A DNA stretch of 64,000 bases, from contig DAINQB010000002.1 in assembly GCA_036743175.1 (NCBI GenBank), positions 26,757 to 90,756 of the forward strand. Direction: 5' to 3'. The first letter of the stretch is position 1, and the number at the start of each line of letters is the position of its first letter. The position numbers and the translations under genes are program-made. Source of the stretch: Bacillota bacterium (lineage in GTDB: Bacteria > Bacillota > Clostridia > DUPQ01). Of the stretch, positions 1 to 64,000 are shown in pieces. Below the pieces are notes generated by a model. It did no database searches. It was given only the letters and a program-made list of their open reading frames with translations, and was not told the DNA's origin.

Positions 1-372
1 TTTTTTTAATTGTTCCTGCTTCAATGAGAATCCCGCATGATCATCTGACAGCGTCCCAAGCCTCAGGGCAAATTTTCTTTTTTCTTTCAATTTAGTAAAA
101 AATTCATAGGTCCATGAATAAGTAATACTTTTGGCGAAGTATATGTTTTTCTTCAGAAATGGATGAAAGACTGTAGAATCCAGAGGCGGACAGTCATAAT
201 AGAATATTCGATAGAGATATCTTTCATCTTTCAAATCATAAGTATCCTTGATGTGGGCTATGCAATAAGTATTAAGCTCATTTGCACGATCTTCAGGAGA
301 TTTCCTGCCCCACAGATAAGCGGCTCTTTTTCTGTAAAAACCACCATCAACCAATATTGCTGTATGAATCAT
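1..372 (-). CDS. hypothetical protein, NYN/LabA-like fold suspected; partial, 3' end runs off the window start
   Basis: Minus-strand ATG at 372 is preceded by GGAG 10 nt upstream, and the reading frame stays open to position 1. The translation begins MIHTAILVDGGFYRKRAAYLWG. The listed plus-strand ORF 163-462 is its antisense shadow. Confidence 0.4.
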   Translation of the reverse strand, partial: MIHTAILVDGGFYRKRAAYLWGRKSPEDRANELNTYCIAHIKDTYDLKDERYLYRIFYYDCPPLDSTVFHPFLKKNIYFAKSITYSWTYEFFTKLKEKRKFALRLGTLSDDHAGFSLKQEQLKK

Positions 373-479
373 ATAAATTTCTCCATGTACAATAAAGCTC
401 CTGACCTCGACAATTCCCATATCATTGGGATGTCTAATATCAGGAGCTTACTAATAAATTAAACCTTTCGGTTACCAGT

Positions 480-508
480 ATATTATTCCTGAACCGGACA
501 ATTGTCAA
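480..508 (-). promoter_or_regulatory. sigma70-like promoter (TTGACA-N17-TAATAT) for the NYN-like gene
   Basis: Read on the minus strand: TTGACA at 508-503, a 17-nt spacer, and TAATAT at 485-480. This sits about 100 nt upstream of the ATG at 372. Confidence 0.35.
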
Positions 509-606
509 TAGCTGTTGTATGGGGACGTGGGTTCATAACTGAACCTATAAGCACAATCCAGACCCTGGCTTTTCTGTTAGGTTAATACAATTTATCTAAA
601 TCAATT

Positions 607-1251
607 TCAACGCCCTATAAACTCATATTCACTTATTTGTTCAAGGAAAGCAATTGCCTCATCCACTTGTTTTGGAACACAGACACTTACATATTCAGCC
701 TGGTCACCGGCTGTCTTGCTTATATGGTTGATATAGAGGTCATTTATCAGAATCCCCGGTGATTTACCTTTGATGAAACGTGAGTATCCTACCAGCATCT
801 CATTGAGCCATACTATCTGATAATTTTCCAGCTTGTTAAAATCAGGCAGGAAGTATATGTCAACGATGTCTCCTGCCGACATGCATCCTGCATTGAAATT
901 ATCTCCGTCAACCTTCAGTGCAACATACCTGTCATCCCCCCTATTCACGGAACTGTCATATACCGATGCAGCCGTAATGATCCCACCTTTTTCCACATCT
1001 CCTGTAAGTGTCATTCCAACAAGGGAATCCTTTCCCGGAGAAATCGGGGCAGAATCACCTTTATCAGTATAAATCACAAGTTCCCTGAGATATGACTCCT
1101 GAAGAACCGTACCTTTTCCATAATCATCCGTTGCAACAAATACCGTTGTTTCATTGCTCCTGGCAGCTGACTTTGCAATTGCTGCCTGTACAATTGTCAG
1201 AACAGCAGCCAGCAAAACTGCGATAATAATATAAATACTTTTTTTCATCAT
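607..1251 (-). CDS. cpaB: Flp pilus assembly protein CpaB/RcpC-like (SAF domain)
   Basis: An N-terminal signal/TM segment (MMKKSIYIIIAVLLAAVLTIVQA) is followed by a beta-rich SAF-like domain. It is the last gene of a tad-type operon and overlaps the upstream gene in an ATGA junction. Confidence 0.65.
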   Translation of the reverse strand: MMKKSIYIIIAVLLAAVLTIVQAAIAKSAARSNETTVFVATDDYGKGTVLQESYLRELVIYTDKGDSAPISPGKDSLVGMTLTGDVEKGGIITAASVYDSSVNRGDDRYVALKVDGDNFNAGCMSAGDIVDIYFLPDFNKLENYQIVWLNEMLVGYSRFIKGKSPGILINDLYINHISKTAGDQAEYVSVCVPKQVDEAIAFLEQISEYEFIGR

Positions 1252-1706
1252 TCCATCCTTATGCAGGGAATCTCAACATCCCTGTGAATATAGAACTGCA
1301 CCCTGTCACCATTGATTCTTCTGAAGGTAACCTTGACCAGCAGATGTATGAAGTCATACTGTGATGTATTTCCGAGCTCGCATCTTTCTCCTGCCTCATG
1401 TACACCGGCATCACACTCCTTTATCTTTATTCCTGCGGGAGTATTCTCCTCAAGGTATTCATGGATTTTGTTTTCAAGGCTTTCATCATCCGGGAATATT
1501 ATGTCTCCTGAAGCAAGACTTTCATCATCAATCTCCCAGTAGGCCGACATTGCGGCAAGGTCTGCAGTTTCGTTCATGATATTGACAACATACTTCATGT
1601 AGATTTTCTCTGTCATGCATGTAAAGAGAGGTATCATAAGGAAAACCAGAAAACCCAGCAAAACAATGCTCTGTCCCACGCCAAAACCTTTGTTCCACCG
1701 GATCAT
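1248..1706 (-). CDS. TadE/TadF-like minor pseudopilin (putative)
   Basis: A 152-aa protein with a single N-terminal TM helix (GQSIVLLGFLVFLMIPLF) and an acidic extracellular part. It sits in the tad operon between the pilin and cpaB. Confidence 0.45.
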   Translation of the reverse strand: MIRWNKGFGVGQSIVLLGFLVFLMIPLFTCMTEKIYMKYVVNIMNETADLAAMSAYWEIDDESLASGDIIFPDDESLENKIHEYLEENTPAGIKIKECDAGVHEAGERCELGNTSQYDFIHLLVKVTFRRINGDRVQFYIHRDVEIPCIRME

Positions 1707-2083
1707 CTGTTGACCACCTTTCTTGCAACCGTATTTCTTTCATATGACATTTCATAATCACGGCCGGTTCTTTGCAATATGCCGAACAACCCATTCTGTG
1801 TATATACCACACTTACAGAAAGCGTCATGACGGAGCCTGCCTTTGCCGAAGCAGGAGCGGATATGCTTATTTCACTGAATCCCATTGACTCAAGCTCAGT
1901 CCTCAGTTCGTTGCAGGCTGAACTTCCAAGCCCGGAATTATACTCCATTCTCATCAGGTAGTCCCTGCAGGTATCACGAAAATCCATGTTCCTTCCTATC
2001 GGGACAAAGCACTCCGTCATGTAAATGCATATGCTCATTACGATTACCAGCAAAACTGCCGATATCAAAGCTCTCTCTGCCAT
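1703..2083 (-). CDS. TadE-like/DUF4320-like pseudopilin (putative)
   Basis: A 126-aa protein with an N-terminal hydrophobic helix (ISAVLLVIVMSICIYM). Its position and size match the pseudopilins of Firmicutes tad loci. Confidence 0.4.
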   Translation of the reverse strand: MAERALISAVLLVIVMSICIYMTECFVPIGRNMDFRDTCRDYLMRMEYNSGLGSSACNELRTELESMGFSEISISAPASAKAGSVMTLSVSVVYTQNGLFGILQRTGRDYEMSYERNTVARKVVNR

Positions 2084-2301
2084 CAGCTTGCAGGAAATAT
2101 CTTCCCGATGATGCTGTCATTGACCCAGTTGTCCATCTGACCCATTATCCCCTGGGCAAAGTTCCTGAACCCCGGAATGACCACAAAGGCCGCAACAATC
2201 AGAACTGCTGCAATCCCGATTACTTCATACAGTCCGAAACCCTTTGTGTTCCTCATGTAACCCAGGTTTTTCAAAAACCATACCTTGATCTTCTTTTTCA
2301 T
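2083..2301 (-). CDS. flp: Flp/type IV-like prepilin (class III signal peptide)
   Basis: The internal start MKKKIKVWFLKNLGYMRNTKG/FGLYEVIGIAAVLIVAAFVV has a KG/F cleavage-type motif with Glu at +5 and a hydrophobic helix. ATG at 2301 has GGAGGA upstream. The mature protein is about 50 aa. Confidence 0.6.
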   Translation of the reverse strand: MKKKIKVWFLKNLGYMRNTKGFGLYEVIGIAAVLIVAAFVVIPGFRNFAQGIMGQMDNWVNDSIIGKIFPAS

Positions 2302-2311
2302 AACTTCCTCC

Positions 2312-3088
2312 TCATGTAAATATACTGTCCAGAGCACTTTGCACATCCATGATTGTTGGTACAAGGACCATACAGACAACGATGCCACAAAGAAGAACCA
2401 CCGTAACAAGACATCGGGTCTTCAATGAGTCCGTCATTCGCTGTATGTATGCAAAGTATCTGTTGAACATCATTTGTTCCAGCCTGCCCAATAGCTCCTC
2501 ATCCCGGCTTTCAAACAGACCGTCCTTGATAGACATAGTAAAATTCCTTGATTCCGGTGTGTCTATCCTTTTTGATATATCATCAGCAAGCCTGGCATTG
2601 TCATATGTAACCGAATAGGCAGCACATGCTTCGGTAAAAATCTTTGACAGATCCCTGTCCTCAATAACCTCATGCATGTTCCTTAGTGCATCGGCAGGTC
2701 TTACTCCCGCTGCAATCTGATTCAGGATGTATTTATAAATGCGATAGGCATTACGCTGGAACAATGAATCATGTTTTCTTTTTCTGAATCGAAGCAATAA
2801 TCCCGAAAGAAAGGCAGGGGCCGTCATCAGCAATATTCCTCCGGCTGAATCAACAAAGACAGCTGTCAGAATACCAACAGGCAGCATTGCCATGGGAAGG
2901 AGAACATAGAATACAATGTCTGCCTTTGAATGCACCCCTGCCTTTTCCAATCTGTGGTATAACACAGGAAACAGTGGCTTAACTCTTTTGATGGTCTTGT
3001 TTGTTTCAACTCTCAGGCCGGCAGCCCTCGCATGATTCAAAAGAATCACTGCTGCTGATAAATTAAAAATGAAGATTGCAATTATCAT
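2312..3088 (-). CDS. tadC: TadC-like type II secretion system F-family membrane protein
   Basis: T2SS-F-like topology with two TM blocks flanking a cytoplasmic helical domain. It is adjacent to tadB and cpaF. Confidence 0.75.
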   Translation of the reverse strand: MIIAIFIFNLSAAVILLNHARAAGLRVETNKTIKRVKPLFPVLYHRLEKAGVHSKADIVFYVLLPMAMLPVGILTAVFVDSAGGILLMTAPAFLSGLLLRFRKRKHDSLFQRNAYRIYKYILNQIAAGVRPADALRNMHEVIEDRDLSKIFTEACAAYSVTYDNARLADDISKRIDTPESRNFTMSIKDGLFESRDEELLGRLEQMMFNRYFAYIQRMTDSLKTRCLVTVVLLCGIVVCMVLVPTIMDVQSALDSIFT

Positions 3089-3091
3089 GTC

Positions 3092-3889
3092 TTACCTTCC
3101 AGTCATGAACAGCAGGGCTGCTGCAAAAACAGTTGAAAATACAAGCAGCAGACTGTTGCCAAAAGATGTATTGAGATAAAACTCTCCTGCAGTAGGGTTG
3201 TTCAGCAAAAACCAGAATGCAGTCGCTATTACAATGATGACTGTAATGTATACAGCGCCCCTGTCCCTGACCGTTGATATCTTTCTTTTGAAAGTTTCCT
3301 CGTCTATTCTGAAGTACTGCTGCTCCATCCCGGTAAAGAGCTTATGAAGGTTGCCTCCCTTTTCAGCAGCAAACCGAATGCTTCTGCTAAGATATCTCAT
3401 GTCCTCACTGCTGCTTTCTTTTTCAAGGATTGAAAACGCCTTGATTATATCCATCCCGCCGTTTATCCTTCCAAGTGTTCTGTCAACAAGCGTTCCCAGA
3501 GGTCTTTCGATGCCTGCCTCTGACGTTTTTCTAAGACAGAACACCATGTCGTTCCTTACTGCGCTCCATTTTGACATTGTCATAAGAAAGTATGTAATTT
3601 GGCAGGACTCCTTGTTCTGCCTTGCCCGTGAAACCATGTCAAAGGCACCATATACACAAAAAGCGGGTAACACTGAAATGGATATTGCAGCAGCAGTACT
3701 TCCTGTAACCAAATTGAAAATCATATAAGATACAACGAATGCAAATAAGGAGGCCAAGTATTCATTTTTCCTGTCAAAACGAATTCCAACGCCTTTGTTT
3801 CTTCCGGTAATCTTATCCCATATATCAGAATTGATATACACTGTGTATAAAACAAACACAGCAATGAGATTAATAACAAAATAAATCAT
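3092..3889 (-). CDS. tadB: TadB-like type II secretion system F-family membrane protein
   Basis: Paralogous to the following gene, with a T2SSF-like domain and N- and C-terminal TM segments. It sits immediately downstream of the CpaF ATPase. Confidence 0.75.
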   Translation of the reverse strand: MIYFVINLIAVFVLYTVYINSDIWDKITGRNKGVGIRFDRKNEYLASLFAFVVSYMIFNLVTGSTAAAISISVLPAFCVYGAFDMVSRARQNKESCQITYFLMTMSKWSAVRNDMVFCLRKTSEAGIERPLGTLVDRTLGRINGGMDIIKAFSILEKESSSEDMRYLSRSIRFAAEKGGNLHKLFTGMEQQYFRIDEETFKRKISTVRDRGAVYITVIIVIATAFWFLLNNPTAGEFYLNTSFGNSLLLVFSTVFAAALLFMTGR

Positions 3890-5070
3890 GGCATTTCCCT
3901 TTTGTAAATATTTTCATAATCAAGTTCCCGGCCGGTTGCTCCGAATACCGAAATGATCTCCATAACCTTGAATTGCTTCAGATAAACAACATAGTCAATG
4001 CCGGAGGCAGCGGATTCCATAAGTCTTTCAACGGAATCACCGGAACCGGCTCCTGCGGCAAGTGAAACTATCCTTCCTATGGCCTCACCGGCACTCTTTG
4101 AATGAATGGTTCCAAGCATTCTATGACCGGTGCATGATGCTTTTATGAACGAGTATGCCTCTTCGCCAACCAGTTCACCGACACAGTAAGTGTCAAGGGA
4201 CATTGTAAGTCCGTCCCTGACGAGTTTTTCAAGGGGAACAGGTTTGCCGCCTTCTTCAGGCCTCTTGGTTCTTTGCTCAATGCAGAAGGCCTTCTGCGGA
4301 TATATTTCAGCATCAGACTCTACAACCAGTACTCTTTCAAGTTCAGGCAGTCTATTGAGGAATGCCCTCATAAGTGTGGTTTTGCCTGCAGCTCCTTTCC
4401 CGCAGAACAGAATGCTTTGGCCGCTCTTCGAGAGTTCCGTCAGTATTTCAAAGGCCTTTTCATCAAGCATTCCGAGCATATGCAGGTCCTCCATTGTATA
4501 GGGAGAATGTCTGTGCTTCCTTATACTTATTGCCGGACCTGATACGTTGCGTGGTGGAATGGAAACATTTATTCTAAGATGTTTTTCCAGGTCAGCGGTC
4601 CTGCAGTGGGTATCATCTTCATTCAGGAACCCTCCGCTCCTTACCGCCACAAGACGGCAGTATGTCTCAAACGCCTTCATGCTGCCGAAATCAACATCAA
4701 TCCGCGACCTGATACCTAGACGTTTTATCGTGAATTCGTTGTATCTTGTTCCATCAATGTCACTGATGTCCTCATCATCTATGTATTTTTGCAGCACTCC
4801 GTAGCCGAACATGAAGTCGAATATACCTCTGATCAACTCATCCCTGTCAACTGAAAAATACAGGTTGTCCCTGTCCAGTATCCGAACTATTTCCCTGCGA
4901 AGGCCATCATTGTCATCCTTTGATCCAAATGCATTCATGACAAAGTAAGGTTTGTCCTCTATTATTTCCGCAGTTATTTTCATTGCGAGGCTTTCCGTTG
5001 AAACCGGCATTCCCGTTTTTTTCTCAACCATGCTGCTTACAGGCTCAAAAAGGGTTTTTACCAAAGGCAT
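3886..5070 (-). CDS. cpaF: CpaF/TadA secretion ATPase (VirB11/GspE family)
   Basis: Walker A reads GKGAAGKTT and Walker B reads LVVESDAEIY. The Asp box and His box are typical of TadA/CpaF. Confidence 0.9.
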   Translation of the reverse strand: MPLVKTLFEPVSSMVEKKTGMPVSTESLAMKITAEIIEDKPYFVMNAFGSKDDNDGLRREIVRILDRDNLYFSVDRDELIRGIFDFMFGYGVLQKYIDDEDISDIDGTRYNEFTIKRLGIRSRIDVDFGSMKAFETYCRLVAVRSGGFLNEDDTHCRTADLEKHLRINVSIPPRNVSGPAISIRKHRHSPYTMEDLHMLGMLDEKAFEILTELSKSGQSILFCGKGAAGKTTLMRAFLNRLPELERVLVVESDAEIYPQKAFCIEQRTKRPEEGGKPVPLEKLVRDGLTMSLDTYCVGELVGEEAYSFIKASCTGHRMLGTIHSKSAGEAIGRIVSLAAGAGSGDSVERLMESAASGIDYVVYLKQFKVMEIISVFGATGRELDYENIYKREMP

Positions 5071-6281
5071 CAGAACACCTCCAGTTTCTTCAAAGTCCTG
5101 GTCATATATTTACCACTTCGGCTTTTGTCCGATGGAATATAGGCGTTTCCGTTCCTGACCGCAGCTGCCCTCCCGGACTCAAAAGGCATGTTTCCAAGCC
5201 ATCTGATTTCAGATGACAGCCGTGCCATTGAGGGATCGGCAGCCTTGTCACTCAATCCATATCCCATAATATTGAGTCTCTTTGTATTTACTCCCTGCCG
5301 TCTCACAAAATGCAATGTAAGTGCATTGATTTTTCTTATATCAAAAGGGCCCTTTTCAACGGTGAAGATAATCTGGTCACATACAAAAAGTGATTCGATG
5401 AATATACTGTCATATGGAAACGGATTGCAGCATAAGACAATGGCATCATAACTGTTCTTCAATCTTCCGGAAATTTTTCTTATCAATCCATCAGAGCAGC
5501 CTTCATATGCATCAAAACTGTTCAGACATGGCAGTATATCGGGTTTACCGGGCTTGGAACCTGCTATGATTCCAAATCCATCTTCAATCCCCCCCTCAAA
5601 TCCGTATTCATGGGATGATCCGCTCATCTTCTTTATTCCCATCAGCATGTCAATCCCGGGAGCAAGTAAATCAAGGTCTGCAAGGAGAGTTTTGACATTG
5701 AGTGAAATGACTGATGCAATTTCACAGGCAAGAAAGGGGTTGCCCGGTATACATATAAGATAAGGATATGATTCAGCATCCTCTCCCCCGGTTTTTTTCC
5801 TGAGGAACCTTTGCAGCTCATTGGCCATCTCACTGGCAGATGAATACCTGTCCTTTGGAAGTTTCATCAAGGCTCTGTCTATCAATGGCCACATTCCCTT
5901 GTCAATGCCTTTCATGCTCCTGTCAAAGAGCTTCCTTGTCCTTCCTGTAAGACAGTAATGCATCAACTGACCCACTGAATAGATGTCGGATTGTTCCGTG
6001 GCTTCAAATCCCGCAAGTTTTTCCGGTGCGCAAAAACCAGACGATCCGTTTTCACCGGAGGTGGAACCGAAATCAATCAATATCGCTCTGTTTTCCCTTA
6101 TCATTATGTTGGAAGGTTTTATGTCTCCATGAATCATAGGAACGGGCCTTATGGAATGCATGTTAACAAGAATCCCAAGAAGATCCAGTATATAACCCAT
6201 GATTCTGAATTCCTCAGGTTTTTCATCCCTCAGGACATCCTCAAGGGTTCTGCCCTCGATCAGTTCCATTACAACAAACAA
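5070..6281 (-). CDS. Ser/Thr protein kinase-like domain fused to a TadZ/CpaE-like MinD-fold domain (atypical P-loop). The true N-terminus probably extends to about 6509.
   Basis: Hanks kinase motifs are present: VMELIEG, HGDIKPSNIM, DFGST and CAPE. The C-terminal 200 aa has a ParA/MinD-like fold (YDAIVLCCNPFPYDSIFIESLFVCDQIIFTVEK) with a degenerate Walker A (ICIPGNPFLACEIAS). The frame is open in-frame upstream to 6509 and encodes a kinase N-lobe, but it contains no ATG, GTG or TTG. The listed ORF starts at TTG 6281. Confidence 0.65.
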   Translation of the reverse strand: MFVVMELIEGRTLEDVLRDEKPEEFRIMGYILDLLGILVNMHSIRPVPMIHGDIKPSNIMIRENRAILIDFGSTSGENGSSGFCAPEKLAGFEATEQSDIYSVGQLMHYCLTGRTRKLFDRSMKGIDKGMWPLIDRALMKLPKDRYSSASEMANELQRFLRKKTGGEDAESYPYLICIPGNPFLACEIASVISLNVKTLLADLDLLAPGIDMLMGIKKMSGSSHEYGFEGGIEDGFGIIAGSKPGKPDILPCLNSFDAYEGCSDGLIRKISGRLKNSYDAIVLCCNPFPYDSIFIESLFVCDQIIFTVEKGPFDIRKINALTLHFVRRQGVNTKRLNIMGYGLSDKAADPSMARLSSEIRWLGNMPFESGRAAAVRNGNAYIPSDKSRSGKYMTRTLKKLEVF

Positions 6282-6585
6282 GGATGATTCCGTTTCAAAG
6301 GCATCATAGATTTCCGGAATACCGGGATGCCTGAGTTTTCTCAGGGATGAATAATCATTGGCTGAATTTCTGGCATTGCCCTTGATTTCCTTGACTATTC
6401 TTTCTGCTCCGGTAATCTCATCGTATGCAATATATACAACACGATTTTTATGTGATGAAATTTCCTTTAGTATTCGATATCTGTCATTCAGCTTTTTGAT
6501 GGTTTTGCCTCACTGGTATTTTTTGTCATTTATAAATTAACATATTTTACCATTTTGCGCAATACCTCTTCAATCATTTTTTTCT

Positions 6586-6613
6586 TTGAAACATTATGCA
6601 ACTATTGTATAAT
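6586..6613 (+). promoter_or_regulatory. sigma70 promoter with extended -10 (TTGAAA-N16-TGTATAAT) for the ECF-DUF62 operon
   Basis: TTGAAA lies at 6586-6591 and TGnTATAAT at 6606-6613. This is about 85 nt upstream of the ATG at 6699, which has an AAGGAGA RBS. Confidence 0.5.
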
Positions 6614-6698
6614 GGACACAGGAATTTATTACGAAGTCATAGGAGCTGGATGTCAATGACCGTGGTAAACTCAAATTATCATGAAGGAGACTATATAA

Positions 6699-7259
6699 AT
6701 GAAAAAATTATTCAAGGTTACAACGAAGACAATTGTTGCAACAGGTCTTGGGGCAGCCCTTTTTACACTGCTGTTCATGTGGGTGAAGATACCTTCCCCG
6801 ATCCCTGAGACAAGTTTCCAGACTGCATACGGACTCGGTGGTATGTTTGCTGCTTTGTTCGGTCCCATTGCCGGTGCACTCATAGCTTTCATAGGCCACG
6901 CACTCAGTGATGCAATCCAGTATGGATCACCATGGTGGAGCTGGGTCATTGCAAGTGGAGTAGCCGGTTTTGTATTTGGTTTTGCATATCTCAAGTGCAG
7001 GGCTGAAGAGGGAATATTCACATGGAAGGATGTCCTCAATTTCAATATCATCCAGATAATAGGTAATGTAATTGCCTGGATAATTGTAGCTCCTGTCCTT
7101 GACATAGTCATCTATGCCGAACCGGTGAACCTTGTATTCACACAGGGTGCAGTTGCATGCCTTATGAACGTAATAAGTGCAGGTGTATTTGGATCATTGC
7201 TTCTTTGGGCATATTCACTTACAAGAACCAAAAAGGGAAGCCTTAAGAAAGAGGACTAG
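6699..7259 (+). CDS. ECF transporter S component (substrate-capture subunit), substrate unknown
   Basis: A 186-aa protein with six predicted TM helices. It is followed directly by ecfA-ecfA' and ecfT, which is the arrangement of a dedicated group I ECF module. Confidence 0.7.
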   Translation: MKKLFKVTTKTIVATGLGAALFTLLFMWVKIPSPIPETSFQTAYGLGGMFAALFGPIAGALIAFIGHALSDAIQYGSPWWSWVIASGVAGFVFGFAYLKCRAEEGIFTWKDVLNFNIIQIIGNVIAWIIVAPVLDIVIYAEPVNLVFTQGAVACLMNVISAGVFGSLLLWAYSLTRTKKGSLKKED

Positions 7260-7267
7260 TTTACTTA

Positions 7268-8980
7268 ATGAAAAAAGAACCGATTATCGCGTTCCGTGGG
7301 TTTTCATTCCAATACTTCAGCCAGTCTGAGCCCACACTGCACGATATAAACCTGGAAATCAATCCGGGAGAGAAAATAATGATAGCAGGGCCCAGTGGCA
7401 GCGGAAAAAGCACCCTGGGCCATTGCTTGAATGGACTTATTCCCTTTGCTTACAAAGGAGAAATTTCCGGGAGCCTGCAAGTCGGCGGAACAGAAACCCG
7501 GGATATGGATATCTTCACACTTTCAAAGACTCTTGGTACTGTTCTTCAGGATGCAGATGGTCAGTTCGTGGGACTGACCGTAGGTGAAGACATCGCTTTT
7601 TCAATGGAGAATGACAGGATACCCCAGTCAGAGATGAAGGAACGTGTAAGGAAGGTCGCAAAGATGGTTGACATGGACAGGTGGCTCACCAACTCTCCAT
7701 ATGAATTATCCGGAGGCCAGAAACAACGGACTGAGCTGGCAGGCGTCATGATAGATGACGTTGATGTGCTGCTCTTTGATGAGCCCCTTGCCAACCTTGA
7801 CCCAGCCACCGGAAGACAGGCCATTGAAATCATTGATGACATCCACAGGGAATCCGGAAAAACAATCATAATAATTGAACACAGGCTTGAGGATGTCCTC
7901 CACAGGCCCATTGACAGAATCATTGTTCTTGATGAGGGGCGGATTGCAGCCGACATGAATCCCCATGAATTGATTTCCTCAGCGATTCTCAAGGAAACCG
8001 GGATTCGTGAACCTCTTTATGTAACTGCACTGAAGTTTGCAGGTGTGAAGGTTACCCCAGAAATGAAGCCGGGACACATTACGACACTTTCCATCAATGA
8101 TGATGAAAAAGAAGCAGTAAAGCTTTGGTACCAGTCAGTGGAACCGGATTTCCCGCCGATATCCAATGACAATGTACTTGAACTGGAAGGCATTTCCTTC
8201 AGCTATGATGAAGGAGTGGAGGTTCTGCATGATGTCAGTTTTGGAATCAGGCAGGGTGAAATGCTGTCATTGGTGGGAATGAACGGAGCCGGCAAGTCCA
8301 CCATCGCAAAACTGATGTGCGGATTCGAGAAAGAAAGCAAGGGGCGGATCCTTTATATGGGAGATGATATCGCAGATGAAAGCATCAAGGAGAGAGCCGA
8401 GAGAATAGGCTATGTGATGCAAAATCCAAATCAGATGCTTTCACAGCCCATGATCTTTGATGAAGTTGCACTGGGACTTAAACTCAGGAACCTGCCTGAA
8501 GAGGAAATTGACATAAGGGTACGAAAGGCGCTGGAAATCTGCGGGTTGCTTCCCTTCATCAAATGGCCTGTATCTGCATTAAGCTACGGTCAGAAGAAAA
8601 GGGTTACCATAGCTGCAATACTCGCCCTTGACCCGAAGCTGATTATCCTGGATGAACCGACGGCAGGACAGGATTACAGACATTATACAGAAATCATGGA
8701 ATTTCTAAGGACCATAAACCATTCCGGTGTTACAGTTCTTATGATTACCCATGATATGCATCTTATGCTGGAATACACAGCAAGGTCATTGGTTGTCACT
8801 GATGGTCGTCTGATATGTGACCAGCCTGCTTCCGTTGTTCTTACTACACAGGAGGTAATTGAATCAGCCAATCTGAAGGAAACATCATTGTTCACGCTGG
8901 CACAGATGGTTGGAATAGACGACGAAACATCATTTGTACAAAGATTCATAGATTATGAAAGGCAGGTGGAGAAAAAATGA
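7268..8980 (+). CDS. ecfA: ECF transporter ATPase, fused tandem ABC domains (EcfA-EcfA')
   Basis: There are two Walker A motifs (GPSGSGKST and GMNGAGKST), two LSGGQ-type signatures (LSGGQKQR and LSYGQKKR) and two Walker B motifs. Confidence 0.9.
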   Translation: MKKEPIIAFRGFSFQYFSQSEPTLHDINLEINPGEKIMIAGPSGSGKSTLGHCLNGLIPFAYKGEISGSLQVGGTETRDMDIFTLSKTLGTVLQDADGQFVGLTVGEDIAFSMENDRIPQSEMKERVRKVAKMVDMDRWLTNSPYELSGGQKQRTELAGVMIDDVDVLLFDEPLANLDPATGRQAIEIIDDIHRESGKTIIIIEHRLEDVLHRPIDRIIVLDEGRIAADMNPHELISSAILKETGIREPLYVTALKFAGVKVTPEMKPGHITTLSINDDEKEAVKLWYQSVEPDFPPISNDNVLELEGISFSYDEGVEVLHDVSFGIRQGEMLSLVGMNGAGKSTIAKLMCGFEKESKGRILYMGDDIADESIKERAERIGYVMQNPNQMLSQPMIFDEVALGLKLRNLPEEEIDIRVRKALEICGLLPFIKWPVSALSYGQKKRVTIAAILALDPKLIILDEPTAGQDYRHYTEIMEFLRTINHSGVTVLMITHDMHLMLEYTARSLVVTDGRLICDQPASVVLTTQEVIESANLKETSLFTLAQMVGIDDETSFVQRFIDYERQVEKK

Positions 8981-9810
8981 GAACAGGCTTCTTCACCGCC
9001 CAGAAATCCGATTCACCGATACACAGGCTTTCAGGATTCACAAAGCTCATATGCTTCCTTATTCTGACCGGAGCAGTAATGTATTCATATGACCTGCGTG
9101 TGATTCTTTGTGTCATGGTATTTTCATTCATCATACTGAAGATATCAAAGATACGGTTCAGCCAGATTAAACTGATGGTGATATATGTAGTCGTATTCCT
9201 TGCCATAAATGCAATACTGACCTTTCTTTTTTCTCCGGGATACGGTACCGAAATCTATGGCACACGGCATGTCCTTTTGAAATTATTCGGAAGATATGAC
9301 ATAACTGCAGAAACGCTTTTCTTCATTGCTACTAAGTTCATGAAGTACTCTTCCGTTATCCCGCTTGGTATGATATTCCTGCTTACTACTGACCCCAGCG
9401 AGCTGGCATCTTCACTGAATGCCGTCGGAGTACATTACAAGATTGCATTTTCCTTCTCACTTACACTGAGGTACTTTCCTGATATTCAAAGGGACTACCG
9501 GGATATTTCCCAGGCACAGCAGGCAAGGGGTCTTGAGATGTCTGGTAAGGCCAGGATGTGGGACAGGTTCAAAAGGGCACTTGCAATTTTGCTGCCATTG
9601 ATTCTATCAACACTCGATAGAATAGAGACAATAACCAACGCAATGGATCTGAGGGGTTTTGGAAAACACAGGAAAAGAACGTGGTACAGCAGGAAGAGGA
9701 TGACCAGGGCTGATTTCATTGCACTTGCAGTTTCACTTATTATCCTTTCGGCAACACTTTTGGTTGCATTTTTCATTAACAATGGAAGGTTCTACAATCC
9801 CTTCATTTAG
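8977..9810 (+). CDS. ecfT: ECF transporter transmembrane component EcfT (CbiQ family)
   Basis: A polytopic membrane protein with the C-terminal coupling helices typical of EcfT. It overlaps the ecfA stop in an ATGA junction. Confidence 0.85.
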   Translation: MRTGFFTAQKSDSPIHRLSGFTKLICFLILTGAVMYSYDLRVILCVMVFSFIILKISKIRFSQIKLMVIYVVVFLAINAILTFLFSPGYGTEIYGTRHVLLKLFGRYDITAETLFFIATKFMKYSSVIPLGMIFLLTTDPSELASSLNAVGVHYKIAFSFSLTLRYFPDIQRDYRDISQAQQARGLEMSGKARMWDRFKRALAILLPLILSTLDRIETITNAMDLRGFGKHRKRTWYSRKRMTRADFIALAVSLIILSATLLVAFFINNGRFYNPFI

Positions 9811-9837
9811 GGTAAATCATATACAGGAGGATGACCT

Positions 9838-10686
9838 ATGAAATCACTTATGGTTTTTCAAACGGATTTTACATACAAGGAAGGTGCGGTTTGTGCAATG
9901 TACGGGGTAGTCAAGAGTGTCGACCGGGAACTTGAGATTCTCGACGGAACCCATGAAATCCCTCAGTATGATACATGGAGTGCTTCCTACAGGCTGTATC
10001 AGTCAATGAAGTTCTGGCCCCGGGACACGGTTTTTGTTTCAGTCGTGGACCCCGGTGTAGGTACTCCCAGAAAGGCATCAGTTGCAAGAACCAGTGACGG
10101 TTACTATGTGGTTACTCCGGACAACGGCTCACTGACCCACCTGAAGAGACTTGCAGGGATTGAAGAAATACGCGAAATAGATGAAAGGATAAACAGGCTC
10201 AGGGGAAAAGGGACAGAGGAAGTTGCAATTTTCCATGGCCGGGATGTATTCGCATATTGCGGAGCAAGGCTCGCTGCCGGAATCATCAGTTTTGAGGAAG
10301 TCGGTCCATCATATCCGGTTGATGAAATAGTAGAGCACGAGATGCATAAACCGGAAATTTCCATGAACAGTGTCAGTGGCATAATAGAAATACCTGATCC
10401 AAACTTCGGCAACTCCTGGACAAATATCCCTCTCAAGGATTTCAGAACAGCTGGTTTTGAATATGGAGATATGGTTGACGTAGTTATAAAGAACAAGGAT
10501 GATGTGGTCTTTGATAAGAAAATCCTTTTCCACCAATCATTTGGGTTCGCACAAAAGGGTCAGCCGATGATATATAACAATGAACTCATGAACATTGCCT
10601 TTGCGGTCAACCAGGGAAGTTTCCTTGAAACTTATGGTATAGGTTATGGCAGTGACTGGACTGTCCGGTTCACAAAGGAGATATGA
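9838..10686 (+). CDS. SAM hydroxide adenosyltransferase family protein (DUF62, fluorinase/chlorinase-like fold), copy 1
   Basis: Hallmark motifs are present: FQTDFTYKEG, VFVSVVDPGVGT and FHGRDVFAY. The protein is 282 aa long, which is canonical for this family. Confidence 0.85.
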   Translation: MKSLMVFQTDFTYKEGAVCAMYGVVKSVDRELEILDGTHEIPQYDTWSASYRLYQSMKFWPRDTVFVSVVDPGVGTPRKASVARTSDGYYVVTPDNGSLTHLKRLAGIEEIREIDERINRLRGKGTEEVAIFHGRDVFAYCGARLAAGIISFEEVGPSYPVDEIVEHEMHKPEISMNSVSGIIEIPDPNFGNSWTNIPLKDFRTAGFEYGDMVDVVIKNKDDVVFDKKILFHQSFGFAQKGQPMIYNNELMNIAFAVNQGSFLETYGIGYGSDWTVRFTKEI

Positions 10687-11528
10687 CCATGAAGAAATTA
10701 TTGGTTTTTCAAAGTGACTTCGGTCTTGTTGACGGTGCTGTTGCAGCAATGTACGGAGTTGCCTTTGAAATAGATGAAAATCTAAGGGCATACAATCTCA
10801 CTCACGATATACCTCCATATAACGTATGGGAAGCATCTTACAGACTTTTTCAGGCAATGGAATACTGGCCCAGGGAAACGGTCTTTGTTTCCGTGGTGGA
10901 TCCCGGAGTCGGAAGCGGAAGGAAGAGTGTGGTAGCAAGAACAGTAAAGGACCAGTACGTGGTCACCCCTGACAATGGAACGCTGACACACCTTAAAAAA
11001 TATGTCGGCATCGCCAAAGTAAGGGAAATTGAGGAAAGCAGACACAGGCGGAAGGAATCAGAGCACTCACATACATTCCATGGCCGGGACGTCTATGCAT
11101 ATACAGGAGCAAAACTGGCTTCGGGCATCATATCATTTGAGGAAGTAGGTCCGGAACTGGATACCAATGGAATCATTGAACTTGAAACAGGCGATGTCAC
11201 AGTTTCAAGCGACAGTATAACCGGTTCAATAGACATTCTGGATGTGCGGTTCGGGTCTCTTTGGACAAATATCTCAAGGGAGGATTTCCTTGGACTTGGA
11301 TTCCAGTATGGAGACAAGGTCGAAGTTATAATCAGAAACGGTTCAAGAACCATATACAACAACAGGATCAGATTCGGAAAATCCTTTGCAGATGTTTATA
11401 TCAGTGAACAGATAATATATGTAAATTCGTTGTATAGGATGGCAATTGCAATAAACCAGGGCAATTTTGCAAAGGCATACAATATATCAACTGATCCCAG
11501 CTGGACAGTGGAGTTCAGGAAAGTATAG
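10683..11528 (+). CDS. SAM hydroxide adenosyltransferase family protein (DUF62), copy 2
   Basis: It carries FQSDFGLVDG, VFVSVVDPGVGS and FHGRDVYAY, and is a paralogue of the preceding gene. The two genes overlap by 4 nt. Confidence 0.85.
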   Translation: MTMKKLLVFQSDFGLVDGAVAAMYGVAFEIDENLRAYNLTHDIPPYNVWEASYRLFQAMEYWPRETVFVSVVDPGVGSGRKSVVARTVKDQYVVTPDNGTLTHLKKYVGIAKVREIEESRHRRKESEHSHTFHGRDVYAYTGAKLASGIISFEEVGPELDTNGIIELETGDVTVSSDSITGSIDILDVRFGSLWTNISREDFLGLGFQYGDKVEVIIRNGSRTIYNNRIRFGKSFADVYISEQIIYVNSLYRMAIAINQGNFAKAYNISTDPSWTVEFRKV

Positions 11529-11530
11529 AC

Positions 11531-12697
11531 TCAGTATCTTCCATAGGTCCTGGCGGTTTCAACCATTGCATGGATATTCTCAAAGGGAGTATCCCTTCCG
11601 CACTGGTCTCCAGTTGAAAGTATGAATCTGCCTCCTTCGGCAGCGTCGTCAATTGCGGCTTTACAGGCATCAACAACCTGCTTTGTTGTCCCATGCAGCA
11701 TAATATCAGTGGTATGAAGATTTCCCTTCAGTACCAGCTCATGTCCAAATTCTCTTTTCAGATCCCTGAGATTACAGTCTCCCATCGGTGAGATTTCAAG
11801 AGGGTCTATTACTGTCAGATCGGTCTCCTCGGCACAAATCCTGACCAGCTCCTTTTCAGGACCGCATGAATGAACATGAGATGGGATGCCGTGATCCTTA
11901 CATAGTTTTGCAATATGCTTTACAATTGGAAGTCCCAGGTCCCTGAAGATTTCCGGAGTCTGGAATACAAGGGTTCCGCTTGCTCCTGTGCAGATGAAAT
12001 CCGGAGGTTCTTGAAGCTCCATCAGCCAATTGAATCTTTTTGTAAACAACTCGATTTTCCTATCCCTTAATTCCCTGTATTTATTTGGATTATCATAATA
12101 CTCATATATCTGCGAAGGATTTCCAAGCAAGGCGGATGTACCACAGAAAACTCCAACCAAGCCCTGGATGCCCATTTTTCTCTTAACTGCTGCAAGAAGC
12201 TCAGCGCTTCTGTACTCTTTTTTAACATCATGGATTCTTATGGGATTAACGGGAGTCCGGGAAAGACCTATGGATTCAGGATCAAGCCTGTGTGTCGGTG
12301 GGTTGTCCCTGTAATATACTGTGACGGTATCTTCCCATGCCCTATTGTGAGTTTTGGACCTGCTAAGGTCATATCTCTGGGTTACTATTCTCTCATCATT
12401 TTGGAAAACTATCATCTCTTCCATGTTGTCTTCATATTCATCATGCATACGGACCGGAGCATACCCGTCCATAAGGGAATCAATGTCAAAATACTTTGCA
12501 GCATCAATATATGCCATATATATCGGGGGATCCTTGTAAAGATACAGCTGCCAGAAGGGTTTGCCTGTCAGCTTTGCAGGAATCATGTTTGATATGTCCG
12601 GAGCAACAGGAACACAGTCGGGAATACTACCAACAAGCGTAATTTCCAGTCTTTTCCTTGAATTCATTCTGTCCATATCCGTTAACCTCTGTTCCAT
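11531..12697 (-). CDS. uroporphyrinogen decarboxylase (URO-D) family protein, MtaA/CmuA-like methyltransferase fold
   Basis: The 388-aa protein has a URO-D-like TIM-barrel signature. It is paralogous to 49386-50420 and 61530-62675. Confidence 0.65.
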   Translation of the reverse strand: MEQRLTDMDRMNSRKRLEITLVGSIPDCVPVAPDISNMIPAKLTGKPFWQLYLYKDPPIYMAYIDAAKYFDIDSLMDGYAPVRMHDEYEDNMEEMIVFQNDERIVTQRYDLSRSKTHNRAWEDTVTVYYRDNPPTHRLDPESIGLSRTPVNPIRIHDVKKEYRSAELLAAVKRKMGIQGLVGVFCGTSALLGNPSQIYEYYDNPNKYRELRDRKIELFTKRFNWLMELQEPPDFICTGASGTLVFQTPEIFRDLGLPIVKHIAKLCKDHGIPSHVHSCGPEKELVRICAEETDLTVIDPLEISPMGDCNLRDLKREFGHELVLKGNLHTTDIMLHGTTKQVVDACKAAIDDAAEGGRFILSTGDQCGRDTPFENIHAMVETARTYGRY

Positions 12698-12833
12698 TAT
12701 ATATACTTTTCCACAAACATATGTGGATATCCATGTAAATCCTGTGCAAAGATTCGTCTCAAAACATTAAATACTGCATTTTATGTGGAAAACCTGTTTG
12801 TATCCTTGTATATCCTGTTCACATCAAATAATC

Positions 12834-12894
12834 ACCTGTCAGGAAAATATTTTCCTGACAGGTAGATATTTTCCTGACAGGTAGATATTTTCTT
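12834..12894. repeat. palindrome/tandem array, copy a: a 30-bp perfect palindrome followed by three 19-bp-period units of the AGGAAAATATTTTCCT family
   Basis: Positions 12834-12863 form the perfect palindrome CCTGTCAGGAAAATATTTTCCTGACAGG. Three 16-bp units lie at 12841, 12860 and 12879: AGGAAAATATTTTCCT, AGGTAGATATTTTCCT and AGGTAGATATTTTCTT. Confidence 0.8.
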
Positions 12895-12898
12895 TTCA

Positions 12899-12926
12899 TG
12901 AAAAAAGAGCCCCGGTACCGGGGCCC
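12899..12926 (-). terminator. intrinsic terminator of the carbamate kinase gene
   Basis: A 16-bp GC palindrome (GCCCCGGTACCGGGGC, 12909-12924) is followed on the minus strand by TTTTTT. Confidence 0.7.
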
Positions 12927-12941
12927 CATGATTGCTATAAG

Positions 12942-13892
12942 TCAGTGCGTGATAATTGTACCGGCTTCACCACGGATTGCCTTTTGCAGATTGTCGGGTG
13001 ATGTGATGATTGCTTTGCTTCCACCCTTTTCAAGGAACTGCAAAGCGGCTTCAATCTTGGGAAGCATGCTGCCCGGGGCAAAGTGTCCTTCATCTCTAAG
13101 CTTCTTCAGTTCCTTTACAGTGATTTCATGCAGCTTCAGTTCATTGGGCTTACCAAAATCTATACATACATTCTGTACAGCCGTCGAGATGATGAACACA
13201 TCGGCATTGAGAAGGTTCGCAAGCATTCCTGATGCATGGTCCTTGTCTATTACCGCATTTATTCCTGTGTAATGACTGTTCTCATCTATTGTCACAGGAA
13301 TTCCACCTCCGCCTACTGCAATTACTGTAAATCCGGACTTAACCAGCTTATCTATTGCGTCAATTTCGACTATGCTCTTTGGCATGGGTGAAGGAACAAC
13401 CCTTCTGTATCCCCTGTTGGAGTCTTCAATCACAACCCAGTCGGGATGGTCGTTTCTTATTTTTTCAATCTGCTCCGGTCCGTAGAATGAACCGATTGGT
13501 TTTGCAGGATTCTCAAAGGCCGGGTCATTGGCATCAACCTCAACCTGTGTAACGATGGTAACGGCATTTTTGACAATGTTCCTTCTGGCAAACTCATTGT
13601 GCAGCGCCTGCTGTATCTGGTATCCGAGTGCTCCCTGGGTATCTGCATCGCAGCTAACCAATGGAACGGGATGCATATGTTCAACTTCTTCGGCAATCTC
13701 GGAACGTCTCATTATGAATCCTACCTGAGGCCCGTTTCCATGGGTGACAACTACCTCATATCCCTCCTCAATCAGATCCACAATATAGCGGACCGTTTCA
13801 CATATCGCATCATATTGATCCGACACATTGACATGATCCTTGTCTCTTATCAGTGAGTTCCCGCCTATTGCAATGACGGCAAGTCTTGACAT
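12942..13892 (-). CDS. arcC: carbamate kinase
   Basis: The protein begins MSRLAVIAIGGNSL and has a carbamate kinase-like amino acid kinase fold over about 316 aa. It is adjacent to the ygeW-like gene. Confidence 0.9.
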   Translation of the reverse strand: MSRLAVIAIGGNSLIRDKDHVNVSDQYDAICETVRYIVDLIEEGYEVVVTHGNGPQVGFIMRRSEIAEEVEHMHPVPLVSCDADTQGALGYQIQQALHNEFARRNIVKNAVTIVTQVEVDANDPAFENPAKPIGSFYGPEQIEKIRNDHPDWVVIEDSNRGYRRVVPSPMPKSIVEIDAIDKLVKSGFTVIAVGGGGIPVTIDENSHYTGINAVIDKDHASGMLANLLNADVFIISTAVQNVCIDFGKPNELKLHEITVKELKKLRDEGHFAPGSMLPKIEAALQFLEKGGSKAIITSPDNLQKAIRGEAGTIITH

Positions 13893-13900
13893 AAAACCTC

Positions 13901-14884
13901 CTATTTGCCACCCATTGTCAGGGTCATAACCGCTTTTGCTGTATGCAATCTGTTTTCTGCCTCGTCATATACTATGGAATGGGGTCCGTCGATTACGGAA
14001 TCCACAACTTCATTGCCTCTATCAGCAGGAAGTGCATGCATGTACATTACATCACGGCTTGCCAAGTCCATCATTTCCTCAGTACACTTCCATCCCCTGT
14101 AGGACTCAAGGAGGTCATCGACTACAGCTGTGCTTTGGTTGTTGACCCAGCTTCCCCAGTTCTTCGGAATGACAACATCCGCATCCTTGTATGCTTCCTC
14201 CATGTTGTGGGTTATCCTGAATTTACCATTGTTCAGCCTTGCATTTTCCTTTGCCTGCTCAATTGCCCAGTCAGGAAGGTCATAGCCTTCGGGATATGCC
14301 AGTGTTACATCCATGCCGTACCTCGGGAATAGGAGTGCCTGTGTCAGCGGGACAGATATCGGCTTCTTATGACTTGTTGCATAAGCCCAGATTATTGAAA
14401 CCTTCAGGTTCCTTGTAGTCTCGGTTTTCTCCTTTATGGTCATGAGGTCCGCAATTCCCTGCATCGGATGATAAATGTCGCACTGCAGGCTCATAATGGG
14501 AACCGTTGCATGTTCTGCCATGCCTCTGAGATATTTGTTCCCAACTTCCCAGTAACAGTTCCTGCATGCAATGGCATGACCATATCTTGAAAGAATAATT
14601 GCCGTATCCTTTGCTGATTCCCCATGGGATATCTGCATGGTGCTTGTATCAAGGAAGTTTGCATGTCCTCCAAGCTGCGCAATACCGGCTTCCATGGAAT
14701 TCCTTGTCCTCGTGGACTGTTCAAAGAACATGAGGAACATGGTCTTTCTAAGGAGATATGGAGTATCAAGGCCCATGGCGTATTTTCTCTTCAAATCGAA
14801 GGATACGTCCAGGAGCGTGTCCAGTTCTTCCTTGTTCCAGTCCTGCAATGTTATGAAATGCTTCCCTTTGAATTCTGTTTTCAT
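13901..14884 (-). CDS. ygeW: YgeW-like carbamoyltransferase (ornithine/aspartate carbamoyltransferase superfamily)
   Basis: The STRTR carbamoyl-phosphate motif and an HPxQ motif are present. The start was chosen at MKTEFKGKHFITL, which has a GAAGGGGA RBS. It is next to arcC and the ygeY-like gene. Confidence 0.85.
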   Translation of the reverse strand: MKTEFKGKHFITLQDWNKEELDTLLDVSFDLKRKYAMGLDTPYLLRKTMFLMFFEQSTRTRNSMEAGIAQLGGHANFLDTSTMQISHGESAKDTAIILSRYGHAIACRNCYWEVGNKYLRGMAEHATVPIMSLQCDIYHPMQGIADLMTIKEKTETTRNLKVSIIWAYATSHKKPISVPLTQALLFPRYGMDVTLAYPEGYDLPDWAIEQAKENARLNNGKFRITHNMEEAYKDADVVIPKNWGSWVNNQSTAVVDDLLESYRGWKCTEEMMDLASRDVMYMHALPADRGNEVVDSVIDGPHSIVYDEAENRLHTAKAVMTLTMGGK

Positions 14885-14897
14885 ATAATCTTCCCCT

Positions 14898-16103
14898 TCA
14901 TTTTGCGTATTTTTTTGTATATACAGATGGTATCGCTGCATACATTGCCGCAGCCTTTACCAATTCATCCTTCCAGGTCCTCTCGTTGGGAGCGTGGGCC
15001 TGGTCTTCATGTCCCGGACCGAACCCTACACAAGGTATCCCGAAACGGCCCATTATTGAAACTGCATTGGTTGAGAAAGTCCATTTATCAACCAGAGGCT
15101 TTTTGTCGAATAGATTTTCATATGCGTCGACCAGGGTCCGGCAGGCCGGATGATCTTCATCGAGGACCCATGTCGGGAAATAACTTTTTGTGGGATATGA
15201 AAGCCCTGTAAATGAAGGTCTTTCATAATCATACATTTCAACGGTTGCTCCGGCTTCTTTTACAGATTTCAGATTCCTGATCTGTTCCAGTGCATACTCC
15301 CATGTCTCACCGTCTGTCAGCCTTCTGTCTATGGAAATTGAACATCCGTCAGCCACGGCACATCTTGAAGGCGAGCTGAAGAAAATTTCTGAAACCGTAA
15401 GACTGCCTTTTCCAAGAAAAGCATTATCCATCAGAACCTCATGAAGTTCCTTGAGTTCTGATATTATGGGAGCCATCTTATATATTGCATTGTCTCCTCG
15501 CTCGGGAGCGGAACCATGGCAGCTTATACCGGAAGTTGAAACCTTTATTTCCATCCTTCCCCTATGGCCTCTGTATATGTTGAGTGATGTCGGCTCTGTT
15601 ATTACCACGAACTCAGGTCGTATGTCGCTCTGCTCAATCATGTACTGCCAGCAAAGACCATCACAGTCTTCTTCCTGTACAGTACCTGTTACCAGAAGTG
15701 TATAATCATCCAGCAGGTCCAGGTCCTTTATGATTTTACCGGCATAAACCATGGAAGCCATTCCACCTTCCTGGTCACTTCCTCCTCTGCCGATTATTAC
15801 TTCATCATCTTCATATCCTTCGTAAGGGTCATAATCCCAGAGCTTCCTGTCTCCTATTCCAACGGTGTCTATATGTGCATCCATGGCTATCAGGTGTCTG
15901 CCATGGCCTATGTATCCAAGCACATTTCCCATGGGGTCGATTTCAACCCTGTCGAAACCCACCTTCTCCATCTCTTCCTTGATCCTTAGGATGACCTTCT
16001 CCTCATCACAGCTCTCACTGGGAATCCTGATCATATCCCTGAGGAACGCTGACATCTCACCACGGTATTCCTCTGCCTTTTCCATTATCTTATTGAAATC
16101 CAT
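14898..16103 (-). CDS. ygeY: M20 family peptidase, YgeY-like
   Basis: M20 dimetallopeptidase signatures and a GGAGGA RBS. It lies in a ygeW/ygeY/hydantoinase context. Confidence 0.85.
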
Positions 16104-16123
16104 CTGTATGTCCTCCGCTTCAC

Positions 16124-17476
16124 TCAGCGCATCTTCAAGATCATTTCATCATAGTGTTTGATCTTATTATATTCATCGTCCCAGAAATCCTGGCTTTTCA
16201 TGGAATCCATATATTCCTTAGTATATCCGAAAGGAATCCAGTCCCTTTCCTTCTGGTCAAAGAGCTGCTGCTTCTTTTCCGGCCTTCTGAAATCATAAAT
16301 ATCTTCCATGTCGGCCTTGTCGAAGATATCACGTTTCCATCTTCTTAGAACGAAATCCTCTGTTTCAAGCGAACGCCTGTCAAGATCTTCTATTACGGAA
16401 TCATACCGGTCAAAGCCATCCGTTGCAATGGTTACAACGTTGTCACCGGGGCCCAGTCTCAGGAACTTGGCCATCTTGATTGCACCTATTATATTACAGA
16501 TTCCGGAAACACCGAACTTGTCCCTGAGATACAGGGCTGTATCCATCGGTATCCCGGATTCAACCAGTATATCCGTTCCGTCATGTATTACCTTAAGGCC
16601 TTTTACAGAATCATCATCATGTATAAGAACTACAAAGTCTGTATTCAGTACATTGTGGATAAGGGTGCACATTTTATCACCGATTCCTTCAATGCGATGC
16701 TGGCCTCTTCCTCCGTTGGTCAGGGTTGAGCACTCATAAGGTTCAAGGGCTGCAACCTTTGCTTCGGGGAATGCATTCTTGATTTCATCACCTGCGGCTA
16801 TGGTTCCTGCTGAACCCGGTGCGCTTGCAAAACATGCTATTCTTCCATTCCCGATTCCTTTTACGGCTTCAATGGCCGAATTACCGGTAACATATCTGTG
16901 GAACCTGTAGTTTGGAAGCAATTCAAACTGGGCAAGGCTCCTGTTCTTTGGTTCCTTCATCAACTCATATGTTCTTTGAAGTGTCAGAATTACATCGGAT
17001 TCCGTTCCTGGAGTGAGGTCAAGTTTTGCTCCGTATTTCTTAATACGGTCGTAGCGTTCCTTGCTCATATTGTCTGGCATGATTACTATTGAATCATATC
17101 CCATCAGATTGCATATATATGAGACTCCGATTCCGAAATTTCCTGTGGAAGGGCCCAGAATCGTATGCTCACCGGGAAGAATCGTTCCATCTACACAACC
17201 TTCTATCAATGTGGAATATGCAGGGCCGACCTTGTGTGAACCTGATGGAAAATATTTCCCCAGCATTACCACAATATTGGCATCTACGCCGGTCAGTTCC
17301 TGCGGAAGCACCACCTTCATCACACTGTTGTCTTCATCCTTCCAGGTAATGTTGAAGAGATTGATGGGATCCAGTTCGTTTTCCCTGGCCCCCAAAGCCC
17401 TGGCCTTGACACCGGGATCGATTTTATCCCTTTCAAGCATTTCCTCATAAGTAGGTCCAAAAGGTATCTTGTTCAT
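16124..17476 (-). CDS. PLP-dependent enzyme, tryptophan-synthase-beta (fold type II) superfamily, with an N-terminal extension
   Basis: The likely PLP-lysine block is SGSHKVG, followed by Gly-rich loops ([10 protein letters not shown]). The start was chosen at MNKIPFG, which has an AGGAGG RBS. Confidence 0.65.
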
Positions 17477-17496
17477 GTATATCCTCCTATGGATGT

Positions 17497-18729
17497 TCAT
17501 TCATCCATGTATTTTTCCAATTCCTTCATGTCAGGTTCCATATAAATAGGTTTTCCGGCAGCCTTCATGACATTCTTTACATCCTTCAAACCATTTCCCG
17601 TCACTATAGTACAAACTGATTCACCGGGCTTTATTATTCCCATTTCCACTGCAGCCTCAACGCCTGCATATCCAGTGGCTCCTGCGGGTTCTGCAAATAT
17701 ACCTTCTTCTTTTCCGAGAAGATTCATGGCTTTCAATATATGCTGGTCTGATACAGCCACCCATTCCCCCTTTGATTTTTCCACTGCATTCATGGCCTTG
17801 ACCGGGTTTCTGGGTATTCCAACCGATATACTGTCTGCTATTGTGTTTTCTTCGGCTTTCCTGAGTAGTTCATGGTTTATTGCTGCAGTGACAAAAGGGC
17901 TGCATCCATCTGACTGAACTCCCAGAATCCTTGGGATTCTGTCAGTTATTCCAAGTTGAAGCAAATCGAAAAAGCCCTTGTATACACCGGCAATCGTGCA
18001 ACCGTCCCCTACTGAAACCGCCACCCAATCGGGAACATTCCATCCAAGTTGTTCTGCGATTTCAAGTGCAACTGTCTTTTTACCTTCCACGAGGTGTGGA
18101 TTGATTGCTGCATTCCTGTTGTACCATCCCCATTTATCTATCGCCGCCTTTGAAAGGTTGAAGGCATCACCATAATCTCCCCTGACCACGATTACCCTTG
18201 CCCCGAACAATAAAAGTTGTGCGAGTTTTCCTTCGGGAGCTCTTTCCGGCACGAAAATGACCGTCCGAAGTCCCATCCTGGCTGCATTTCCAGCCAATGA
18301 TGATGCTGCGTTTCCCGTTGAACTGCATGCGATTGTGTGGTTTTTGGTTTCAATGGCACCGGCCACAGCAACTGCAGACGCCCTGTCCTTCAATGAAGCC
18401 GTCGGATTGATCCCATCATCTTTTATATATAGATTCTTTATTCCAGTATGTGCCATGATCCTGTTTGCCTTGTAAACAGGGGTCCATCCTACACGCAGGA
18501 ACTCAGAGGATCTTGATAAATCAACGGAAATCAAGGGACTGTACCGGAACATTGACAAATCCCTGTTCCGGATAAAATATTCCCTGCCCATGATTTTTTT
18601 GATTGCTGTATAGTCAAATACGACATCAAGGATTCCTTTTTCTCCGCAGGACCTGCAGGTGAAGATTCCTTCATCCTTTCCATATTCCCTGCCACACAGT
18701 GTACACCGGAAACCCTCAATATATGTCAC
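17497..18729 (-). CDS. threonine synthase-like PLP enzyme with N-terminal zinc ribbon
   Basis: An N-terminal CTLCG..CRSCG zinc ribbon is present. The SLKDRAS PLP-lysine motif resembles the threonine synthase and cysteine synthase families. Confidence 0.7.
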   Translation of the reverse strand: MTYIEGFRCTLCGREYGKDEGIFTCRSCGEKGILDVVFDYTAIKKIMGREYFIRNRDLSMFRYSPLISVDLSRSSEFLRVGWTPVYKANRIMAHTGIKNLYIKDDGINPTASLKDRASAVAVAGAIETKNHTIACSSTGNAASSLAGNAARMGLRTVIFVPERAPEGKLAQLLLFGARVIVVRGDYGDAFNLSKAAIDKWGWYNRNAAINPHLVEGKKTVALEIAEQLGWNVPDWVAVSVGDGCTIAGVYKGFFDLLQLGITDRIPRILGVQSDGCSPFVTAAINHELLRKAEENTIADSISVGIPRNPVKAMNAVEKSKGEWVAVSDQHILKAMNLLGKEEGIFAEPAGATGYAGVEAAVEMGIIKPGESVCTIVTGNGLKDVKNVMKAAGKPIYMEPDMKELEKYMDE

Positions 18730-18807
18730 ACATTACTCCTTATATCAGTTTAACGAAATTAAACATGTTTAGTGCCATTAAATTCTATCACAACTGATAT
18801 TCTTTTA

Positions 18808-20529
18808 CTATTCCTCTGTTTCAATAAATCCAAAACTGTTTACATCAAACAAACCCTTGTCAGTCAGCTTGATTTCCGGTATTACCGGGAGAGCAAGAAA
18901 TGAAAGCGTAATAAAGGGATCGAGATTCCTGCTGACCCCCAGGGAAAGGGCAATTTCATTCATTAGGTCTATCTTCTCCTCGACTTCCTCTATCGGAGAA
19001 TCGGTCATCAGTCCCCCGACTTCCAGTACAAGGGTTCCAAGTATTTTACCTCCGGAGGAAATTGTCATGCCACCCTTGCATTTCCTTAGCTCACTGACAG
19101 CTGCCAGCATATCCGTATCATTGTCCCCGATTACAATTATGTTATGTGAGTCATGTGCAATCGTCAGTGCAATTGCGCCATTCCTCAGACCGTATCCTTC
19201 AACCAGGCCAATCCCTATGTTACCTGTGCCCTTATGTCTTTCAATTACAGCAAGCTTCAGTATGTCAAGTTTTGGATTATTGCAATACAATCCGTTCTTT
19301 GTTTCTACCTTCCTTATGACTTTCTTTGTGACTATGTTGTCACTTACAATCTGAATCACCTTTACAATGTCAGATTCAAGAGGCATGTCGAAATTGATCT
19401 CCATGCCTTTTTTCAGCCTGACAGTATCAAGGACCCTTTCATCTTTATATGGAGGTGCCTCGAAAAGGGCAATTCCTTCCTCTGCCACCAGTTTCCCTGC
19501 CTTGAAAACCTTGTCAACCTCGAATGCTTCAAGATCATTCAGAACAACCATGTCCGCCTTGAAACCCGGTGCAATTGCTCCCCTGTCAGAAAGACTGTAG
19601 CACTCGGCTGTATTCAAGGTTGCCATTGTAATTGCTTCAATGGCATTGATACCGTTTCTGACCGCCTTTTTGACATTGAAATTGATATGTCCTTCATTCT
19701 TGATGTTCTTCGGATGCTTGTCGTCCGTACAGAACATAATCCTCCGCAGGTTATTTCTATTTACACCTTTTATCAGTGTCTTGAGATTCCTTGTTGCCGA
19801 TCCCTCCCTGATATGTATGTACATTCCTTTGCTTAATTTCTCTGTCATTTCCTCAACGGTTGTACACTCATGGTCAGTTCGTACTCCTGTCGAAATATAT
19901 GCATTAAGGTCTTTGCCCGTCAATCCCGGTGAATGTCCGTCAATCCTCACTTCCTTGAAGTCCTCAAGCTTCCGGTGAACATCCCTGTTTCCCCTGACAA
20001 CACCCGGATAATTCATCATTTCACCCAACCCCAGTACCCTGTCCCTTTTCTTCAAAGGAACAAGATCATCTGCGGTAAGGATTGCTCCGGAATTTTCAAA
20101 ATCAGTGGAAGGGACACAGGAAGGAAGCATTATGAAAACATCCAGTGGAAGCTCCTCGCTGCTGTCCAGCATGAATTCAATTCCTGCAATACCACAGACA
20201 TTTGCTATTTCGTGGGGATCCGCCACTACTGTGGTGGTCCCCTTCACGATTACGGACTTTGCAAACTGCGGAGGGGTGAGCATTGAAGATTCAATATGAA
20301 CATGTCCGTCTATGAAACCGGGACTGACATATTTCCCCTGTACATCAATTTCAATTTTTCCATGGTACTCACCGACACCTGCAATATATCCATCATATAC
20401 TGCTATGTCCCCACGGTCTATTTCACCCGTAAAGACATTGACTACCATACAGTTCTTCAAAACCAGGTCTGCCTTTGCGTCTCCCCTTGCCACCTTGACC
20501 ATCTGAATTGTATTCATGATATCCTCCAA
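18808..20529 (-). CDS. ade: adenine deaminase
   Basis: A 573-aa amidohydrolase with the HxH metal motif (GFIDGHVHIESS). It has the length and architecture of AdeC-type adenine deaminase. Confidence 0.85.
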   Translation of the reverse strand: MEDIMNTIQMVKVARGDAKADLVLKNCMVVNVFTGEIDRGDIAVYDGYIAGVGEYHGKIEIDVQGKYVSPGFIDGHVHIESSMLTPPQFAKSVIVKGTTTVVADPHEIANVCGIAGIEFMLDSSEELPLDVFIMLPSCVPSTDFENSGAILTADDLVPLKKRDRVLGLGEMMNYPGVVRGNRDVHRKLEDFKEVRIDGHSPGLTGKDLNAYISTGVRTDHECTTVEEMTEKLSKGMYIHIREGSATRNLKTLIKGVNRNNLRRIMFCTDDKHPKNIKNEGHINFNVKKAVRNGINAIEAITMATLNTAECYSLSDRGAIAPGFKADMVVLNDLEAFEVDKVFKAGKLVAEEGIALFEAPPYKDERVLDTVRLKKGMEINFDMPLESDIVKVIQIVSDNIVTKKVIRKVETKNGLYCNNPKLDILKLAVIERHKGTGNIGIGLVEGYGLRNGAIALTIAHDSHNIIVIGDNDTDMLAAVSELRKCKGGMTISSGGKILGTLVLEVGGLMTDSPIEEVEEKIDLMNEIALSLGVSRNLDPFITLSFLALPVIPEIKLTDKGLFDVNSFGFIETEE

Positions 20530-20530
20530 A

Positions 20531-21067
20531 TCAAAATACCGGCGGTGTTATGGTAGAAATAAATCTAAGCATACTATCCCCATTGTTCACAATCCTGTGC
20601 GGTATACTGGAAAAATAGTATATGGTGTCTCCCTCTTCCAGAATGTATTCATCATCGCCAATCTGTATCCACATGCTGCCCTCAAGAACATGGGTAACTT
20701 CCTCACCTGTGTGCGACAGCGGTTCATCACAGGTTTCCGCTCCCGGTTCAAGGGTCGCCATGAACATCTCCATCTGTCTGTTAAGATCAGGGGACAGCAG
20801 CTCATAGGTAAGATGTGATTTGCGGAAATTCCGGCTTTGCCTATTGTCCTTCCTGACTACGATTCCAGTGTTCTTTTCCTCAGTGAAAAAGAAAAATACA
20901 GCCACATCAAGGGCCTCTGCAATTTTTCTCAGGGAGGTAATGGACGGTTCAGCCAGTTCCCTCTCAACCTGACTGATGAAACCTGATGTCAGTCCTGTTT
21001 TCTCAGCAAGCATCTTCATGCTCATTCCAAGTTCATTTCTTTTTCTTCTTATTTTTTCACCTATCAC
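20531..21067 (-). CDS. XRE-family HTH transcriptional regulator with C-terminal cupin domain
   Basis: The HTH_3 segment reads LAEKTGLTSGFISQVERE, and the C-terminal part is a cupin. Confidence 0.8.
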   Translation of the reverse strand: MIGEKIRRKRNELGMSMKMLAEKTGLTSGFISQVERELAEPSITSLRKIAEALDVAVFFFFTEEKNTGIVVRKDNRQSRNFRKSHLTYELLSPDLNRQMEMFMATLEPGAETCDEPLSHTGEEVTHVLEGSMWIQIGDDEYILEEGDTIYYFSSIPHRIVNNGDSMLRFISTITPPVF

Positions 21068-21915
21068 TTGCTATCCCCCGCCTTGTCAAAGAATTCATCC
21101 AATATATTCATGCATACTTTTTTCCTGTAAACCGCTGTAGATCTCTGGTCATCGATGGGTCTTATCAACTCATTGTACCCGTGCTTTACTTCATTTCTGA
21201 CTGACTCAATTCCTTCAGTGCCAAGACCTTTCATTGAAGCTTCCAGACTTCTGCTCCTGACAACCGTCGGTGCCACAGCACCAAAGGCACACCTGAATTC
21301 CTCTATCCTGCCCTTCCTGTATGAGATTCCTCCTGCAAAGGAAACCTTTGATATGGCATCGGATTTTCTTCCACCTATCTTACAATAATGCAGCTTGTCA
21401 AATCTTACATCATTGATGACTATTTCCTTGATCATTTCCCTGTCTGCAAGCACAGTCTTGCCCGGGCCGACAATGAACTCTTCTATGGGAACCATTCTTT
21501 CCGTTCCTTTCCCATCGATGACAATCTTTGCATCAAGGATATACAGAACCGGAAGTGAATCACCCGCAGGTGATGCATTGCCTATGTTGCCCCCGATTGT
21601 TGCTATATGCCTTATTCCCGGGGATGCCATCAGGCGTACTGCCACTTTTAGTATTTCCGGAATCTGTTTATGTACAAGGATGTCTTCAAGGGTAGTCATT
21701 GAACCGATATGCAAAAAGCCTCCGCTTTTTCTAATGTATTTTAGCTCAGCCAGTTCTGATATGAACAAAACATCCCTGTCAAACAATGGAGACAATCCGG
21801 CCCAGTTCCTTTTTTTCACCATAAGGTCCGTGCCGCCTGCCATCAGGATCATTTTGTTTTCATCAAGCAAACCAAGGGCTTCCTCATAGGTCCCGGGAAT
21901 GAATGACCTTACCAT
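21064..21915 (-). CDS. xdhB: molybdenum hydroxylase FAD-binding subunit (XdhB/CoxM-like), triad 1
   Basis: FAD-binding motifs include ATIGGNIGNASPAGD. The start was chosen at MVRSFIPGTYEEAL, which has an AAAGGGGGAGGGG RBS. Confidence 0.85.
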   Translation of the reverse strand: MVRSFIPGTYEEALGLLDENKMILMAGGTDLMVKKRNWAGLSPLFDRDVLFISELAELKYIRKSGGFLHIGSMTTLEDILVHKQIPEILKVAVRLMASPGIRHIATIGGNIGNASPAGDSLPVLYILDAKIVIDGKGTERMVPIEEFIVGPGKTVLADREMIKEIVINDVRFDKLHYCKIGGRKSDAISKVSFAGGISYRKGRIEEFRCAFGAVAPTVVRSRSLEASMKGLGTEGIESVRNEVKHGYNELIRPIDDQRSTAVYRKKVCMNILDEFFDKAGDSK

Positions 21916-22382
21916 AATCCCCTCCCCCTTTCTGCAGCCCGCAGAACCGCTGTGACAATCATGTTGTATCCTGTACATCTGCAAAGATTCCCTGAAAGCG
22001 CATCACGTATTTCTTCTTCAGTTGGATTGGGGTTCTTGTTCAGTAGCGATTCCGTTGCAATTACCATTCCGGGAATACAAAAACCACACTGTACGGCACC
22101 TTCATCTTCATATGCACCATGGATGACCCTGTATCTTTCAGTCTTTGAAAATCCGTCTATGGTGACAATGTCCTTTCCAATGGCATTGCCAACAGGCATA
22201 AGACATGAACTTACAATCTCGTTGTCAACCAGAACCGAGCAGGCTCCGCATTCACCTTCTCCGCAGCCTTCCTTCACACCCGTAAGTCCGAAATCCTCCC
22301 TTAGCACATCCAGAAGTCGTTTCGTGGGATCAACATCAATGGTTACATTTTCACCATTCAAAACAAATTTAATCTCTGTCAT
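21909..22382 (-). CDS. xdhC: molybdenum hydroxylase [2Fe-2S] subunit (XdhC/CoxS-like), triad 1
   Basis: Two 2Fe-2S motifs are present: CGEGECGACSV and CGFCIPGM...CRCTGY. Confidence 0.9.
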   Translation of the reverse strand: MTEIKFVLNGENVTIDVDPTKRLLDVLREDFGLTGVKEGCGEGECGACSVLVDNEIVSSCLMPVGNAIGKDIVTIDGFSKTERYRVIHGAYEDEGAVQCGFCIPGMVIATESLLNKNPNPTEEEIRDALSGNLCRCTGYNMIVTAVLRAAERGRGLW

Positions 22383-24465
22383 TTTCCAATAGCTCCATTA
22401 TGTATTCCGGCGTTGCCGGTATCTTCATGACATTTCTGTCGATTGCATTTTCAATAGCCAGTGCAACCGCAGGTGCTCCTCCGACAAGGGGGAGTTCCCC
22501 GGCACCCTTTGCTCCATATGGTCCAAGGGGAAAAGGATTGTCCATTATAACTGATTCAACGGGAGCACTGTCACATGCTGTGGGAATTATATAATCCGTG
22601 ACATTCCGCTGTCTCAGCTTCCCGTCCTTTGCATCCATTACTTCAATGGTTCCATATGCAACACCCTGGAGCAAACCACCTTCTATCTGACCTATGATGA
22701 TTCTTTCATCAATTGCCTTTCCTACATCATAGACTCCCCAGAGTTTTTTGACAGTAACCTCATACGTTGCCCTGTCCACCTCAACCTCAGCAACATTGAC
22801 ACCCCATGAATATGCCGGATAGGCATCCCCCGTAAGGGTTTCATCGTCCCACTCAACATAATCAGGTTGTCTGTATCTTTCCTCAACAAGGATTTCCTTT
22901 CCGTCAATCCATTGTTCCTTGAGTTTCAATGCAGCCCTTGCAATCAATCCGCCTACAACCATAATTGTCCTTGAGGCAACGGTAGGTCCTGAATCAGGAA
23001 CCAGGTCGGTATCCGGATTGTTGTAAATCACTCTGTCCACGGGAATTTCCAGTATCCCCGCGGCTATCTTTCTAAGTGTTGTAAATGCACCCTGGCCCAT
23101 TTCGGTGTTTGCTGCCAGAACGGTAACGGTATCATCCTTGTTCTTCTGAAGCCTGACGACTCCCTTTATGTGTTTTTGTTCACCGCTCCCCGTAAAACCG
23201 CAGCCATGGAGGAACCAGGACATCCCAATACCTCTGAAATCACCCGGTTTCGAATATTCCATGACCTTTTCCCTGTAACCGGAAATTTCCATGACCTTTT
23301 CAATCATTTCATTCATTATGATGGGATCCCTGAATTTACCTCCCGTGGATGTTGCATCCCCTTGTCTGGCAAGGTGCCTCTTTCTGAATGCCAGGTTATC
23401 TTCACCCAGTTCCTTCGCAATATGATTGATGAACATCTCAATGGCAAAGAACATCTGTGGTGCTCCGAATCCCCTGAAGGCTCCGTTTGGAACTGTGTTT
23501 GTTTCATATACATCACCGGAGACGCTTAAATTGTCAATTGTATAGACCCCGCTGGCGGCAATCATTGCCCTTTGGAGCACAACACCAGAAAGACCTATAT
23601 ATGCACCGCTGTCCAATGAAACATGAACCCTCATTGCACTTATGTTGTTGTCCCCGTCGATGGCTGCCTGGAATTTAATAAGGGAAGGATGTCTTTTGGT
23701 GGTTGATTCAATGTCTTCGACCCGGTCATATATGAGTCTTACAGGTCTGCCGGTCTTCATTGATGCCACTGCAACCTGGCAGCCTATCAAAGATGGGAAC
23801 TCCTCCTTGCCGCCGAATGCCCCGCCGGTTGCTGCCTGTTGGATCCTTACCTTGTCAGGCTCCAGTCCCATGGCCTGTACCACGGCATTCTTTATATAGT
23901 ATGGGCATTGCATGGACCCGATTACCGTGGATTTACCATCTTCAAAGATCCCGATTATACCCTGGGGTTCAAGATATATATGTTCCTGATACCCAGTCCT
24001 GTATTCACCGTTGACAATGCGTTTGTCCCCGGCGAAATATTCATCTGCATTCCCCTTTTCATAGTCATAATGAACTACACTTTTAACATAATCAAATTCA
24101 GGAACCAAGGGCTCGTACTCTACTTTTATCCCTTCTACTATTTCCCTGATTACCCCTCTGTCCTCACCGACTACCATAAGAATCGGTTCTCCTATGTACC
24201 TGACCTCTTCCTCAGCAAAGACAGGCATATCGTCAAAGATTATCTTCACCCTGTTCCTTCCGGGTACATCATTTCGGTCAATGATGTAATATCCATCGGG
24301 AATCTCCGGAAACCTGATTTCCCTGATCCTGGCCCTTGCCATGGTCGACCGAAGGGTCCTTGCGTGAAGTGCGCCTTCAACCTTCATATCGCCTATATAC
24401 TCAATGCTTCCGGAAGTCTTTCCATATGTATCAAGTTTGTTTATAGGTCTGCTGATATCATTCAT
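22369..24465 (-). CDS. xdhA: molybdopterin-binding large subunit of xanthine dehydrogenase-family hydroxylase, triad 1
   Basis: The a/b hammerhead and MoCo-binding domains are present, including the GGAFGGKE motif. The start was chosen at MNDISRP, which has an AAGGAGG RBS. Confidence 0.9.
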   Translation of the reverse strand: MNDISRPINKLDTYGKTSGSIEYIGDMKVEGALHARTLRSTMARARIREIRFPEIPDGYYIIDRNDVPGRNRVKIIFDDMPVFAEEEVRYIGEPILMVVGEDRGVIREIVEGIKVEYEPLVPEFDYVKSVVHYDYEKGNADEYFAGDKRIVNGEYRTGYQEHIYLEPQGIIGIFEDGKSTVIGSMQCPYYIKNAVVQAMGLEPDKVRIQQAATGGAFGGKEEFPSLIGCQVAVASMKTGRPVRLIYDRVEDIESTTKRHPSLIKFQAAIDGDNNISAMRVHVSLDSGAYIGLSGVVLQRAMIAASGVYTIDNLSVSGDVYETNTVPNGAFRGFGAPQMFFAIEMFINHIAKELGEDNLAFRKRHLARQGDATSTGGKFRDPIIMNEMIEKVMEISGYREKVMEYSKPGDFRGIGMSWFLHGCGFTGSGEQKHIKGVVRLQKNKDDTVTVLAANTEMGQGAFTTLRKIAAGILEIPVDRVIYNNPDTDLVPDSGPTVASRTIMVVGGLIARAALKLKEQWIDGKEILVEERYRQPDYVEWDDETLTGDAYPAYSWGVNVAEVEVDRATYEVTVKKLWGVYDVGKAIDERIIIGQIEGGLLQGVAYGTIEVMDAKDGKLRQRNVTDYIIPTACDSAPVESVIMDNPFPLGPYGAKGAGELPLVGGAPAVALAIENAIDRNVMKIPATPEYIMELLENDRD

Positions 24466-24476
24466 GGAAACCTCCT

Positions 24477-25550
24477 TCAGGACAATGCCCCGACGGGACA
24501 TTTTGAAATACAAAGTCCGCATCCGAAACACTTGTCTTTGTCTATTATTATTTTTTCGTCATAGGTTATGGCAAAGTACGGACATATCCGTTCACAAAGC
24601 CTGCAGTGTGTACACTTGTCTTCATCCAGTACTGTTGCTGTTGGTTCATATACGGTTTCAATTGAAAGTCCGGTGTCATATACTTCCTTCACATCACTGA
24701 ACCCATATTTGTCCAGGACAGCAGGCAGCTCCTTTATTATCTTTGAGTACAGGTCCTTGCCTTTCAGCAAAGCTCCGGAAAGCATCTGTACTCCGCTGGC
24801 TCCGGCAAGAAGGAACTGCAGTATGTCATCTGCATTCTGTACTCCTCCCGTTCCGATCACAGTAAAATCAGGCAGTGCTTTCTTGATGGTATAAACTATA
24901 CCCAGGGCCAGATTCCTGATGACAGGACCCGATGTCCATACGAATCCACTCTCCCCGCAATATTCAAGGCTTCTTTTTGATATGTTTATGTTCATGGTTG
25001 GTCCAAGGGAATTGATTGCCGCAACACCGGTGGCTCCCGCTTCCCTCACGGCTTCTGCAAATTTTACAGGTTCGGGTATATGGGGGCTTATCTTCATATA
25101 AATCGGCTTTTTCGTATTGCTTCTTATTGCCCTCACTGTGTTTGAAATCACCGAAAGGTCCTTGCCTACATAATGGGTTGAAACTTCAAATGCATCTGCA
25201 AATGCATCAAGCCTCGGGACAAGAATCTCCATGTCCTCCCTTGTATATCCCATGCTGACGATCAATGGTTTGGTTTTTATCTTCATGAACTCCGGTAGAA
25301 TTTCATCAGTCCATTTTTCCATGGGAAATTCAGACCATAGTTCTGAATTCATGACATGGCTTCGGTCACCGTATATACATGGACGCGGTACCCTGGCGGC
25401 CTTGACTGAGATGGTCTTTGTTACAACTGCACCGACTCCCTGTTCCTGGATGAACTTCATTTTCTCAAGGTCACCTGTCAGTGGACCGGAGGCAGGCATA
25501 AGTGGATTATCCAATATCAATCCGTCGAATTCAGTCTTCAATCTGTTCAT
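24477..25550 (-). CDS. dihydroorotate/dihydropyrimidine dehydrogenase family protein (PreA-like) with C-terminal 2x[4Fe-4S] ferredoxin domain
   Basis: A DHOD-like TIM barrel is followed by CTHCRLCERICP and CFGCGLCISKCP motifs. Confidence 0.8.
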   Translation of the reverse strand: MNRLKTEFDGLILDNPLMPASGPLTGDLEKMKFIQEQGVGAVVTKTISVKAARVPRPCIYGDRSHVMNSELWSEFPMEKWTDEILPEFMKIKTKPLIVSMGYTREDMEILVPRLDAFADAFEVSTHYVGKDLSVISNTVRAIRSNTKKPIYMKISPHIPEPVKFAEAVREAGATGVAAINSLGPTMNINISKRSLEYCGESGFVWTSGPVIRNLALGIVYTIKKALPDFTVIGTGGVQNADDILQFLLAGASGVQMLSGALLKGKDLYSKIIKELPAVLDKYGFSDVKEVYDTGLSIETVYEPTATVLDEDKCTHCRLCERICPYFAITYDEKIIIDKDKCFGCGLCISKCPVGALS

Positions 25551-25553
25551 AAA

Positions 25554-26816
25554 TCAGCTCCTGTTCAATCTGTCCCACAGTTTACCTGCGGTTTTTACTG
25601 CTTTTACAATTTCCTCGTTTGCAACGGTGCTGCAAATACAGTTCTCAACAATCCTCTTTCCGTTCTTCCATACATCTGCCGGTTTGAGGCTGCCGGACAA
25701 TCCAAAAAGGATATGCCCGAATGCATTGCTTTCATCCATTGGTGAAATGGGTTCATAGCAGACCTTGATGATATCTGCATCATAACCTTCCTTTATACGC
25801 CCAATTTTCAATCCCATATATTCATTCATATACTTATAATTTTCATTCACCAATTCAAGAAGTCCGCCAAGACCGAAGGCAACAGGGGAACTGTACTTAT
25901 GTTTCATTGCCAGCAGCAGGCTCATCCATTCAGATGCTATTCCCATCGACATGCCGTCATTTCCTATAAGACACCGGACATTATGCTTTTTCAACATTCT
26001 GACATCAGGCAGTCCGACAGCATTGTTCATGTTTGACTGAATGTTGAGTGCCACATAACATTGGTTCTTCGCTATAAGGTCTGCTTCATCCTCATTTATG
26101 TGTATGCAGTGGGATAGAATCGATCCCTTGTTCAGAAGTCCGAAATCATAAAGCCTTTGGACAACTCTCATGCCGTGATAATCCATGCAGCTTTCCTGGT
26201 CAAGCCAGCTTTCCGCTGCATGTATATGAATGGGTCTGTTTCCAAGCACCTTCTTCACTTTTTCAAGGGTTTCATCCGAAAGGGACATTGAAGCATGAAG
26301 TCCGAACATATCACCGTTTTCAAGGTTTTCGGCAATGCAGTCATCAATATCAAACCGGTCGCTGGTCTCAAAACAAAGTGAACCCGTAAGTCCCGCCTTT
26401 TCAAATGCAGATTTTATCAATCCAAGTGAGCCCCTGATGTATCCGCTGGCATGATGGTCAATTACAGTGGTAACCCCGTTCAATAAGTACTCACGGGCAG
26501 CCGTCAGTGCGCTGTAATAAATATCATCCTTTTCAAGATGCGAATCTATCTTCCACCAAAGCTGGTCAAGCAGTTCCTGGAAGTTTGCAGGGTTGAACGG
26601 AAGGGCCAGTCCCCGTGAAAAGGTTGAATAGATGTGTGTATGGGCTACGGTAAGACCGGGCATGACCAGCGCTCCCCGGCAATCAGTTATATCGTATCCT
26701 TTGTCCCTGAAGGTCTTCATGTCCCCGACCATTTCTATTTTTTCATCAAATACAACAAAACCATTTTCAATATAGTTTTCAAAGTCATATATCCTTGCAT
26801 TTGTCAGAGCAAACAT
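25554..26816 (-). CDS. ssnA: SsnA-like amidohydrolase (chlorohydrolase/aminohydrolase family)
   Basis: An amidohydrolase fold with an HxH motif (TVAHTHIYS). It occupies the conserved position of ssnA in purine-catabolic clusters. Confidence 0.7.
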   Translation of the reverse strand: MFALTNARIYDFENYIENGFVVFDEKIEMVGDMKTFRDKGYDITDCRGALVMPGLTVAHTHIYSTFSRGLALPFNPANFQELLDQLWWKIDSHLEKDDIYYSALTAAREYLLNGVTTVIDHHASGYIRGSLGLIKSAFEKAGLTGSLCFETSDRFDIDDCIAENLENGDMFGLHASMSLSDETLEKVKKVLGNRPIHIHAAESWLDQESCMDYHGMRVVQRLYDFGLLNKGSILSHCIHINEDEADLIAKNQCYVALNIQSNMNNAVGLPDVRMLKKHNVRCLIGNDGMSMGIASEWMSLLLAMKHKYSSPVAFGLGGLLELVNENYKYMNEYMGLKIGRIKEGYDADIIKVCYEPISPMDESNAFGHILFGLSGSLKPADVWKNGKRIVENCICSTVANEEIVKAVKTAGKLWDRLNRS

Positions 26817-28120
26817 TTTCCGTTTCCTCCTTTCAGTAATTCATTCTCTATTACAAACTGACCCTTTGACATTACTGAAACCACCTTTATCATGGATGCA
26901 AATACTCCTGAACCCTGTCTGTAAATGGAATAATCCGAGGCCGAATGGTCATCTTTCTTCAGATAAGGACCATTGTCATCAATTATCACAAGGTCAGCAT
27001 CGGATTCCTCCCGGATCACTCCCTTCCTGGGGTAAAGTCCGAAGATCCTGGCAGGGTTCTCGCTCATCCTGTCAATGGCATCGTTTCCCAATAATCCATA
27101 CATTACAGTGAAGGAATATTCCACGGAACCAACTCCCATAGGTATGTCAATCAGGTTTTCCCTTTTCTTTTCAGCTCTCATATATGCGCAGTGATCGGTT
27201 CCGATTGTTTCTACAAACATAACATTGTTCAACAGCAATCCCTGTGCACGATGACTGCGAAGAGGAGGTATCATTGTATAGAGGTAACCGTCGGCATTGT
27301 CATATTCATGAAGGTTGAAATAAAAATAGTGCGGACAGCTCTCAATGTGAAATTTATCTCCAAGGAGATGGGGATATCTGCTTGCCAGGGCCCGTACCGT
27401 ATGACCGCTGCTGACATGAACCATATAAAGGTTCCCGCCTGTTTCCTCAGTCATTTTCGCAAGGGACAGTGCCTCGGATATCTCAGCTTCCTCATTCCGG
27501 GCATAGGTGATGTCCCATACTTTATGCCCCGGCATTATTCCGACCATGTTGTCGTTCTCTGCATGGACAAGGAGAGTGAAACCAAGTTCCTTTGAAAGAC
27601 CCAGGAGTTCATATATCTCCCTGGTATATGTCCGTCTGCCTGATTCTGAATATGTTGTGAATATCTTTATTGAATCCAGGCCCATTGATTTCGATGCCTT
27701 TGTCAGTTCCCTGGTATGACCGACGGGATTTGCAAGAGTTGCATGGAATTTATAATCAACCACACTTTTTGAAGCAAGATCCATTCTTTTCTCAAGGGCT
27801 TTTTCCAGGTCATCTGCCTTTGATACGGGATCCAGGAAATCAATGAATGTGGTTATACCACCGAATGCGGCTGAAACCGAACCTGTATGAAAATCATCAC
27901 ATGACACTATGTTCCCTGTGTCAAGTTCAAAGTGAACATGGGGGTCAATGAGCCCGGGAATTATCTTCTTACCCTTTGCGTTGTATGTTTTCCTGCATGG
28001 CAACTCGTCACTGTCAATGCGTTTTATAACATCTCCATCAACATAGATATTGACTTTCCTGAATGCCCTGTCTATATAAGCCAGACCACCCAATATACCA
28101 AAATCATACAAATCTCTCAC
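26804..28120 (-). CDS. hyuA: dihydropyrimidinase/hydantoinase family cyclic amidohydrolase (HyuA/YgeZ-like)
   Basis: The HxH motif is GLIDPHVHFE, and the length and architecture are hydantoinase-like. Confidence 0.85.
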   Translation of the reverse strand: MRDLYDFGILGGLAYIDRAFRKVNIYVDGDVIKRIDSDELPCRKTYNAKGKKIIPGLIDPHVHFELDTGNIVSCDDFHTGSVSAAFGGITTFIDFLDPVSKADDLEKALEKRMDLASKSVVDYKFHATLANPVGHTRELTKASKSMGLDSIKIFTTYSESGRRTYTREIYELLGLSKELGFTLLVHAENDNMVGIMPGHKVWDITYARNEEAEISEALSLAKMTEETGGNLYMVHVSSGHTVRALASRYPHLLGDKFHIESCPHYFYFNLHEYDNADGYLYTMIPPLRSHRAQGLLLNNVMFVETIGTDHCAYMRAEKKRENLIDIPMGVGSVEYSFTVMYGLLGNDAIDRMSENPARIFGLYPRKGVIREESDADLVIIDDNGPYLKKDDHSASDYSIYRQGSGVFASMIKVVSVMSKGQFVIENELLKGGNGKCLL

Positions 28121-28592
28121 CTGTTTCCACTATTTCTATATCTGCGAATCCGTATTTTGCAACTACCTCCTGCAGATTGGTGTCCCTTACAACCAGGACG
28201 GCATCAATGCCTGAATCCGCAATTTTCACAACCGTTTCGTGAAAGCACAAACCTTCAAGCTCAAGGGACCCAATTTCATCAAGGAAAATCGTTCCCACTC
28301 CGCTTTTTATCATCAGGTCAACCCCTGTGCTTACCACGGAAACCGCCTCCCCGGAAAAACTATATGGTCCCAGTGAGCAACTCTCATCCCATTTGGAAGG
28401 CAGTGCGTATTTTCTTCTGGCAAGGGGTATCCTTTCCCCTGATGACAACCTTATCAAATCAAATCCGATTACGATGTCATCATTCATCAATTTCACAGAG
28501 GCAAACCCATCACCATTTTCGCAACGCCTGTATTCATCCATAAGCCTGGTGGTCTTTCCTGAATGAATGGGACCTGTTATCAATGTGATCAT
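28104..28592 (-). CDS. P-loop NTPase, THEP1/MobB-like (putative cofactor-maturation accessory NTPase)
   Basis: Walker A reads GPIHSGKTT and Walker B reads IFLDEIGSLELEG. The protein is small at 162 aa and lies beside an XdhC-like gene. Confidence 0.55.
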   Translation of the reverse strand: MITLITGPIHSGKTTRLMDEYRRCENGDGFASVKLMNDDIVIGFDLIRLSSGERIPLARRKYALPSKWDESCSLGPYSFSGEAVSVVSTGVDLMIKSGVGTIFLDEIGSLELEGLCFHETVVKIADSGIDAVLVVRDTNLQEVVAKYGFADIEIVETGERFV

Positions 28593-29404
28593 GTATAGGT
28601 CACCGGTCTCATATGTCTGTGTCCCGTCCTTTTGTTTTTAACCGCCAGTATTTCAGCGCAGATGGATACTGCTATTTCTTCAGGGGAGCCACCTCCCGTA
28701 TCAAGGCCTACAGGAGAATAAAAGTTTGACAAATCAGGTTCGCCGAATCTCTCCTTTATCCTTTTCATGAATACCGCAAGTTTTTCCATTGAACACAGCA
28801 TGCCTATATATGAAGGCGTCAGTTTAAGTTCAAGTATTTCTTCAATCACGTTATAGTCATACTTGTGTGAGGGTGTGCACACAAGGACGAATCCTCCGTC
28901 CCTGATACCTTCCTTCCTTATGAAGTCCACAAAGGATGAGTTTACCTTTCTGTCAGCTCCCGTAAAAGTGTCTATGACATGTGTTCTGTCATCAATCACC
29001 GTCACATGATAATTCATTGTCTTTAGTACATTCACCGTGGCCTGCCCTACATGACCTGCTCCGAATACATATACATATGCATCCGGACCAATGTATTCAT
29101 AGAACAGGGTCACCGTTCCGCCGCAGATCATTGGCAGTGTTGTGGCATCATCAATTATTTCTCCTTCGTTGAGATAATATTTCTCAAGGAGATTCTGTCC
29201 GGTCTTCATAAGCTCCCTGCATTTTTCGCGGGCATGGAATTCAAGGGCACCGCCCCCTACTGTCCCGGAGGCCTGACCGTCTTCACAGACAATCATTTTC
29301 TTGCCTGCTTCCACAGGTCCCGCTCCCGTCTTGTCAACTGCAGTAACCAGCATGCATGCCATTCCGCTGCCGGACATTCTTGCTATTTCGTCAAAGATCT
29401 TCAT
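28589..29404 (-). CDS. XdhC/CoxI family molybdenum-cofactor insertion accessory protein (YqeB-like)
   Basis: An XdhC_CoxI N-domain (ACMLVTAV...GSAG-like) is followed by a Rossmann C-domain (YVFGAGHVGQA). The start was chosen at MKIFDEIARM, which has a GGAGA RBS. Confidence 0.8.
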   Translation of the reverse strand: MKIFDEIARMSGSGMACMLVTAVDKTGAGPVEAGKKMIVCEDGQASGTVGGGALEFHAREKCRELMKTGQNLLEKYYLNEGEIIDDATTLPMICGGTVTLFYEYIGPDAYVYVFGAGHVGQATVNVLKTMNYHVTVIDDRTHVIDTFTGADRKVNSSFVDFIRKEGIRDGGFVLVCTPSHKYDYNVIEEILELKLTPSYIGMLCSMEKLAVFMKRIKERFGEPDLSNFYSPVGLDTGGGSPEEIAVSICAEILAVKNKRTGHRHMRPVTYT

Positions 29405-29411
29405 GCGTCTC

Positions 29412-30035
29412 CTAAACCAGAAGCTGTATTCCAAGCGCAGCAGCCAGAAGTACCGGTGCATATATGGGCCTGAACTTCGCTTTTATACTTGTCCTTGCTT
29501 CCAGGAGCAGTACACCGTATACAAGGACTGCACTCAGCAAGCCGTTCAAAATCACAAACTCCAGTGTAAGGGCAGGTGATGAAATGAATTTTGTCATACT
29601 GCCCGACACCAGGAACTGTGCAACCATATAGAGTATATATCCAAGCCTCCAGCCCATGCTCACACCAATGCTTCCTGTTATTCTTGCAAACTGTTTTTTG
29701 CTGCTGAGCATTGGAATGGCAACAGCTACAACCAATGACTCAAACATTATTGATATCATCGGGTTTATTGTCTTGAATACGCTGATTCCCGGAAGCAGGA
29801 AGTCAACTGCCTTTATTCCGGCCGCAACCAGTCCAACCAGAACAAGTGCTGACCTTGAGCCTGTTGCCTTGAAGGCTTTCATAAGTATGTACACCGCAAT
29901 CGGGAACATTACAAGACCGGCCACCAAAGGCGGGAGAAAGTGCAGCAGATACCCAAGTGATGCTTCTGCCAACCCCCAAACAGCTCCAAAAAACACAATC
30001 TGTGCCGCAAGTTTCATTATCTTCTTCATACTCAT
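29412..30035 (-). CDS. polytopic membrane protein, ECF-transporter S-component-like
   Basis: A 207-aa protein with 5-6 TM helices and no ABC partner nearby. It is embedded in the purine cluster. Confidence 0.45.
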   Translation of the reverse strand: MSMKKIMKLAAQIVFFGAVWGLAEASLGYLLHFLPPLVAGLVMFPIAVYILMKAFKATGSRSALVLVGLVAAGIKAVDFLLPGISVFKTINPMISIMFESLVVAVAIPMLSSKKQFARITGSIGVSMGWRLGYILYMVAQFLVSGSMTKFISSPALTLEFVILNGLLSAVLVYGVLLLEARTSIKAKFRPIYAPVLLAAALGIQLLV

Positions 30036-32356
30036 TTCTTATCTCCTTCTTGCCTTGTTTTCATTATTCCGGTCAGAATCTTCTCGCCTGTGACCGGCAG
30101 GGAATTTATCCTGACTCCCGTAGCATTGTATATTGCATTTGTTATGGCAGCAGGTGGTGTGTCTATTCCGATTTCTCCGACTGATTTTGCACCAAAGGGT
30201 CCCGACGACTCATAACTTTCTGCGAACTCAACCTGTATTTTTTTGATTTCCTTCCTTGTCGGAATCCTGTAGGTCATCATGTTGTTTGTTATCATCCTGC
30301 CTGAGTTTGAGTAAACCACATCCTCGTAGAGAGTCATTCCTATGCCCTGTACAAGACCTCCTTCAACCTGCCCTTTTGCCAGGTTGGGACTTATGGTTGT
30401 TCCACAGTCAACCACCGCAACATAGTCCATGAGTTCCACCTGTCCTGTTTCAGTATCAACTTCCACTTCTGCAAACCCGGCCATGAAAGGCGGCGGTGAC
30501 TTTGTTCCCACATATGAATCAACGGCCACAAGCTGTTTCTGGTCTTCATTGTAGTAAAGCCTGTTGGAAAGATCCCTAAGTGATATGGATTTGTCGCCAT
30601 GGCTTATTGTATCACCATCAAAGTCAGTTCCTTCCACCGGAACCTTCAGGGCATGGGCTCCTTCTTCGATTATCATCTGTTTCATCTTTTCAGAAGCTTT
30701 TATGACTGCATTACCGGAAACATATGTCGTACTGGAAGCATATGCTCCTGTATCAAAGGGTGTAAGGTCTGAATCAGAAGAGTAGATTACTATTTTGTCA
30801 GGATGCACACCAAGACTTTCAGCTGCTATCTGCGCAAGTATGGTGTCACTGCCCTGGCCGATTTCCGTTGCCCCGACCATAAGATTGAAGAATCCATCAT
30901 CATTGAGTTTTATCATTGCAGAGCCCATGTCAATGTATGGAATTCCTGAGCCCTGCATTGCAATGGCCATACCTACGCCCCTGACCTTTCCATTGCCCAT
31001 ATCTTTCCTTGGATATTTGCTGTTCCAGTCAATGAGCTCCATTCCCCTTTCGATACAGTAATCCAGTTTGCAGGTTTCCATTATCATGGCGGTTCCTTCG
31101 GTTCCTTCACCCATGATTTCAAATATTGGGGATGTCTCACCTTCTTGTATCATGTTCTTCTGTCTGAACTCCACCGGACTCATCCCAATCTTATGGCAAA
31201 GGACATCTACTGCAGACTCAAGGGCATAATTGCCCTGGATTGCACCATAGCCCCTGAATGCACCTGCCGGTGTCCTGTTGGTATATACTACTTTTCCACC
31301 GAAACGGATTGAGTCAACCTTGTTGTAAAGGGGAAATACCTTTGAGCCTGCAACCATGAATACCGTAAGAGCATGCTCTCCATAGGCTCCGGTATCGGAT
31401 AACACTTCTACATCAATTGCCTTCAGTGTTCCATCCTTCATTGCACCGAGTTTGATGTCAAATCTCATGGGATGCCTTGAGAAGGTTGACTCAAAAACTT
31501 CCTGCCTTGTATAAACCATCTTGGAAGGTTTGCCTGTCCTAAGGGTCACAGCAGATACAAGCATTTCTCCATGTACGCACTGTTTGCCTCCGAATCCTCC
31601 GCCGACCCTTGGTTTTATTACCCTTATCTTGCTCATCGGATACGAAAGCGCTTCGGCAACTATCCTTCTCGTGTGGAAGGGTGTCTGTGTTGATGAATAG
31701 AGAACAAGTCTTCCCGTATAGTCCATTCTTGCATTGACTGTGTGGGGTTCCATCATTGTATGAGCCTGGGCCTGGGTGTAAAACGTCGTTTCAACGACTG
31801 TATCACATTCCTTCAGTGATTTTTCCACATTCCCGACATGCATAAGGTATGCCGCAGCTACGTTCTTCTTTGGTTCAAACCCTATGGGAAACATTTCATG
31901 TATTTCCGGTTCATCATGGATTATGGTTTTGTTTTCATAAGCTTTTTCAAAGTCCAGAACAGGTTCAAGTACTTCATAATCCACTACCAGAAGTTCCAGT
32001 GCCTTTTCAGCGGTTTCCCTGTCTATGGCTGCAACAGCCGCAACTTCATCACCCACATGCCTTACAAAGTTATCAAGTACAAATTTGTCATGCGGTGACG
32101 GTTCGGGATATCCCTGGCCTGCCCTGGTTACAGGTATTCTTTTGAAGTCTTCATAGGTAAGGACCAGTTCGACACCTTCAAGGGCCTCGGCCTTTGATTT
32201 ATCTATTGATTTAATCCTGGCAAACGCATGGGGACTTCGAAGAACCTTGACAATGAGGGAATTCTGTTCCGCAAGATCATCAGTATAACCCGGCTTTCCC
32301 ATCATAAGGCCTTTTCCGTCGATGGATGGTCTTTCATAATTTACATATTTCATCAT
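30032..32356 (-). CDS. molybdopterin-binding large subunit of xanthine dehydrogenase-family hydroxylase, triad 2
   Basis: The a/b hammerhead and MoCo domains are present, including GGGFGGKQ. The start was chosen at MMKYVNYERPSIDG, which has a GGAGGTGG RBS and forms an ATGA overlap with the upstream [2Fe-2S] gene. Confidence 0.85.
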   Translation of the reverse strand: MMKYVNYERPSIDGKGLMMGKPGYTDDLAEQNSLIVKVLRSPHAFARIKSIDKSKAEALEGVELVLTYEDFKRIPVTRAGQGYPEPSPHDKFVLDNFVRHVGDEVAAVAAIDRETAEKALELLVVDYEVLEPVLDFEKAYENKTIIHDEPEIHEMFPIGFEPKKNVAAAYLMHVGNVEKSLKECDTVVETTFYTQAQAHTMMEPHTVNARMDYTGRLVLYSSTQTPFHTRRIVAEALSYPMSKIRVIKPRVGGGFGGKQCVHGEMLVSAVTLRTGKPSKMVYTRQEVFESTFSRHPMRFDIKLGAMKDGTLKAIDVEVLSDTGAYGEHALTVFMVAGSKVFPLYNKVDSIRFGGKVVYTNRTPAGAFRGYGAIQGNYALESAVDVLCHKIGMSPVEFRQKNMIQEGETSPIFEIMGEGTEGTAMIMETCKLDYCIERGMELIDWNSKYPRKDMGNGKVRGVGMAIAMQGSGIPYIDMGSAMIKLNDDGFFNLMVGATEIGQGSDTILAQIAAESLGVHPDKIVIYSSDSDLTPFDTGAYASSTTYVSGNAVIKASEKMKQMIIEEGAHALKVPVEGTDFDGDTISHGDKSISLRDLSNRLYYNEDQKQLVAVDSYVGTKSPPPFMAGFAEVEVDTETGQVELMDYVAVVDCGTTISPNLAKGQVEGGLVQGIGMTLYEDVVYSNSGRMITNNMMTYRIPTRKEIKKIQVEFAESYESSGPFGAKSVGEIGIDTPPAAITNAIYNATGVRINSLPVTGEKILTGIMKTRQEGDKK

Positions 32357-32802
32357 TCCACCTCCAGGTATGCTTTTATGGCCCTGTGCTGGCCCTGATA
32401 CCCTGAACATCTGCAAAGGTTGCCCACAAGATATGACCGTATGTCATCATCAGTCGGATTCACAAGTTCCTTCTTCATTGCATATATAGTAAGGGCCATG
32501 GATGGATTGCAGTATCCGCACTGGTCTGCACCTTCCCTGCCAAAACAGTCTGCTATCTTTGCAGCTTCTTCAGGAATACCTTCGACTGTGGTTACTTCCT
32601 TACCTTCGGTCCTGCACGCCAGATAACTGCATGATGCCACCGGAGCTCCGTCAACCAGAACCGTACATACTCCGCAGGACGTATTGTCACAGCCCCTTCT
32701 TACACTTACATAATTGTTTTTTCTGAGTGTATCAAGCAGATATTCATCAGCCTTTACATCAAACACCTTGTTTTCACCGTTTACCTTCAGTCTGACCTTC
32801 AT
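32353..32802 (-). CDS. molybdenum hydroxylase [2Fe-2S] subunit, triad 2
   Basis: Two 2Fe-2S motifs are present: CDNTSCGVCTV and CGYCNPS...CRCSGY. Confidence 0.9.
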   Translation of the reverse strand: MKVRLKVNGENKVFDVKADEYLLDTLRKNNYVSVRRGCDNTSCGVCTVLVDGAPVASCSYLACRTEGKEVTTVEGIPEEAAKIADCFGREGADQCGYCNPSMALTIYAMKKELVNPTDDDIRSYLVGNLCRCSGYQGQHRAIKAYLEVE

Positions 32803-33593
32803 GACATCACCTCCCGCAGTCCTCTTTTTACAAGGGCTTCACAGAGCTTCTTTCTGTATGCTGCAGAACCCCGGGAATTGCTTCCGAACTTTATCTCCGC
32901 TGCAGCTGTTGCAGCAGCCCTTTCAGCGCAATCAGCATCATGTTTTCCACATGTGTCAACGTATGCCATTGCCATTTCCGCAAGAACCGCCTTGTATGGT
33001 CTGGAACCTACGGCAATCTTTGTTTTTCCATCTATACGGGTTACAGCTGCATTCAGTATCGGGAAATCGATTGCAGTAATCTTGATGGTTTCATACCATC
33101 CCCTGCCTTCCTTCATGGGAATCCTGACCTTAAGAAGAATGTCCCCTGATTTTGCAGTCTCATCCATGAACTCGACAAGGCTTACCCTGCCTCTTTTGTA
33201 AAATTCAAGTTCAGTGTCCAGGACCATAAGTGGAGTAATCAAATCCGAGAAACCATACTTGCCGGAAATTGTTCCGCCTATTGTAGCGATGTTTCTTACG
33301 GTTACCCCCATGATCTTTTCTACTGCAGTGCAGACAATCCCATTGCACAATGCTTTCACAATATCGCTTTTTTCTACCTGTCTCAGTGTTGTCATTGAGC
33401 CGATTTCAACAAATCCATCAACTACATCAATGGAATCAAGGCCAAGGCCCGAAAGGTCGACTGCTTCGTCAACTTCCGTCGGTGTAAGCCTGAGCCAGGC
33501 CCCCCCTGCGATTATTGCAGCCTTGCTGTTACCCTCCAGGATTGAATATGCTTCTTCGACAGAGCTGACCTTAACATAATTATTTATTTTCAA
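32799..33593 (-). CDS. molybdenum hydroxylase FAD-binding subunit, triad 2
   Basis: An FAD-binding PCMH-type domain (AGGAWL, ATIGGTISG). Confidence 0.85.
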   Translation of the reverse strand: MKINNYVKVSSVEEAYSILEGNSKAAIIAGGAWLRLTPTEVDEAVDLSGLGLDSIDVVDGFVEIGSMTTLRQVEKSDIVKALCNGIVCTAVEKIMGVTVRNIATIGGTISGKYGFSDLITPLMVLDTELEFYKRGRVSLVEFMDETAKSGDILLKVRIPMKEGRGWYETIKITAIDFPILNAAVTRIDGKTKIAVGSRPYKAVLAEMAMAYVDTCGKHDADCAERAAATAAAEIKFGSNSRGSAAYRKKLCEALVKRGLREVMS

Positions 33594-33600
33594 GCCTGTT

Positions 33601-34170
33601 TCATCTCCCCTCTGCTTTTTTTCTTATTTCAAAAAGATCCTCCGGCGTATCAACATCCAGAAGGATTCCTTCATCATCAACATCAATATATTCAACATTC
33701 TGCATGTCCCTGAAAACCTTGAGGTTTGAATCAATTGGCTCCCGGAGCAAGGGTGCTATAAGGTTTTGTCTTATCAGTACAGGATGTCCCTTTCTTCCAT
33801 TGTATACGGGGACAATCATTTCGCCGGTCCCATCCATAAGCTTATGGTATGTTTCTTTTCCTATCAGTGGATAATCCCCCGGGACCAAAAAGAAATCATG
33901 ATTCATTTCACTGACTCCACGTTTAACAGAACTAAACATTCCACTATCGTAATCTTCGTTGACAACCATTGTAACATTTGGGTATTTTTTGATGATAAGG
34001 GCCGTGGATTCCCGGTGATGACCGGCTACTACCACTATTTGGCCGCAGATTTCCGTAAGAGTGTCCAGAACTCTCCCAAGAACGGTGCTGCCACCAATGG
34101 TCATTGCCATTTTGTCAGAACCCGCGCGGCTTGAGTATCCTGCCGCCAAAACTACGGAATCATACTGCAT
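33601..34170 (-). CDS. mocA: MobA-like NTP transferase (molybdenum cofactor cytidylyl/guanylyltransferase, MocA-like)
   Basis: The N-terminal nucleotide-binding motif is LAAGYSSRAG.DK. The protein is 189 aa and has a GGAGG RBS. It is the first gene of the long minus-strand cluster. Confidence 0.8.
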   Translation of the reverse strand: MQYDSVVLAAGYSSRAGSDKMAMTIGGSTVLGRVLDTLTEICGQIVVVAGHHRESTALIIKKYPNVTMVVNEDYDSGMFSSVKRGVSEMNHDFFLVPGDYPLIGKETYHKLMDGTGEMIVPVYNGRKGHPVLIRQNLIAPLLREPIDSNLKVFRDMQNVEYIDVDDEGILLDVDTPEDLFEIRKKAEGR

Positions 34171-34712
34171 GAAGCCTCCAAATGGTAAAAAAAACGGCCT
34201 TCCCGTATGCCTGTCCGGCTCTTTGCTGATTGCTTTTCATATTATGTTGTTGAACCGGTGTGCCTCGTACATCAAGTATACTGTCTTTGGCCTGCTTTTT
34301 CAAATGTTTATATCAGGAATTCTTTATAATCAGCTTATGAACTTATATATAATATTTTCACATATAAAGATACCCGATATAGAGTCAGAAGTTTAGTGAC
34401 ACTTAATTGCCGATGATAATATATAGCTTCAATCAAAGTCCGGGTTTTGTCCGTACCCCCAAATCAGTGTGCTCTGTATGCCGGTTGCACTAATATTGTG
34501 GTGTAAATTCTATAAAGTCGATGGAAAACAGGCATTCTGTTGACAATAAAAGGATTCCAGTGGCAAAGCTACGAAGTGTTAACAGCAGCTCACTTTTGCA
34601 TCAAAATTATTTAACACCGTACCTCAATTTACTTAAATGATATTCCTCAATTGTCTTAAAGTCTCATTGCCAATATATGTATTCATGCTATAATGCATAT
34701 GAGGTAATCATA

Positions 34713-35981
34713 ATGGCTGAAAAATATTTGAAAAGGTGTATTGATTCAGTTCTTGAGATGTATTTGGAGACTTTTGGAGCTGTGTTGATTGAGGGTCCGA
34801 AGTGGTGTGGAAAGACCACAACCGCGTCCATGCAATCAGAAAGTATAATAAAACTACAAGATCCACGAAAATTCAATGATTATATAAAGCTTGCTGAAAT
34901 AAATCCAAAGGCTTTGTTAGATGGTAAGACCCCCCGATTGATTGATGAATGGCAACTGGCACCTATATTGTGGAATGCCATACGGGCAGAAGTTGATGAG
35001 CGTAACAAGGAGGGTTTGTTTATATTAACTGGCTCTACTACCTTAAAAAATGATGATACAATGCATTCCGGGACAGGTCGTATTGCTCGTTTGTTGATGA
35101 GACCGATGAGCTTATACGAATCACTTGATTCAAGCGGCCAAATATCACTATCAGACCTATTTAAACAAAACACTGAGATAGACGGAATAACCACCAGCAC
35201 ATCAATTGAGGATATATCAAAATACATCTGCAGAGGTGGATGGCCATCAACCATAGGTAAAAGTGAAAAAAGCTCACAATTAATTGCAGAAGATTATGTG
35301 AATTCAATTTGTGAAAGCGAGGCCTCCAGTGTTGATGGTTTTGAAAAAAACCCAAATAGAGTAAGGGCTGTATTACGTTCATATTCACGTAACATCTCAA
35401 CATTAGCAACAAATAGGACCATTTTAAACGACATTGCAGCAAACGATATGCAGATATCAGAACCTACTTTATATTCATACTTAAATGCTTTGAACAGGCT
35501 TTTTGTTATTGAAGACATCCCAGCTTGGAGTCCCTCCATACGCTCAAAAACCGTTATCCGCTCTTCAAATAAAAAGGGGATTGTCGATCCTTCGCTGGCA
35601 GCCGCTTCCCTGGGAATAACTCCTGGTAATATTTTTGACGATATGAAAACTTTCGGATTCCTTTTTGAATCTCTCTGCATTCGAGATTTAAGAATATATT
35701 CTCAGGAGATTGGTGGAAAAGTTTATTATTATCGCGATCGCTATGGACTGGAATGCGACGCAGTCATCAGACTAAATGACGGTAAATACTGCTTGATTGA
35801 AATAAAACTTGGAAACACTGATATTGATAAGGGAGCTGAGAATCTAACTAAGCTTAGCAATTTATTAATGGAAAACGGTAAAAAACCTCCTCAGTTCCTA
35901 GCAGTTGTCAGCGGTGGAAATATTGCTTATACCAGAGCTGATGGTGTCAAAGTTATTCCAATTTCTTGTCTGAAAAATTAG
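34713..35981 (+). CDS. AAA ATPase with DUF4143 domain (ATP-binding protein, accessory/mobile-associated family)
   Basis: Walker A reads GPKWCGKTT and Walker B reads RLIDEWQ. The DUF4143-like C-terminal region is present. It is the only plus-strand gene in an AT-rich 1.9-kb gap. Confidence 0.8.
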   Translation: MAEKYLKRCIDSVLEMYLETFGAVLIEGPKWCGKTTTASMQSESIIKLQDPRKFNDYIKLAEINPKALLDGKTPRLIDEWQLAPILWNAIRAEVDERNKEGLFILTGSTTLKNDDTMHSGTGRIARLLMRPMSLYESLDSSGQISLSDLFKQNTEIDGITTSTSIEDISKYICRGGWPSTIGKSEKSSQLIAEDYVNSICESEASSVDGFEKNPNRVRAVLRSYSRNISTLATNRTILNDIAANDMQISEPTLYSYLNALNRLFVIEDIPAWSPSIRSKTVIRSSNKKGIVDPSLAAASLGITPGNIFDDMKTFGFLFESLCIRDLRIYSQEIGGKVYYYRDRYGLECDAVIRLNDGKYCLIEIKLGNTDIDKGAENLTKLSNLLMENGKKPPQFLAVVSGGNIAYTRADGVKVIPISCLKN

Positions 35982-36070
35982 CAAGCGCCCTTATATAAAG
36001 CCATTACACAATATTCACCATTACTTATAAGAGATGGAAAATCATATAGCCGGAGATTATTACGTTGCTC

Positions 36071-36796
36071 TTATTCAATATCGCTCAGACTGAGTCTTAT
36101 ATCCGTATTTTCATACTGAACCGGATACCTGTTTTCGTCGTTTGTATACCACATATACATCCTGGGTTTCGGTCCCAGAACAAGACCGGTATATTTCATT
36201 TCCACCTTTATGCACTCGAATGTACCATATGGTGATTCGATGCTCTCGATTCCTTGGTATGAAACCCTGAAAGGAATGATTTCACCTGCATCAATTATTG
36301 ATATGTTTATATCCTTTTCAAATCCCTCTTCCAATGACAAAGCACCTATGGTAAACAAAAGGCCCTCATTGTCAAGGTAATGTTCCGGAAGCTCAAGGGA
36401 TTTTGTTTCTCTCTCTGCGGCAGTACCTGCCACCATTTCAAGGGTAATGCCATATTGAGCATCTATCTCCCAGCTTTGTTCCGGATCAAGGGCATATGTG
36501 TTGCTCTTATATGCACTGATTGGAATAAGTGTATCTGCGGCAAATGTCGAGGCTGATATGAACTCTCCTTCATCAAAACTTATTTCAACCCTTGTTGAAA
36601 CTAGACCGTTTTCAACTGTGACCTCATATATTACAGCATTGACACTTTCGTCTTCTGTTCTTTCATATGTAAATGTGTGGCTTTCCCTGAAGATGTCATT
36701 TGTTTCATATGTATCCTCGCTGAATCCCGGCTTACATCCTGTAAACAGCAAAGCAATGATTATTGCAAGCACCATGTATTTGTAATATCTTTTCAT
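36071..36796 (-). CDS. lipoprotein, hypothetical
   Basis: A signal peptide with a lipobox (LLFTGC). The mature protein is beta-rich. Confidence 0.6.
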   Translation of the reverse strand: MKRYYKYMVLAIIIALLFTGCKPGFSEDTYETNDIFRESHTFTYERTEDESVNAVIYEVTVENGLVSTRVEISFDEGEFISASTFAADTLIPISAYKSNTYALDPEQSWEIDAQYGITLEMVAGTAAERETKSLELPEHYLDNEGLLFTIGALSLEEGFEKDINISIIDAGEIIPFRVSYQGIESIESPYGTFECIKVEMKYTGLVLGPKPRMYMWYTNDENRYPVQYENTDIRLSLSDIE

Positions 36797-36797
36797 G

Positions 36798-37058
36798 TCA
36801 AACCTCTATTTCAAGTATAAATTTATCAAAGTAGACCTCTTCGATGAACTGCTCCTTATCGAAGAATGTCTTTCTATACCTCGAAATCTCCCTTGTATTT
36901 TTCTTCAGCCAGATCGGAACAGGAATTTCAAGCTGCCGACAGAGCAATACAAAGGCCTCCTCCATGATATCATGAAAAGGCTTTTCAGTGTCTGTTCCTT
37001 CTGTCTTTGCTTCTTTGATAAATGTATTGCCTATGACGAGCTTCCCATAAAGAACCAT
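36798..37058 (-). CDS. hypothetical small protein
   Basis: An 86-aa ORF starting MVLYGKLVIG, immediately downstream of the cimA stop. It has no recognisable motif. Confidence 0.35.
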   Translation of the reverse strand: MVLYGKLVIGNTFIKEAKTEGTDTEKPFHDIMEEAFVLLCRQLEIPVPIWLKKNTREISRYRKTFFDKEQFIEEVYFDKFILEIEV

Positions 37059-37059
37059 G

Positions 37060-38643
37060 TCAACCGTCCTGACACATGCAATATTCGATGGAATCCACCA
37101 GTGCAATCCAGCTGGCTTCGATTATATCCGTTGAAACACCAATGGTAGTCCACTCGTTCTTTCCGTCGGTTGATTCAATCAGTACCCTTACCTTTGCGGC
37201 AGTTGCCATTTCCGAATCCAGGACACGGACCTTGTAGTCAGTGAGTTTGATTTTCCCGAGGTCCGGATAGAACTTTGTAAGAGCTTTTCTAAGGGCACCA
37301 TCAAGTGCATCGACAGGTCCGTCTCCCTCGGCGGCAGTGACTTCATATTCATCCCTTACCTTGATTTTTATCATTGCCGTTGAGTTCATGTTTGTTACAT
37401 TGGGTTCATTTACCATGACCTTGAACTCAACCAGTTCAAATGACGGATTGTATAGACCAAGTATTCTCCTGATTATCAGTTCAAAGCTTGCCTCAGCTGC
37501 CTCGTATTGATATCCGAGGAATTCCATCTCCTTCATTCTGTCAATTATTTCCCTGGTCCTTGGGTCTTTCTTTGTAACCGTAGGGTCTATCTTACCCAGG
37601 AGCTTCATTACAGAACTTCCGCCGGCTACTTCACTCATCAGTATATGTCGTTTGTTTCCTACTTCCGAGGGGTCAAACAGTTCATATGATTTTGTGTTTT
37701 TTGTAAGAGCATCAGTATGCATTCCGCCTTTGTGTGAAAATGCCGCGGACCCTACAAAAGGAGCATCATCATGAAGTGCAAGATTGGCTACTTCACTTAT
37801 AAACACTGCTGTCTCAGACCATGAAGCCATGCTTTTTTCAGGAATGCAGTCATAGTTTTTCAAAAGCTGAAGATTCGGAACTATGGTCGTAAGATTGGCA
37901 TTTCCGCATCTTTCCCCCAGTCCGTTCATTGTTCCCTGTACCTGGATTGCGCCCGCTTCAACAGCAGCAATGGAAGAGGACACAGCCATACCGTTATCAT
38001 TATGGCAATGTATGCCTATCTCAACATCAAATTTCTCAACCACAGCCTTGGTCATATCATATGTTTCCGTAGGGAATGTACCGCCGCGGGTGTCGCAAAG
38101 GCATATTGAGAATGCACCGCTTTCAACTGCCGCTTCAAGTGTCTTCATTGCATAATCAGGATTTGCCTTGTACCCGTCAAAGAAATGCTCTGCATCAAAT
38201 ATTACGTCAAATCCCTTTTTTACCAGAAAGCTGATTGAATCCCTGATCATTTCAAGATTTTCATCAAGTGTTGTCTTAAGGATGTCAGTGACATGGAAAT
38301 CCCAGCTCTTTCCGAATACTGCCGCCGTTTTCACCCCTGACTCAACTATATGTCTCAGATTTATGTCCTCTGAAGCCTTTATGCCGGGTCTTCTTGTGCT
38401 TCCGAATGCCACAATCCTTGAATTATTGAGCTCCACATCCTTTATGCTGTTGAAGAACTCAGCATCCTTTGGATTGGACCCGGGATTGCCGGCTTCAATA
38501 TAGTCTATTCCGGCATCATCGAGTTTTTTTACAATCTTTATCTTGTCCTTGACTGTAAAGGAAACATTCTTGCCCTGTGCCCCATCCCTGAGTGTAGAGT
38601 CATAGATATATATCTTATTCATCCTGCTCACCTTGTCCAACAC
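37060..38643 (-). CDS. cimA: (R)-citramalate synthase
   Basis: An HMGL-like N-domain (LRDGAQG...HCHNDNGMA) plus a LeuA-dimer C-domain over about 527 aa. It is paralogous to leuA. An alternative start at 38622 is possible. Confidence 0.8.
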   Translation of the reverse strand: MLDKVSRMNKIYIYDSTLRDGAQGKNVSFTVKDKIKIVKKLDDAGIDYIEAGNPGSNPKDAEFFNSIKDVELNNSRIVAFGSTRRPGIKASEDINLRHIVESGVKTAAVFGKSWDFHVTDILKTTLDENLEMIRDSISFLVKKGFDVIFDAEHFFDGYKANPDYAMKTLEAAVESGAFSICLCDTRGGTFPTETYDMTKAVVEKFDVEIGIHCHNDNGMAVSSSIAAVEAGAIQVQGTMNGLGERCGNANLTTIVPNLQLLKNYDCIPEKSMASWSETAVFISEVANLALHDDAPFVGSAAFSHKGGMHTDALTKNTKSYELFDPSEVGNKRHILMSEVAGGSSVMKLLGKIDPTVTKKDPRTREIIDRMKEMEFLGYQYEAAEASFELIIRRILGLYNPSFELVEFKVMVNEPNVTNMNSTAMIKIKVRDEYEVTAAEGDGPVDALDGALRKALTKFYPDLGKIKLTDYKVRVLDSEMATAAKVRVLIESTDGKNEWTTIGVSTDIIEASWIALVDSIEYCMCQDG

Positions 38644-40153
38644 CCTGAAACACGGAATATGCCCTGTTGGCTGCGTTCAGATATGCTTTGATACTGGCTT
38701 CAATTATATCCGTCGATACGCCATGTCCTGCAAAACGGTGTCCGTTCTTCAGCACCTTTACATTGACTTCACCCATGGCATCCTTTCCACCGGTGACAGC
38801 CTTTATGGTATAGTCCTCAAGGGTCATGGGGAATTCCATGCATCTTTCAATTGCGTTCAAAGAGGCATCGATTGGGCCATCCCCCGTTGCTGCTTCAGTG
38901 ATATATTCATCACCTTTTTTCAACCTCAATGTTGCGGTTGAAATCAGCTTGTTTCCGCTGCTTATCTGGAAACTGTCGAGTTCAAACACTTCCTCGACCC
39001 TGAACATTTTTTCAAGAAGTATGGCTTCAATGTCTTCGGTCAGAACCTGCTTCTTCTTGTCAGCCAGGTCCTTGAATTTAAGGAAGGCATCATTGAGGTC
39101 ATCTTTGCCAAGGTCATAACCCATTTCCTTCAGTCTGTCTTCAAAAGCATGCCTTCCGGAATGCTTTCCAAGCACCATATTATTATGCTTGAGCCCTATT
39201 GATTCAGGGGTCATAATTTCATATGTGCTTTTTTCAGCAAGGATTCCATGCTGATGAATTCCTGATTCATGGGCGAATGCATTCTTGCCGACTATTGCCT
39301 TGTTGGGCTGAACATTTATGCCAGTAAGCGAGCTTACCAGATTGCTGGTCTTGCTTATCAATGTAGTATTTATTCCATGTGTGAATTCATAGAAATCCTT
39401 CCTGGTGTCAATGGCCATTATTATTTCCTCAAGGGCAGCATTTCCTGCTCTTTCACCAAGGCCATTTATTGTACACTCAATCAGGTCTGCTCCGTTTTGT
39501 ATTGCTGCAAGGGAATTGGCCACTGCCAGTCCGAGGTCATTGTGGCAATGCACGGATATTCCTACTTTTTCTATTCCCTTTACATTGGCCTTGATGTCCC
39601 TTATCAGGCTTCCGAATTCATCGGGTGTTGTATATCCGACGGTATCGGGAACGTTCAGCATGATTGCTCCTGCCTCAATGGCTGCTTCATATACCCTGTA
39701 CAGGAATTCCCGTCTTGACCTGCTGGCATCCTCAGCTGAGAATTCAACGTAATCAGTATATGACTTTGCCCTTTTGACCATGGCTGTTGTTCTTTCAAGG
39801 ACCTCTTCCTCGGTCATCCTGAGCTTGTACTTCATATGTATGTCGCTGGTTGCAATGAAAGTATGAATCCCCGGGTTCCTGGCACCTTTTACGGCCTCCC
39901 ATGCTGTGTCAATGTCCTTTTCCACTGCTCTTGCAAGACTTGTCACCGTACAATTCTTAACTGTTTCCGCAACAGCTTTTACAGCTTCAAAGTCTCCCTT
40001 TGATGTAATTGCAAACCCTGCTTCAATGGTATCCACGCCAAGTAGTTCAAGCTGCCTTGCTATTGCAGTTTTTTCCTCTAGATTCAGGCTTACTCCGGGA
40101 GTCTGTTCGCCGTCTCTAAGTGTCGTGTCGAGTATCCTTATTCTTCTTGTCAT
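38615..40153 (-). CDS. leuA: 2-isopropylmalate synthase
   Basis: Motifs LRDGEQ and HCHNDLGLAVANS are present. The start was chosen at MTRRIRIL, which has a GAAGGTGG RBS. Confidence 0.9.
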   Translation of the reverse strand: MTRRIRILDTTLRDGEQTPGVSLNLEEKTAIARQLELLGVDTIEAGFAITSKGDFEAVKAVAETVKNCTVTSLARAVEKDIDTAWEAVKGARNPGIHTFIATSDIHMKYKLRMTEEEVLERTTAMVKRAKSYTDYVEFSAEDASRSRREFLYRVYEAAIEAGAIMLNVPDTVGYTTPDEFGSLIRDIKANVKGIEKVGISVHCHNDLGLAVANSLAAIQNGADLIECTINGLGERAGNAALEEIIMAIDTRKDFYEFTHGINTTLISKTSNLVSSLTGINVQPNKAIVGKNAFAHESGIHQHGILAEKSTYEIMTPESIGLKHNNMVLGKHSGRHAFEDRLKEMGYDLGKDDLNDAFLKFKDLADKKKQVLTEDIEAILLEKMFRVEEVFELDSFQISSGNKLISTATLRLKKGDEYITEAATGDGPIDASLNAIERCMEFPMTLEDYTIKAVTGGKDAMGEVNVKVLKNGHRFAGHGVSTDIIEASIKAYLNAANRAYSVFQGVGQGEQDE

Positions 40154-40213
40154 GAATTCCACCTTCTTTCCTTTTATAAACAATACCCGGCTGTTTCGCC
40201 GGGTATCAGTTCC

Positions 40214-41245
40214 TTATTTCTTGAGCCAACTCATCATTTTCCTTAATTCCGCCCCGACGGTCTCGAGCTGATGCTCCGCTTCCTTTCGCCGGGTTGCAAG
40301 GAACCTTGCCCTTCCGCCGGCTTTGTTTTCAGATACCCATGCTCCTGCAAAGGTACCTGTTTGTATGTCTGATAGGATTTCCCTCATCCTGGCCCTTGTT
40401 TCCTGGGTGATAATCTTTTTCCCTGTAATATAGTCACCGTATTCGGCAGTATCGCTTACAGAATATCTCATATATCCGAACCCACCTTCGTTAATAAGGT
40501 CGATTATAAGCTTCATCTCATGTATGCATTCAAAGTATGCTATCTCGGGCTGGTATCCGGCTTCAACCAGGGTTTCGAATCCGGCTTTCATCAATTCAGT
40601 GACACCACCGCATAGTACAGCCTGTTCGCCGAACAAATCAGTTTCAGTTTCTTCCCTGAATGTTGTTTCCAGGATACCCGCTCTTCCGGCACCGATTCCG
40701 CAGGCATATGCAAGGGCATATTCCTTGGCTTTTCCTGTTTCATCCTGGTAAATGGCTATAAGTGCGGGAACCCCTCTGCCTTCAACATACTGGCTTCTTA
40801 CAGTATGTCCCGGTCCCTTGGGAGCTACCATTATTACATCAGTTCCCTTTGGTGCAATTATCTGCTGGAATGTTATATTGAAACCATGTGCAAACATGAG
40901 GACATTTCCCTCTTCAAGATATGGTTCTACATCAGCCTTGAAAATATCCGCCTGCAGTTCATCAGGAACCAGCATCATTATGAGATCCCCTGCCTTTGCA
41001 GCTTCGGCCGGTTCTGCAACTGCAAGACCTGCTCCGGAGGCAAGCGCCCATCTCTTTGAGTCTTTCCTGAGTCCGACTACCACATCGTATCCGCTTTCAT
41101 GCAGGTTGAGTGCATGGGCATGACCCTGGCTCCCATATCCGATGATGGCTATCTTCTTACCCTTAAGTATTTCAGGATTGCTGTCCTTGTCGTAATACAT
41201 TTTTGCCACTTGTATTTCCTCCTTACAATATGTGGTTGTCGCCAC
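40214..41245 (-). CDS. ilvC: ketol-acid reductoisomerase
   Basis: The NADPH-binding motif [15 protein letters not shown] and the conserved C-terminal knotted domain are present. Confidence 0.95.
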
Positions 41246-41723
41246 TGCCCCTCTCGATTGCTATGACCCCGGTTCTTACAACTTCAAGTATTCCATATGG
41301 TTCAAGCAATGAGGAAAGCGCGTTTATTTTTTCCTGATCCGCAGATATTTCAACGGTCATGGATTCAGGCGCAACATCAACGATGTTTGCCCTGAATATA
41401 TCAACAAGCTGAATTATTTCAGTCCTGGTTCCGGCATTTGCCTTTACTTTGATAAGGACCAGTTCGCGTCCGACGAACTCAGATGTCTTGAATACCTTGA
41501 TCTTAATTACATCAACAAGTTTGTTCAATTGCTTGCTTACCTGGTCGATTATATAATCATCACCGTTCACTACTATTGTTATCCTGGATATTCCGGGATC
41601 GCTGGTTTCACCAACGGCCAGACTGTCAATGTTGAATCCCCTTCTGCTGAACAGACCTGCAACCCTCGAGAGCACTCCTGCGTGGTTCTCCACGAGTACG
41701 GATAAAGTATGTCTTTGTTCCAT
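41223..41723 (-). CDS. ilvH: acetolactate synthase small (regulatory) subunit
   Basis: An ACT domain reads [28 protein letters not shown]. The protein is 166 aa. Confidence 0.9.
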
Positions 41724-41786
41724 CAGTGCACCTCCTGTTTAATTGCCCTATATAATATCACAATTCGGTTAGTGTAGTATTAAAAA

Positions 41787-41815
41787 ATAATAATGAATAA
41801 ATATGCAATTGTCAA
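41787..41815 (-). promoter_or_regulatory. sigma70-like promoter (TTGACA-N17-TATTAT) for the ilvH-ilvC-leuA-cimA operon
   Basis: Read on the minus strand: TTGACA at 41815-41810 and TATTAT at 41792-41787. The leader is about 60 nt with no attenuator. Confidence 0.45.
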
Positions 41816-41909
41816 GAAAACACTGTGCTTTACGGACTTCATTATGTGGTTTTTCAGCCTTACACTTTCTTGGTTTGATTTCTTTAGTATCAGATGATAT
41901 ATTCACTGT

Positions 41910-42284
41910 ATGTTTTATATCATTCCCGTACTGCTTGATATATTGAAATATTTTGTGCTTTACATACTGCACCTTGGTGGTATGGATGGCAAAACGGCAA
42001 GGACGAATGCACTGTGGTTCGGTGGAGTGTTTTTCATCACAAAGATGGTACCGTTCTTTTTTCTTCCGGATGAAAACCTGATTTCAATCGTAACGGGCTT
42101 TCGTGGATTTGCTTTCATATCGACCTTCGGATTCATAGGAATATTCATATCCACTGCAGTAGCAACCTTTATTATCTATGGAATGTTCAGACTCAAAGCA
42201 AGAATCAATGAAACTGGTGGAAAACTGGGTGACATCCTATACCTGCTGTTGCTTTTGTTTTTGTTGTTTGTTCAGTTGATATAG
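41910..42284 (+). CDS. small membrane protein, hypothetical
   Basis: A 124-aa protein with 3-4 hydrophobic helices and no recognisable motif. Confidence 0.35.
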   Translation: MFYIIPVLLDILKYFVLYILHLGGMDGKTARTNALWFGGVFFITKMVPFFFLPDENLISIVTGFRGFAFISTFGFIGIFISTAVATFIIYGMFRLKARINETGGKLGDILYLLLLLFLLFVQLI

Positions 42285-42330
42285 CTGCTTTGTACATATT
42301 TGAAAACGCTTATATCCGGGATTATAAATT

Positions 42331-42609
42331 TCAATCGAACAAATCTGAGTGTGAACCTGTTCGGATAAGGTACAGCGTCATATCACAATTCGATACTTCA
42401 TATATAAGAAGCCAGTCAGGCATTAGATGACATTCTCTTTTTGTATGAAAGATGCCTGATAATCTGTGATCCCTGTTTTTTTCAGGCAGCTTTTCACCTT
42501 TTGCAAGTTTTTCAATAATCCGGGTCAACTCTCTGAGGTCATAACCCCTTTTACCCATTCTTTTCAAATCTTTTTGAAACTTTGAGGTGGGCTTGATGAT
42601 ATATTTCAT
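42331..42609 (-). CDS. yafQ: type II toxin-antitoxin system YafQ/RelE-family toxin
   Basis: A 92-aa RelE/YafQ-like protein. It overlaps the upstream antitoxin gene by 4 nt. Confidence 0.7.
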   Translation of the reverse strand: MKYIIKPTSKFQKDLKRMGKRGYDLRELTRIIEKLAKGEKLPEKNRDHRLSGIFHTKRECHLMPDWLLIYEVSNCDMTLYLIRTGSHSDLFD

Positions 42610-42881
42610 TCCTGAATATCATTAAGCATACTATCGACATCATAGTATCCTTTATATGATTCCGGATCTGCCTTCATTTTCTCTACTTCTCTTATTGCGG
42701 CAATGGTTTCGGTATTGGGGACCCTTTTGGAAATAATAAAGGGAATTGCCTGTTCTCTCACAGCTTGCTTTGTAAAAGCAATTATTGCAGTGGTCATGGA
42801 CAACCCAAGCTCTGAAAACAATTCCTCTGCCTGTCTTTTCAGTTCCTCGTCCATTCTGATTGTAATGTTTTTGGTAGCCAT
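42606..42881 (-). CDS. dinJ: type II antitoxin, DinJ/RelB family
   Basis: The protein begins MATKNITIRMDEELKRQAEE, a ribbon-helix-helix N-terminus. The RBS is AGGGGAAAGAAGG. Confidence 0.7.
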   Translation of the reverse strand: MATKNITIRMDEELKRQAEELFSELGLSMTTAIIAFTKQAVREQAIPFIISKRVPNTETIAAIREVEKMKADPESYKGYYDVDSMLNDIQE

Positions 42882-43036
42882 AATAACCTTCTTTCCCCTC
42901 AATTATAATACCTGTATTGCAATTGTCAATGCATTATAATTACATAGCGCATATTTTGCACACTTAATCTCATCATCATATTGCTTTTGTCAAATGATAT
43001 AAAGCTTTCCAATAGAATATGTTCATTGGTGGCGTT

Positions 43037-44557
43037 TCAGTTGCCATTGATCAATGCAAGCTCATCAATCCACCCATGCCTTGAATTTGTCCTTGCAATA
43101 TAATCATCCACGGCAGCACTGATGTCTGCATCATCATATAGAATATTTCTGAAGAGTTCAGCAGTATCACTGAATAAAGCTGCATTCAGTTCTTCAACTT
43201 CAATCCTGATTCTGTCAAATGGTACATAGTATGACAAACTGCTTCCAAAATTTGCAGAGAGCTCTTCCTTGATTCGATTGTCTTCTTCATATCTTACCTT
43301 GATTTTCTCTGCAACTATATGATTGTCACCGGGATATACAGGCTTAATTTCATTGATTCCGCCTATGTTGACATAAATGTCAATGTCAGCTCTGTTCAGT
43401 GTATCCATATAATCCCCCAACAGGGAATAATAGGTAATCCTATCCTCATAATTCTTATTTTCAAAACCATAGACCAGATCAACATATCCATCTGTATTGC
43501 CGACAGCCAGGTCAAGGAAATCCGCAAGCTTATCCTTTGGATTTTCTGTGTCAGACATGACAGCAACGGCAAGGCACTGATATTTTTCAGGTATCAGATA
43601 CCTTTCATTAAGCCCGGCTATATAAAATGAGTATGCATTGTTGCTGTATGTGCCGGTCGACTGCATGGAGTACATCGATGCAGTATTATAATCATCTTCA
43701 ATACGATTCCACTCGATTATCAGATTTTCATCAAAAAGTAATTTGATGAATGTCATTGCTTCAACAAAGTTTTCTTTGTTCACAAAATTTTCAAACTTGT
43801 TGCTGTATGGATTGTACTGTATAGGTTCCCCTGGTGAACCATAGCAGCCAAAAGCTCTGAAAATATCATTAAAAGAGGAGATGACATATTCAGAACCTTC
43901 AAACAGATGAAATCTTCCATTAAGAATAAATTCAAACAGATATGTATCATTCACACCGTTCCCATCAAAATCCTCCCTTGCCACAACCTTTGCATATTCA
44001 TAAAGTTCCTCGATTGTCCTGGGCACTTCAACTCCTGCAGCATCAAGCATATCCTTGTCAAAGATACGAAACCCCGAGAGTATATTGTCAGTCAGGGGGA
44101 CAGCCCATGTATTTTCGGATGAATCTGAAAACGCATCCAGTGTTCCCATGCTTAAATTACCAAGGCCCGGTAGTCCGTCAATGAATGAATCAACAGGTCT
44201 AATTAGATGGGCATCCATTAGTTGATTGAGGATTTCGAAATCCGTAATATATATAAGTCCCTCTGTTTCATACTTTCTTACAAAATCCTCTATATCCATC
44301 TGTCCCTTGTTCCAAAATGCACCGCCGCTCTTAAGTCGGATATATTCCAGATCGATGTCATATCCATATTTATTATCCATGTAGTCTTCCCAGTCCGTGA
44401 CATAGTAATCTTCGGGGATCTGCTCCCTTCTGGGATAGTATATTTTTATTGTCTTTTTTTCAGAGGAGTTTTGTTTATAGGTATCAAGGTTTCTTGTATT
44501 CGAGCAGCCTGATAATAACAAACCAATTACCAATAGAATTGAAAATATTTTTTTCAT
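43037..44557 (-). CDS. extracellular solute-binding lipoprotein (ABC transporter family 1 SBP), orphan
   Basis: A signal peptide with the lipobox LLSGC, and a 506-aa SBP_bac_1-like fold. There are no adjacent permease or ATPase genes. Confidence 0.75.
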   Translation of the reverse strand: MKKIFSILLVIGLLLSGCSNTRNLDTYKQNSSEKKTIKIYYPRREQIPEDYYVTDWEDYMDNKYGYDIDLEYIRLKSGGAFWNKGQMDIEDFVRKYETEGLIYITDFEILNQLMDAHLIRPVDSFIDGLPGLGNLSMGTLDAFSDSSENTWAVPLTDNILSGFRIFDKDMLDAAGVEVPRTIEELYEYAKVVAREDFDGNGVNDTYLFEFILNGRFHLFEGSEYVISSFNDIFRAFGCYGSPGEPIQYNPYSNKFENFVNKENFVEAMTFIKLLFDENLIIEWNRIEDDYNTASMYSMQSTGTYSNNAYSFYIAGLNERYLIPEKYQCLAVAVMSDTENPKDKLADFLDLAVGNTDGYVDLVYGFENKNYEDRITYYSLLGDYMDTLNRADIDIYVNIGGINEIKPVYPGDNHIVAEKIKVRYEEDNRIKEELSANFGSSLSYYVPFDRIRIEVEELNAALFSDTAELFRNILYDDADISAAVDDYIARTNSRHGWIDELALINGN

Positions 44558-44674
44558 ATGCCCCCTTTTGAAGAATTTTATATGCTTTACAGCAAGACTA
44601 TTTCTTTTTCTCTTCAGTCAAACATAGTGCAGAGCTGCCAATCTGTATACATTCCTCAGAATCCGTTGTTCAAT

Positions 44675-45010
44675 TTACACTTTTACCAATACAATTTCCT
44701 GGTTTTCGTCGTGAGTTCCCCTTGGATACACTTTAATTTCCATGCCCATACCAAGTTCATTCATATAGTTTATCAGGGTTGATATTTTTACATCCTTTCT
44801 GGATTCAAGTTTTGAAATACCGGATTGTGAAAATGATTTTATCTCATCCTGCCTGATTCCCTGCATTTTTCTGAGCTCTGAAAGCTTTATCAGGAAAATA
44901 TCATGTGCAGCTTCACGTTTTGCCTGCTCTGTTTCCGCAATGCTTAGCTCACCTTCCAGTTTGCTTATATAATCCTCATATATCTTCATACTATTCACCT
45001 TCATCTGCAA
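44675..45010 (-). CDS. XRE-family HTH protein, HigA-like antitoxin
   Basis: A C-terminal HTH (ISKLESRKDVKISTLINYMNELG). It lies downstream of a RelE/HigB-like toxin gene, in toxin-first order. Confidence 0.6.
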   Translation of the reverse strand: MQMKVNSMKIYEDYISKLEGELSIAETEQAKREAAHDIFLIKLSELRKMQGIRQDEIKSFSQSGISKLESRKDVKISTLINYMNELGMGMEIKVYPRGTHDENQEIVLVKV

Positions 45011-45085
45011 AATAATTGCTATAAATATTATCTGCTGTTTTGATCATAGTGTTATAGAATCTTTTATTCCCCGACTTATTTCCAC

Positions 45086-45334
45086 CTATAAGTAAAAGAT
45101 CTCCCTGTTTCTATCAATCACATAGAATATCCGAATTTCCTGATTCAATGCACTTATTCTTAGTTCTTTCAAATTAGAAAAAAGGCTTCCATTTATTGAG
45201 TCCGCGTACGGTCGCCCGAGTTGCGGGCCAAACCTTTTCAGCAAATATAGTCGTGAAAGGATTTTTACCTTTATTTTTGTGTCAAGGATTTCTATCCAAC
45301 AGTCGAATTCCTGAGTTGCATTTACTTTCCACAT
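45086..45334 (-). CDS. RelE/ParE-superfamily toxin, HigB-like
   Basis: An 82-aa protein starting MWKVNATQEFDCW, typical of the HigB/Gp49-like family. Confidence 0.55.
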   Translation of the reverse strand: MWKVNATQEFDCWIEILDTKIKVKILSRLYLLKRFGPQLGRPYADSINGSLFSNLKELRISALNQEIRIFYVIDRNREIFYL

Positions 45335-45438
45335 CTATATTACCACCATAAAATATGAAGTCAAGTGAATTTTTTCTCATGAATGATTCACCTGATTGAC
45401 ATTATATGACATATGTTGCCAGTTGACAATTATTGTTA

Positions 45439-46281
45439 TTATATTATTACTCTGTTCAAAAACTTTTTCGCTATCCTCTGCAGCTCTATGAGTTTCCTGA
45501 AATTCTGCAAAGGCCTGTCTGTCATCTTATACATCGGTCTGAATGGTATTATGTGAAAAGGAATGTTTTTATCCACTGATGCAAGCCAGCTGCTCATCTT
45601 TTCCATTTCTTCTTCGGAGTCATTGAGCCCTGGAATTGATAGGTTCGTTATTTCGACATGGCACTTCTTTACTGCGGCTTTTATTGTTTCCTTGACAGGT
45701 TCAAGGTGTCCTCCACAGATATTTCGGTAAAACTCATCATTGAAAGCTTTCAGGTCTATGTTCATTGCATCAACATATTGTATGATCTCTTCAAGCGGCT
45801 CAGGATTGATATAGCCATTTGTAACCAGAACAACCTTCAACCCCAGTTCTTTCGCCAGCCTTGAAGTGTCAAGCACATATTCATACCAGATTATCGGTTC
45901 ATTATATGTAAAGGCAATTCCGATATTGTTTTTAAGATTACCGGCTGCTTCACAGAGCTCCGAGGGACTCAGTTCCCGGACAGCCGGCATTTCCCTTGAA
46001 ATATGATAATTCTGGCAGAATGAGCACTTGAAATTGCAGCCGAATGTTCCAACGGAAAGAATATGGCTTCCGGGCATGAAATAATCAAGGGGCTTTTTTT
46101 CGATTGGATCCAGTGCCAGGGATGATACCTTACCATAGGTCAGTGTTTCGAGAACTCCTCCTGTGTTTTTCCTGGCATTGCAAAGTCCCCTGGAACCATC
46201 ATTCAACAGGCAGTTACTGGGGCACAGATTGCATCTGACCTTTTTACCACCGGCCTTTACATAGAACAATGCTTCCTTCAT
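45439..46281 (-). CDS. amrS: AmmeMemoRadiSam system radical SAM enzyme (AmrS; PFL-activase-like)
   Basis: The CX3CX2C motif is CNFKCSFCQN, with an additional N-terminal Cys cluster (CNLCPSNC...GLC). It is adjacent to the Memo/AMMECR1 gene. Confidence 0.85.
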   Translation of the reverse strand: MKEALFYVKAGGKKVRCNLCPSNCLLNDGSRGLCNARKNTGGVLETLTYGKVSSLALDPIEKKPLDYFMPGSHILSVGTFGCNFKCSFCQNYHISREMPAVRELSPSELCEAAGNLKNNIGIAFTYNEPIIWYEYVLDTSRLAKELGLKVVLVTNGYINPEPLEEIIQYVDAMNIDLKAFNDEFYRNICGGHLEPVKETIKAAVKKCHVEITNLSIPGLNDSEEEMEKMSSWLASVDKNIPFHIIPFRPMYKMTDRPLQNFRKLIELQRIAKKFLNRVII

Positions 46282-47669
46282 TTGAATCTCTCTACCTTGA
46301 ATCTCTCCATTTCATATTTTTCATTATCGTGGATTCCCGCTTTCCTAAGAGCAATTTCCACCTGTTCCTCCACTGTATCTATCCCCTCAAGATTTGGAAG
46401 CAGCAATCCGCTTTTATATCCGCTTCGGACAATCACCCCATACTCAATTACATTCAACTCATCAATGGATTCAATGGGTTCAGGCTCATGAAGCAGGTCC
46501 ACACTTATTTCCAGGTCGTCCAATTCCCACTCTTCTATGGGATTGAACCTTGGATCCCTTGTAGCTGCACTTATGGCGTTGTTTATAATTTCTTTTTCAA
46601 CGCATGATGCAGTAGGTGATATGGTTCCTATGCAGCCCCTCAGACTTCCGTGTTTCTTGATGGATACAAAGACGCCTTTCTTCATTTCACTTTTTTTGTC
46701 CGGGTTGATTACATATCCGTACTTTACATATTCCTCGATGGTTCTTCTTGCCAGTTTTACATATTCCGATTCATTCTTACCCGCCTCGGTCTTCGCTTCA
46801 GCCATACGCCTTATATATTTGTCCATGCTGCTTATTGCTCCGGGACCTTCGTCAACTATTGAAGCAGTCAAGTACCCTACCCCGAAAGGACCCTCATATG
46901 AATGGACTGTCTGGCTGGTCCGCCTGTTTTCATATATGCCCAGTAGTATGGTGATGGATCGGTGCCCGCACTCACCTGCATTGTTCTGTATCTTTTCGTC
47001 AATGGCCAGGAACTCGGAAAAATCACCTTTTCGCAATGCATCTGCAACCATTTTGTCATATACGGGACCATCAGCATTGAAGTCATAGGGTCCGTCATCC
47101 TTAAGTCTATGGGACAGGTCGGAACTCGCTATGACAACAGCTTTTCTTCCTGTCTTTTCAATTGCTTCCCTGAGTGCAATTCCGCAATTATATAATTTCT
47201 CCGGACCCAGGGTTCCATAGGTAAGGTGTATGAGTTTGAATTCCTCAAGCCTTTCATTTATGAAATAAAGGGGGACCAGAACACCGTGGTCAAGTTCCTT
47301 GTCCAGGTGATAGTGGTGTGATGAGTTCCGGTCATTTATGACTACCTCAATGGAAGCGGCATCAAGTCTTTCACAGAATTCTTCCATCAATTCAATATCG
47401 TTCTGATATGAAAACTCCATGTCATTTCGCCCGAATCTACCGAGATTCCCCACCAGTGTCTTTCCTGCATTTATACACACGGCATCCCTGAAGACCGGAC
47501 CATGGGGTGTAATTACGACAATTGTCCCGGGTTCCTCGGCCTCTATTTCACGTGCTATCTTTCTACAGCCCTCTATGGTTGCAGAAGCCTTCTTCTCCTC
47601 GCCTCTTCCTATTTCAGGAAGTATGATCGGAGGATGGGGCATTATATATCCGTTTATCCTATGGTCCAT
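46278..47669 (-). CDS. fused AmmeMemoRadiSam system protein B (Memo/LigB-like) and protein A (AMMECR1 domain)
   Basis: An N-terminal LigB/Memo-like domain of about 270 aa (MPHPPIILPE...ITPHGP) is followed by a C-terminal AMMECR1 domain carrying LRGCIGTISP. Confidence 0.8.
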   Translation of the reverse strand: MDHRINGYIMPHPPIILPEIGRGEEKKASATIEGCRKIAREIEAEEPGTIVVITPHGPVFRDAVCINAGKTLVGNLGRFGRNDMEFSYQNDIELMEEFCERLDAASIEVVINDRNSSHHYHLDKELDHGVLVPLYFINERLEEFKLIHLTYGTLGPEKLYNCGIALREAIEKTGRKAVVIASSDLSHRLKDDGPYDFNADGPVYDKMVADALRKGDFSEFLAIDEKIQNNAGECGHRSITILLGIYENRRTSQTVHSYEGPFGVGYLTASIVDEGPGAISSMDKYIRRMAEAKTEAGKNESEYVKLARRTIEEYVKYGYVINPDKKSEMKKGVFVSIKKHGSLRGCIGTISPTASCVEKEIINNAISAATRDPRFNPIEEWELDDLEISVDLLHEPEPIESIDELNVIEYGVIVRSGYKSGLLLPNLEGIDTVEEQVEIALRKAGIHDNEKYEMERFKVERFK

Positions 47670-47683
47670 ATAATCCTCCCGAC

Positions 47684-47706
47684 AAAAAAAGCCCCGCAGG
47701 GCTTTT
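47684..47706 (-). terminator. intrinsic terminator after the Gfo/Idh/MocA gene
   Basis: A GCCCCGCAGGGC hairpin is flanked by A7 and T5 and immediately follows the stop at 47707. Confidence 0.65.
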
Positions 47707-48600
47707 TCAGTATTTCATCAGTTTCTCTGTTTTTCCACTCTTCATTGCCTTTACCGTGGCATCAAGCAGGTTCATGATCTCAAGGGTATCCTCAAACCCG
47801 ACAGGAGCCGGCCCTCCCTTGAAGAACCTGACTATTCTTTCAAGCAAGCCCTTGTATGCGTATGTCATATCTGCAATGAATACCCTCTTGTCATCATTGC
47901 TCCTTACAGAACCACCATAAACAAAAGCTCCTTCTGCCAGTTCAACGACGCCTCTTCTTCCATCCTTGTATCTGACTACGGTGACAACACCTTTGTCATC
48001 ATTGACGACCGAGACTTCCTCAGCTCCACATCCCATCATTCTTTGAAGCATTTCAAATGCATGGACCCCATACCAAATGACTGATTCACCGGCCGCTGCT
48101 ATACCAAGTGGTCCAAAGACACTTGCACACTGTATGTCACTGACTGAATCAACAGCCTGCTCCATGTTCTGGATGAATCTCAGGGATGACGCGGAGAACA
48201 TCCTTGCATCATACTTTTCAACGAGCCTTTTGATTTCCAGGCCATTTTCCATGGTATCAGCAAGGGGCTTGTCAAGAAACATCGGGAGCCCCAGTTTTGC
48301 TGCTCTTTCAAAATATTCCACATGGAGTGTCGGATCGTTGACTTCAAGCAACAGAGCTTCTGCTCCTTCAACTGCCTTGTCAAAATCCTCATATACCTTT
48401 ACTCCCCACTGTTCAAGCTGGGCTGTTCTTTCGTCAAGCCCCTTCTTGTCCTGGAAAGGCGTTTCAAACCTCATGCAGCTGATTATCTCAAGGCCTTCCA
48501 CCTTCTGGCTGCTTTCACACTCCGGGGCCTGTGTCCTCATTGTAAATTGAATTGAATGACTGGTGTCCAGACCGATTATTGCTGTCTTGATTTTTTTCAT
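47707..48600 (-). CDS. Gfo/Idh/MocA family oxidoreductase
   Basis: An N-terminal Rossmann motif (KTAIIGLDTSH) and a GFO_IDH_MocA-like fold. Confidence 0.8.
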   Translation of the reverse strand: MKKIKTAIIGLDTSHSIQFTMRTQAPECESSQKVEGLEIISCMRFETPFQDKKGLDERTAQLEQWGVKVYEDFDKAVEGAEALLLEVNDPTLHVEYFERAAKLGLPMFLDKPLADTMENGLEIKRLVEKYDARMFSASSLRFIQNMEQAVDSVSDIQCASVFGPLGIAAAGESVIWYGVHAFEMLQRMMGCGAEEVSVVNDDKGVVTVVRYKDGRRGVVELAEGAFVYGGSVRSNDDKRVFIADMTYAYKGLLERIVRFFKGGPAPVGFEDTLEIMNLLDATVKAMKSGKTEKLMKY

Positions 48601-48708
48601 CGTTTTTCCTCCCCATCAGATGAAATCAGTTTACCACCGGCACAGGTGTCTTTCAATAGAATGAAACCGAATTTGTAGTATACTTCTATCAGAAAGGAAA
48701 ATACGCAC

Positions 48709-49392
48709 ATGACTCTGACAATAATCTCCCTTGCATTGATTCCGGTAATAATCCTGGTTGTTATGCTTGTCTATACTGACAGGCATAACAGGGAACCTGC
48801 AGGCCTCCTTGCGAAGGTTTTCTTATTTGGTCTGCTTGCCTCCGTTCCTGTCCTGATCATACAGGTAATACTGAACTCCGTAAGTGCTGCCACAGGTATA
48901 TACGGGATTATATTCCAGTCATTCATTGTTGCCGGACTCACGGAAGAATTTATGAAGAGGCAGGTTGTCCTGAGATTTGCATTCAGGAATCCTGCCTTTG
49001 ATGAGAAGCTTGATGGAATCATCTACTGTGCGTTTGCTGCACTTGGTTTCGCAGCGATAGAAAATGTACTTTATCTTTTCAGCTATTACCCGACCACACC
49101 TTCCGTTGCACTTTACAGGGCGGCATTTTCCGTTCCTGCGCATATGCTTTTCGGTATTACGATGGGATACTATCTTTCTCTTTCGAAATATTGCAATAAT
49201 CCGGTTCTGTGCAGAAAATACTTCAACCGCTCCCTTGTATATCCGGTCCTGATGCATGGGACTTTCAATTTTCTGCTCAGCATTAATCTGCCAATGCTAC
49301 TGGCCTTTGTCCCATTCGTCATTTTCCTATGGATATACAATATGAAAAAACTCAACAGATTCTATAAAGAATCAAGGGAGATGAGTCAGTAG
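48709..49392 (+). CDS. prsW: PrsW family intramembrane metalloprotease
   Basis: The EExxK (TEEFMKR), FxxxH and HxxxN (HGTFN) motifs are present across multiple TM helices. Confidence 0.8.
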   Translation: MTLTIISLALIPVIILVVMLVYTDRHNREPAGLLAKVFLFGLLASVPVLIIQVILNSVSAATGIYGIIFQSFIVAGLTEEFMKRQVVLRFAFRNPAFDEKLDGIIYCAFAALGFAAIENVLYLFSYYPTTPSVALYRAAFSVPAHMLFGITMGYYLSLSKYCNNPVLCRKYFNRSLVYPVLMHGTFNFLLSINLPMLLAFVPFVIFLWIYNMKKLNRFYKESREMSQ

Positions 49393-50420
49393 GCAGCCGC
49401 AATCATTGCCATGTAATTTTCAAAGGGAACATATTCAGGGATACTGTTTCCTGAACCCAGTGCATATCCCTTTGGAGATGATTCAACCATCCTCCTGCTT
49501 CTTTCATGTACCTCGTCGGGTGTCGCCCTGCAGACGAAGTCGAGGTCTATGCCCCCAAGAACTGAAATTCTGTTCTTATACTTGGGGTAAAATTTCTCAA
49601 CAGGCATTATATTGTCTTCATATGAATGTTTTGCATCATATCCTACATTGATTATGTCATCCATCAGGTTCTCGAGATTGCCGCAGGAATGAAGTATAGC
49701 AGGTTTTCCCGCTTCATGGATTACTTTTACTATTTCCCTGTGCCAGGGTATTACAAATTTTCTCATGTGTTCAAGCGACATCATCGGCTGAGTGTTGAAT
49801 CCCCAGTCATCATTTGAGATTACTGCGGCAACATCCTCTCTGGGAGAAACAATCCTATAATAGTCCACAAGGGTTTGTCCGACTTTTTCAAATATATCAT
49901 GTACCAGGGTTTCATCATCGTAGACTGCATAGCAGAGGTTGTCGTAACCCATCAGTGATATTACATTTTCCAATACCCCTCCGGGTCCATAGGGTATTAT
50001 CTTCATTCCGGCCGGCAGTCTCTGTCCGACATAATCAAGTCTTCCATAGTCAAAGCCACCGGCCACCGGCCAGTTGAATGCATCAAATGAATTCCTGTCC
50101 TTTACAACAACCGCATCATTGAGTGATTTGGTCTTGATGCTGTGGGGATCGTTTGGATTGAATACCAAATCACAGGCCAGGATGGTTATATAGTCATAGC
50201 CTGCGGTTTCATAGGCCAGGGTTCTTTCCATATAGTATTCATTGATATCATTGAACTGCAACCGGTCTTTCTGAAGCAGGAATGCATACAGGGGGTCGTT
50301 CAAAAAGAACTCAAAGAGAGTTGGTCTTGACAGCGCACCTCCTTCAAGAACCTTAAGGAGGTTCCTGTAATCCGGTCTTCTGTTTATTCTTCTGACATCA
50401 TATTTCATAAATGAATACAA
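49386..50420 (-). CDS. uroporphyrinogen decarboxylase (URO-D) family protein
   Basis: A URO-D-like TIM-barrel protein of 344 aa. It is the second paralogue in the window. Confidence 0.65.
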   Translation of the reverse strand: MYSFMKYDVRRINRRPDYRNLLKVLEGGALSRPTLFEFFLNDPLYAFLLQKDRLQFNDINEYYMERTLAYETAGYDYITILACDLVFNPNDPHSIKTKSLNDAVVVKDRNSFDAFNWPVAGGFDYGRLDYVGQRLPAGMKIIPYGPGGVLENVISLMGYDNLCYAVYDDETLVHDIFEKVGQTLVDYYRIVSPREDVAAVISNDDWGFNTQPMMSLEHMRKFVIPWHREIVKVIHEAGKPAILHSCGNLENLMDDIINVGYDAKHSYEDNIMPVEKFYPKYKNRISVLGGIDLDFVCRATPDEVHERSRRMVESSPKGYALGSGNSIPEYVPFENYMAMIAAAY

Positions 50421-50461
50421 AAAAAGAGCCTTCGTTATGAAAGCTCTTCATCAGTCAATCC

Positions 50462-50794
50462 TTAAAAAATCCTTGATATGAATTTAATCAAATCATTGTC
50501 ACATGCGTTCTCAACAAAGTTCTCATCATCGGTATCATAAGCAAACAATACTATTGTGTAACCAAGTGTGATGAGTCCTTCCCAATAATGCATGCAATCC
50601 TTCTTTGAAAACTTGGTTTTCTTGATGAATTTCGCCAAGCCGTTGAGGTCTGCGCATGAAGCTATAACGCCATCAAAGAAATCCTTGTATGCCGAAGCTT
50701 CCTTGGGCATCAGCTTCTTACCTTCAGTTATAACTTTAACTGTATTATCATAATCTTTGACTGCTACAACATATCTATTCTTTTTCTTTGCCAT
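50462..50794 (-). CDS. hypothetical protein
   Basis: The start was chosen at MAKKKNRYVV, which has a GGGGGA RBS. No recognisable motif. Confidence 0.4.
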   Translation of the reverse strand: MAKKKNRYVVAVKDYDNTVKVITEGKKLMPKEASAYKDFFDGVIASCADLNGLAKFIKKTKFSKKDCMHYWEGLITLGYTIVLFAYDTDDENFVENACDNDLIKFISRIF

Positions 50795-50929
50795 TGGAAA
50801 TCCCCCAATCAAGTTGTTTTATTCTATAACATTATAACATACTGTGTATTTCTTTCCATATCTATTTATCTAAAATTTCCACTGCCTTTTTGTGGAAAGT
50901 ATACATACCCGGCAGTTACAGGTATATTT

Positions 50930-53152
50930 TCAGCCGCACTTTGAATAACCGCAGTTTCTGCATATGATACAACCGCCCTCGTGTTCAACGGAACTTCCGC
51001 ACTCGGGACACGCAATTGCACCTTCAATGAACTCTTCTGTCTGCGTTTCGCCAACGGTCAGATCCACTTCATCGACAATATCACTGCGATTCATCCGGTC
51101 AACCTTCTCTATGAGCCTGCCGATGGCATCAGGGCACGAAAGTACCTTCATGTCCTTTTGTTTTATGGTAGACGGACATCTGATTCCTTTCAACTGCTCT
51201 ACTATTGCCTTGGTGTCAACACCGGATCGAAGTGCAATTGATACAAGCCTGCTGGTTGCCTCAGACTGGGAAGGACACCCCCCGTTCCTGCCTGTATTGG
51301 TGAAAACTTCACAGATCTTTCCGTTTTCATCATAATTGACTGTTATGTAAAGGTTTCCGCAACCAATCTTCACTTTCTGGGTAAATCCTGTTGTAACCTC
51401 CGGCCTCTCCCTTGGAGTCAGTTTTTTCCCTGTTTCCCGTGCATTCCCGACTCCGCTGATGTTGAGTACCTGATACTCCCTGCTTCCGTCACGATAAAGG
51501 GTTACCCCTTTGCAACCAAGTGAATACGCCTTCATGAACACTTCACTTACATCATCAATGGTCGCCTCATTTCTAAGGTTCACGGTCTTTGAAACTGCGT
51601 TATCCGTATACTCCTGGAACACTGCCTGCATCTTGATATGCCATTCAGGGCTTATGTCATGGGCAGTAACGAATATCCTTTTGGTTTCATCGTCGATTTC
51701 ATCCATATCGGCGACAGTCCCTTTCAAGGCAATGTCCCTTATTAGACCGGGTGAGTAAAGGTTTGTCTTTCTAAGATGATCTTCAAGCACGGAATTTGCT
51801 TCAACCATCTCATCACCATCCATTGTGTTCCTAATATAGGACAGTCCAAAGACAGGTTCAACCCCGCTTGATACTCCCGCAATGATACTAAGCGTTCCTG
51901 TCGGAGCAATTGTTGTCGTCGTTGCATTTCTAATAAGTATGTCCTGGTCCTTGAATATACTCTTTTCGTAATATGGAAAAACACCTTTTATCTGTGCCAG
52001 GTTCATGGATGCCCTCTTTGATTCTCCATCCAGGAATTTCATAAGGTTTCTTCCCAGCTCAAGAGCTTCCTGTGAATCATATGCAATCTGCATTGTAAGC
52101 AAGGCATCAGCCCACCCCATGACTCCGAGTCCAATTTTCCTTGTGGAGCGGGTCCTTTCAGTTATCATCGGATGAGGATACATACTTACATCGATTACAT
52201 TATCAAGGAAGTGTACTGCCTTTTTGATTGTGTCCCTTAGTTTTTCATAATCAAATGCCGTTTTATCCCCGTTCAGCATCTGCATGAGATTGATTGAACC
52301 AAGGTTGCACGACTCATATGGAAGAAGGGGCTGTTCTCCGCAGGGATTCGTGCTTTCGATGTCCCCTGCCCCGGGAACTGTATTTGTCCTGTTGATCCTG
52401 TCAAGGAATATTATTCCGGGTTCTCCGTTTTTCCATGCGTTGCTGACAATCAGGTTGAATATTTCCCTGGCATTCTCCCTTTTGACCACACGCCTGCTCT
52501 TGGGATGTATCAACTCATATTCCCCGTTGTTTTCAACTGCTTCCATGAACTCTTCAGTGACCCCGACACTGATATTGAAATTTGTAATTTCACTGTTATC
52601 CTGCTTGCAGGTTATGAACTCCCTGATGTCAGGATGGTCGACTCTGAGGATACCCATGTTTGCGCCTCTTCTTGTTCCACCCTGCTTAATTGCTTCCGTA
52701 GCGGAATTGAAAACCTTCATGAAACTTATGGGTCCGCTGGCAACCCCACTGGTTGATCTTACCATTGACCCTGCCGGCCTGATATTAGAAAAGCTGAAAC
52801 CGGTACCTCCGCCGCTTTTGTGAATCAATGCAGCATTCTTTATAGCTTCAAATATTGCTTCCATTGAATCATCGATTGGAAGGACGAAGCATGCTGCAAG
52901 CTGTCCAAGGGGCGTACCGGCATTCAAAAGTGTAGGTGAATTTGGGAGAAACTCGAGTTTTGTCATCATTTGATAAAAGTCATTCTCGGTTTTGGCGACT
53001 TCATCACGACCGAAATATTTCAGATCTGCCTCGGCAATGGCATGGGCAACCCTCCTGAACATTTCATCGGGCGTTTCCATTATGTTGCCAAACTCATCCC
53101 TGGCAAGATATCTTTTTTCCAAAACTTTTACTGCATTTTCGGACAGAATCAT
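50930..53152 (-). CDS. nrdJ: adenosylcobalamin-dependent ribonucleotide reductase (class II, NrdJ) with C-terminal zinc ribbon
   Basis: A 740-aa RNR alpha-like protein with the C-terminal CPECG...CRNCG ribbon typical of class II RNRs. The RBS is GGTGGAGG. Confidence 0.9.
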   Translation of the reverse strand: MILSENAVKVLEKRYLARDEFGNIMETPDEMFRRVAHAIAEADLKYFGRDEVAKTENDFYQMMTKLEFLPNSPTLLNAGTPLGQLAACFVLPIDDSMEAIFEAIKNAALIHKSGGGTGFSFSNIRPAGSMVRSTSGVASGPISFMKVFNSATEAIKQGGTRRGANMGILRVDHPDIREFITCKQDNSEITNFNISVGVTEEFMEAVENNGEYELIHPKSRRVVKRENAREIFNLIVSNAWKNGEPGIIFLDRINRTNTVPGAGDIESTNPCGEQPLLPYESCNLGSINLMQMLNGDKTAFDYEKLRDTIKKAVHFLDNVIDVSMYPHPMITERTRSTRKIGLGVMGWADALLTMQIAYDSQEALELGRNLMKFLDGESKRASMNLAQIKGVFPYYEKSIFKDQDILIRNATTTTIAPTGTLSIIAGVSSGVEPVFGLSYIRNTMDGDEMVEANSVLEDHLRKTNLYSPGLIRDIALKGTVADMDEIDDETKRIFVTAHDISPEWHIKMQAVFQEYTDNAVSKTVNLRNEATIDDVSEVFMKAYSLGCKGVTLYRDGSREYQVLNISGVGNARETGKKLTPRERPEVTTGFTQKVKIGCGNLYITVNYDENGKICEVFTNTGRNGGCPSQSEATSRLVSIALRSGVDTKAIVEQLKGIRCPSTIKQKDMKVLSCPDAIGRLIEKVDRMNRSDIVDEVDLTVGETQTEEFIEGAIACPECGSSVEHEGGCIICRNCGYSKCG

Positions 53153-53193
53153 GATTCCTCCACCTTGTTCCCTTTATGTGCTGTGTATAGTAA

Positions 53194-53221
53194 ATTGTAT
53201 CACCGGCAGTACATAAGTCAA
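53194..53221 (-). promoter_or_regulatory. sigma70-like promoter (TTGACT-N16-TACAAT) for nrdJ
   Basis: Read on the minus strand: TTGACT at 53221-53216 and TACAAT at 53199-53194. The UTR is about 35 nt. Confidence 0.5.
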
Positions 53222-53237
53222 ATTTATCTACCATCCT

Positions 53238-53286
53238 AATAATTACCTGTCAGGAAAATATTTTCCTGACAGGTAATTATTTAGTC
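53238..53286. repeat. palindrome/tandem array, copy b: a 44-bp perfect palindrome centred on AGGAAAATATTTTCCT plus one degenerate 19-bp-period unit
   Basis: Positions 53238-53281 form the perfect palindrome AATAATTACCTGTCAGGAAAATATTTTCCTGACAGGTAATTATT. A degenerate unit AGGTAATTATTTAGTC lies at 53271. Confidence 0.8.
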
Positions 53287-53289
53287 GGG

Positions 53290-53323
53290 TAAAAAAGGAT
53301 GCCGGTTCTATATTCCGGCATCC
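53290..53323 (-). terminator. intrinsic terminator of the secreted-protein gene
   Basis: A GGATGCCGG...CCGGCATCC hairpin is followed by TTTTTT on the minus strand. Confidence 0.7.
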
Positions 53324-53355
53324 CAATAGTGTTATGATCTGTGGCATTCAGATTT

Positions 53356-54015
53356 TTAATTACCGTCGGTTTCCCTGTCAACACCAGGGAATCTTCCACG
53401 CGGGCCACCAAACGAATCCATGTCACAGCCTGCAAAGGGAACTCTTCCACCCATCATGAACCCTGCGGTTCCTTCAGGCAGTTCTCCATTATCAATTTTT
53501 TCCTGAACAAGTGCTTCATGGAAATCCCTTATCTCAACCATCGCCGCTTCCAGGGCAGCTCTGGTCTCTTCATCTGCATCCCTGACAAGCAACCAGAATC
53601 CCATCGGTCTGTCATCCAATGCTTCCACTTCTTCCTGGGTAATGTAGCCTTCGATTACAAGTCCTGCGACCACTTCATCAACCTTGGCTTCCATAGCTTC
53701 GTGTATTTCTTCTGCAACAGCCCTTGCCTGTGCTAATGCTTCCTCATCAAATTCAGGTCTGGTTCCTCGTGGAAGACCACCCATTCTGCCGGGGCTACAG
53801 AAACCATCTTCATCTCTGTCACCTTTTATTGCATCCCACACCTTGCTGAAGATACCCGCTTCATCTGCAGTTATTGTTCCATCTTCTACCTTTTCTTCGA
53901 GAACTCTGCTGAAGGGATTAACCCACTGTCCGTCTGCAGTTGCGGCAAGCGCGATTGAACCTCCCAATGCAAATACTGCTATCAATGAAATTATAATAAT
54001 TACTTTTTTCTTCAT
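53356..54015 (-). CDS. secreted acidic protein, hypothetical (signal peptide). It is GC-rich relative to its neighbours.
   Basis: The signal peptide is MKKKVIIIISLIAVFALGGSIALAA, and the mature part is rich in Glu, Asp and Ala. It lies downstream of the histidine kinase and response regulator in the same orientation. Confidence 0.55.
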   Translation of the reverse strand: MKKKVIIIISLIAVFALGGSIALAATADGQWVNPFSRVLEEKVEDGTITADEAGIFSKVWDAIKGDRDEDGFCSPGRMGGLPRGTRPEFDEEALAQARAVAEEIHEAMEAKVDEVVAGLVIEGYITQEEVEALDDRPMGFWLLVRDADEETRAALEAAMVEIRDFHEALVQEKIDNGELPEGTAGFMMGGRVPFAGCDMDSFGGPRGRFPGVDRETDGN

Positions 54016-54069
54016 AAAAACCTCCTTATACGAATACTATATATATCATTTGTGGAGATTTTATGCAGA

Positions 54070-55401
54070 TTACAGATATTTTTTGGGGAAAGTTATGGTA
54101 ATCCTGGATCCTTCACCTTTCTTGCTTTCCACCTTGATGTCCCCGCCATGGGCTCCCATTACAGCCTTGGCTATGGACAACCCTATACCGGCTCCTCCGG
54201 TCTCCCTGCTCCTGGATTCATCTCCCCTGTAGAATCTGTTGAATATAAACGGCAGATCCTTTTCATCTATTCCAATACCTGTGTCTTCCACTACGCAAAC
54301 CGATTCATTTGGCCGGTCATAAAGACCAATCGTTATTGTCCCCCCTGTGTCTGTGTACTTGAATGCATTGGATAAGACATTTACAAATACCTGAAGCAGC
54401 CTGTCCTTGTTACCCGATATATGGCTGTCCGCTTCTATATTTTTTATGAAAGCAATATTCCTGTCATCTGCAACCGGTGCATAAACCATATAAAGGCTTT
54501 CGATTATTTCGGAAAGACTGACATCCTCAAATTTCATGTTCGCATAATCCGTTTCCAACAGTGTCAGGTCGGATAAATTGTTTACAAGACGTGTCAGTCT
54601 GTTGATCTGATCCAGCAGCACTGACATACGTTCATCGTCAGCCTTGTATATTCCATCCAGTATGGCTTCAATGTTGGTAGACAGAACCGCAATGGGTGTC
54701 TTTAGTTCGTGTACTATATCGTTGGACAAACGCTTTCTCATTTCCTCTTCGCGTTCCATCTGTCCTGCAAGCCTGTCAATGTCATCAGAGAGCTCCTTCA
54801 GCTCTCTTGCCCTGGAATCGGGCTTGGTCATTTTGTCAAATCTGTTCATTGCTATGTTGTTTACATTGTCCTTCAGCTGCATGATCGGTCTGTTGAATCT
54901 TCCGGAGAGCACGAATGCAGTGAATGTTGCAATCAGCATTGATATTACAAAGAGTACAGCATACATTATGTTGAGGGTTCTTACAAATTCAGCGTTACCG
55001 ATGTCATAAAGAGGGTCCTTTGCCCTTCCTATTATCAATGTATAGTCACCGATGTTATATTCAAGATTGACATACTCCGGCGAAGTGCCATCATCAGATT
55101 CTGATTGTATGACATTGGATTTGAAAATAACATCATCATCCTTTGAAAAAAGAATGTTTACCTCCTGCTGCCTGGACAGCATACCAAGGACCATGGGATA
55201 TGCATTCTGCGGGAAGTCTTCATCCAGAACCATGACCTCAACGACCTCCACTATTCTTTCATTCCTTTCAATATTGGATGCCTTTATAAACTCACGGAAG
55301 AATATCGAGGCACCGAAATTGGATACAAGTGTTGTAAGCAACAGCACTATCGCAACTGTTACAATGAAATATCTTGCAAACAATTTGTTCAGACTGGTCA
55401 T
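54070..55401 (-). CDS. sensor histidine kinase (two TM, HAMP, HisKA, HATPase_c)
   Basis: The H-box is VHELKTPIAV, followed by N, G1 and G2 boxes (GGAGIGLSIAK). Confidence 0.9.
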   Translation of the reverse strand: MTSLNKLFARYFIVTVAIVLLLTTLVSNFGASIFFREFIKASNIERNERIVEVVEVMVLDEDFPQNAYPMVLGMLSRQQEVNILFSKDDDVIFKSNVIQSESDDGTSPEYVNLEYNIGDYTLIIGRAKDPLYDIGNAEFVRTLNIMYAVLFVISMLIATFTAFVLSGRFNRPIMQLKDNVNNIAMNRFDKMTKPDSRARELKELSDDIDRLAGQMEREEEMRKRLSNDIVHELKTPIAVLSTNIEAILDGIYKADDERMSVLLDQINRLTRLVNNLSDLTLLETDYANMKFEDVSLSEIIESLYMVYAPVADDRNIAFIKNIEADSHISGNKDRLLQVFVNVLSNAFKYTDTGGTITIGLYDRPNESVCVVEDTGIGIDEKDLPFIFNRFYRGDESRSRETGGAGIGLSIAKAVMGAHGGDIKVESKKGEGSRITITFPKKYL

Positions 55402-56078
55402 TGTTCCTCCACGTATTTGTATCCAACACCAAATACAGTCCTTATGAACTCAGGTCTAGAAGGATCTGTTTCCACCTTCTGCCTTATGTTCTTTATATGG
55501 GAATCTATGGTTCTGCTCATTCCTTCATACTCATAACCAAGGGCATAAGTGATAAGCTGTTCCCGTGTATATGTCCTTCCCGGATTCCTGTACATGGTTG
55601 AAAGAATCTTGAACTCAATGGGAGTAAGGTCAATGGCCCTTCCCTCTTTTTTTACAGTGTAAAGGTTCTCATCAATCTCAATTCTTTTAGATGTATGTCT
55701 TTCTGGTGACTGGGATGTGCCTGCCCTTCTGAATATTGCCTTAACCCTGGCAACAAGTTCCTTGGGACTGAATGGTTTGGTCATATAATCATCAGCTCCC
55801 ATTTCAAGTCCGCTTATTTTTGAGTCCTCACCGCTTTTTGACGTCAGCATGATTATTGGAGTGTTATGGTTTTCCCGTATTACATTGCATACCTTCTCAC
55901 CCGGTATGTCGGGGAGCATCAGATCAAGTACAACAAGATCCGGCTTTTCATCATGAAAAACCTTGACGGCAGTAACCCCGTCACCTGCCTGGAGAACCTT
56001 GAAACCTTCTTTTTCAAGATAAAGGGAAGCAACTTCCCTGAGTTCCCTCTCATCATCTACCACTAGTATCTTGGTCAT
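55398..56078 (-). CDS. OmpR-family response regulator
   Basis: The receiver domain has the conserved Asp in VLDLMLPD, and the C-terminal domain is a winged helix. The start was chosen at MTKILVVDDE, which has an AGGAAG RBS. Confidence 0.9.
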   Translation of the reverse strand: MTKILVVDDERELREVASLYLEKEGFKVLQAGDGVTAVKVFHDEKPDLVVLDLMLPDIPGEKVCNVIRENHNTPIIMLTSKSGEDSKISGLEMGADDYMTKPFSPKELVARVKAIFRRAGTSQSPERHTSKRIEIDENLYTVKKEGRAIDLTPIEFKILSTMYRNPGRTYTREQLITYALGYEYEGMSRTIDSHIKNIRQKVETDPSRPEFIRTVFGVGYKYVEEQ

Positions 56079-56146
56079 AACATCACAACTTCCTGTTTGC
56101 ATCCACTGTTATTTTATCACTTGAATGAGGAATTTTTCAGTCCTAA

Positions 56147-58048
56147 TCATAGAACAGGCTTCTTGCTTCTGATGACTTCCCTCACATTATCTTCATACTG
56201 ACAGTAAAGCCTTCCCTTTTGATCAAATTCAAGGAGATTGACCAGTTTTTCCTCCAGCTGTTCGAATATCATTTCATCGGGGTCAAAACTGAACAGCTTA
56301 TTGGCTGTGACTATATAATACAGCCTGCCCGGACCTTTTCTTATAAACGAGACTTCCCATTTATAATCCTTTGACCTATTGAACTCAGCTAGTTTTTTCG
56401 TATATTCAACCGCTCCGGTTTGACTGTCCATTATGAAGAATGTGCTGTCTGCACAACCAAGCATCCTGCCGTCAGGCATCATGCAAAGTCCCCCTGCATT
56501 CTTGCAGCCCCTGACAGGCTCAACTTCGTAAATATATCTGTCATTTACTGTGTCAAAGGCAAAGACCGTACCGCTTTCATGCTTTGTATAACTGCCCAGT
56601 CCACCGCATACGGTTGTACCTCCGTAAAGAATTCCATCTTTGAATTCAAAGGAAACGATGCTTCTGGAATCCGAAAAGTCCTTTCTTACTGTATGTTCCT
56701 CACTGTTGATATCATAAACGGTAAGGGCTCCCTGCACATCCCCATAGTTGGGAATTGTTCCGATGTACAGTTTTTCATCGAAGACCTTCAGTGCAAAGGG
56801 CCTGTCCTGGTTTGCAGAGGTTTTCAAGTTGAATAGTTCCCTGGGATTACCCGGCATATCCCATGGTTCAGCGGGATCAAATTCATATATATATGCTCCG
56901 GGATATTTGCCGAAGTATACTTTTCCACAACCCGATGTTATGCCCTCACTCTGTCCGACTCCGTCATATTGGACTCCCGTATCAGTCTCAGGGTCATAGA
57001 TACAGATTCCACCACGAAGATATCCGCTGGCGTATATTTTACCTGACTCATGAAGATGAAGCTGTCGGATTTCGATTGATTTCCTCGGGATCTCAACATC
57101 AATAACTGATTTTTCATCAGTCCTTGAATTGTAAAGGTATATATAGCCTTCGAAACTGCTCACAAGTATAGATTCACCATCTGAATAAGGCCATATCCCC
57201 ATTATCACATCATCAAGATTGCTTATGAAATGATAAATTTGACGGTTTTCAGGGTCCACGGCATATCCGCCGTTCCTGCTTCCAATGATGAGCCTGTTCA
57301 GGTCAACACCCTTCGGAAGTATTTCCTCATGCTCACCAGGACATTTTATCCTGTCAACGATTTCACCGCTGTCCAGGTCAATGGCAATCATTTCCGATGA
57401 AAGGGACATATACGTATAAAGGGAATTATCGTGGAATCCAAATATTCTTGCAAAAGGCTCACGGCTGTATTCCAAAGGGAATATGTCTTTTACCGGACCT
57501 TCACCCTCCCTGTATTCAATTATATGACTATGGGATGATATGCTGGTATAGATGCTTTTACGCTCACGGTTATAAAGGACCAGCCTGACATAGTCTTCAG
57601 TCGGAACAATCTTTTCATCATAAAAGTCCAGACATTCATTGTTACCATTGTATTTGAATACAGCACAGTTGGGCCATGTGCCACCATAGACATTGTTTTC
57701 ATCATCTGCATCCAGGCTGAATATGAACTTTGCATTGGGCATGCTTTCAAAAAGGGTTTCGATTTTCTCTTCTACCGGGTTGAATCTATACAGCCCGCCA
57801 TTGACATAAGATCCAAAATAAATCCTGCCGTCGCTGGCTTCGCAGACACCCCATGATCCCGTAGCTCCAGGAGCATCCCCCCTGAACAGAATCTCTTTTC
57901 TATCCAGGCTTATGACCACGAAGGTCGCACACTCACCCTCAGCCAGAACACCATAGATTCTGTTATCACCCTTGTATACAGAATAACAGACTCCCTGCAT
58001 CAGGGTTTTCCTTACATTTACTGCCGTCTTTTCAAATTCAATCATCAC
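56147..58048 (-). CDS. beta-propeller repeat protein, hypothetical. It uses a GTG start.
   Basis: The 633-aa protein has recurring Y/W-rich blade-like segments (IYFGSY, VYGGTW, IYHF, LYIGT). It has a GGAAGGCGGAG RBS and a GTG/ATG start. Confidence 0.45.
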   Translation of the reverse strand: MMIEFEKTAVNVRKTLMQGVCYSVYKGDNRIYGVLAEGECATFVVISLDRKEILFRGDAPGATGSWGVCEASDGRIYFGSYVNGGLYRFNPVEEKIETLFESMPNAKFIFSLDADDENNVYGGTWPNCAVFKYNGNNECLDFYDEKIVPTEDYVRLVLYNRERKSIYTSISSHSHIIEYREGEGPVKDIFPLEYSREPFARIFGFHDNSLYTYMSLSSEMIAIDLDSGEIVDRIKCPGEHEEILPKGVDLNRLIIGSRNGGYAVDPENRQIYHFISNLDDVIMGIWPYSDGESILVSSFEGYIYLYNSRTDEKSVIDVEIPRKSIEIRQLHLHESGKIYASGYLRGGICIYDPETDTGVQYDGVGQSEGITSGCGKVYFGKYPGAYIYEFDPAEPWDMPGNPRELFNLKTSANQDRPFALKVFDEKLYIGTIPNYGDVQGALTVYDINSEEHTVRKDFSDSRSIVSFEFKDGILYGGTTVCGGLGSYTKHESGTVFAFDTVNDRYIYEVEPVRGCKNAGGLCMMPDGRMLGCADSTFFIMDSQTGAVEYTKKLAEFNRSKDYKWEVSFIRKGPGRLYYIVTANKLFSFDPDEMIFEQLEEKLVNLLEFDQKGRLYCQYEDNVREVIRSKKPVL

Positions 58049-58066
58049 TCCGCCTTCCGATAATCA

Positions 58067-58126
58067 CCTCTCAGGAAAATATTTTCCTGAGAGGAGAATA
58101 TTTTCCTCTGAGGTGAATATTCTCCT
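58067..58126. repeat. palindrome/tandem array, copy c: a 28-bp perfect palindrome followed by three 19-bp-period units
   Basis: Positions 58067-58094 form the perfect palindrome CCTCTCAGGAAAATATTTTCCTGAGAGG. Units lie at 58073, 58092 and 58111: AGGAAAATATTTTCCT, AGGAGAATATTTTCCT and AGGTGAATATTCTCCT. Confidence 0.8.
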
Positions 58127-58143
58127 CTGATGTAATTATTCCG

Positions 58144-58171
58144 AAAAAAACAACCCCGGTTTCCCGGGGTT
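58144..58171 (-). terminator. intrinsic terminator of kdgK
   Basis: A CCCCGG-TTTC-CCGGGG hairpin is followed by TTGTTTTTTT on the minus strand. Confidence 0.7.
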
Positions 58172-58175
58172 CTGG

Positions 58176-59204
58176 TTATCGCTGTACTCGTCCGGAACCG
58201 TCTCCGCCCATCAGGCTTACTACATCCTTGACGGATACCCTGTTGAAGTCCCCCGAAATAGTATGCTTCAGGCAGCTGGCTGCCACTGCAAACTCAAGGG
58301 CATCCTGAGGATCTTCATATTTTCTCAATCCGTAGATCAATCCACCGGCAAATGAATCACCACCGCCGACACGGTCTATGATATGGGTCATATCGTACTT
58401 CTTGCTGAGATAGAACTTTTTACCGTCGTTCAGACAAGCACTCCAGCCGTTGTGATCTGCACTCTTGCTTTCCCTCAGGGTTATTGCCATGTACTTAAGT
58501 GACGGATATTCCGCCATGACCTTATTGGAAAGAGCCTTATACTTTGAAGTATCAAGATGTCCGCCTTCTACATCAGCATCAATGCTTATACCGAGTGATT
58601 TCTGACAATCCTCCTCATTTGCAATGCCAACATTCACATATTTAACAAGTTCAGGCATCACTTCAGTGGCTTTTTTCCCATACTTCCAGAGTTTGTTCCT
58701 GAAGTTGAAATCACAGGATATGGTAATGCCTTTGTCAGCTGCTGCTTTTACAGACTCAAATGCCAGCTGTCTTGCAGAATCGCTTATTGCAGGCGTAATA
58801 CCCGTGATATGGAACCAGTCAACTCCATCGAAGACTTCATCCCAGTCTATGTCACCTGGTTTTGCAAGTGAAACAGCTGAATACGAACGGTCATATATTA
58901 CCTTGGAAGGCCTTTGTACAGAACCTGCCTCAAGATAATATATCCCGAGCCTGCCTTCGCCTGTTTTTATAAGTGAAACATCAACTCCAAAGCTCCGAAG
59001 CTCCCTTTTGCAGGCGTCCGCTATCTCATTGTCCGGCATGACCGTTACAAATGCCGCATCCATGCCAAAGTTTGCAAGGGAAACTGCCACATTGGCTTCT
59101 CCGCCGCCGAATGTCGCCTCAAACTTGGCACTTTGGAAGAATTTCTCTCTTTCCGGTGCCTTGAGCCTAAGCATTATCTCTCCGAAAGTCACCACTTTTT
59201 TCAT
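58176..59204 (-). CDS. kdgK: 2-dehydro-3-deoxygluconokinase (PfkB family sugar kinase)
   Basis: The PfkB signatures GGGEANVA and [12 protein letters not shown] are present. It is adjacent to the KDPG aldolase gene. Confidence 0.85.
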
Positions 59205-59848
59205 AATGCCTCCCTCGCTTCCTTTATCTTTTTGAGAAATTCCTTTGCTGTAGCAGTAATTGCAGCATAATCACCTGTTTTAGCTCCTTTTGTAAGACTG
59301 CTTCCTGCTCCTACCGCAACCGCTCCGGCTTTGATCCATTCCTCGACGTTGTCAACTTCAACACCTCCCGTCGGCATCATCTGCGCCTGCGGGATGGGAC
59401 CTTTTACTGATTTGATTATGGAAGGTCCGAAAAGATTACCGGGGAATATCTTGATTATGTCCGCTCCGGCTTCCATTGCTAGAATTATTTCATTTATGGT
59501 CATGGCTCCCGGCATTGACGGGACCTGATATCGATTGCATAACTTGATTGTTTCCAGATTAATATTCGGGCTTACGATATACTGTGCTCCTGAAAGTATT
59601 GCAATTCTTGCAGTCTCAGGATCAAGTACCGTTCCCGCACCCAGTATAATCTCACCGGACTGATACTTTGATGAAAGGTCCTCGATTATCTTATGGGCTC
59701 CCGGAACCGTGAAGGTTATTTCAATGGCAGCAACTCCGCCTTCTATGCAGGCATCGAATATCCTGTATGCTTTCTCTGCAGATTCCGCCCTCACAACCGC
59801 AACAAGGCCGTTGTCTGTGATTCTTGTAACCAGTTTTTGTCTGTTCAT
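59201..59848 (-). CDS. eda: KDPG/KHG aldolase (Eda family)
   Basis: An Eda-like TIM barrel with AVVRAES and IEITF motifs and the catalytic Lys region. The start was chosen at MNRQKLV, which has an AAGGAAG RBS. Confidence 0.85.
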
Positions 59849-59863
59849 GATTCTTCCTTTCAA

Positions 59864-60490
59864 TTACTCTTCAAAGTTATCTGCTTCCACCATTGCACAC
59901 AGTGCATGATATATGGGCAGGTGATATTCCTGGACCCTGTAGGTTTCCGTTGCAGGAGCCTTTATGACAACCGTACAATTTTCCACCAATTTACCGCCTT
60001 TTTTGCCGGTAAGACCTATTGTCTTCATTCCGAATGCATTGGCCACCCTGGCCGCATTATTGACATTTGATGCATTGCCCGAAGTTGAAATGGCAACAAG
60101 TACATTGTTCGGGTTCCTGTATCCATAGACCTGCTGGGCATATACCATGTCAGGCTCAACGTCATTCATGAAGGCTGTGGCTATGGAAGTCTGGCTGACC
60201 AATGATACTGCCGGCAAGGTGCCCTGGAGGTTATTATATAAATATTCATCACCCAGCAAATCCTTGTCCGCCTCTGGAAGCGGTCTTTTCTTAAGAAAGC
60301 CTTTCATTAGTTCGCCGACAATATGCTCGCTGTCAGCTGCACTGCCACCGTTGCCGCATACAAGTACCATCCCTTTATTCCTGTAGCATTCCGCAATGAT
60401 TTCAAATGCCGTCAGAATATCATCCCTGCATTCGGCCAGGGCGGGATTATCAAGAATAGTCTTTTCAAGTATCCTCATTGATTCTTTCAT
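59864..60490 (-). CDS. SIS domain protein (phosphoheptose isomerase-like)
   Basis: The SIS motif VCGNGGSAADSEH is present. The start was chosen at MKESMRIL, which has an AAAGGAA RBS. Confidence 0.7.
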   Translation of the reverse strand: MKESMRILEKTILDNPALAECRDDILTAFEIIAECYRNKGMVLVCGNGGSAADSEHIVGELMKGFLKKRPLPEADKDLLGDEYLYNNLQGTLPAVSLVSQTSIATAFMNDVEPDMVYAQQVYGYRNPNNVLVAISTSGNASNVNNAARVANAFGMKTIGLTGKKGGKLVENCTVVIKAPATETYRVQEYHLPIYHALCAMVEADNFEE

Positions 60491-60491
60491 A

Positions 60492-61490
60492 TTATAATTC
60501 CTTTGCCATTTCATAGGCTGCTATGGACAATGCCTCAAGGTCACCTATCTTTTCCCCCAGTGCGGCAGGAACCACCTTGCATACTTTCCTTGAGTGTACC
60601 AATGTTTCCCTTTCAATTACTTCCTTTGCATGGGGCCATAAAATATCGGTGCTTCTTGCAAAAATGCTTCCTATTGCTATTATCTCCGGGTTCAGGATAT
60701 CTATGAAAATGGAGAGTGCCTTACCCAGATATTCTCCGCTGATTTTATATATTTCGAGGCCCAGTTCGTCCCCGGCCTCTGCTGCATCTCCAACAATCTT
60801 GGCAGTCAGACCATCAAGGTCATCAATGGATTTGCAAAATGACACCTTTCCCCCCATCTGAAGCTTCTCAAGCACCTTTGTCCTTGCTATCTGGACTATT
60901 CCTCCGCCACTGCAGAATCCCTCACAGGATCCCGCCTTTCCAAACCCAACGGGACCATTGTCAGCAAGCCTTACATGTCCCACTTCACCGGCCATATCGT
61001 TTGTTCCCGAGTAAAGTCTGCCGTCAAGTATAAGTCCTGCTCCAAAGCCTGTTCCAAAGGTAATGAACATTACATTGCGATAGCCTTTGCCGGCTCCGTA
61101 AAGCCACTCTGCAAGCGCGCCTGCATTGGCATCATTCTGAAGCTTGCTTCTTATGCCGAACCTCTTTTCAAATATATCCACTATCGGAATCTCATCCCAT
61201 CCCAGAAGATTGGGAGGTGAAAGTATCATACCATTTCTGCTGTCGACAGGACCACCGCAGTTTATACCTATGCATGCAATATCATTGTTTTCAAGGTTAT
61301 TACGTTCAAGCATTGCCTCGGTTTCAAAACAGAATCTTTCAATCACATCATAAGGAGTTCCTTCAGTGGGGAATTTCACCTTGTCAATTACAACAGGTTC
61401 CTTTTCAAGGAAATCCCTGTCATCCCCGGTTTTACCAAGGACGACCGCACATTTAGTTCCACCTATGTCAATTCCGACCAAATACATCAA
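60492..61490 (-). CDS. ROK family sugar kinase
   Basis: The ROK motifs are GIDIGGTK, a Cys-rich zinc motif (CEGFCSGGG) and GEVGH. Confidence 0.8.
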   Translation of the reverse strand: MMYLVGIDIGGTKCAVVLGKTGDDRDFLEKEPVVIDKVKFPTEGTPYDVIERFCFETEAMLERNNLENNDIACIGINCGGPVDSRNGMILSPPNLLGWDEIPIVDIFEKRFGIRSKLQNDANAGALAEWLYGAGKGYRNVMFITFGTGFGAGLILDGRLYSGTNDMAGEVGHVRLADNGPVGFGKAGSCEGFCSGGGIVQIARTKVLEKLQMGGKVSFCKSIDDLDGLTAKIVGDAAEAGDELGLEIYKISGEYLGKALSIFIDILNPEIIAIGSIFARSTDILWPHAKEVIERETLVHSRKVCKVVPAALGEKIGDLEALSIAAYEMAKEL

Positions 61491-61529
61491 AAGTACCCCT
61501 TCTTAAACAGCAATTAATATATATTAACA

Positions 61530-62675
61530 CTATTTTTGTGTCAACTTCTTCCATTCATCCACAAGTGCCAGTGTATTCTTCCAGTTGAAGTGCTGCCTGA
61601 TGCTGTTTGTAACCCCAAGGACAAAACGCTTCCCCTGGAATACCTCCATTGCATCCCTTACGGCCTTTCTTGTACTATCCTCATTGTCTGAGGCAAGGCA
61701 CACCGGACTGCTGACCCCTGTCCATATCGCTGAAATATCTGAAAGTCCTTCCATGACATCCAGGTTTGAACAGTTTGAAAGTTCAGGTTCAAAACCCTCA
61801 ACTATATCGAATCCGATTTCTGCAATATCACAAAGCAATGGCTTCATTCCAGTCACTACCCTATAGTACATGGGTCTTTTAAATTCCCTTGCCTTTGCCA
61901 CTTCCCTCCTGGCAAACGGTGAAACCACATCCCTGTATATTGACGGTGAAAAGAAATTTGTCTGTTCATAACCACCAAACCTCTTGAACAAGTCTATGTC
62001 GTAATAGTCTGCAATCCTCATTCTTTCCTGGGTCATTTCATGTTCATATTCAGCAAGCATTGCAAATTCTTCGGGATAATCCATCGCAAACAGTACAAAG
62101 TTTTCCGCTCCCATGCAAAACATCAGGACGGCAAGGCCCTGTCCGACCGTCGCCCTTGTAAGCACCTGGTATCTGTCAGCAATATCAAAAAGCCTTCTGT
62201 TCTGCTTTTTTACCTTCTCAATATCATCCGTTGAAGGCGGATACCAGAGATATTTGAATGCCTTTATATCTTCAGGCCCCTTTACCAGTGGTTCATAATT
62301 GTTGCTCGCACAGTGATCATTTCCGGGGAACGGTATATCATCCCCATAAGGCCAGTCATGTGTTCTTCGAACCCCCTGACGTAAAATTCCTTCCGGAGTA
62401 ATGTATTCCTTGAAAATCACCGGATACTTTTCACCCTCGACTTCTTCGGTCCACACCCTGGTTCTTACATCAGGCCAGGTGCCAAAATCAGGCAAAGCTA
62501 TATCAATGACGGGTTCCGTACCAAGGTCCAGATAACACCTTACCCTGTCCTCAGGGTCAGAAAGATTGTAACCCTCTACTCGCAGAGCATTGTTGAAATA
62601 TATGCTGCATGGAACATAGTCCTTTTCTTTTCCGGAAAAAGCCGCGAGCATTCTTTCCTTTGATGTCATCCTCAT
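61530..62675 (-). CDS. uroporphyrinogen decarboxylase (URO-D) family protein
   Basis: The third URO-D-like paralogue. The start was chosen at MRMTSKERMLAAF, which has an AAAGGGG RBS. Confidence 0.65.
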   Translation of the reverse strand: MRMTSKERMLAAFSGKEKDYVPCSIYFNNALRVEGYNLSDPEDRVRCYLDLGTEPVIDIALPDFGTWPDVRTRVWTEEVEGEKYPVIFKEYITPEGILRQGVRRTHDWPYGDDIPFPGNDHCASNNYEPLVKGPEDIKAFKYLWYPPSTDDIEKVKKQNRRLFDIADRYQVLTRATVGQGLAVLMFCMGAENFVLFAMDYPEEFAMLAEYEHEMTQERMRIADYYDIDLFKRFGGYEQTNFFSPSIYRDVVSPFARREVAKAREFKRPMYYRVVTGMKPLLCDIAEIGFDIVEGFEPELSNCSNLDVMEGLSDISAIWTGVSSPVCLASDNEDSTRKAVRDAMEVFQGKRFVLGVTNSIRQHFNWKNTLALVDEWKKLTQK

Positions 62676-62798
62676 TGTTGTCCCCTTTCTATGCAATACA
62701 TTTTACACCAACAGGATGTTTCTGTATCGATGATTACAAATCAAATTCTTGATTTTCCTGATTGATATGATAAAATAAGAACATATGTTCGGTGTATT

Positions 62799-64000
62799 AT
62801 GAATAGAATGATTTTTCACATAGACTGCAATAATGCATTTCTGTCATGGGAGGCGGCATACCGGCTGACAAAGGGAGAAACCCTGGACATCAGGACAATA
62901 CCGGCGGTCATCGGCGGAAACAGGGAAAAACGCAAGGGCATTGTTCTTGCAAGCTCTTATCCTGCAAAGAAATTCGGCATCCGTACCGGAATGTCACTGA
63001 TGGAAGCCTGCAAACTGTGCCCGAACCTTGACATAAATCCTCCCGATTACGATCTTTATGTACAGTGTTCTGATGAACTTATGGCACTTCTTTCAAGATA
63101 CACCCCCCTTGTTGAGCGTTACAGCATTGATGAGTGTTTTGCCGATGTCACCGGCTGCTTCACCGGTACGGCAAGGGATTTTGCAGACATGCTCAGGAAT
63201 GAAGTCTCCTCAACCCTTGGTTTCACTGTAAACATCGGGGTCTCTGATTCCAAGCTGCTTGCCAAGACAGCCTCCGGATTCTCAAAACCCGACAAAACCC
63301 ATGAACTCTATTCAAGCGAACTTGAGGAAAAATACTTTCCCCTTCCCATACACAAGCTTTTTATGATAGGCTTTCGCACCTGCATGAAGCTTTATAACCT
63401 TGGCTACAGAAAAATAGGTGATGTGGCCCATGAAGACCCGAAGCTCCTTAGAAAACATTTCAAACTGTTCGGTCTTCTCATATGGTCCAATGCAAACGGT
63501 GTGGATCATTCCCTCGTAAGACCATATGACGAACGCCCCAAGGGAATCGGAAACGGAATGACCCTTCCCGCAGATGCAGCGACACCTGATGACGCCTATC
63601 CTTTCATTCTTTCACTGTGTGAGATTTCATCCCAGAGACTTCGCGCTGCGGGCATGCAGGCCTACACCGTATCCCTTGGCATCAGAACCAGTGATTTCCG
63701 CTTCAACTCCCACCAGCGTAAACTGATATCCCCTACACAAAGCACCATGGAAATATATGGGATATGCAGGATGCTGTATAATGAGTTATGGGACGGGACA
63801 CCGGCAAGAGGTCTTTCGGTCAGACTGGCGGATCTTGTACCCGGCGGCACCATACAGCTTGACATGCTTGGAAACCAGGAAGCACGCCAGCAGAAGATTG
63901 ACAGTTGTATAGATGACATAAGGGGAAAATACGGCGACAGCTGCCTCATGAGGGCCAGCACAATAAATACGGGGGCTGAGCCGGTTGCGGTTACGACACA
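62799..64000 (+). CDS. dinB: DNA polymerase IV (Y-family), 3' end truncated by the window
   Basis: The protein begins MNRMIFHIDCNNAFLS and contains SIDECF and the ERPKG-like block PYDERPKGIG. The frame is open to 64000. Confidence 0.85.
   Translation, partial: MNRMIFHIDCNNAFLSWEAAYRLTKGETLDIRTIPAVIGGNREKRKGIVLASSYPAKKFGIRTGMSLMEACKLCPNLDINPPDYDLYVQCSDELMALLSRYTPLVERYSIDECFADVTGCFTGTARDFADMLRNEVSSTLGFTVNIGVSDSKLLAKTASGFSKPDKTHELYSSELEEKYFPLPIHKLFMIGFRTCMKLYNLGYRKIGDVAHEDPKLLRKHFKLFGLLIWSNANGVDHSLVRPYDERPKGIGNGMTLPADAATPDDAYPFILSLCEISSQRLRAAGMQAYTVSLGIRTSDFRFNSHQRKLISPTQSTMEIYGICRMLYNELWDGTPARGLSVRLADLVPGGTIQLDMLGNQEARQQKIDSCIDDIRGKYGDSCLMRASTINTGAEPVAVTT

Follow-up and report, generated by a model that had tools for sequence, protein, structure and literature searches.

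A widespread variant of the anaerobic purine-degradation operon with two PLP-dependent enzymes in place of YgeX

The 64,000-nucleotide stretch of DNA analyzed here (the window) contains an operon of 20 genes for the anaerobic breakdown of adenine, xanthine, and uric acid, which is a widespread variant of the anaerobic purine-degradation operon. YgeX, a defining member and the last enzyme of the known cluster, is absent from this operon, and 2 uncharacterized PLP-dependent (vitamin B6) enzymes are found instead. Judging from homology, the operon likely encodes a variant 2,8-dioxopurine pathway as a complete anaerobic reductive purine route, along with cofactor-maturation helpers. The reductive 2,8-dioxopurine pathway of uric acid was resolved in 2025 by two groups, with the pathway of E. 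coli, C. sporogenes, and C. difficile being reconstituted enzyme by enzyme (PMC12507026; bioRxiv 10.1101/2025.04.24.650524). Therefore, a preliminary description of this DNA, which had referred to a still incompletely resolved pathway, is out of date in this respect. In contrast, its assignment of the locus to purine/urate catabolic clusters of the YgeY/SsnA/hydantoinase type was upheld by Pfam and NCBIfam searches, the comparison with E. coli, and both pathway papers. The preliminary description did not point out that YgeX is missing or that the two PLP enzymes are what is unusual about the locus.

Organization and conservation of the operon

The 20 genes fill positions 12942 to 34170 as an unbroken head-to-tail run of minus-strand ORFs, which starts at 34170 and in which neighboring genes overlap or are separated by gaps of at most 78 nt (Table 1). 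The gene number follows from JGI gene calls on the same contig; the co-directionality described previously was thus confirmed, but not the count of 21 genes, as even the list given in the preliminary description sums to 20. Flanking genes are unrelated, with a URO-D-like gene on one side and a DUF4143 ATPase, encoded on the opposite strand, on the other.

Table 1. Features of the operon in the order of transcription. Positions refer to the window; bit scores are followed by the model cut-off.
Feature	Positions	Strand	Length	Domains, scores, and remarks
Sigma-70-like promoter candidate, upstream of mocA	34275..34303	-		TTGAAA-17-TATACT, 10/12; consensus match only
MocA-like molybdenum-cofactor cytidylyltransferase	33601..34170	-	189 aa	PF12804
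FAD subunit, Mo hydroxylase 2 (FAD2)	32799..33593	-	264 aa	PF00941 + PF03450
2x[2Fe-2S] subunit, Mo hydroxylase 2 (FeS2)	32353..32802	-	149 aa	PF00111 + PF01799
Mo subunit 2 (Mo2)	30032..32356	-	774 aa (JGI gene call)	XdhD-like; ORF to 32416
Membrane protein, orphan	29412..30035	-	207 aa	ECF-transporter S component fold
XdhC-family Mo-cofactor insertion/maturation protein	28589..29404	-	271 aa	PF02625 + PF13478
NTPase_1 (THEP1-like) P-loop protein	28104..28592	-	162 aa	PF03266
HyuA-like cyclic amidohydrolase	26804..28120	-	438 aa	TIGR02033, 243 (393); candidate ureidomethyl-hydantoin hydrolase
SsnA-like amidohydrolase	25554..26816	-	420 aa	NF005540, 347 (444); candidate reduced-purine ring opener
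UacX-type reductase	24477..25550	-	357 aa	PF01180 (DHODH/PreA-like FMN domain) + Fer4, two 4Fe-4S clusters
Mo subunit 1 (Mo1)	22369..24465	-	698 aa (JGI gene call)	Canonical xanthine dehydrogenase candidate
2x[2Fe-2S] subunit, Mo hydroxylase 1 (FeS1)	21909..22382	-	157 aa	PF00111 + PF01799
FAD subunit, Mo hydroxylase 1 (FAD1)	21064..21915	-	283 aa	PF00941 + PF03450
XRE-HTH/cupin regulator	20531..21067	-	178 aa	PF01381 + PF07883; PuuR-like architecture
Adenine deaminase	18808..20517	-	569 aa	TIGR01178, 646 (472)
ThrC-like PLP enzyme	17497..18729	-	410 aa	TIGR00260, 219 (167); N-terminal 4-Cys ribbon
CysK-like PLP enzyme	16124..17500	-	458 aa (ORF)	PF00291 only
YgeY M20 hydrolase	14898..16103	-	401 aa	TIGR03526, 711 (321); ureido-diaminopropionate decarbamoylase
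Short YgeW-related carbamoyltransferase	13901..14884	-	327 aa (gene call)	PF02729 + PF00185; ORF to 14941
Carbamate kinase (arcC)	12942..13892	-	316 aa	TIGR00746, 375 (358)
Intrinsic-terminator-like hairpin, directly 3' of arcC	12906..12927	-		9-bp stem, 7 GC pairs, then TTTTT

The gene order recurs in Vallitalea okinawensis, several genomes of Clostridia and Izemoplasmatales, and many metagenome contigs. Since no fetched locus covers all 20 genes, the conserved order was pieced together from two overlapping sets of loci: MocA-FAD2-FeS2-Mo2-S component-XdhC-NTPase-HyuA-SsnA-UacX-Mo1-FeS1-FAD1-(XRE)-Ade-ThrC-CysK-YgeY-CTase-(ArcC). The named relatives belong to Clostridia, Vallitalea, Izemoplasmatales, Moorella, and Peptococcaceae and are mostly environmental MAGs and isolates, so that this variant does not conform to the earlier attribution to gut anaerobes.

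Pfam and NCBIfam also substantiated the labels MocA-like, XdhC-like, NTPase_1 (THEP1-like), PreA/DHODH-like, XRE-cupin, adenine deaminase, ThrC-like, YgeY, and carbamate kinase. The genes for the XdhC-like protein, the NTPase, and the S-component-like protein are co-conserved as a trio in more than 20 loci; together with the MocA-like protein (TIGR03310, 134 bits at a cut-off of 186; 27% identity to E. coli MocA), they may serve the supply and insertion of the molybdenum cofactor or, possibly, the uptake of substrate or cofactor. The XdhC-like protein shares 28% identity with YqeB over the N-terminal half of the latter, and no YqeB-family model matched the XdhC-like protein in the NCBIfam scan. 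The XRE-cupin protein, a likely regulator, is encoded in Clostridia-type relatives but missing from Izemoplasmatales-type relatives. No selD, yqeB, or yqeC turned up in the scanned ORFs of the window, a set that does not include the 297-aa ORF at 47707-48600 and a group of four ORFs at 59201-62696, each 150 aa or longer. The 297-aa ORF yielded only a weak Pfam match.

Two molybdenum hydroxylases with probably opposite directions

The presence of two molybdenum hydroxylases, each with FAD, 2Fe-2S, and Mo subunits, was confirmed by their domains. In the solved pathway, one Mo enzyme oxidizes hypoxanthine and xanthine to urate, while the other works in reverse and strips the C6 oxygen from urate. 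Mo1 has bovine, human, and rat XOR as its nearest solved structures (240 bits) and contains equivalents of all five bovine XOR active-site residues (E802, R880, F914, F1009, and E1261); FeS1 is 48% identical to E. coli XdhC, and FAD1 has XdhB as its best E. coli match. In Mo2, four of these five residues are missing, as they are from XdhA and XdhD. Its best E. coli match is XdhD (37% identity, 508 bits compared to 405 bits for XdhA), its nearest solved structure is 4-hydroxybenzoyl-CoA reductase, and it is conserved at 63-79% in syntenic contigs, while FAD2 matches YgfM and XdhB about equally well. Furthermore, Mo2 contains a loop with the equivalent of XdhD Glu606, a residue singled out by Li et al., which is found neither in XdhA and Mo1 nor in the fused TIGR03311 type discussed below. 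Mo2 is therefore probably the urate/2,8-dioxopurine oxidoreductase, acting in the urate-reducing direction. The two successive ring hydroxylations proposed in the preliminary description thus probably have the wrong direction for one of the enzymes, as Mo1 looks oxidizing and Mo2 reducing.

It is nonetheless conceivable, albeit doubtful, that the same pathway operates with the roles swapped, i.e., that Mo1, with FeS1 and FAD1, acts on urate/2,8-dioxopurine and Mo2 is the xanthine dehydrogenase. The Mo1 gene is part of the conserved core, where it directly neighbors those for the UacX-like and SsnA-like proteins, and in some related clusters, a Mo1-type gene adjoining ssnA-ygfK is the only one for a Mo hydroxylase within 10 kb. 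Moreover, the 2,8-dioxopurine dehydrogenase of clostridia seems to be of the fused TIGR03311 type. This type has the same architecture as described for C. sporogenes DOPDH, groups with Mo1, pucD, and XOR instead of XdhD, and retains four of the five XOR residues, E802, R880, and F914 among them; the C. difficile protein named XdhD shares only 25.6% identity with E. coli XdhD. Both Mo subunits score below every NCBIfam cut-off; Mo2 matches the XdhA model slightly better (656 bits) than the XdhD-type model (585 bits). However, the margin of 100 bits by which XdhD is the best E. coli match of Mo2 and the XdhD-specific Glu606 loop argue against such a swap, as does the complete substrate-binding set of Mo1, including the F1009 equivalent that the TIGR03311 type lacks. 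In addition, Mo1 adjoins adenine deaminase, its proposed source of hypoxanthine.

Two PLP-dependent enzymes at the position of YgeX

The ThrC-like enzyme passes the TIGR00260 cut-off but was rejected as a threonine synthase: the phosphate-site Arg that is invariant in four solved ThrC structures (T. thermophilus position 160 in the numbering of the alignment) is replaced by Leu or Met in all 70 family members, and the GNAGN loop reads GDGC(T/S) in 70 of 70. The second enzyme had been labeled TrpB-like, which has to be revised to CysK-like, based on the NCBIfam scores (130 bits for CysK models, with cut-offs of 344-351) and on CysK as the best PDB match (107 bits). Its homologues start at Met9 (position 17476), corresponding to 450 aa; the family, which is extremely conserved, with 562 confirmed matches in a species-level collection of one genome per species, shows 74-94% identity across Clostridia, Izemoplasmatales, Moorella, and Peptococcaceae. 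Neither of the pathway papers (PMC12507026; bioRxiv 10.1101/2025.04.24.650524) mentions the ThrC-like or the CysK-like enzyme.

Both genes hold the position of ygeX among the lower-pathway genes, for example in the order hyuA-ygeW-CysK-yqeA-ThrC-ygeY. Among 39 near-complete related loci, defined by the presence of YgeY, carbamoyltransferase, SsnA, and HyuA, 34 encode the ThrC-like enzyme and 4 encode YgeX (both in 1 locus, neither in 2). In a metagenome set picked without regard to PLP genes, 18 loci contain the ThrC-like enzyme and 5 contain YgeX, never both. ThrC-like enzyme and YgeX thus largely replace each other in near-complete related loci, and the former is a candidate replacement for the latter. 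The CysK-like enzyme occurs alongside YgeX in four genomes; therefore, it is not a simple functional equivalent of YgeX.

This co-occurrence would also fit a separate two-gene module that travels with the cluster, for instance for sulfur/selenium handling of the cysteine/selenocysteine type or for Mo enzyme maturation, while a YgeX from another part of the genome would remove 2,3-diaminopropionate. An equivalent of YgeX Asp120 is present in neither PLP enzyme. In a few genomes, the pair is found apart from purine genes, including two loci where it stands alone among housekeeping genes (L018 and L021), and the CysK-like gene adjoins yqeC, mocA, yqeB, and a Mo enzyme of the selenium-dependent type in Moorella-type loci and L035. 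Nevertheless, we consider a separate module unlikely, as most loci interleave both genes with lower-pathway genes at the E. coli ygeX position, ThrC-like enzyme and YgeX are nearly mutually exclusive, the ThrC-like gene is the sole PLP gene in clusters L104 and L109, and the maturation genes of the operon sit together at its opposite end.

Remaining enzymes and proposed route

Identities to the E. coli reference cluster are 73% for YgeY, 47% for YqeA (carbamate kinase), 37% for YgeW and for XdhD, 30% for SsnA, and 29% for HyuA. The SsnA and hydantoinase labels stand insofar as these are the best-matching families (runner-up for SsnA, 117 bits), but the equivalog cut-offs were missed (Table 1). 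The carbamoyltransferase failed both YgeW models (188 bits at a cut-off of 453 and 170 at 500) as well as the OTC models (253 bits, cut-off 281); it shares YgeW-specific motifs, while three YgeW insertions and the OTC DxxxSMG motif are missing. Its previous designation as YgeW is therefore not justified by curated thresholds, although it is a YgeW-related short form. The ATP-yielding step suggested for carbamate kinase was corroborated as a pair of carbamoyltransferase and carbamate kinase. Since the SsnA-like, HyuA-like, and MocA-like proteins, the carbamoyltransferase, and both Mo subunits are below curated equivalog thresholds, they could act on other substrates than their E. coli counterparts do.

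From homology, adenine would be deaminated to hypoxanthine by adenine deaminase, Mo hydroxylase 1 (Mo1-FeS1-FAD1) would oxidize hypoxanthine via xanthine to urate, and Mo hydroxylase 2 (Mo2-FeS2-FAD2) would remove the C6 oxygen of urate, yielding 2,8-dioxopurine. The UacX-type FMN/Fe-S reductase would then dearomatize 2,8-dioxopurine, the SsnA-like hydrolase would open the six-membered ring to ureidomethyl-hydantoin, and the HyuA-like hydrolase would open the hydantoin to 2,3-diureidopropionate. One ureido group would be phosphorolyzed by the carbamoyltransferase to carbamoyl phosphate, from which carbamate kinase would generate ATP, and the second would be hydrolyzed by YgeY, leaving 2,3-diaminopropionate. 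In the last and least certain step, the ThrC-like enzyme may convert the C3 amino acid to pyruvate and ammonia in the stead of YgeX, while the CysK-like enzyme may catalyze another reaction, in which a beta-N-substituted alanine has its C-beta-N bond cleaved or exchanged, with diaminopropionate or beta-ureidoalanine as candidate substrates.

That the operon serves another N-heterocycle is highly improbable: while a PreA/DHODH-like reductase and a dihydropyrimidinase-like hydrolase are enzyme types of the Pyd pathway, the addition of an M20 decarbamoylase would suit reductive pyrimidine degradation, and the sub-threshold members leave substrates not fixed by homology, the equivalog-passing adenine deaminase, two XDH-family enzymes, the SsnA-like protein, and the 73%-identical YgeY point to purines, synteny grades continuously into clusters with bona fide ygfK, ssnA, ygeW, ygeX, and hyuA, and, regarding classical clostridial purine fermentation via formiminoglycine, Pfam/NCBIfam searches and the neighboring genes revealed neither formiminotransferase nor cyclodeaminase nor glycine reductase genes within the cluster or next to it.

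Comparison with described clusters

The gene content of the operon agrees with the reductive 2,8-dioxopurine pathway of uric acid. The architecture of its UacX-type reductase matches that of C. difficile UacX, a substitute for YgfK, as described by Li et al., and the replacement of YgfK by UacX is likewise part of both pathway papers (PMC12507026; bioRxiv 10.1101/2025.04.24.650524). What sets this variant apart from the described clusters is that YgeX is missing and that a ThrC-like and a CysK-like PLP enzyme are encoded in its place.

Organization of the operon

The head-to-tail run of genes from mocA to arcC claimed in the preliminary description was confirmed by the ORF listing, in which minus-strand ORFs follow each other without interruption from 34170 down to 12942. 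The number of genes, however, had been given as 21, whereas JGI gene calls on a 92.5-kb metagenome contig carrying a stretch identical to the operon (Ga0116244_10000262, sample 3300010350) resulted in 20; since the genes enumerated in that description likewise add up to 20, the higher number is a miscount. Adjacent genes overlap or are separated by no more than 78 nt, and all of them lie on one strand, apparently forming one operon with a promoter-like site and a strong terminator-like hairpin at its ends (see table). The flanks are unrelated, with a URO-D-like gene on one side and a DUF4143 ATPase encoded on the opposite strand on the other. An Rfam scan of the whole window at gathering thresholds returned no matches, including purine, xanthine or other riboswitches, and, therefore, no known riboswitch is present in the window.

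Coordinates of the operon, of the operon genes discussed in the text, and of nearby features of the window
Feature	Position (nt)	Strand	Description
Operon	34170..12942	-	mocA to arcC
Promoter-like site	34303..34275	-	5' of the first gene
Terminator-like hairpin	12927..12906	-	strong; directly 3' of the last gene
Mo2	30032..32356	-	Mo subunit (with FeS2, FAD2)
S-component-like membrane protein	29412..30035	-	207 aa
UacX-type reductase	24477..25550	-	PF01180 and two 4Fe-4S domains
Mo1	22369..24465	-	Mo subunit (with FeS1, FAD1)
ThrC-like protein	17497..18729	-	PLP enzyme
CysK-like protein	16124..17500	-	PLP enzyme
Carbamoyltransferase	13901..14884	-	short, YgeW-related
ECF module	6699..9810	+	complete: RibU-type S component, fused double ABC ATPase, CbiQ-type T component
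SAM_HAT / DUF62 genes	9838..11528	+	two in tandem, directly after the ECF module
URO-D-family gene	11531..12697	-	directly after the operon terminator
URO-D-family gene	49386..50420	-	
75-aa gene call (JGI)	34169..34396	+	between the first operon gene and the divergent DUF4143 ATPase gene
Branched-chain amino-acid block	37060..41723	-	two LeuA/citramalate-synthase-like genes, ketol-acid reductoisomerase, acetolactate synthase small subunit
Low-GC stretch	42000..46000		GC content from ~0.44 to 0.38 over ~4 kb
506-aa ORF	43037..44557	-	in the low-GC stretch; no Pfam match
Radical SAM gene and fused LigB/Memo-AMMECR1 gene	45439..47669	-	adjoining

Several further features were recorded in the surroundings of the operon. 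The 75-aa gene call may be spurious, because it overlaps the promoter region and lacks a Pfam match. Both URO-D-family genes correspond to partial matches to the uroporphyrinogen decarboxylase fold, the branched-chain amino-acid block just upstream of the operon region is ordinary, and the radical SAM gene together with its fused neighbor presumably represents an AmmeMemoRadiSam-type pair.

Proposed assignment of the encoded proteins to the anaerobic urate pathway

The general interpretation as a purine/urate degradation cluster proved to be right, yet the pathway, which had been described as still incompletely resolved, is now known from two 2025 studies (Li et al., Life Metab, PMC12507026; Liu et al., bioRxiv 10.1101/2025.04.24.650524). 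In these, urate is reduced to 2,8-dioxopurine by a homologue of xanthine dehydrogenase (XDH; XdhD-YgfM in Escherichia coli and the selenium-dependent XdhAC in Clostridium sporogenes), YgfK or, in Clostridioides difficile, the PydA-like UacX dearomatises this product, and ring opening by SsnA and HyuA yields 2,3-diureidopropionate. One ureido group is then used for ATP formation via YgeW and YqeA, the other one is removed by YgeY, and YgeX converts the resulting 2,3-diaminopropionate to pyruvate and ammonia. Each chemical step from urate to pyruvate, as well as the ATP formation by YgeW and YqeA, was demonstrated for homologues, while the two studies disagree about the order in which the ureido groups are removed. 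Our own direct observations concern gene order, family membership or its lack, active-site residue patterns and the conserved arrangement; judging by sequence, the diverged homologues of the operon would work on the same intermediates. The pyrimidine (Pyd) pathway and the classical formiminoglycine purine fermentation were considered for the cluster as well and rejected.

Nearly all gene labels of the preliminary description were confirmed with Pfam and NCBIfam, but curated equivalog thresholds were passed by only 4 genes: carbamate kinase (TIGR00746, 375 bits with a cut-off of 358; NF009007, 443 versus 266), the M20 hydrolase YgeY (TIGR03526, 711 versus 321), adenine deaminase and, formally, a "threonine synthase". 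For the two Mo subunits, the carbamoyltransferase and the proteins resembling SsnA, HyuA and MocA, the expected family was the best match, but the score remained below threshold. For the SsnA-like protein (347 and 300 bits; cut-offs 444 and 455 of NF005540 and TIGR03314), SsnA is clearly the best family, with the next one at 117 bits, and for the HyuA-like protein the best family is TIGR02033 (243 bits versus 393). By its domain content, the reductase is of the UacX type, and BLAST against the E. coli cluster revealed no YgfK in the operon. The same comparison resulted in identities of 73% for YgeY, 47% for YqeA, 37% for YgeW, 37% for XdhD (with Mo2), 30% for SsnA and 29% for HyuA. Neither selD nor yqeB or yqeC was found among the scanned window ORFs, a set without the four ORFs at 59201-62696.

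The label "YgeW" for the carbamoyltransferase holds only in part. In the alignment, the protein shares the YgeW-specific motifs QxxHGE, NLQCDxxHPxQ, WAYxxSxxKPxSVP, DWxCTEEMM and YMHxLPAD, but it lacks three YgeW insertions, the C-terminal tail and the DxxxSMG motif of ornithine carbamoyltransferases (OTC). Moreover, it fails both YgeW models (NF005538 and TIGR03316) with 188 bits versus 453 and 170 versus 500, respectively. On the basis of this alignment, the protein is a short relative of YgeW and likely isofunctional with it, though not a member by the curated test.

The two molybdenum hydroxylases

The structural work on xanthine oxidoreductase (XOR) has established an active-site set of Glu802, Arg880, Phe914, Phe1009 and Glu1261 (bovine numbering), which we carried onto both Mo subunits by HMMER alignment and multiple alignment. 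Mo1, the closest solved structures of which are true xanthine oxidoreductases (240 bits), retains all five residues (E802, R880, F914, F1009 and E1261), as expected for a canonical XDH or oxidase, while scoring under the NCBIfam cut-offs for pucD, XdhA and XdhB. In Mo2, only E1261 of this set is kept. Mo2 groups with E. coli XdhA and XdhD as well as with 4-hydroxybenzoyl-CoA reductase, which is a reductive dehydroxylase, and its best E. coli match is XdhD (508 bits). Furthermore, a loop of ~11 residues with Glu606, which has been proposed to orient urate (Li et al., PMC12507026), was found exclusively in Mo2, a Mo2-like orthologue and XdhD among ten aligned sequences, making Mo2 a candidate urate reductase of the XdhD type.

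Because of the XOR residues in Mo1 on the one hand and the XdhD-type grouping and Glu606 loop of Mo2 on the other, we consider Mo1 to be probably the xanthine dehydrogenase and Mo2 the enzyme acting between urate and 2,8-dioxopurine. Swapped roles are the less probable but still quite conceivable alternative, which draws on three observations: C. difficile "XdhD" is merely 25.6% identical to E. coli XdhD; some related clusters have only a Mo1-type enzyme in range; and fused TIGR03311 enzymes of related clusters (1330-1490 bits) show the architecture described for the clostridial DOPDH, yet fall on the Mo1 side of the family, with TIGR03311 (NCBIfam) serving here as a proxy for the fused clostridial type in place of the C. 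sporogenes XdhAC and C. difficile XdhD sequences. With the assignment preferred here, Mo1 would oxidise and Mo2 would reduce, and, therefore, the "two successive ring hydroxylations" previously suggested from the gene content are probably wrong; the residue patterns indicate that, most likely, one Mo enzyme hydroxylates and the other one de-hydroxylates.

Putative maturation genes and a nearby ECF module

Together with the XdhC-like protein, the NTPase and MocA, the S-component-like membrane protein may form a module serving Mo-enzyme maturation or uptake. It is a small membrane protein with about six helices and belongs to the ECF-S fold common to RibU, FolT, BioY, ThiT and YkoE. The complete ECF module, 3 kb from the operon, could energise or partner this orphan protein. 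SAM_HAT / DUF62 enzymes free adenosine from SAM, and a link between the two genes of this family in the window and the neighboring adenine-degrading operon is possible.

Two PLP enzymes related to threonine and cysteine synthases

Like ThrC and CysK, which are fold-type II PLP enzymes, both PLP proteins of the operon have retained the PLP lysine as well as the S-T-G-N loop for carboxylate binding. The ThrC-like protein, which carries an extra N-terminal 4-Cys ribbon, exceeds the TIGR00260 cut-off for threonine synthase. In Thermus thermophilus ThrC, we take the phosphate site for O-phosphohomoserine to consist of Asn154, Ser155 and Arg160 within the motif N-S-x-N-P-x-R-x-E-G-Q-K-T plus the GNAGN loop. 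The arginine of this motif is invariant in four solved ThrCs (position 160 of the T. thermophilus protein as numbered in the alignment), but in all 70 members of the ThrC-like family it is replaced by Leu (66) or Met (4). Likewise, Ser155 is replaced by Ala and the GNAGN loop by GDGC(T/S) in 70 of 70. Since the equivalents of Arg160 and GNAGN are replaced throughout, the residue pattern identifies the ThrC-like protein as something other than a threonine synthase, notwithstanding its passing TIGR00260, and a true threonine biosynthetic role was rejected.

The second PLP enzyme had been labelled TrpB-like; its closest solved relative is CysK instead. However, with 130 bits it stays far below the CysK/CysM cut-offs of 344-351, its lysine motif SGSHKVGP, which is invariant in the family, takes the place of SxKDR, and it possesses extensions of ~60 aa at the N-terminus and ~90 aa at the C-terminus. 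A true cysteine biosynthetic role was rejected on account of the missed cut-offs and the replaced motif. Across 12 family members from several lineages of Bacillota-related anaerobes and one MAG labelled Actinobacteria, mean column identity amounts to 83%. With a median identity of 76% to the window protein in the fetched loci, compared to 44-63% for most neighbors, the CysK-like protein ranks with the most slowly evolving members of the cluster across classes. An AlphaFold2 model from the 12-sequence alignment reached a mean pLDDT of 61 and was too poor for a fold search. The protein would perform an additional reaction on a beta-N-substituted alanine.

Conservation of the arrangement

The CysK-like protein, used as query against a collection with one genome per species, gave at least 562 confirmed matches, 80 of which were fetched and, together with three loci from contig look-ups, yielded 83 loci. 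The ThrC-like gene is present in 74 of these, YgeY in 63, a carbamoyltransferase in 64 (54 short forms and 10 true YgeW), and SsnA-type and HyuA-type hydrolases in 44 each. A second, metagenome scan used the HyuA-like protein as query and thus was blind to the PLP genes; many of its contigs contain the upstream half of the operon order, from MocA-FAD2-FeS2-Mo2-S component-XdhC-NTPase onward. With flanks of at most 10 kb, none of the fetched loci covers the full set of 20 genes, and the complete order is a reconstruction from the overlap of genome and metagenome loci. Among the matches listed, the closest relatives are Clostridia MAGs; of the named organisms that share the order of the downstream half, Vallitalea okinawensis is the closest.

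Other arrangements were found as well. A minimal cluster in Thermanaeromonas, Moorella and Neomoorella (L003, L014, L015, L041, L042, L058, L084) comprises an XRE-type regulator, (yqeC), the CysK-like gene, a fused TIGR03311 "selenium-dependent XDH"-type enzyme (confirmed in L003 and L042 with 1406-1490 bits, inferred by synteny in the others), the ThrC-like gene and a HyuA-like gene. Its regulator is mostly an XRE-cupin protein, but a short HTH-only protein in L003, which additionally encodes an EamA transporter; SsnA, the reductase and YgeY are absent within 10 kb of these clusters. A hybrid cluster in Peptococcaceae, Desulfitobacterium and Desulfosporosinus (L019, L026, L038, L040, L044) contains E. 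coli-like XdhABC (~51% identity; the L038 copy passes NF007426), ygfK, uacT, ssnA and a sigma-54 ygeV-like regulator, and also carries the CysK-like gene with the ThrC-like gene, YgeX or both; in L038 and L044, a second, fused TIGR03311 enzyme is present. Finally, the PLP gene pair occurs alone amid housekeeping genes in two Bacillota MAGs (L018, 8714-11365; L021, 8710-11365), and in a Symbiobacterium MAG the CysK-like gene adjoins IMP dehydrogenase (L017, 9839-13002).

Absence of YgeX and a possible alternative end of the pathway

None of the cluster proteins is a YgeX, as the model for the diaminopropionate (DAP) ammonia-lyase scores at most 26 bits for any of them. With YgeX, the ThrC-like and CysK-like proteins share 22-26% identity, the position of its Asp120 aligns to Thr in both, and the Asp189 region aligns ambiguously; thus, these residues lend no support to a YgeX-like chemistry of the pair. 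The two genes are located among the lower-pathway genes at the place of E. coli ygeX, one order being hyuA-ygeW-CysK-yqeA-ThrC-ygeY. In the metagenome set, the ThrC-like gene occurs in 18 loci and YgeX in 5, and in no case do they occur together. Similarly, 34 of the 39 loci with YgeY, carbamoyltransferase, SsnA and HyuA contain the ThrC-like gene and 4 contain YgeX (1 has both), with 2 containing neither. Because of this ygeX-like position and near-exclusive occurrence, the ThrC-like protein likely is a functional replacement for YgeX. In four genomes the CysK-like gene is found together with YgeX, and two of these lack the ThrC-like gene; two clusters contain the ThrC-like gene without the CysK-like one.

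The pair would then finish the pathway. Tentatively, we propose that it defines an undescribed pathway end, with the ThrC-like protein as a non-orthologous counterpart of YgeX and the CysK-like protein catalyzing a step outside the eight known enzymes, a reading that we regard as possible rather than probable. For the CysK-like protein, this step could be a beta-elimination or beta-replacement on beta-ureidoalanine or diaminopropionate, the rescue of a "wrong" mono-ureido isomer, or a stereo-inversion linking the D-specific product of the hydantoinase to downstream enzymes with L-specificity. Position and near-exclusive occurrence argue for this pathway end, while the missing Asp120, the solitary pairs in a few genomes and the Moorella-type loci, in which the pair sits with yqeC and a Mo enzyme of the selenium-dependent type, are in line with an unrelated module whose role is not purely catabolic. 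If the pair does constitute a new pathway end, the pathway in its published form is not complete for the majority of environmental anaerobes carrying it.

Genes resembling cysteine synthase or threonine synthase are mentioned in neither of the two pathway papers (PMC12507026; bioRxiv 10.1101/2025.04.24.650524), and a literature search for ygeY combined with either revealed nothing relevant among the 15 matches listed out of 92, all of them lacking the name ygeY. In the published neighborhood network and surveys, every PF00291 gene is colored as "YgeX", and, therefore, the variant would have stayed hidden there.

Relevance of the configuration

Anaerobic urate and purine degradation, which is pursued for gout probiotics, was explained only between 2023 and 2025 through work on E. 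coli, C. sporogenes and C. difficile. What is new here is a widespread configuration without YgeX, with sub-threshold subfamilies in most steps and 2 uncharacterised PLP enzymes, of which one shows very strong conservation. This configuration, in which both Mo hydroxylases of uncharacterised subfamilies are combined with a UacX-type reductase, a short YgeW relative and the two PLP enzymes, is widely repeated among Bacillota of sediments and the subsurface as well as in the DNA-degrading Izemoplasmatales. Knowing the reactions of the two PLP enzymes would make the pathway complete in the carrier organisms and could settle which ureido group is removed first; moreover, it might provide engineered urate degraders with alternative and possibly simpler parts.

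Comparison with known systems

The reference uricolytic cluster is ygeW-ygeX-ygeY-hyuA-yqeA ... ygfK-ssnA-ygfM-xdhD of E. coli (PMC12507026). Common to this cluster and the window are an FAD subunit, a candidate urate reductase of the XDH family that carries the Glu606 loop, ring hydrolases of the SsnA and HyuA types, MocA, carbamoyltransferase and carbamate kinase, and YgeY (73% identical), with a separate three-subunit XDH nearby in both. In contrast to E. coli, the genes of the window lie on one strand, apparently as one operon, under an XRE-cupin regulator instead of the sigma-54 activator YgeV; the reductase is of the UacX type (PF01180 plus 4Fe-4S clusters) rather than the 1032-aa YgfK, and a short relative that fails the YgeW models takes the place of YgeW. 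YgeX, YqeB and YqeC are missing from the operon, while the ThrC-like and CysK-like proteins, adenine deaminase, the XdhC-like protein, the NTPase and the ECF-S-like protein are additional.

With the clusters of C. sporogenes and C. difficile, the window shares a Bacillota anaerobe as host. Its UacX-type reductase corresponds to that of C. difficile, its use of two Mo hydroxylases, with an XDH alongside a urate reductase, follows the same logic as in C. sporogenes, and it obtains ATP via carbamoyltransferase and carbamate kinase like most strains surveyed (PMC12507026; bioRxiv 10.1101/2025.04.24.650524). However, the clostridial urate reductase, as described, combines Fe-S and Mo parts in one fused protein and has no FAD subunit (PMC12507026; bioRxiv 10.1101/2025.04.24.650524), whereas a fused enzyme of the TIGR03311 type is absent from the window, where each of the two Mo enzymes has its own separate FAD subunit. 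Furthermore, in C. difficile the hydrolase UacY replaces the carbamoyltransferase present in the window, and the YgeX missing from the operon is used by both species.

In Izemoplasmatales and Clostridium, Wasmund et al. (2021, PMC8289736) described loci, alike in both, with purine deaminase genes beside XDH and accessory genes. That study predates the pathway and left the downstream genes unassigned; carbamate kinase, hydantoinase, diaminopropionate and cysteine synthase do not appear in its text. These "xanthine dehydrogenase plus purine deaminase" loci are of the same kind as the operon of the window and occur in the same lineages.

Follow-up and report, generated by a model that had tools for sequence, protein, structure and literature searches.

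A 44-bp palindrome upstream of nrdJ as a probable member of a lineage-specific, terminator-adjacent repeat family in Clostridia

Introduction

The described systems to which the repeats reported here can most closely be compared are the REP/PU/BIME sequences of Enterobacteria and Pseudomonas, which in the form of REPINs are mobilised by RAYTs. For the palindromic units of enterobacteria, Gilson et al. reportedly found in 1987 that the consensus is species-specific at shared positions. Mycobacterial interspersed repetitive units (MIRU-type VNTRs) form dispersed intergenic loci of tandem units, in which the copy number varies between strains. BOX elements have a modular boxA-boxB(n)-boxC structure, vary between strains and were first proposed to be regulatory on account of the neighbouring genes (PMC3049150). 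SPRITE is a terminator-like interspersed repeat consisting of an 18-20-bp duplex and a T/U-rich tail, and is enriched just 3' of genes (PMC3049150). Group 1 RAYTs have been reported in Clostridia (PMC5581495).

Here, a 44-bp palindrome upstream of a class II ribonucleotide reductase gene (nrdJ) was analysed together with the whole stretch of 64,000 nucleotides in which it lies, referred to below as the window. The palindrome, designated copy b, probably belongs to a lineage-specific family of short repeats interspersed between genes, of which it is one locus, and is not a dedicated nrdJ or corrinoid site, a reading to which we assign a probability of about 0.75. The family consists of high-copy, intergenic, terminator-adjacent modular palindromic tandem repeats with a variable unit number and a genome-specific consensus.

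Results

A perfect palindrome between a terminator and the nrdJ promoter

Copy b is composed of two 22-nt arms (53238-53259, AATAATTACCTGTCAGGAAAAT; 53260-53281, ATTTTCCTGACAGGTAATTATT) that are 100% complementary and meet with no spacer, forming a perfect 44-bp palindrome. The earlier note had recognised this palindrome correctly, except that its end, placed at 53286, overshoots by 5 nt. All genes around copy b lie on the minus strand, in the order 219-aa gene, terminator, 9 nt, palindrome, 16 nt, promoter and nrdJ (Table 1). The terminator has its stems at 53297-53305 and 53315-53323, and the 9-nt gap to copy b is counted from its T-tract (53291-53296). The palindrome spans the region 16-59 bp upstream of the nrdJ -35; its location between terminator and promoter agrees with the first description, in which the distance to the -35 had been put at ~20 instead of 16 nt. 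The nrdJ promoter carries a TG extension, and the Pfam domains of the encoded protein are Ribonuc_red_lgN, Ribonuc_red_lgC and TSCPD.

A 30-nt core of copy b is found at three sites in the window, two of them exact matches (12834 and 53245) and one with 3 mismatches (58066), where zero are expected by chance (100 dinucleotide-preserving shuffles). This recurrence is non-random, and a chance origin of the repeat was rejected given the 0 matches in the shuffles. An assembly artefact was also rejected, as identical sequence is present in independent assemblies: copy a is identical across 7 of them, copy b is kept in a 97.8% identical strain (L015) and copy c is present in L003-L005. The window sequence is contained in a 92.5-kb JGI metagenome contig as well. 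In total, the window holds three arrays, a, b and c. The description of a repeated intergenic element is therefore borne out, and a third copy (c), a 19-bp periodicity and a genome-wide family, all missed at the time, can be added to it.

Table 1. Positions in the window of the three arrays and of the genes and signals that flank them.
Feature	Position	Strand	Description
URO-D-family gene	11531-12676	-	381 aa per public records; downstream of copy a
Copy a	12827-12900	.	three intact 19-bp units and one degenerate unit
Intrinsic terminator of amino-acid-kinase gene	12896-12927	-	gene at 12942-13892; directly abuts copy a
nrdJ	50930-53152	-	class II B12-dependent ribonucleotide reductase, 740 aa; Pfam
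nrdJ promoter	53221-53194	-	TTGACT-16-(TG)TACAAT; 16 bp downstream of copy b
Copy b	53238-53281	.	two-unit array AATAATTA-CCTGTCAGG-AAAATATTTT-CCTGACAGG-TAATTATT
Intrinsic terminator of 219-aa protein gene	53291-53324	-	read directly and by terminator detection
219-aa protein gene	53356-54015	-	signal-peptide-like N-terminus; upstream neighbour of copy b
Operon downstream of copy c	54070-58045	-	632-aa beta-propeller-like protein, response regulator and histidine kinase
Histidine kinase gene in this operon	54070-55401	-	
OmpR-family response regulator gene in this operon	55398-56102	-	
Copy c	58059-58140	.	four units, boxes at 58067, 58086, 58105 and 58124
Intrinsic terminator of PfkB-family kinase gene	58144-58171	-	gene at 58176-59204; T-tract ends ~3 nt before copy c

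Each of the three window arrays stands a few nucleotides after the intrinsic terminator of an upstream minus-strand gene, and the genes that follow differ: a URO-D-family gene after copy a, nrdJ after copy b and the 632-aa/two-component operon after copy c. Copy a is indeed located upstream of the URO-D-like gene, as had been stated, with the terminator of the amino-acid-kinase gene on one side and the conserved promoter region of the URO-D-like gene on the other. Copy c occupies the entire gap from the terminator of the PfkB gene to the RBS/ATG of the 632-aa gene. No sigma-70-like promoter was found inside array c by a promoter scan; the operon is either expressed by read-through or has its promoter function supplied by the array. 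The presence of array c in place of the promoter region of the operon hints at a functional role there.

A 19-bp lattice with inverted termini

The repeat unit is 19 bp long and contains a 9-bp GC-rich box, CCTSWSAGG, and a 10-bp AT-rich spacer with AATATT at its centre. The 19-bp period was detected at all three window loci by a repeat finder and independently by TRF. The lattice has two dyad axes per 19-bp period and can alternatively be described in terms of a 16-bp dyad, AGGnnAATATTnnCCT, with linkers of 3 bp. All catalogued copies have inverted array termini, AATAATYA and TRATTATT, and these terminal inverted repeats extend into the box to give AATAATYACCT and AGGTRATTATT. In the usual layout, one unit is placed opposite a run of reversed units, with a palindromic AAAAT/ATTTT junction between them; the two-unit form is consequently a perfect 44-bp palindrome.

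Catalogued arrays contain 2-5 clear boxes, with at least six in one strain (L025) and a one-box form in L039. Some loci carry extra 49-bp modules, in which a one-box element (for example ATAATCAC-N7-GTAAATAT) is followed by a conserved ~24-nt linker; modules with the 49-bp period and a linker containing GGTTAG...ATAAC are present in L026, L052, L023, L047, L021 and L007. Mosaic clusters also occur, combining mirror junctions with direct units and modules joined by conserved linkers. The orientation of the mirror junction relative to the terminator, judged by eye, follows no strict rule (distal in 9 arrays, proximal in 3).

A high-copy intergenic family behind terminators

The degenerate two-unit pattern CCTNNNAGGWRRATATYYWCCTNNNAGG was used as the scan query. 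Among 185,579 species-representative genomes, the scan returned only two matches, both of them unrelated terminator-like hairpins (one in Bacillus, one in a Ruminococcus MAG), which suggests that the repeat family does not extend beyond this lineage. A scan of metagenome contigs gave 47 matches, nearly all from samples of the anaerobic-digester type in which this organism is also present. After removal of orthologous duplicates and five unrelated matches, 33 distinct loci from the same organism remained. All 33 are intergenic, and none is spanned by an ORF of ≥90 aa. Plasmid and phage collections contained no blastn match to the repeat, and two scans of viral contigs produced a single match, an unrelated AT-rich chance one. 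CRISPR arrays and iterons were rejected as identities of the repeat, which has no unique spacers and is dispersed on the housekeeping chromosome. Neighbours of the arrays on this chromosome include ligA, valS, amtB and nrdJ.

The loci nearly always lie just behind a terminator. At 22 of the 33, the T-tail of a terminator points at the array and ends no more than 25 nt away, compared with 13% when positions between genes are drawn at random (binomial p = 2e-12). Most of the other 11 loci show a terminator, then one to three 49-bp modules, then the array. The distance from array to promoter is variable (0-150 nt). The neighbouring genes have no common functional theme; they encode MatE, ABC permease, SecDF, AcrB, amidohydrolase, BacA, Bmp-family binding, M32 carboxypeptidase, ECF S-component, TetR, PHP-domain and OmpR-type regulator proteins, or correspond to tRNA-Leu(GAG) and valS. 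One array (L046) adjoins a second OmpR-type regulator gene.

The nrdJ promoter is retained in relatives that lack the palindrome

The earlier note had considered an activator or anti-activator site for nrdJ, had named absence of the palindrome from the nrdJ upstream regions of close relatives as a refutation, and had speculated that copies a and b share a link to corrinoids. An operator of this kind, controlling nrdJ and, through copy a, corrinoid-linked genes, would suit the position of the palindrome 16 bp upstream of the nrdJ -35 and the occurrence of a second copy before a URO-D/MtaA-like gene. Syntenic loci were retrieved via nrdJ homologues: L053/L054 and L058 (84%), L057 (78%) and L055/L056 (77%), the last on a 2.45-Mb contig. 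All four syntenic relatives (nrdJ 77-84% identical) keep the promoter TTGACW-16-TGATACAAT, but the palindrome is absent upstream of nrdJ in each of them (L053, L055, L057 and L058). Nucleotide homology of the relatives to the window starts at 53230, 8 nt short of the palindrome edge at 53238, and in most relatives the position of copy b is taken by other genes (NusG_II plus Hpre_diP_synt_I; a Metallophos gene in L057). The conserved nrdJ control region is the promoter and the sequence just downstream, not the palindrome.

The corrinoid link fares no better. The array does not include the motifs that are conserved ahead of the URO-D-like gene, and no Rfam family, including the cobalamin riboswitch, reaches the gathering score anywhere in the 64-kb window; on the palindrome itself, Rfam gave only sub-threshold generic hairpin matches. 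The element also occurs at at least 33 loci beside functionally unrelated genes, one of them a tRNA gene. Since the palindrome is absent from the nrdJ upstream regions of relatives, the gene-specific operator or corrinoid reading is refuted, and we hold such a control site to be very improbable.

NrdR boxes are the sites through which ribonucleotide reductase operons are usually repressed; the related idea that the palindrome represents such boxes has next to no likelihood. The element does share with these boxes a 16-bp AT-centred palindrome close to an nrd promoter, but its core AGGAAAATATTTTCCT lacks C4 and G13 of acaCwAtATaTwGtgt, the NrdR consensus reportedly given by Rodionov and Gelfand. 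Furthermore, the boxes are spaced by 19 bp and not by 31-32 bp, and the element lies upstream of the -35 with no promoter overlap. It is also present at non-nrd loci and missing in L053, L055, L057 and L058. Canonical boxes 32 bp apart are recognisable by eye downstream of the -10 in L057, marking the real NrdR sites of this clade.

Orthologous boundaries carry arrays with different boxes

At the site of copy c, L053 contains an array (c') in the same place, with the same PfkB terminator and the same RBS/ATG. This array is built from 8.3 direct units of AAAATATTTACGYCTGGGG and has no palindrome. L055 and L057 have an unrelated spacer of ~70-90 nt there. The whole promoter region of the two-component operon is replaced by array c in two species. 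For the site of copy a, the contig of L061, which is from the same sample as L054 and encodes a URO-D-like protein 76% identical to that of the window, begins within an array ending ...CGACAGGGGTAATTATT. The distance from the end of this array to the conserved downstream motif equals that in copy a of the window. No array is present at the copy a site in L059 (78%) and L062 (69%).

The 76-84% relative (L053, L061) has arrays at both the a and the c boundaries, with boxes CGYCTGGGG and CGACAGGGG, and more distant relatives have none. All three arrays in the 64 kb of the window are of the CCT...AGG box type, and the L053-type box is confined in the window organism to the 49-bp modules. Most simply, arrays a and c would be orthologous between the two species, with genome-specific boxes.

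Paired changes and strain-level conservation

To count base pairs under a 20-bp hairpin, 27 distinct core palindromes were aligned. Paired cells account for 91.9% of the total, and six pairs have changes on both sides; at box position 4 and its mirror, for instance, 17 cores have C-G, 8 have G-C and 2 are unpaired. Covariation scored 0.166 versus 0.091 ± 0.012 in shuffles, with 0 of 500 reaching the observed value, and shifting the pairing partner by one column lowers pairing to ~50%. Many of the covariation counts may be traceable to few ancestral subfamilies. Unique double changes that preserve a perfect palindrome are present in L033 (AATAAACACCT...AGGTGTTTATT) and L019 (AATAAATACCT...AGGTATTTATT). 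The paired changes would fit either selection on the hairpin or arm-to-arm templated correction, and would not be expected for the independent half-sites of a dimeric regulator.

Half of the core columns (22 of 44) are invariant, and the CCT, AGG and AATATT columns are constant across the 27 cores. Seven orthologous arrays from two ~98% identical strains show no mismatch in 365 positions, versus 54 mismatches in 2767 positions of the ±200-nt flanks. An eighth orthologous pair differs in unit number and content (at least six units in L025, 5 in L050). Column invariance and strain-level conservation could instead mean selection for protein binding.

A more specific form of this proposal is that an abundant DNA-binding protein specific to the lineage uses the arrays as a binding lattice and that the box co-evolves with it; this protein might be nucleoid-associated, a global regulator or the OmpR-family regulator encoded after copy c. 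The invariant columns agree with it, as do the resemblance of the 16-bp dyad to a dimer site and the species-specific boxes at orthologous sites. Also in favour of a lattice, the two-component operon has copy c directly next to it in two species, and array L046 lies beside another OmpR-type regulator. We nevertheless consider it unlikely. The neighbouring genes share no functional theme, unit number varies between strains, and genes and promoters are kept in close relatives that have no such sites. The arrays also track terminators better than any fixed distance to promoters. OmpR/PhoB sites are typically 10-11-bp direct repeats, to which a 19-bp period is mismatched. With 33 unrelated loci, a period of 19 bp and a unit number that varies, a regulon of the adjacent OmpR-type regulator was itself judged unlikely. 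The idea had some appeal, as copy c precedes the operon of this regulator in two species.

Hairpin potential of the arrays

In silico folding of copy b as single-stranded DNA gave -19.5 kcal/mol (z = -11.9), and folding as RNA gave -36 and -34 kcal/mol for the two strands. A very stable hairpin or cruciform is accordingly possible in silico, in line with the earlier suggestion of a DNA structural element. In a terminator scan, copy a was terminator-like on both strands and copy c on the plus strand, and copy b was not called; the tail of copy b, UAAUUAUU, is moderately U-rich at most. Hairpin formation is evidently not the sole constraint on the family, because array c' of L053 is purely direct and has no palindrome.

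These properties bear on the proposal that the arrays are selected cis-acting punctuation, acting as SPRITE-like bidirectional backup terminators or insulators that shield the next promoter from read-through. This proposal is compatible with an origin as a repeat family but asserts a host function, and we regard it as possible though doubtful. The placement of 22 of 33 arrays within 25 nt after a canonical terminator is in its favour, and so are the predicted stability of the copy b RNA hairpin, the stronger conservation of arrays than of flanks between strains and the precedent of SPRITE (PMC3049150). A hairpin followed by an ATTATTT or AGATATTTT tail also underlies the terminator-like calls in copies a and c. 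The modest U-richness of the tails and the failure of the scan to call copy b, however, argue against it. Moreover, a good terminator already stands ahead of each array, the direct-repeat array of L053 is unable to form a hairpin, and a varying unit number is unexpected for a terminator.

Search for a mobilising partner

A phmmer search with an IS608 TnpA sequence against all ORFs of ~570 kb, a part of the genome, found no match; this search is a weak test. No transposase domain was detected among the window proteins scanned. By inspection, the 33 loci have no flanking direct repeats indicative of target-site duplication, and no clean empty site was seen. The GTAG/GTGG tetranucleotide, a hallmark of REP sequences, is absent from the array termini. 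In the available sequence, again part of the genome, all terminal motifs lie within or beside arrays and none surrounds a gene-sized element. A MITE with a parent IS was rejected, there being no target-site duplication and no distant pair of termini flanking a gene. Because neither a mobilising enzyme nor a target-site duplication nor a clean empty site came to light, the arrays are presumed, not shown, to be mobile.

Discussion

The best reading of the data is a new repeat family that is REP/BIME/BOX-like, hairpin-capable and variable in unit number. Such a family would behave as hairpin-forming DNA akin to REP/BIME and to pneumococcal BOX and SPRITE. Its persistence and homogenisation within a genome would be brought about by some trans-acting enzyme, by gene conversion or by both, and slipped-strand events would make arrays grow and shrink. 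Arrays would be tolerated between a terminator and the promoter that follows it, this gap being a safe site. For nrdJ, the effect would be generic at most: copy b might weakly back up termination in both directions or insulate the nrdJ promoter from the upstream gene, or might alternatively matter as a tract upstream of the -35, at about -50 to -95, that is AT-rich and prone to cruciform formation.

A more ambitious reading, which we put forward only as a long shot, is an undescribed, vertically inherited system of one Clostridia clade in which the arrays are the cis half. A putative trans-acting protein would recognise the box and the AATATT spacer, place or maintain arrays specifically behind intrinsic terminators and co-evolve with the box, and arrays would be locally co-opted for host functions. 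Co-evolution of protein and box would explain why orthologous arrays have different boxes (CCTSWSAGG and CGNCWGGGG). The promoter region of the 632-aa/two-component operon, replaced in both species, may be an example of co-option. Such a system would resemble the REPIN-RAYT partnership but would target terminators and have an architecture other than that of REP. [quoted passage not shown] If a mobilising or binding partner were found, relationships between host and element of the REPIN-RAYT type would be extended to Firmicutes, and the partner could explain the targeting of the slot behind terminators.

Returning to the interspersed repeat family, its first implication concerns annotation. A long perfect palindrome near a promoter is easily taken for an operator, wrongly in this case, and the same misreading occurred historically with pneumococcal BOX (PMC3049150). 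For repeat biology, the family offers a clean case in uncultured Clostridia, with an unusual 19-bp lattice and a very strong attachment to terminators.

The comparison with regulatory sites is brief. NrdR boxes share with the element a 16-bp AT-centred palindrome near an nrd gene and differ from it in consensus, spacing, position and distribution. Unlike the sites of a transcription-factor regulon, the arrays are not conserved upstream of orthologous nrdJ, and their targets are functionally incoherent.

Among known repeats, MIRU loci are likewise dispersed intergenic tandem arrays with copy numbers differing between strains, but their units are 40-100 bp long, lie within operons, are non-palindromic and are unattached to terminators. 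MITEs have terminal inverted repeats in common with the arrays, and differ by the target-site duplication, which is not seen here. The element is distinguished from SPRITE by its position behind a separate canonical terminator, its symmetry on both strands and its tandem units. With BOX it shares constant terminal modules around a variable number of tandem internal modules, an intergenic location and polymorphism between strains. The unit is 19 bp here compared with ~45 bp for boxB, and the termini are unlike those that have been described for BOX (PMC3049150). Sequence similarity to BOX, judged against this description, is not evident; BOX also shows target-site duplications, which are not seen here, and belongs to a different host clade.

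REP/BIME sequences, like the arrays, are short palindromic extragenic repeats present many times per genome. In both, inverted doublets form long hairpins, mosaic clusters contain conserved linkers, complementarity of the arms is kept, and each species has its own consensus even where intergenic positions are shared. In contrast to REP/BIME, the arrays have no GTAG/GTGG motif, and no RAYT was found in the sequence available here. Their lattice is strictly 19 bp and each period has two dyad axes, whereas REP is a single imperfect hairpin, and they lie after terminators, whereas REP lies inside 3' UTRs before them. The element is a new variety of the small interspersed bacterial repeats, a class that is already known.

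Gene contexts of the palindromic arrays

The 44-bp palindrome upstream of nrdJ (copy b) sits at the junction where genes present in related species are missing from the window species. In the syntenic relatives L053, L055 and L058, the 219-aa-protein gene is separated from nrdJ by two or three additional genes (NusG_II and Hpre_diP_synt_I and, in L053, a DUF4143 ATPase), which have been lost from the window species.

At the URO-D-like gene, the interval between the gene and copy a contains motifs conserved in three species: a dyad, TTTCCACA-N4-6-TGTGGAAAA, and a second motif, (G/A)CACAGGAWWTAC, present in two or three copies. The gene's true operator sites appear to be the dyad and the (G/A)CACAGGAWWTAC motifs rather than the array. 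Elsewhere in the window, two neighbouring paralogous genes encode SAM_HAT-domain proteins of 282 and 281 aa; their DNA contains stretches 72–77% identical to each other, and an ECF-type transporter gene set adjoins the pair.

Array c, which precedes the operon for the 632-aa protein and a two-component system, lies immediately downstream of a terminator and stops 13–16 nt short of the 632-aa gene's start codon, in the window as in its relative L053. No sigma-70-like promoter for the operon was detected in the array c region.

Coordinates of the features in the window and in the compared contigs (L-numbers)
Feature	Positions	Details
219-aa gene/nrdJ interval	window 53282-53355; L053 7417-10000; L055 8863-10000; L058 4550-6031	relatives: NusG_II, Hpre_diP_synt_I, opposite strand; L053 also: DUF4143 ATPase
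Copy a/URO-D-like gene interval	window 12700-12825; L059 9760-9900; L061 30-160	window: minus strand
SAM_HAT gene pair	window 9838-11528	
Array c edge to start codon	window 58043-58060; L053 2716-2731	
49-bp modules	L026 2077-2197; L052 540-674; L009 922-1053	boxes CCCCAGACG, CACCTGGTG, CGACTGGTG
37-nt repeat	L009 8519-8763 (= L036 6688-6932)	TGGGACGGCTTTGCGAAGCAAAACGTCCCTTTTTATT, 6.6 copies
34-nt-period repeats	L018 12400-12500; L055 15739-15818	TTTTTTACATTCACCCCAGGGGTAAAAGTCAAA x3; CCCTAGGGACAAATGTTCAAAAAAGCACAAAACA x2.4
Contig ends inside arrays	L006 1-160; L008 end; L025 1-120; L054 1-54; L061 1-30	
Unrelated pattern matches	L010 3911; L020 8307; L031 678	GGCCCTCCTAGTAGGAGGATATCCTCCTACTAGGAGGGCC
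nrdJ leader palindromes	L057 9935-10000	CAATATATTG, CACTATATTTTGTG
Conserved nrdJ stretch	window 53160-53200; also L053, L058	ACAATTTAnTATACAC

Composite modules and other repeats

Composite modules with a 49-bp period, each consisting of a one-box element and a conserved linker containing GGTTAG...ATAAC, occur as two or three tandem copies between a terminator and a 19-bp array. Their boxes are similar to that of the related species L053. Several metagenome contigs have their first or last bases inside an array. The arrays break short-read assemblies, and array copy number is therefore probably underestimated.

A separate tandem repeat is built from 37-nt units, each resembling an intrinsic terminator in miniature, with a small hairpin and a T-tail. 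Further intergenic tandem repeats, with a 34-nt period, suggest an abundance of small intergenic repeat families in the clade. Three search-pattern matches proved unrelated to the array family, being a GC-rich perfect palindrome surrounded by many other tandem repeats; the contigs are near-identical and come from other samples, including one brine.

The nrdJ leader

The nrdJ leader of the syntenic relative L057 contains two palindromes, recognised by eye, that resemble canonical NrdR boxes; their centres are 32 bp apart, and they overlap and follow the -10 element. The stretch conserved in the window, L053 and L058 matches these NrdR-box-like palindromes in location.

Follow-up and report, generated by a model that had tools for sequence, protein, structure and literature searches.

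Organization of the kdgK/beta-propeller intergenic region

The DNA analyzed here is a 64-kb stretch (referred to throughout as the window) from an uncultured Clostridia bacterium of anaerobic digesters. Within it, a PfkB-family (kdgK-like) kinase gene (58176-59204, minus strand) lies upstream of a second minus-strand gene coding for a beta-propeller protein of 632-633 aa, with 127 nt between the stop of the former and the start of the latter. The beta-propeller gene heads an operon that also includes an OmpR-type response regulator, a histidine kinase and a 219-aa protein, and the exact beta-propeller protein is also encoded on several anaerobic-digester metagenome contigs and an NCBI MAG. Read along the minus strand, the spacer contains the intrinsic terminator of the kdgK-like gene (58145-58171, minus strand; AACCCCGGGAAACCGGGGTT and then a T-run, with the hairpin at 58171-58152), followed by an array of short repeats, array c (58141-58060), and the GGAAGG Shine-Dalgarno sequence of the beta-propeller gene (58058-58053), which together with the ATG at 58045-58043 occupies 58043-58058 (minus strand). 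The ATG at 58045 is the likely start, giving the 632-aa product called in public assemblies.

Array c (58060-58141, annotated without strand) is composed of four 19-bp units plus AT-rich flanks. The preliminary description of this region recognized three units within 58067-58126, but Tandem Repeats Finder reports a period of 19 with 3.9 copies over 58067-58141, and the array is therefore counted as four units. These contain the 9-mers CCTCTCAGG (58067-58075), CCTGAGAGG (58086-58094), CCTCTGAGG (58105-58113) and CCTCTGATG (58124-58132), separated on the plus strand by the spacers aaaatatttt, agaatatttt and tgaatattct in turn, with ATAATCA as the left flank and TAATTATT as the right flank on the same strand. 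On the gene (minus) strand there are three units in one direction and then one inverted. The first two 9-mers and the spacer between them form a head-to-head core at 58067-58094 (no strand assigned), a perfect 28-bp palindrome of the CTC/GAG sub-family that reads CCTCTCAGGAAAATATTTTCCTGAGAGG on the plus strand.

The array is fitted closely between its neighbors. It starts ~3 nt past the 8-nt T-rich tail window used in terminator scoring, and at its other end the flank stops at 58060 and GGAAGG begins at 58058, a gap of about 1 nt (1-2 nt), such that the array adjoins the ribosome binding site as first described. The earlier view that the spacer leaves no room for a conventional promoter is also supported, with a promoter scan finding no sigma-70-like sites in 57900-58400; by eye, a weak candidate (AGGAAA-17-GATTAT) overlaps the last unit of the array.

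Related arrays in the window

Two other arrays are present in the window, both of the GTC/GAC sub-family and both without an assigned strand. Array a (12826-12895) has three GTC/GAC units, with 9-mers at 12835, 12854 and 12873, and a degenerate fourth. It is placed between the terminator of a carbamate-kinase-like gene, which lies directly upstream (12898-12927, minus strand; GGGGCCCCGGTACCGGGGCTCT then TTTTTT), and a URO-D/MtaA-like gene. Array b (53237-53282) is a minimal two-unit element that forms a near-perfect palindrome of ~46 bp, located between a terminator and the nrdJ promoter. The promoter (53194-53221, minus strand), found by the promoter scan as TTGACT-16-TACAAT with a TG extension, sits 16 nt downstream of the array. 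Just upstream of the array, a terminator-like hairpin and T-run following the gene for the 219-aa protein can be recognized by eye (53291-53323, minus strand); it has a 9-nt loop, and the terminator scan, in which loops are limited to 8 nt, reports none there. Arrays a and b share the core CCTGTCAGGAAAATATTTTCCTGACAGG (at 12835-12862 and 53246-53273, respectively), and their palindromes can be written by 9-mer as CCTGTCAGG...CCTGACAGG.

The three window arrays are far beyond chance. A two-unit pattern has 12 matches in the 64-kb window and 0.00 in 100 shuffles, and the 23-bp unit framework ATAWTYAC-N7-GWRAWTAT has 19 matches where 1.5 are expected, 18 of which fall in arrays a, b and c.

Size and genomic context of the repeat family

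Metagenome contigs were scanned with a pattern in which CCT...AGG and the AT spacer were fixed and the three central bases were free, yielding 36 loci that reduce to 29 distinct arrays with 87 units after removal of duplicates. The census covers ~0.3 Mb of the source organism's DNA, and the genome-wide copy number is therefore an extrapolation; the density in the window is three arrays per 64 kb. The units are nearly identical, with CCTCTCAGG occurring 48 times and CCTGTCAGG 23 times among the 87. An apparent difference in unit number is seen between samples at one locus (L027 vs L046), and several contigs begin or break off inside or at an array, as expected of multi-copy DNA.

None of the 29 arrays is inside an open reading frame of 80 aa or more. 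About 17 are in spacers between co-directional genes, four between convergent and two between divergent genes, with the remainder at contig ends. At least 18 begin 1-23 nt past the T-tail of an inward-pointing terminator, and by eye ~24 follow a terminator if those with bulges or large loops, and composite arrays with class-2 units (see below), are counted. The arrays found occupy the DNA between an intrinsic terminator and the control region of the next gene. Sigma-70-like promoters can be seen by eye downstream of other arrays, at distances of ~17 to more than 60 nt, and the promoter downstream of array b is the only one beside an array that is confirmed by the scan. By eye there is a mild orientation bias relative to the downstream gene (~8 vs 2 in co-directional spacers).

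The neighboring genes are functionally unrelated, and a coherent regulon is not seen among those examined. They include nrdJ, the URO-D/MtaA-like gene, the beta-propeller and two-component-system operon, and genes for a Na/Pi-PhoU transporter, an ABC permease, an ammonium transporter, AcrB, BacA, a Bmp-family binding protein, an M32 carboxypeptidase, a TetR regulator, a PHP-domain protein and an OmpR-type regulator, as well as tRNA genes identified by eye. No transposase is present among the array neighbors scanned against Pfam (~0.3 Mb of the genome), and no RAYT gene is present in the same ~0.3 Mb of available DNA. An all-against-all BLAST of 327 open reading frames from the array loci reveals no recurrent mobilizer; the recurring families that were checked against Pfam are housekeeping paralogues (such as ABC ATPases, GGDEF proteins and histidine kinases). 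There is no consistent direct repeat flanking the elements that would correspond to a target-site duplication, and no clean empty site is definable, the array-free relatives being too diverged for exact junctions.

Other sequence collections gave few matches to the core pattern. A scan of a genome collection from which the source genome is absent gave three matches, all in other organisms; two of these (L001 and L002) are imperfect and in a non-repeat context, and the third (L003, in a Ruminococcus MAG) is a single hairpin with a T-run, most simply a chance terminator. The core pattern has no matches in viral contigs, and the generic two-unit pattern has six loci there representing four distinct sequences; with ~2-3 chance matches estimated by hand, we regard these as within the chance level, and they give no sign of a link to phages or plasmids. 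The sequence strings of the repeat gave no match in a literature search.

Architecture of the 19-bp unit

In each 23-bp unit a G+C-rich core of 7 bp is enclosed by an AT-rich arm of 8 bp (ATAWTYAC) and the inverted arm (GWRAWTAT), and neighboring units overlap by ATAT to give the 19-bp period. Units can be oriented as 5'-AT(T/C)(C/T)A CCTNNNAGG AAAAT-3', and are joined head-to-head (AAAAT|ATTTT, spacer AAAATATTTT), tail-to-tail (TGAAT|ATTCA, spacer TGAATATTCA) or head-to-tail (for example, spacer AAAATATCTA). Whichever way the units face, the period is exactly 19 bp, and every spacer and many of the cores are twofold symmetric. Arrays carry from two to six or more units and all three types of junction occur, with an exact head-to-head junction in 27 of the 29 arrays producing a palindrome of 28-48 bp. 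Array b exemplifies the minimal element, a 44-48 bp palindrome of the form (CG)AATAATTA-CCTSTCAGG-AAAATATTTT-CCTGASAGG-TAATTATT(CG), and terminal inverted repeats of the type (CG)AATAATYAC ... GTRATTATT(CG) are evident.

The cores are of two classes, with CTGTCAG, CTCTCAG, CTCAGAG and CTCAGGG in class 1, and ACCWGGT, CCCAGGT, CCCAGAC and GACTGTC in class 2. Class-2 units are often found between the terminator and a class-1 array, and a conserved ~26-nt linker follows each of them, so that the period there is close to 49 bp. The tail tetranucleotide of 82 oriented units is GTGA in 34, GTAA in 28 and GTAG in 12, and CGTC in none.

Sister species and more distant relatives

Relatives were located through homologues of the NrdJ and URO-D proteins, leading to syntenic loci in uncultured Clostridia. 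The closest is a sister species (GCA_016929655.1) whose NrdJ is 84% identical to that of the window, with a second assembly from run SRR13394437. Sites c and a are occupied by arrays in both the window organism and the sister species. At site c the boundaries of the two agree within 1-2 nt, with the sister array filling the DNA from the T-run to the ribosome binding site. Eight units, all in direct orientation (AATATTTAC-GYCTGGG-GAA), make up this sister array, which lacks any head-to-head junction and has no defined fold; the palindrome is thus not required here. For site a, run SRR13394437 provides a contig, taken to be of the sister species, that begins inside an array ending ...ATATTTAC-GACAGGG-GTAATTAT. 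The AT-rich arms are conserved and the 7-bp cores of the sister arrays (GYCTGGG or GACAGGG) differ from those of the window.

No arrays are present in ~22 kb from each of five more distant relatives (NrdJ 75-78% or URO-D 78% identical), in which gene order is kept; by eye, the nrdJ promoter is also kept in these five, without an array upstream of nrdJ. The arrays are confined to a shallow clade and their positions are stable between two species. Cores, copy number and orientation turn over while the arms are conserved, the behavior of a concertedly evolving repeat family and not of conserved cis-regulatory sites.

The paired substitution and arm symmetry

The preliminary description drew attention to paired complementary changes in copy c relative to copies a and b. 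The paired change is real: in array c, position 4 of the left 9-mer is C instead of G and position 6 of the right 9-mer is G instead of C, and there is no other core difference between array c and arrays a and b. It is not, however, a compensatory event private to copy c: of the 27 exact head-to-head cores, 14 are CTC/GAG as in copy c, 11 are GTC/GAC as in a and b, and two (L019 and L028) are mismatched, such that copy c carries the commoner of two sub-family alleles. Cross-type cores (GTC/GAG or CTC/GAC) are absent from the 27. A locus-specific compensatory change at copy c is largely explained away.

The symmetry noted earlier is supported at the level of the family, where the matching of arms is non-random (25 of 27; Fisher p = 2e-7 with copies treated as independent), and is not a property of copy c in particular. 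Covariation across the arrays, put forward earlier as a check, is detectable, with a score of 0.118 vs 0.080 when shuffled, a level reached by 1 of 500 shuffles, but there are few independent compensations, as a single ancestral double change plus copying of the doublet suffices. The pair at positions 14 and 35 is CG in 14 and GC in 11 among 26 distinct sequences, and because one ancestral event with doublet copying could explain this, the paired change is weak evidence for selection at the locus. Scored more loosely by orientation, 26 of 28 head-to-head junctions and 19 of 26 head-to-tail junctions are concordant (p = 0.07); four junctions with tail-to-tail spacers, which mostly join unlike units, were left unclassified. 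Mirrored rare flank variants in L034 (AAACA/TGTTT) and L023 (AAATA/TATTT) hint at an ongoing symmetrizing process or at selection. Covariation of the outer flanks next to the core (ATAATTA/TAATTAT vs ATAATCA/TGATTAT) is not significant, with T-A in 10, T-G in 7, C-G in 5 and C-A in 5.

Predicted folding and terminator-like features

Array DNA is predicted to fold stably as single strands. A 42-nt segment containing the core of array c (58060-58101) folds at -12.9 kcal/mol (z = -6.5), and arrays c and b fold at -19.9 kcal/mol (z = -7.3) and -19.8 kcal/mol (z = -11), respectively. Folding of the spacer as RNA, as suggested in the preliminary description, gives -54.8 kcal/mol for 141 nt (z = -6.1), with the array as a single long stem reaching GGAAGG; if transcribed, array c would place a strong stem-loop directly before the ribosome binding site. 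The cores of arrays a and c score as terminator-like in the scan because a T-rich flank follows the stem, and this post-stem tract (UAAUUAUU or TRATTATT) is broken by A residues and would be a weak U-tract. Array b is probably untranscribed, given its position after a terminator and ahead of the nrdJ promoter.

Rfam 15 has no matches at gathering thresholds across the whole window, and with relaxed thresholds the region around array c has only sub-threshold matches at chance level (E >= 0.04). Mismatches on the gene strand are equally divided between 9 G-T and 9 A-C, giving no strand-specific wobble signal. With this equality and no Rfam match, an RNA hairpin is not favored over symmetry at the DNA level.

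Relationship to known repeats and binding sites

Much work has been done on the interspersed extragenic palindromes of Proteobacteria (REP, BIME and REPIN-RAYT) and streptococci (BOX, RUP and SPRITE). In the BIMEs of E. coli and Salmonella, related species can have elements of species-specific sequence at shared intergenic sites. To our knowledge, little has been reported on such palindromes in Clostridia. The REPs are 20-40-bp palindromes tagged by GTAG or CGTC, often with a RAYT gene, that form head-to-head, tail-to-tail and head-to-tail dimers as well as tandem clusters, in a survey in which Firmicutes are not mentioned (PMC3733652). In the REPIN concept the inverted doublet acts as a unit and its arms stay complementary (PMC3116915, PMC3337134). 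The arrays resemble the REP/BIME/REPIN sequences of E. coli and Pseudomonas as short multi-copy extragenic palindromes with coexisting sequence classes, in showing all three dimer types and tandem clusters, and in having an inverted doublet with complementary arms as the unit. They differ in having no conserved GTAG or CGTC tag (GTAG is in 12 of the 82 units), in units that abut without linkers on a strict 19-bp lattice with 4 bp shared, in the AT-rich arms around a G+C-rich 7-bp core, and in their Firmicute host.

The modules of BOX are 45-59 nt in length and not obviously related in sequence, and BOX elements are often transcribed within operons. The pneumococcal BOX is described as boxA-boxBn-boxC, with variable tandem modules, predicted stem-loops, context-dependent effects and an uncertain mobilizer (PMC3049150). 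In architecture alone the arrays are similar to the BOX of Streptococcus pneumoniae, as modular intergenic Firmicutes repeats with variable tandem modules between complementary ends; stem-loops are predicted and the mobilizing enzyme is uncertain in both. The arrays are distinguished by a single 19-bp module used in either orientation and by a position mostly after terminators. The same source presents SPRITE as a terminator-like interspersed repeat of pneumococcus with a long perfect stem and a T-rich tract (PMC3049150). The terminator-like scores of the cores of arrays a and c are reminiscent of this, although the tail of the arrays is A-interrupted, many arrays have extra direct units, there is no sequence relationship, and the arrays adjoin bona fide terminators without replacing them. 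Among Firmicutes repeats, BOX and SPRITE are their closest analogues.

With MITEs such as Correia/NEMIS and RUP, the arrays have in common short length, AT-rich ends with terminal inverted repeats (CGAATAATTAC...GTAATTATTCG) and a highly self-complementary, non-coding, multi-copy nature. They depart from MITEs in being only reiterated end-like modules with no internal sequence, whose number varies between loci; neither a target-site duplication nor an IS with matching ends was seen in the ~0.3 Mb of DNA available. Operator and iteron arrays (plasmid iterons, tandem ARG boxes and overlapping Fur boxes) are also tandem 17-22 bp sites with dyad symmetry and AT-rich cores located before genes, but the arrays described here number in the dozens, are near-identical and adjoin unrelated genes, in convergent spacers as well, and with variable promoter position. 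NrdR was considered because array b precedes nrdJ; its sites, and those of ArgR, Fur/Zur/PerR, CodY, Rex, LexA, TnrA and BlaI/CopY, do not appear to fit in half-sites or spacing, and the incoherence of the neighboring genes speaks against all of these regulators. An operator regulon is also disfavored, as the sites are not conserved before orthologous genes beyond the two closest species and the five relatives are without arrays. Autoregulation by the OmpR-type regulator encoded downstream of array c was discarded since only 2 of the 29 arrays precede such operons. A CRISPR array was also dismissed: adjoining units share 4 bp and have no unique spacers between them.

Alternative explanations

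The arrays could be platforms with multiple sites for a DNA-binding host protein of high abundance (such as a global repressor, a nucleoid-associated protein or an insulator), perhaps a dimer that recognizes the AT-rich palindromic 12-mer (G-WRAATATTYW-C) or the TTAC-N7-GTAA arms and polymerizes along the 19-bp lattice, and in doing so either prevents transcription from reading through the terminator upstream or modulates the promoter downstream. Conservation of the arms across two species with different 7-bp cores fits such a role, as do the twofold symmetry of all spacers and many cores, the placement after terminators and before promoters, in which a mild orientation bias is apparent by eye, and the exact 19-bp period regardless of orientation. 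Set against these, the units are nearly identical including their cores, which is typical of copied DNA and not of independently selected operators, and a copying process would still be required for their uniformity. In addition, the flanking genes are functionally incoherent, promoter distance by eye ranges from ~17 to over 60 nt and four arrays are convergent, relatives retain the genes and the nrdJ promoter without the arrays, and no candidate regulator was found; we consider such a platform doubtful.

A role at the RNA level seems quite unlikely, whether as a back-up (bidirectional) terminator or insulator, or as a stem-loop in a 5' or 3' UTR that alters stability or masks the beta-propeller ribosome binding site. 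The stability of the spacer RNA with a stem reaching GGAAGG and the terminator-like scores of two cores are consistent with it, and a hairpin acting in both directions would agree with the strict Watson-Crick symmetry of the two strands. SPRITE of pneumococcus is a known terminator-like interspersed repeat (PMC3049150). Yet array b is probably not transcribed, 9 G-U-compatible mismatches on the gene strand are balanced by 9 A-C, the sister array at site c is purely direct and without a stable fold, Rfam gives no match at gathering thresholds, and the A-interrupted tail would be a weak U-tract. One of the two options in the preliminary description, that array c itself carries the promoter of the beta-propeller operon, draws on the 1-2 nt that separate array and ribosome binding site, the lack of any other promoter in the spacer, and the weak AGGAAA-17-GATTAT candidate over the last unit (by eye). 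It is nonetheless highly improbable: no sigma-70-like site was found by the scan, the 19-bp period sets -35-like and -10-like hexamers out of register, and the sister species has a different unit at site c. Since the scan-confirmed promoter beside array b is downstream of the array, as others are by eye, four arrays lie between convergent genes and some arrays are at places where no gene begins, the arrays are unlikely to be promoters in general.

Discussion

The repeats constitute a family of at least 29 copies with two core sub-families, which is intergenic, terminator-adjacent and independent of the identity of neighboring genes, and belongs to one clade. We think it probable (roughly 0.6) that array c is a copy in a lineage-specific, copy-propagated extragenic repeat family of the REP/BIME or BOX kind and is a passenger at this locus. 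The repeats would have been spread and kept uniform by copying, through a transposition-like process or gene conversion, with slippage altering the number of units, and the arrays would not be regulatory sites that evolved independently. The G>C/C>G pair would then be a diagnostic difference between two head-to-head doublet sub-families, whose arms may stay complementary either because the doublet is the copied unit, as in REPINs, or because copying requires a single-stranded hairpin. In the kdgK/beta-propeller spacer, array c is most likely a passenger, and because it has no recognizable promoter the operon probably owes its expression to transcription running through the kdgK terminator, or else to a weak promoter that overlaps the array's last unit.

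Some observations pull in another direction. Conserved arms with core turnover could equally mean recognition by a host DNA-binding protein, and the tight placement after terminators with a mild orientation bias hints at a function or targeting rule beyond what a repeat family explains. An unlikely extension is that the 19-bp lattice is the substrate of a clade-specific protein that recognizes the arms, with the 7-bp core as a class-defining spacer, and that homes arrays to positions past terminators and keeps them uniform; a recombinase, an HUH-type enzyme, an insulator or a nucleoid protein would be candidates.

The arrays also have practical consequences: they break metagenome assemblies of the lineage, and because they resemble operators and attenuators, knowledge of the family prevents their mis-annotation as regulatory sites, for instance at the beta-propeller operon. 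The 19-bp family appears to be undescribed and its architecture unusually regular, with a single module in any orientation, arms that are conserved while cores turn over, and a location nearly always within ~20 nt of a terminator. Should a dedicated protein or a targeting rule be involved, this would be a tractable case of repeats that home to terminators and persist at fixed sites despite sequence turnover, and a lattice protein, if real, would make this a chromosomal repeat system of a new kind in Firmicutes, anchored at terminators and different from REP-RAYT.

Organization of the repeat arrays and their flanks

Units with class-2 cores (ACCWGGT, CCCAGGT, CCCAGAC or GACTGTC) form a second repeat layer, seen at six loci (L015:900-1060, L028:2077-2181, L013:7339-7380, L024:2285-2330, L025:3419-3441 and L044:1603-1625). 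One such unit, AACGATAATTAC-ACCWGGT-GTAATTATCGTT, is a 31-bp palindrome. After every class-2 unit comes a linker of ~26 nt, which is conserved and has the approximate consensus CGTWnGGTTAGAAATATAACATAACG, so that unit and linker together recur about every 49 bp. At five of the six loci the class-2 units separate the terminator from the class-1 array with its 19-bp period. Contigs in several assemblies start or end inside or at arrays (L012:1-41, L014:4974-5029, L027:1-119, L050:1-55 and L064:1-30), and unit number at one locus differs, with at least six units in L027 versus five in L046, reflecting either copy-number polymorphism or assembly collapse.

Across the 29 loci, the first 40 nt past the gene-proximal array end are G-rich and C-poor on the strand toward the downstream gene (G 0.30 and C 0.11, versus G 0.20 and C 0.22 on the terminator side, the comparison made here). 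Runs of G follow the arrays at several loci, for example TTGGGGAAACGGGGGGGATTTTTGGGG at L018 and GGGTTTTGGGGTTTTAGG at L034.

Two arrays, L030:7300-7400 and L036:6950-7050, apparently adjoin tRNA genes as judged by eye; one lies upstream of a promoter, TTGACA-17-TATAAT, from which a tRNA seems to be transcribed, and the other is divergent from its apparent tRNA gene. An apparent tRNA gene adjoins a pair of GAAAATATTCACC motifs, 19 bp apart, in a G+C-rich viral contig (L056:1236-1262 and L058:67-93). This pair is probably unrelated to the arrays, and its motifs are possibly integrase arm-type sites; the viral-contig matches in total do not exceed the chance level estimated by hand.

Spacers and control regions in the window and in related species

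The kdgK/beta-propeller spacer that holds array c is also occupied in the sister species (L049:2559-2715), by eight direct 19-bp units of the form AATATTTAC-GYCTGGG-GAA. That array has a higher-order period of 56-57 bp, within which the cores switch between GCC and GTC. The same spacer in a more distant relative (L054:3405-3493) has no array. Between its terminator and RBS it carries a perfect inverted repeat of different sequence, TTAACAAGTTATCCG-A-CGGATAACTTGTTAA, which is a candidate operator of the beta-propeller operon in that relative.

In relatives (L053:9930-10000, L054:9460-9526 and L055:9930-10000), the nrdJ leaders contain palindromes similar to NrdR boxes, among them GCACAATATTTAGTGC and GCACTATATTTTGTGC, on the downstream side of the conserved promoter. 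The corresponding leader of the window (53153-53193) is shorter, and its NrdR-like box is less clear.

Motifs of the types AACAGGATAT(A/T)CA and TTTTCCACAG / CTGTGGAAAA recur in the control region of the URO-D/MtaA-like gene, a region that lies downstream of array a (window 12698-12825; L064:30-170; L062:9760-9990). Because they are kept in array-bearing and array-free relatives alike, these motifs probably serve this gene itself as operator sites. Three paralogous URO-D/MtaA-like genes are present in the window (11531-12697, 49386-50420 and 61530-62696), together with the B12-dependent nrdJ and an ECF/CbiQ transporter, a gene complement that suggests a corrinoid-dependent methyl-transfer metabolism in this organism.
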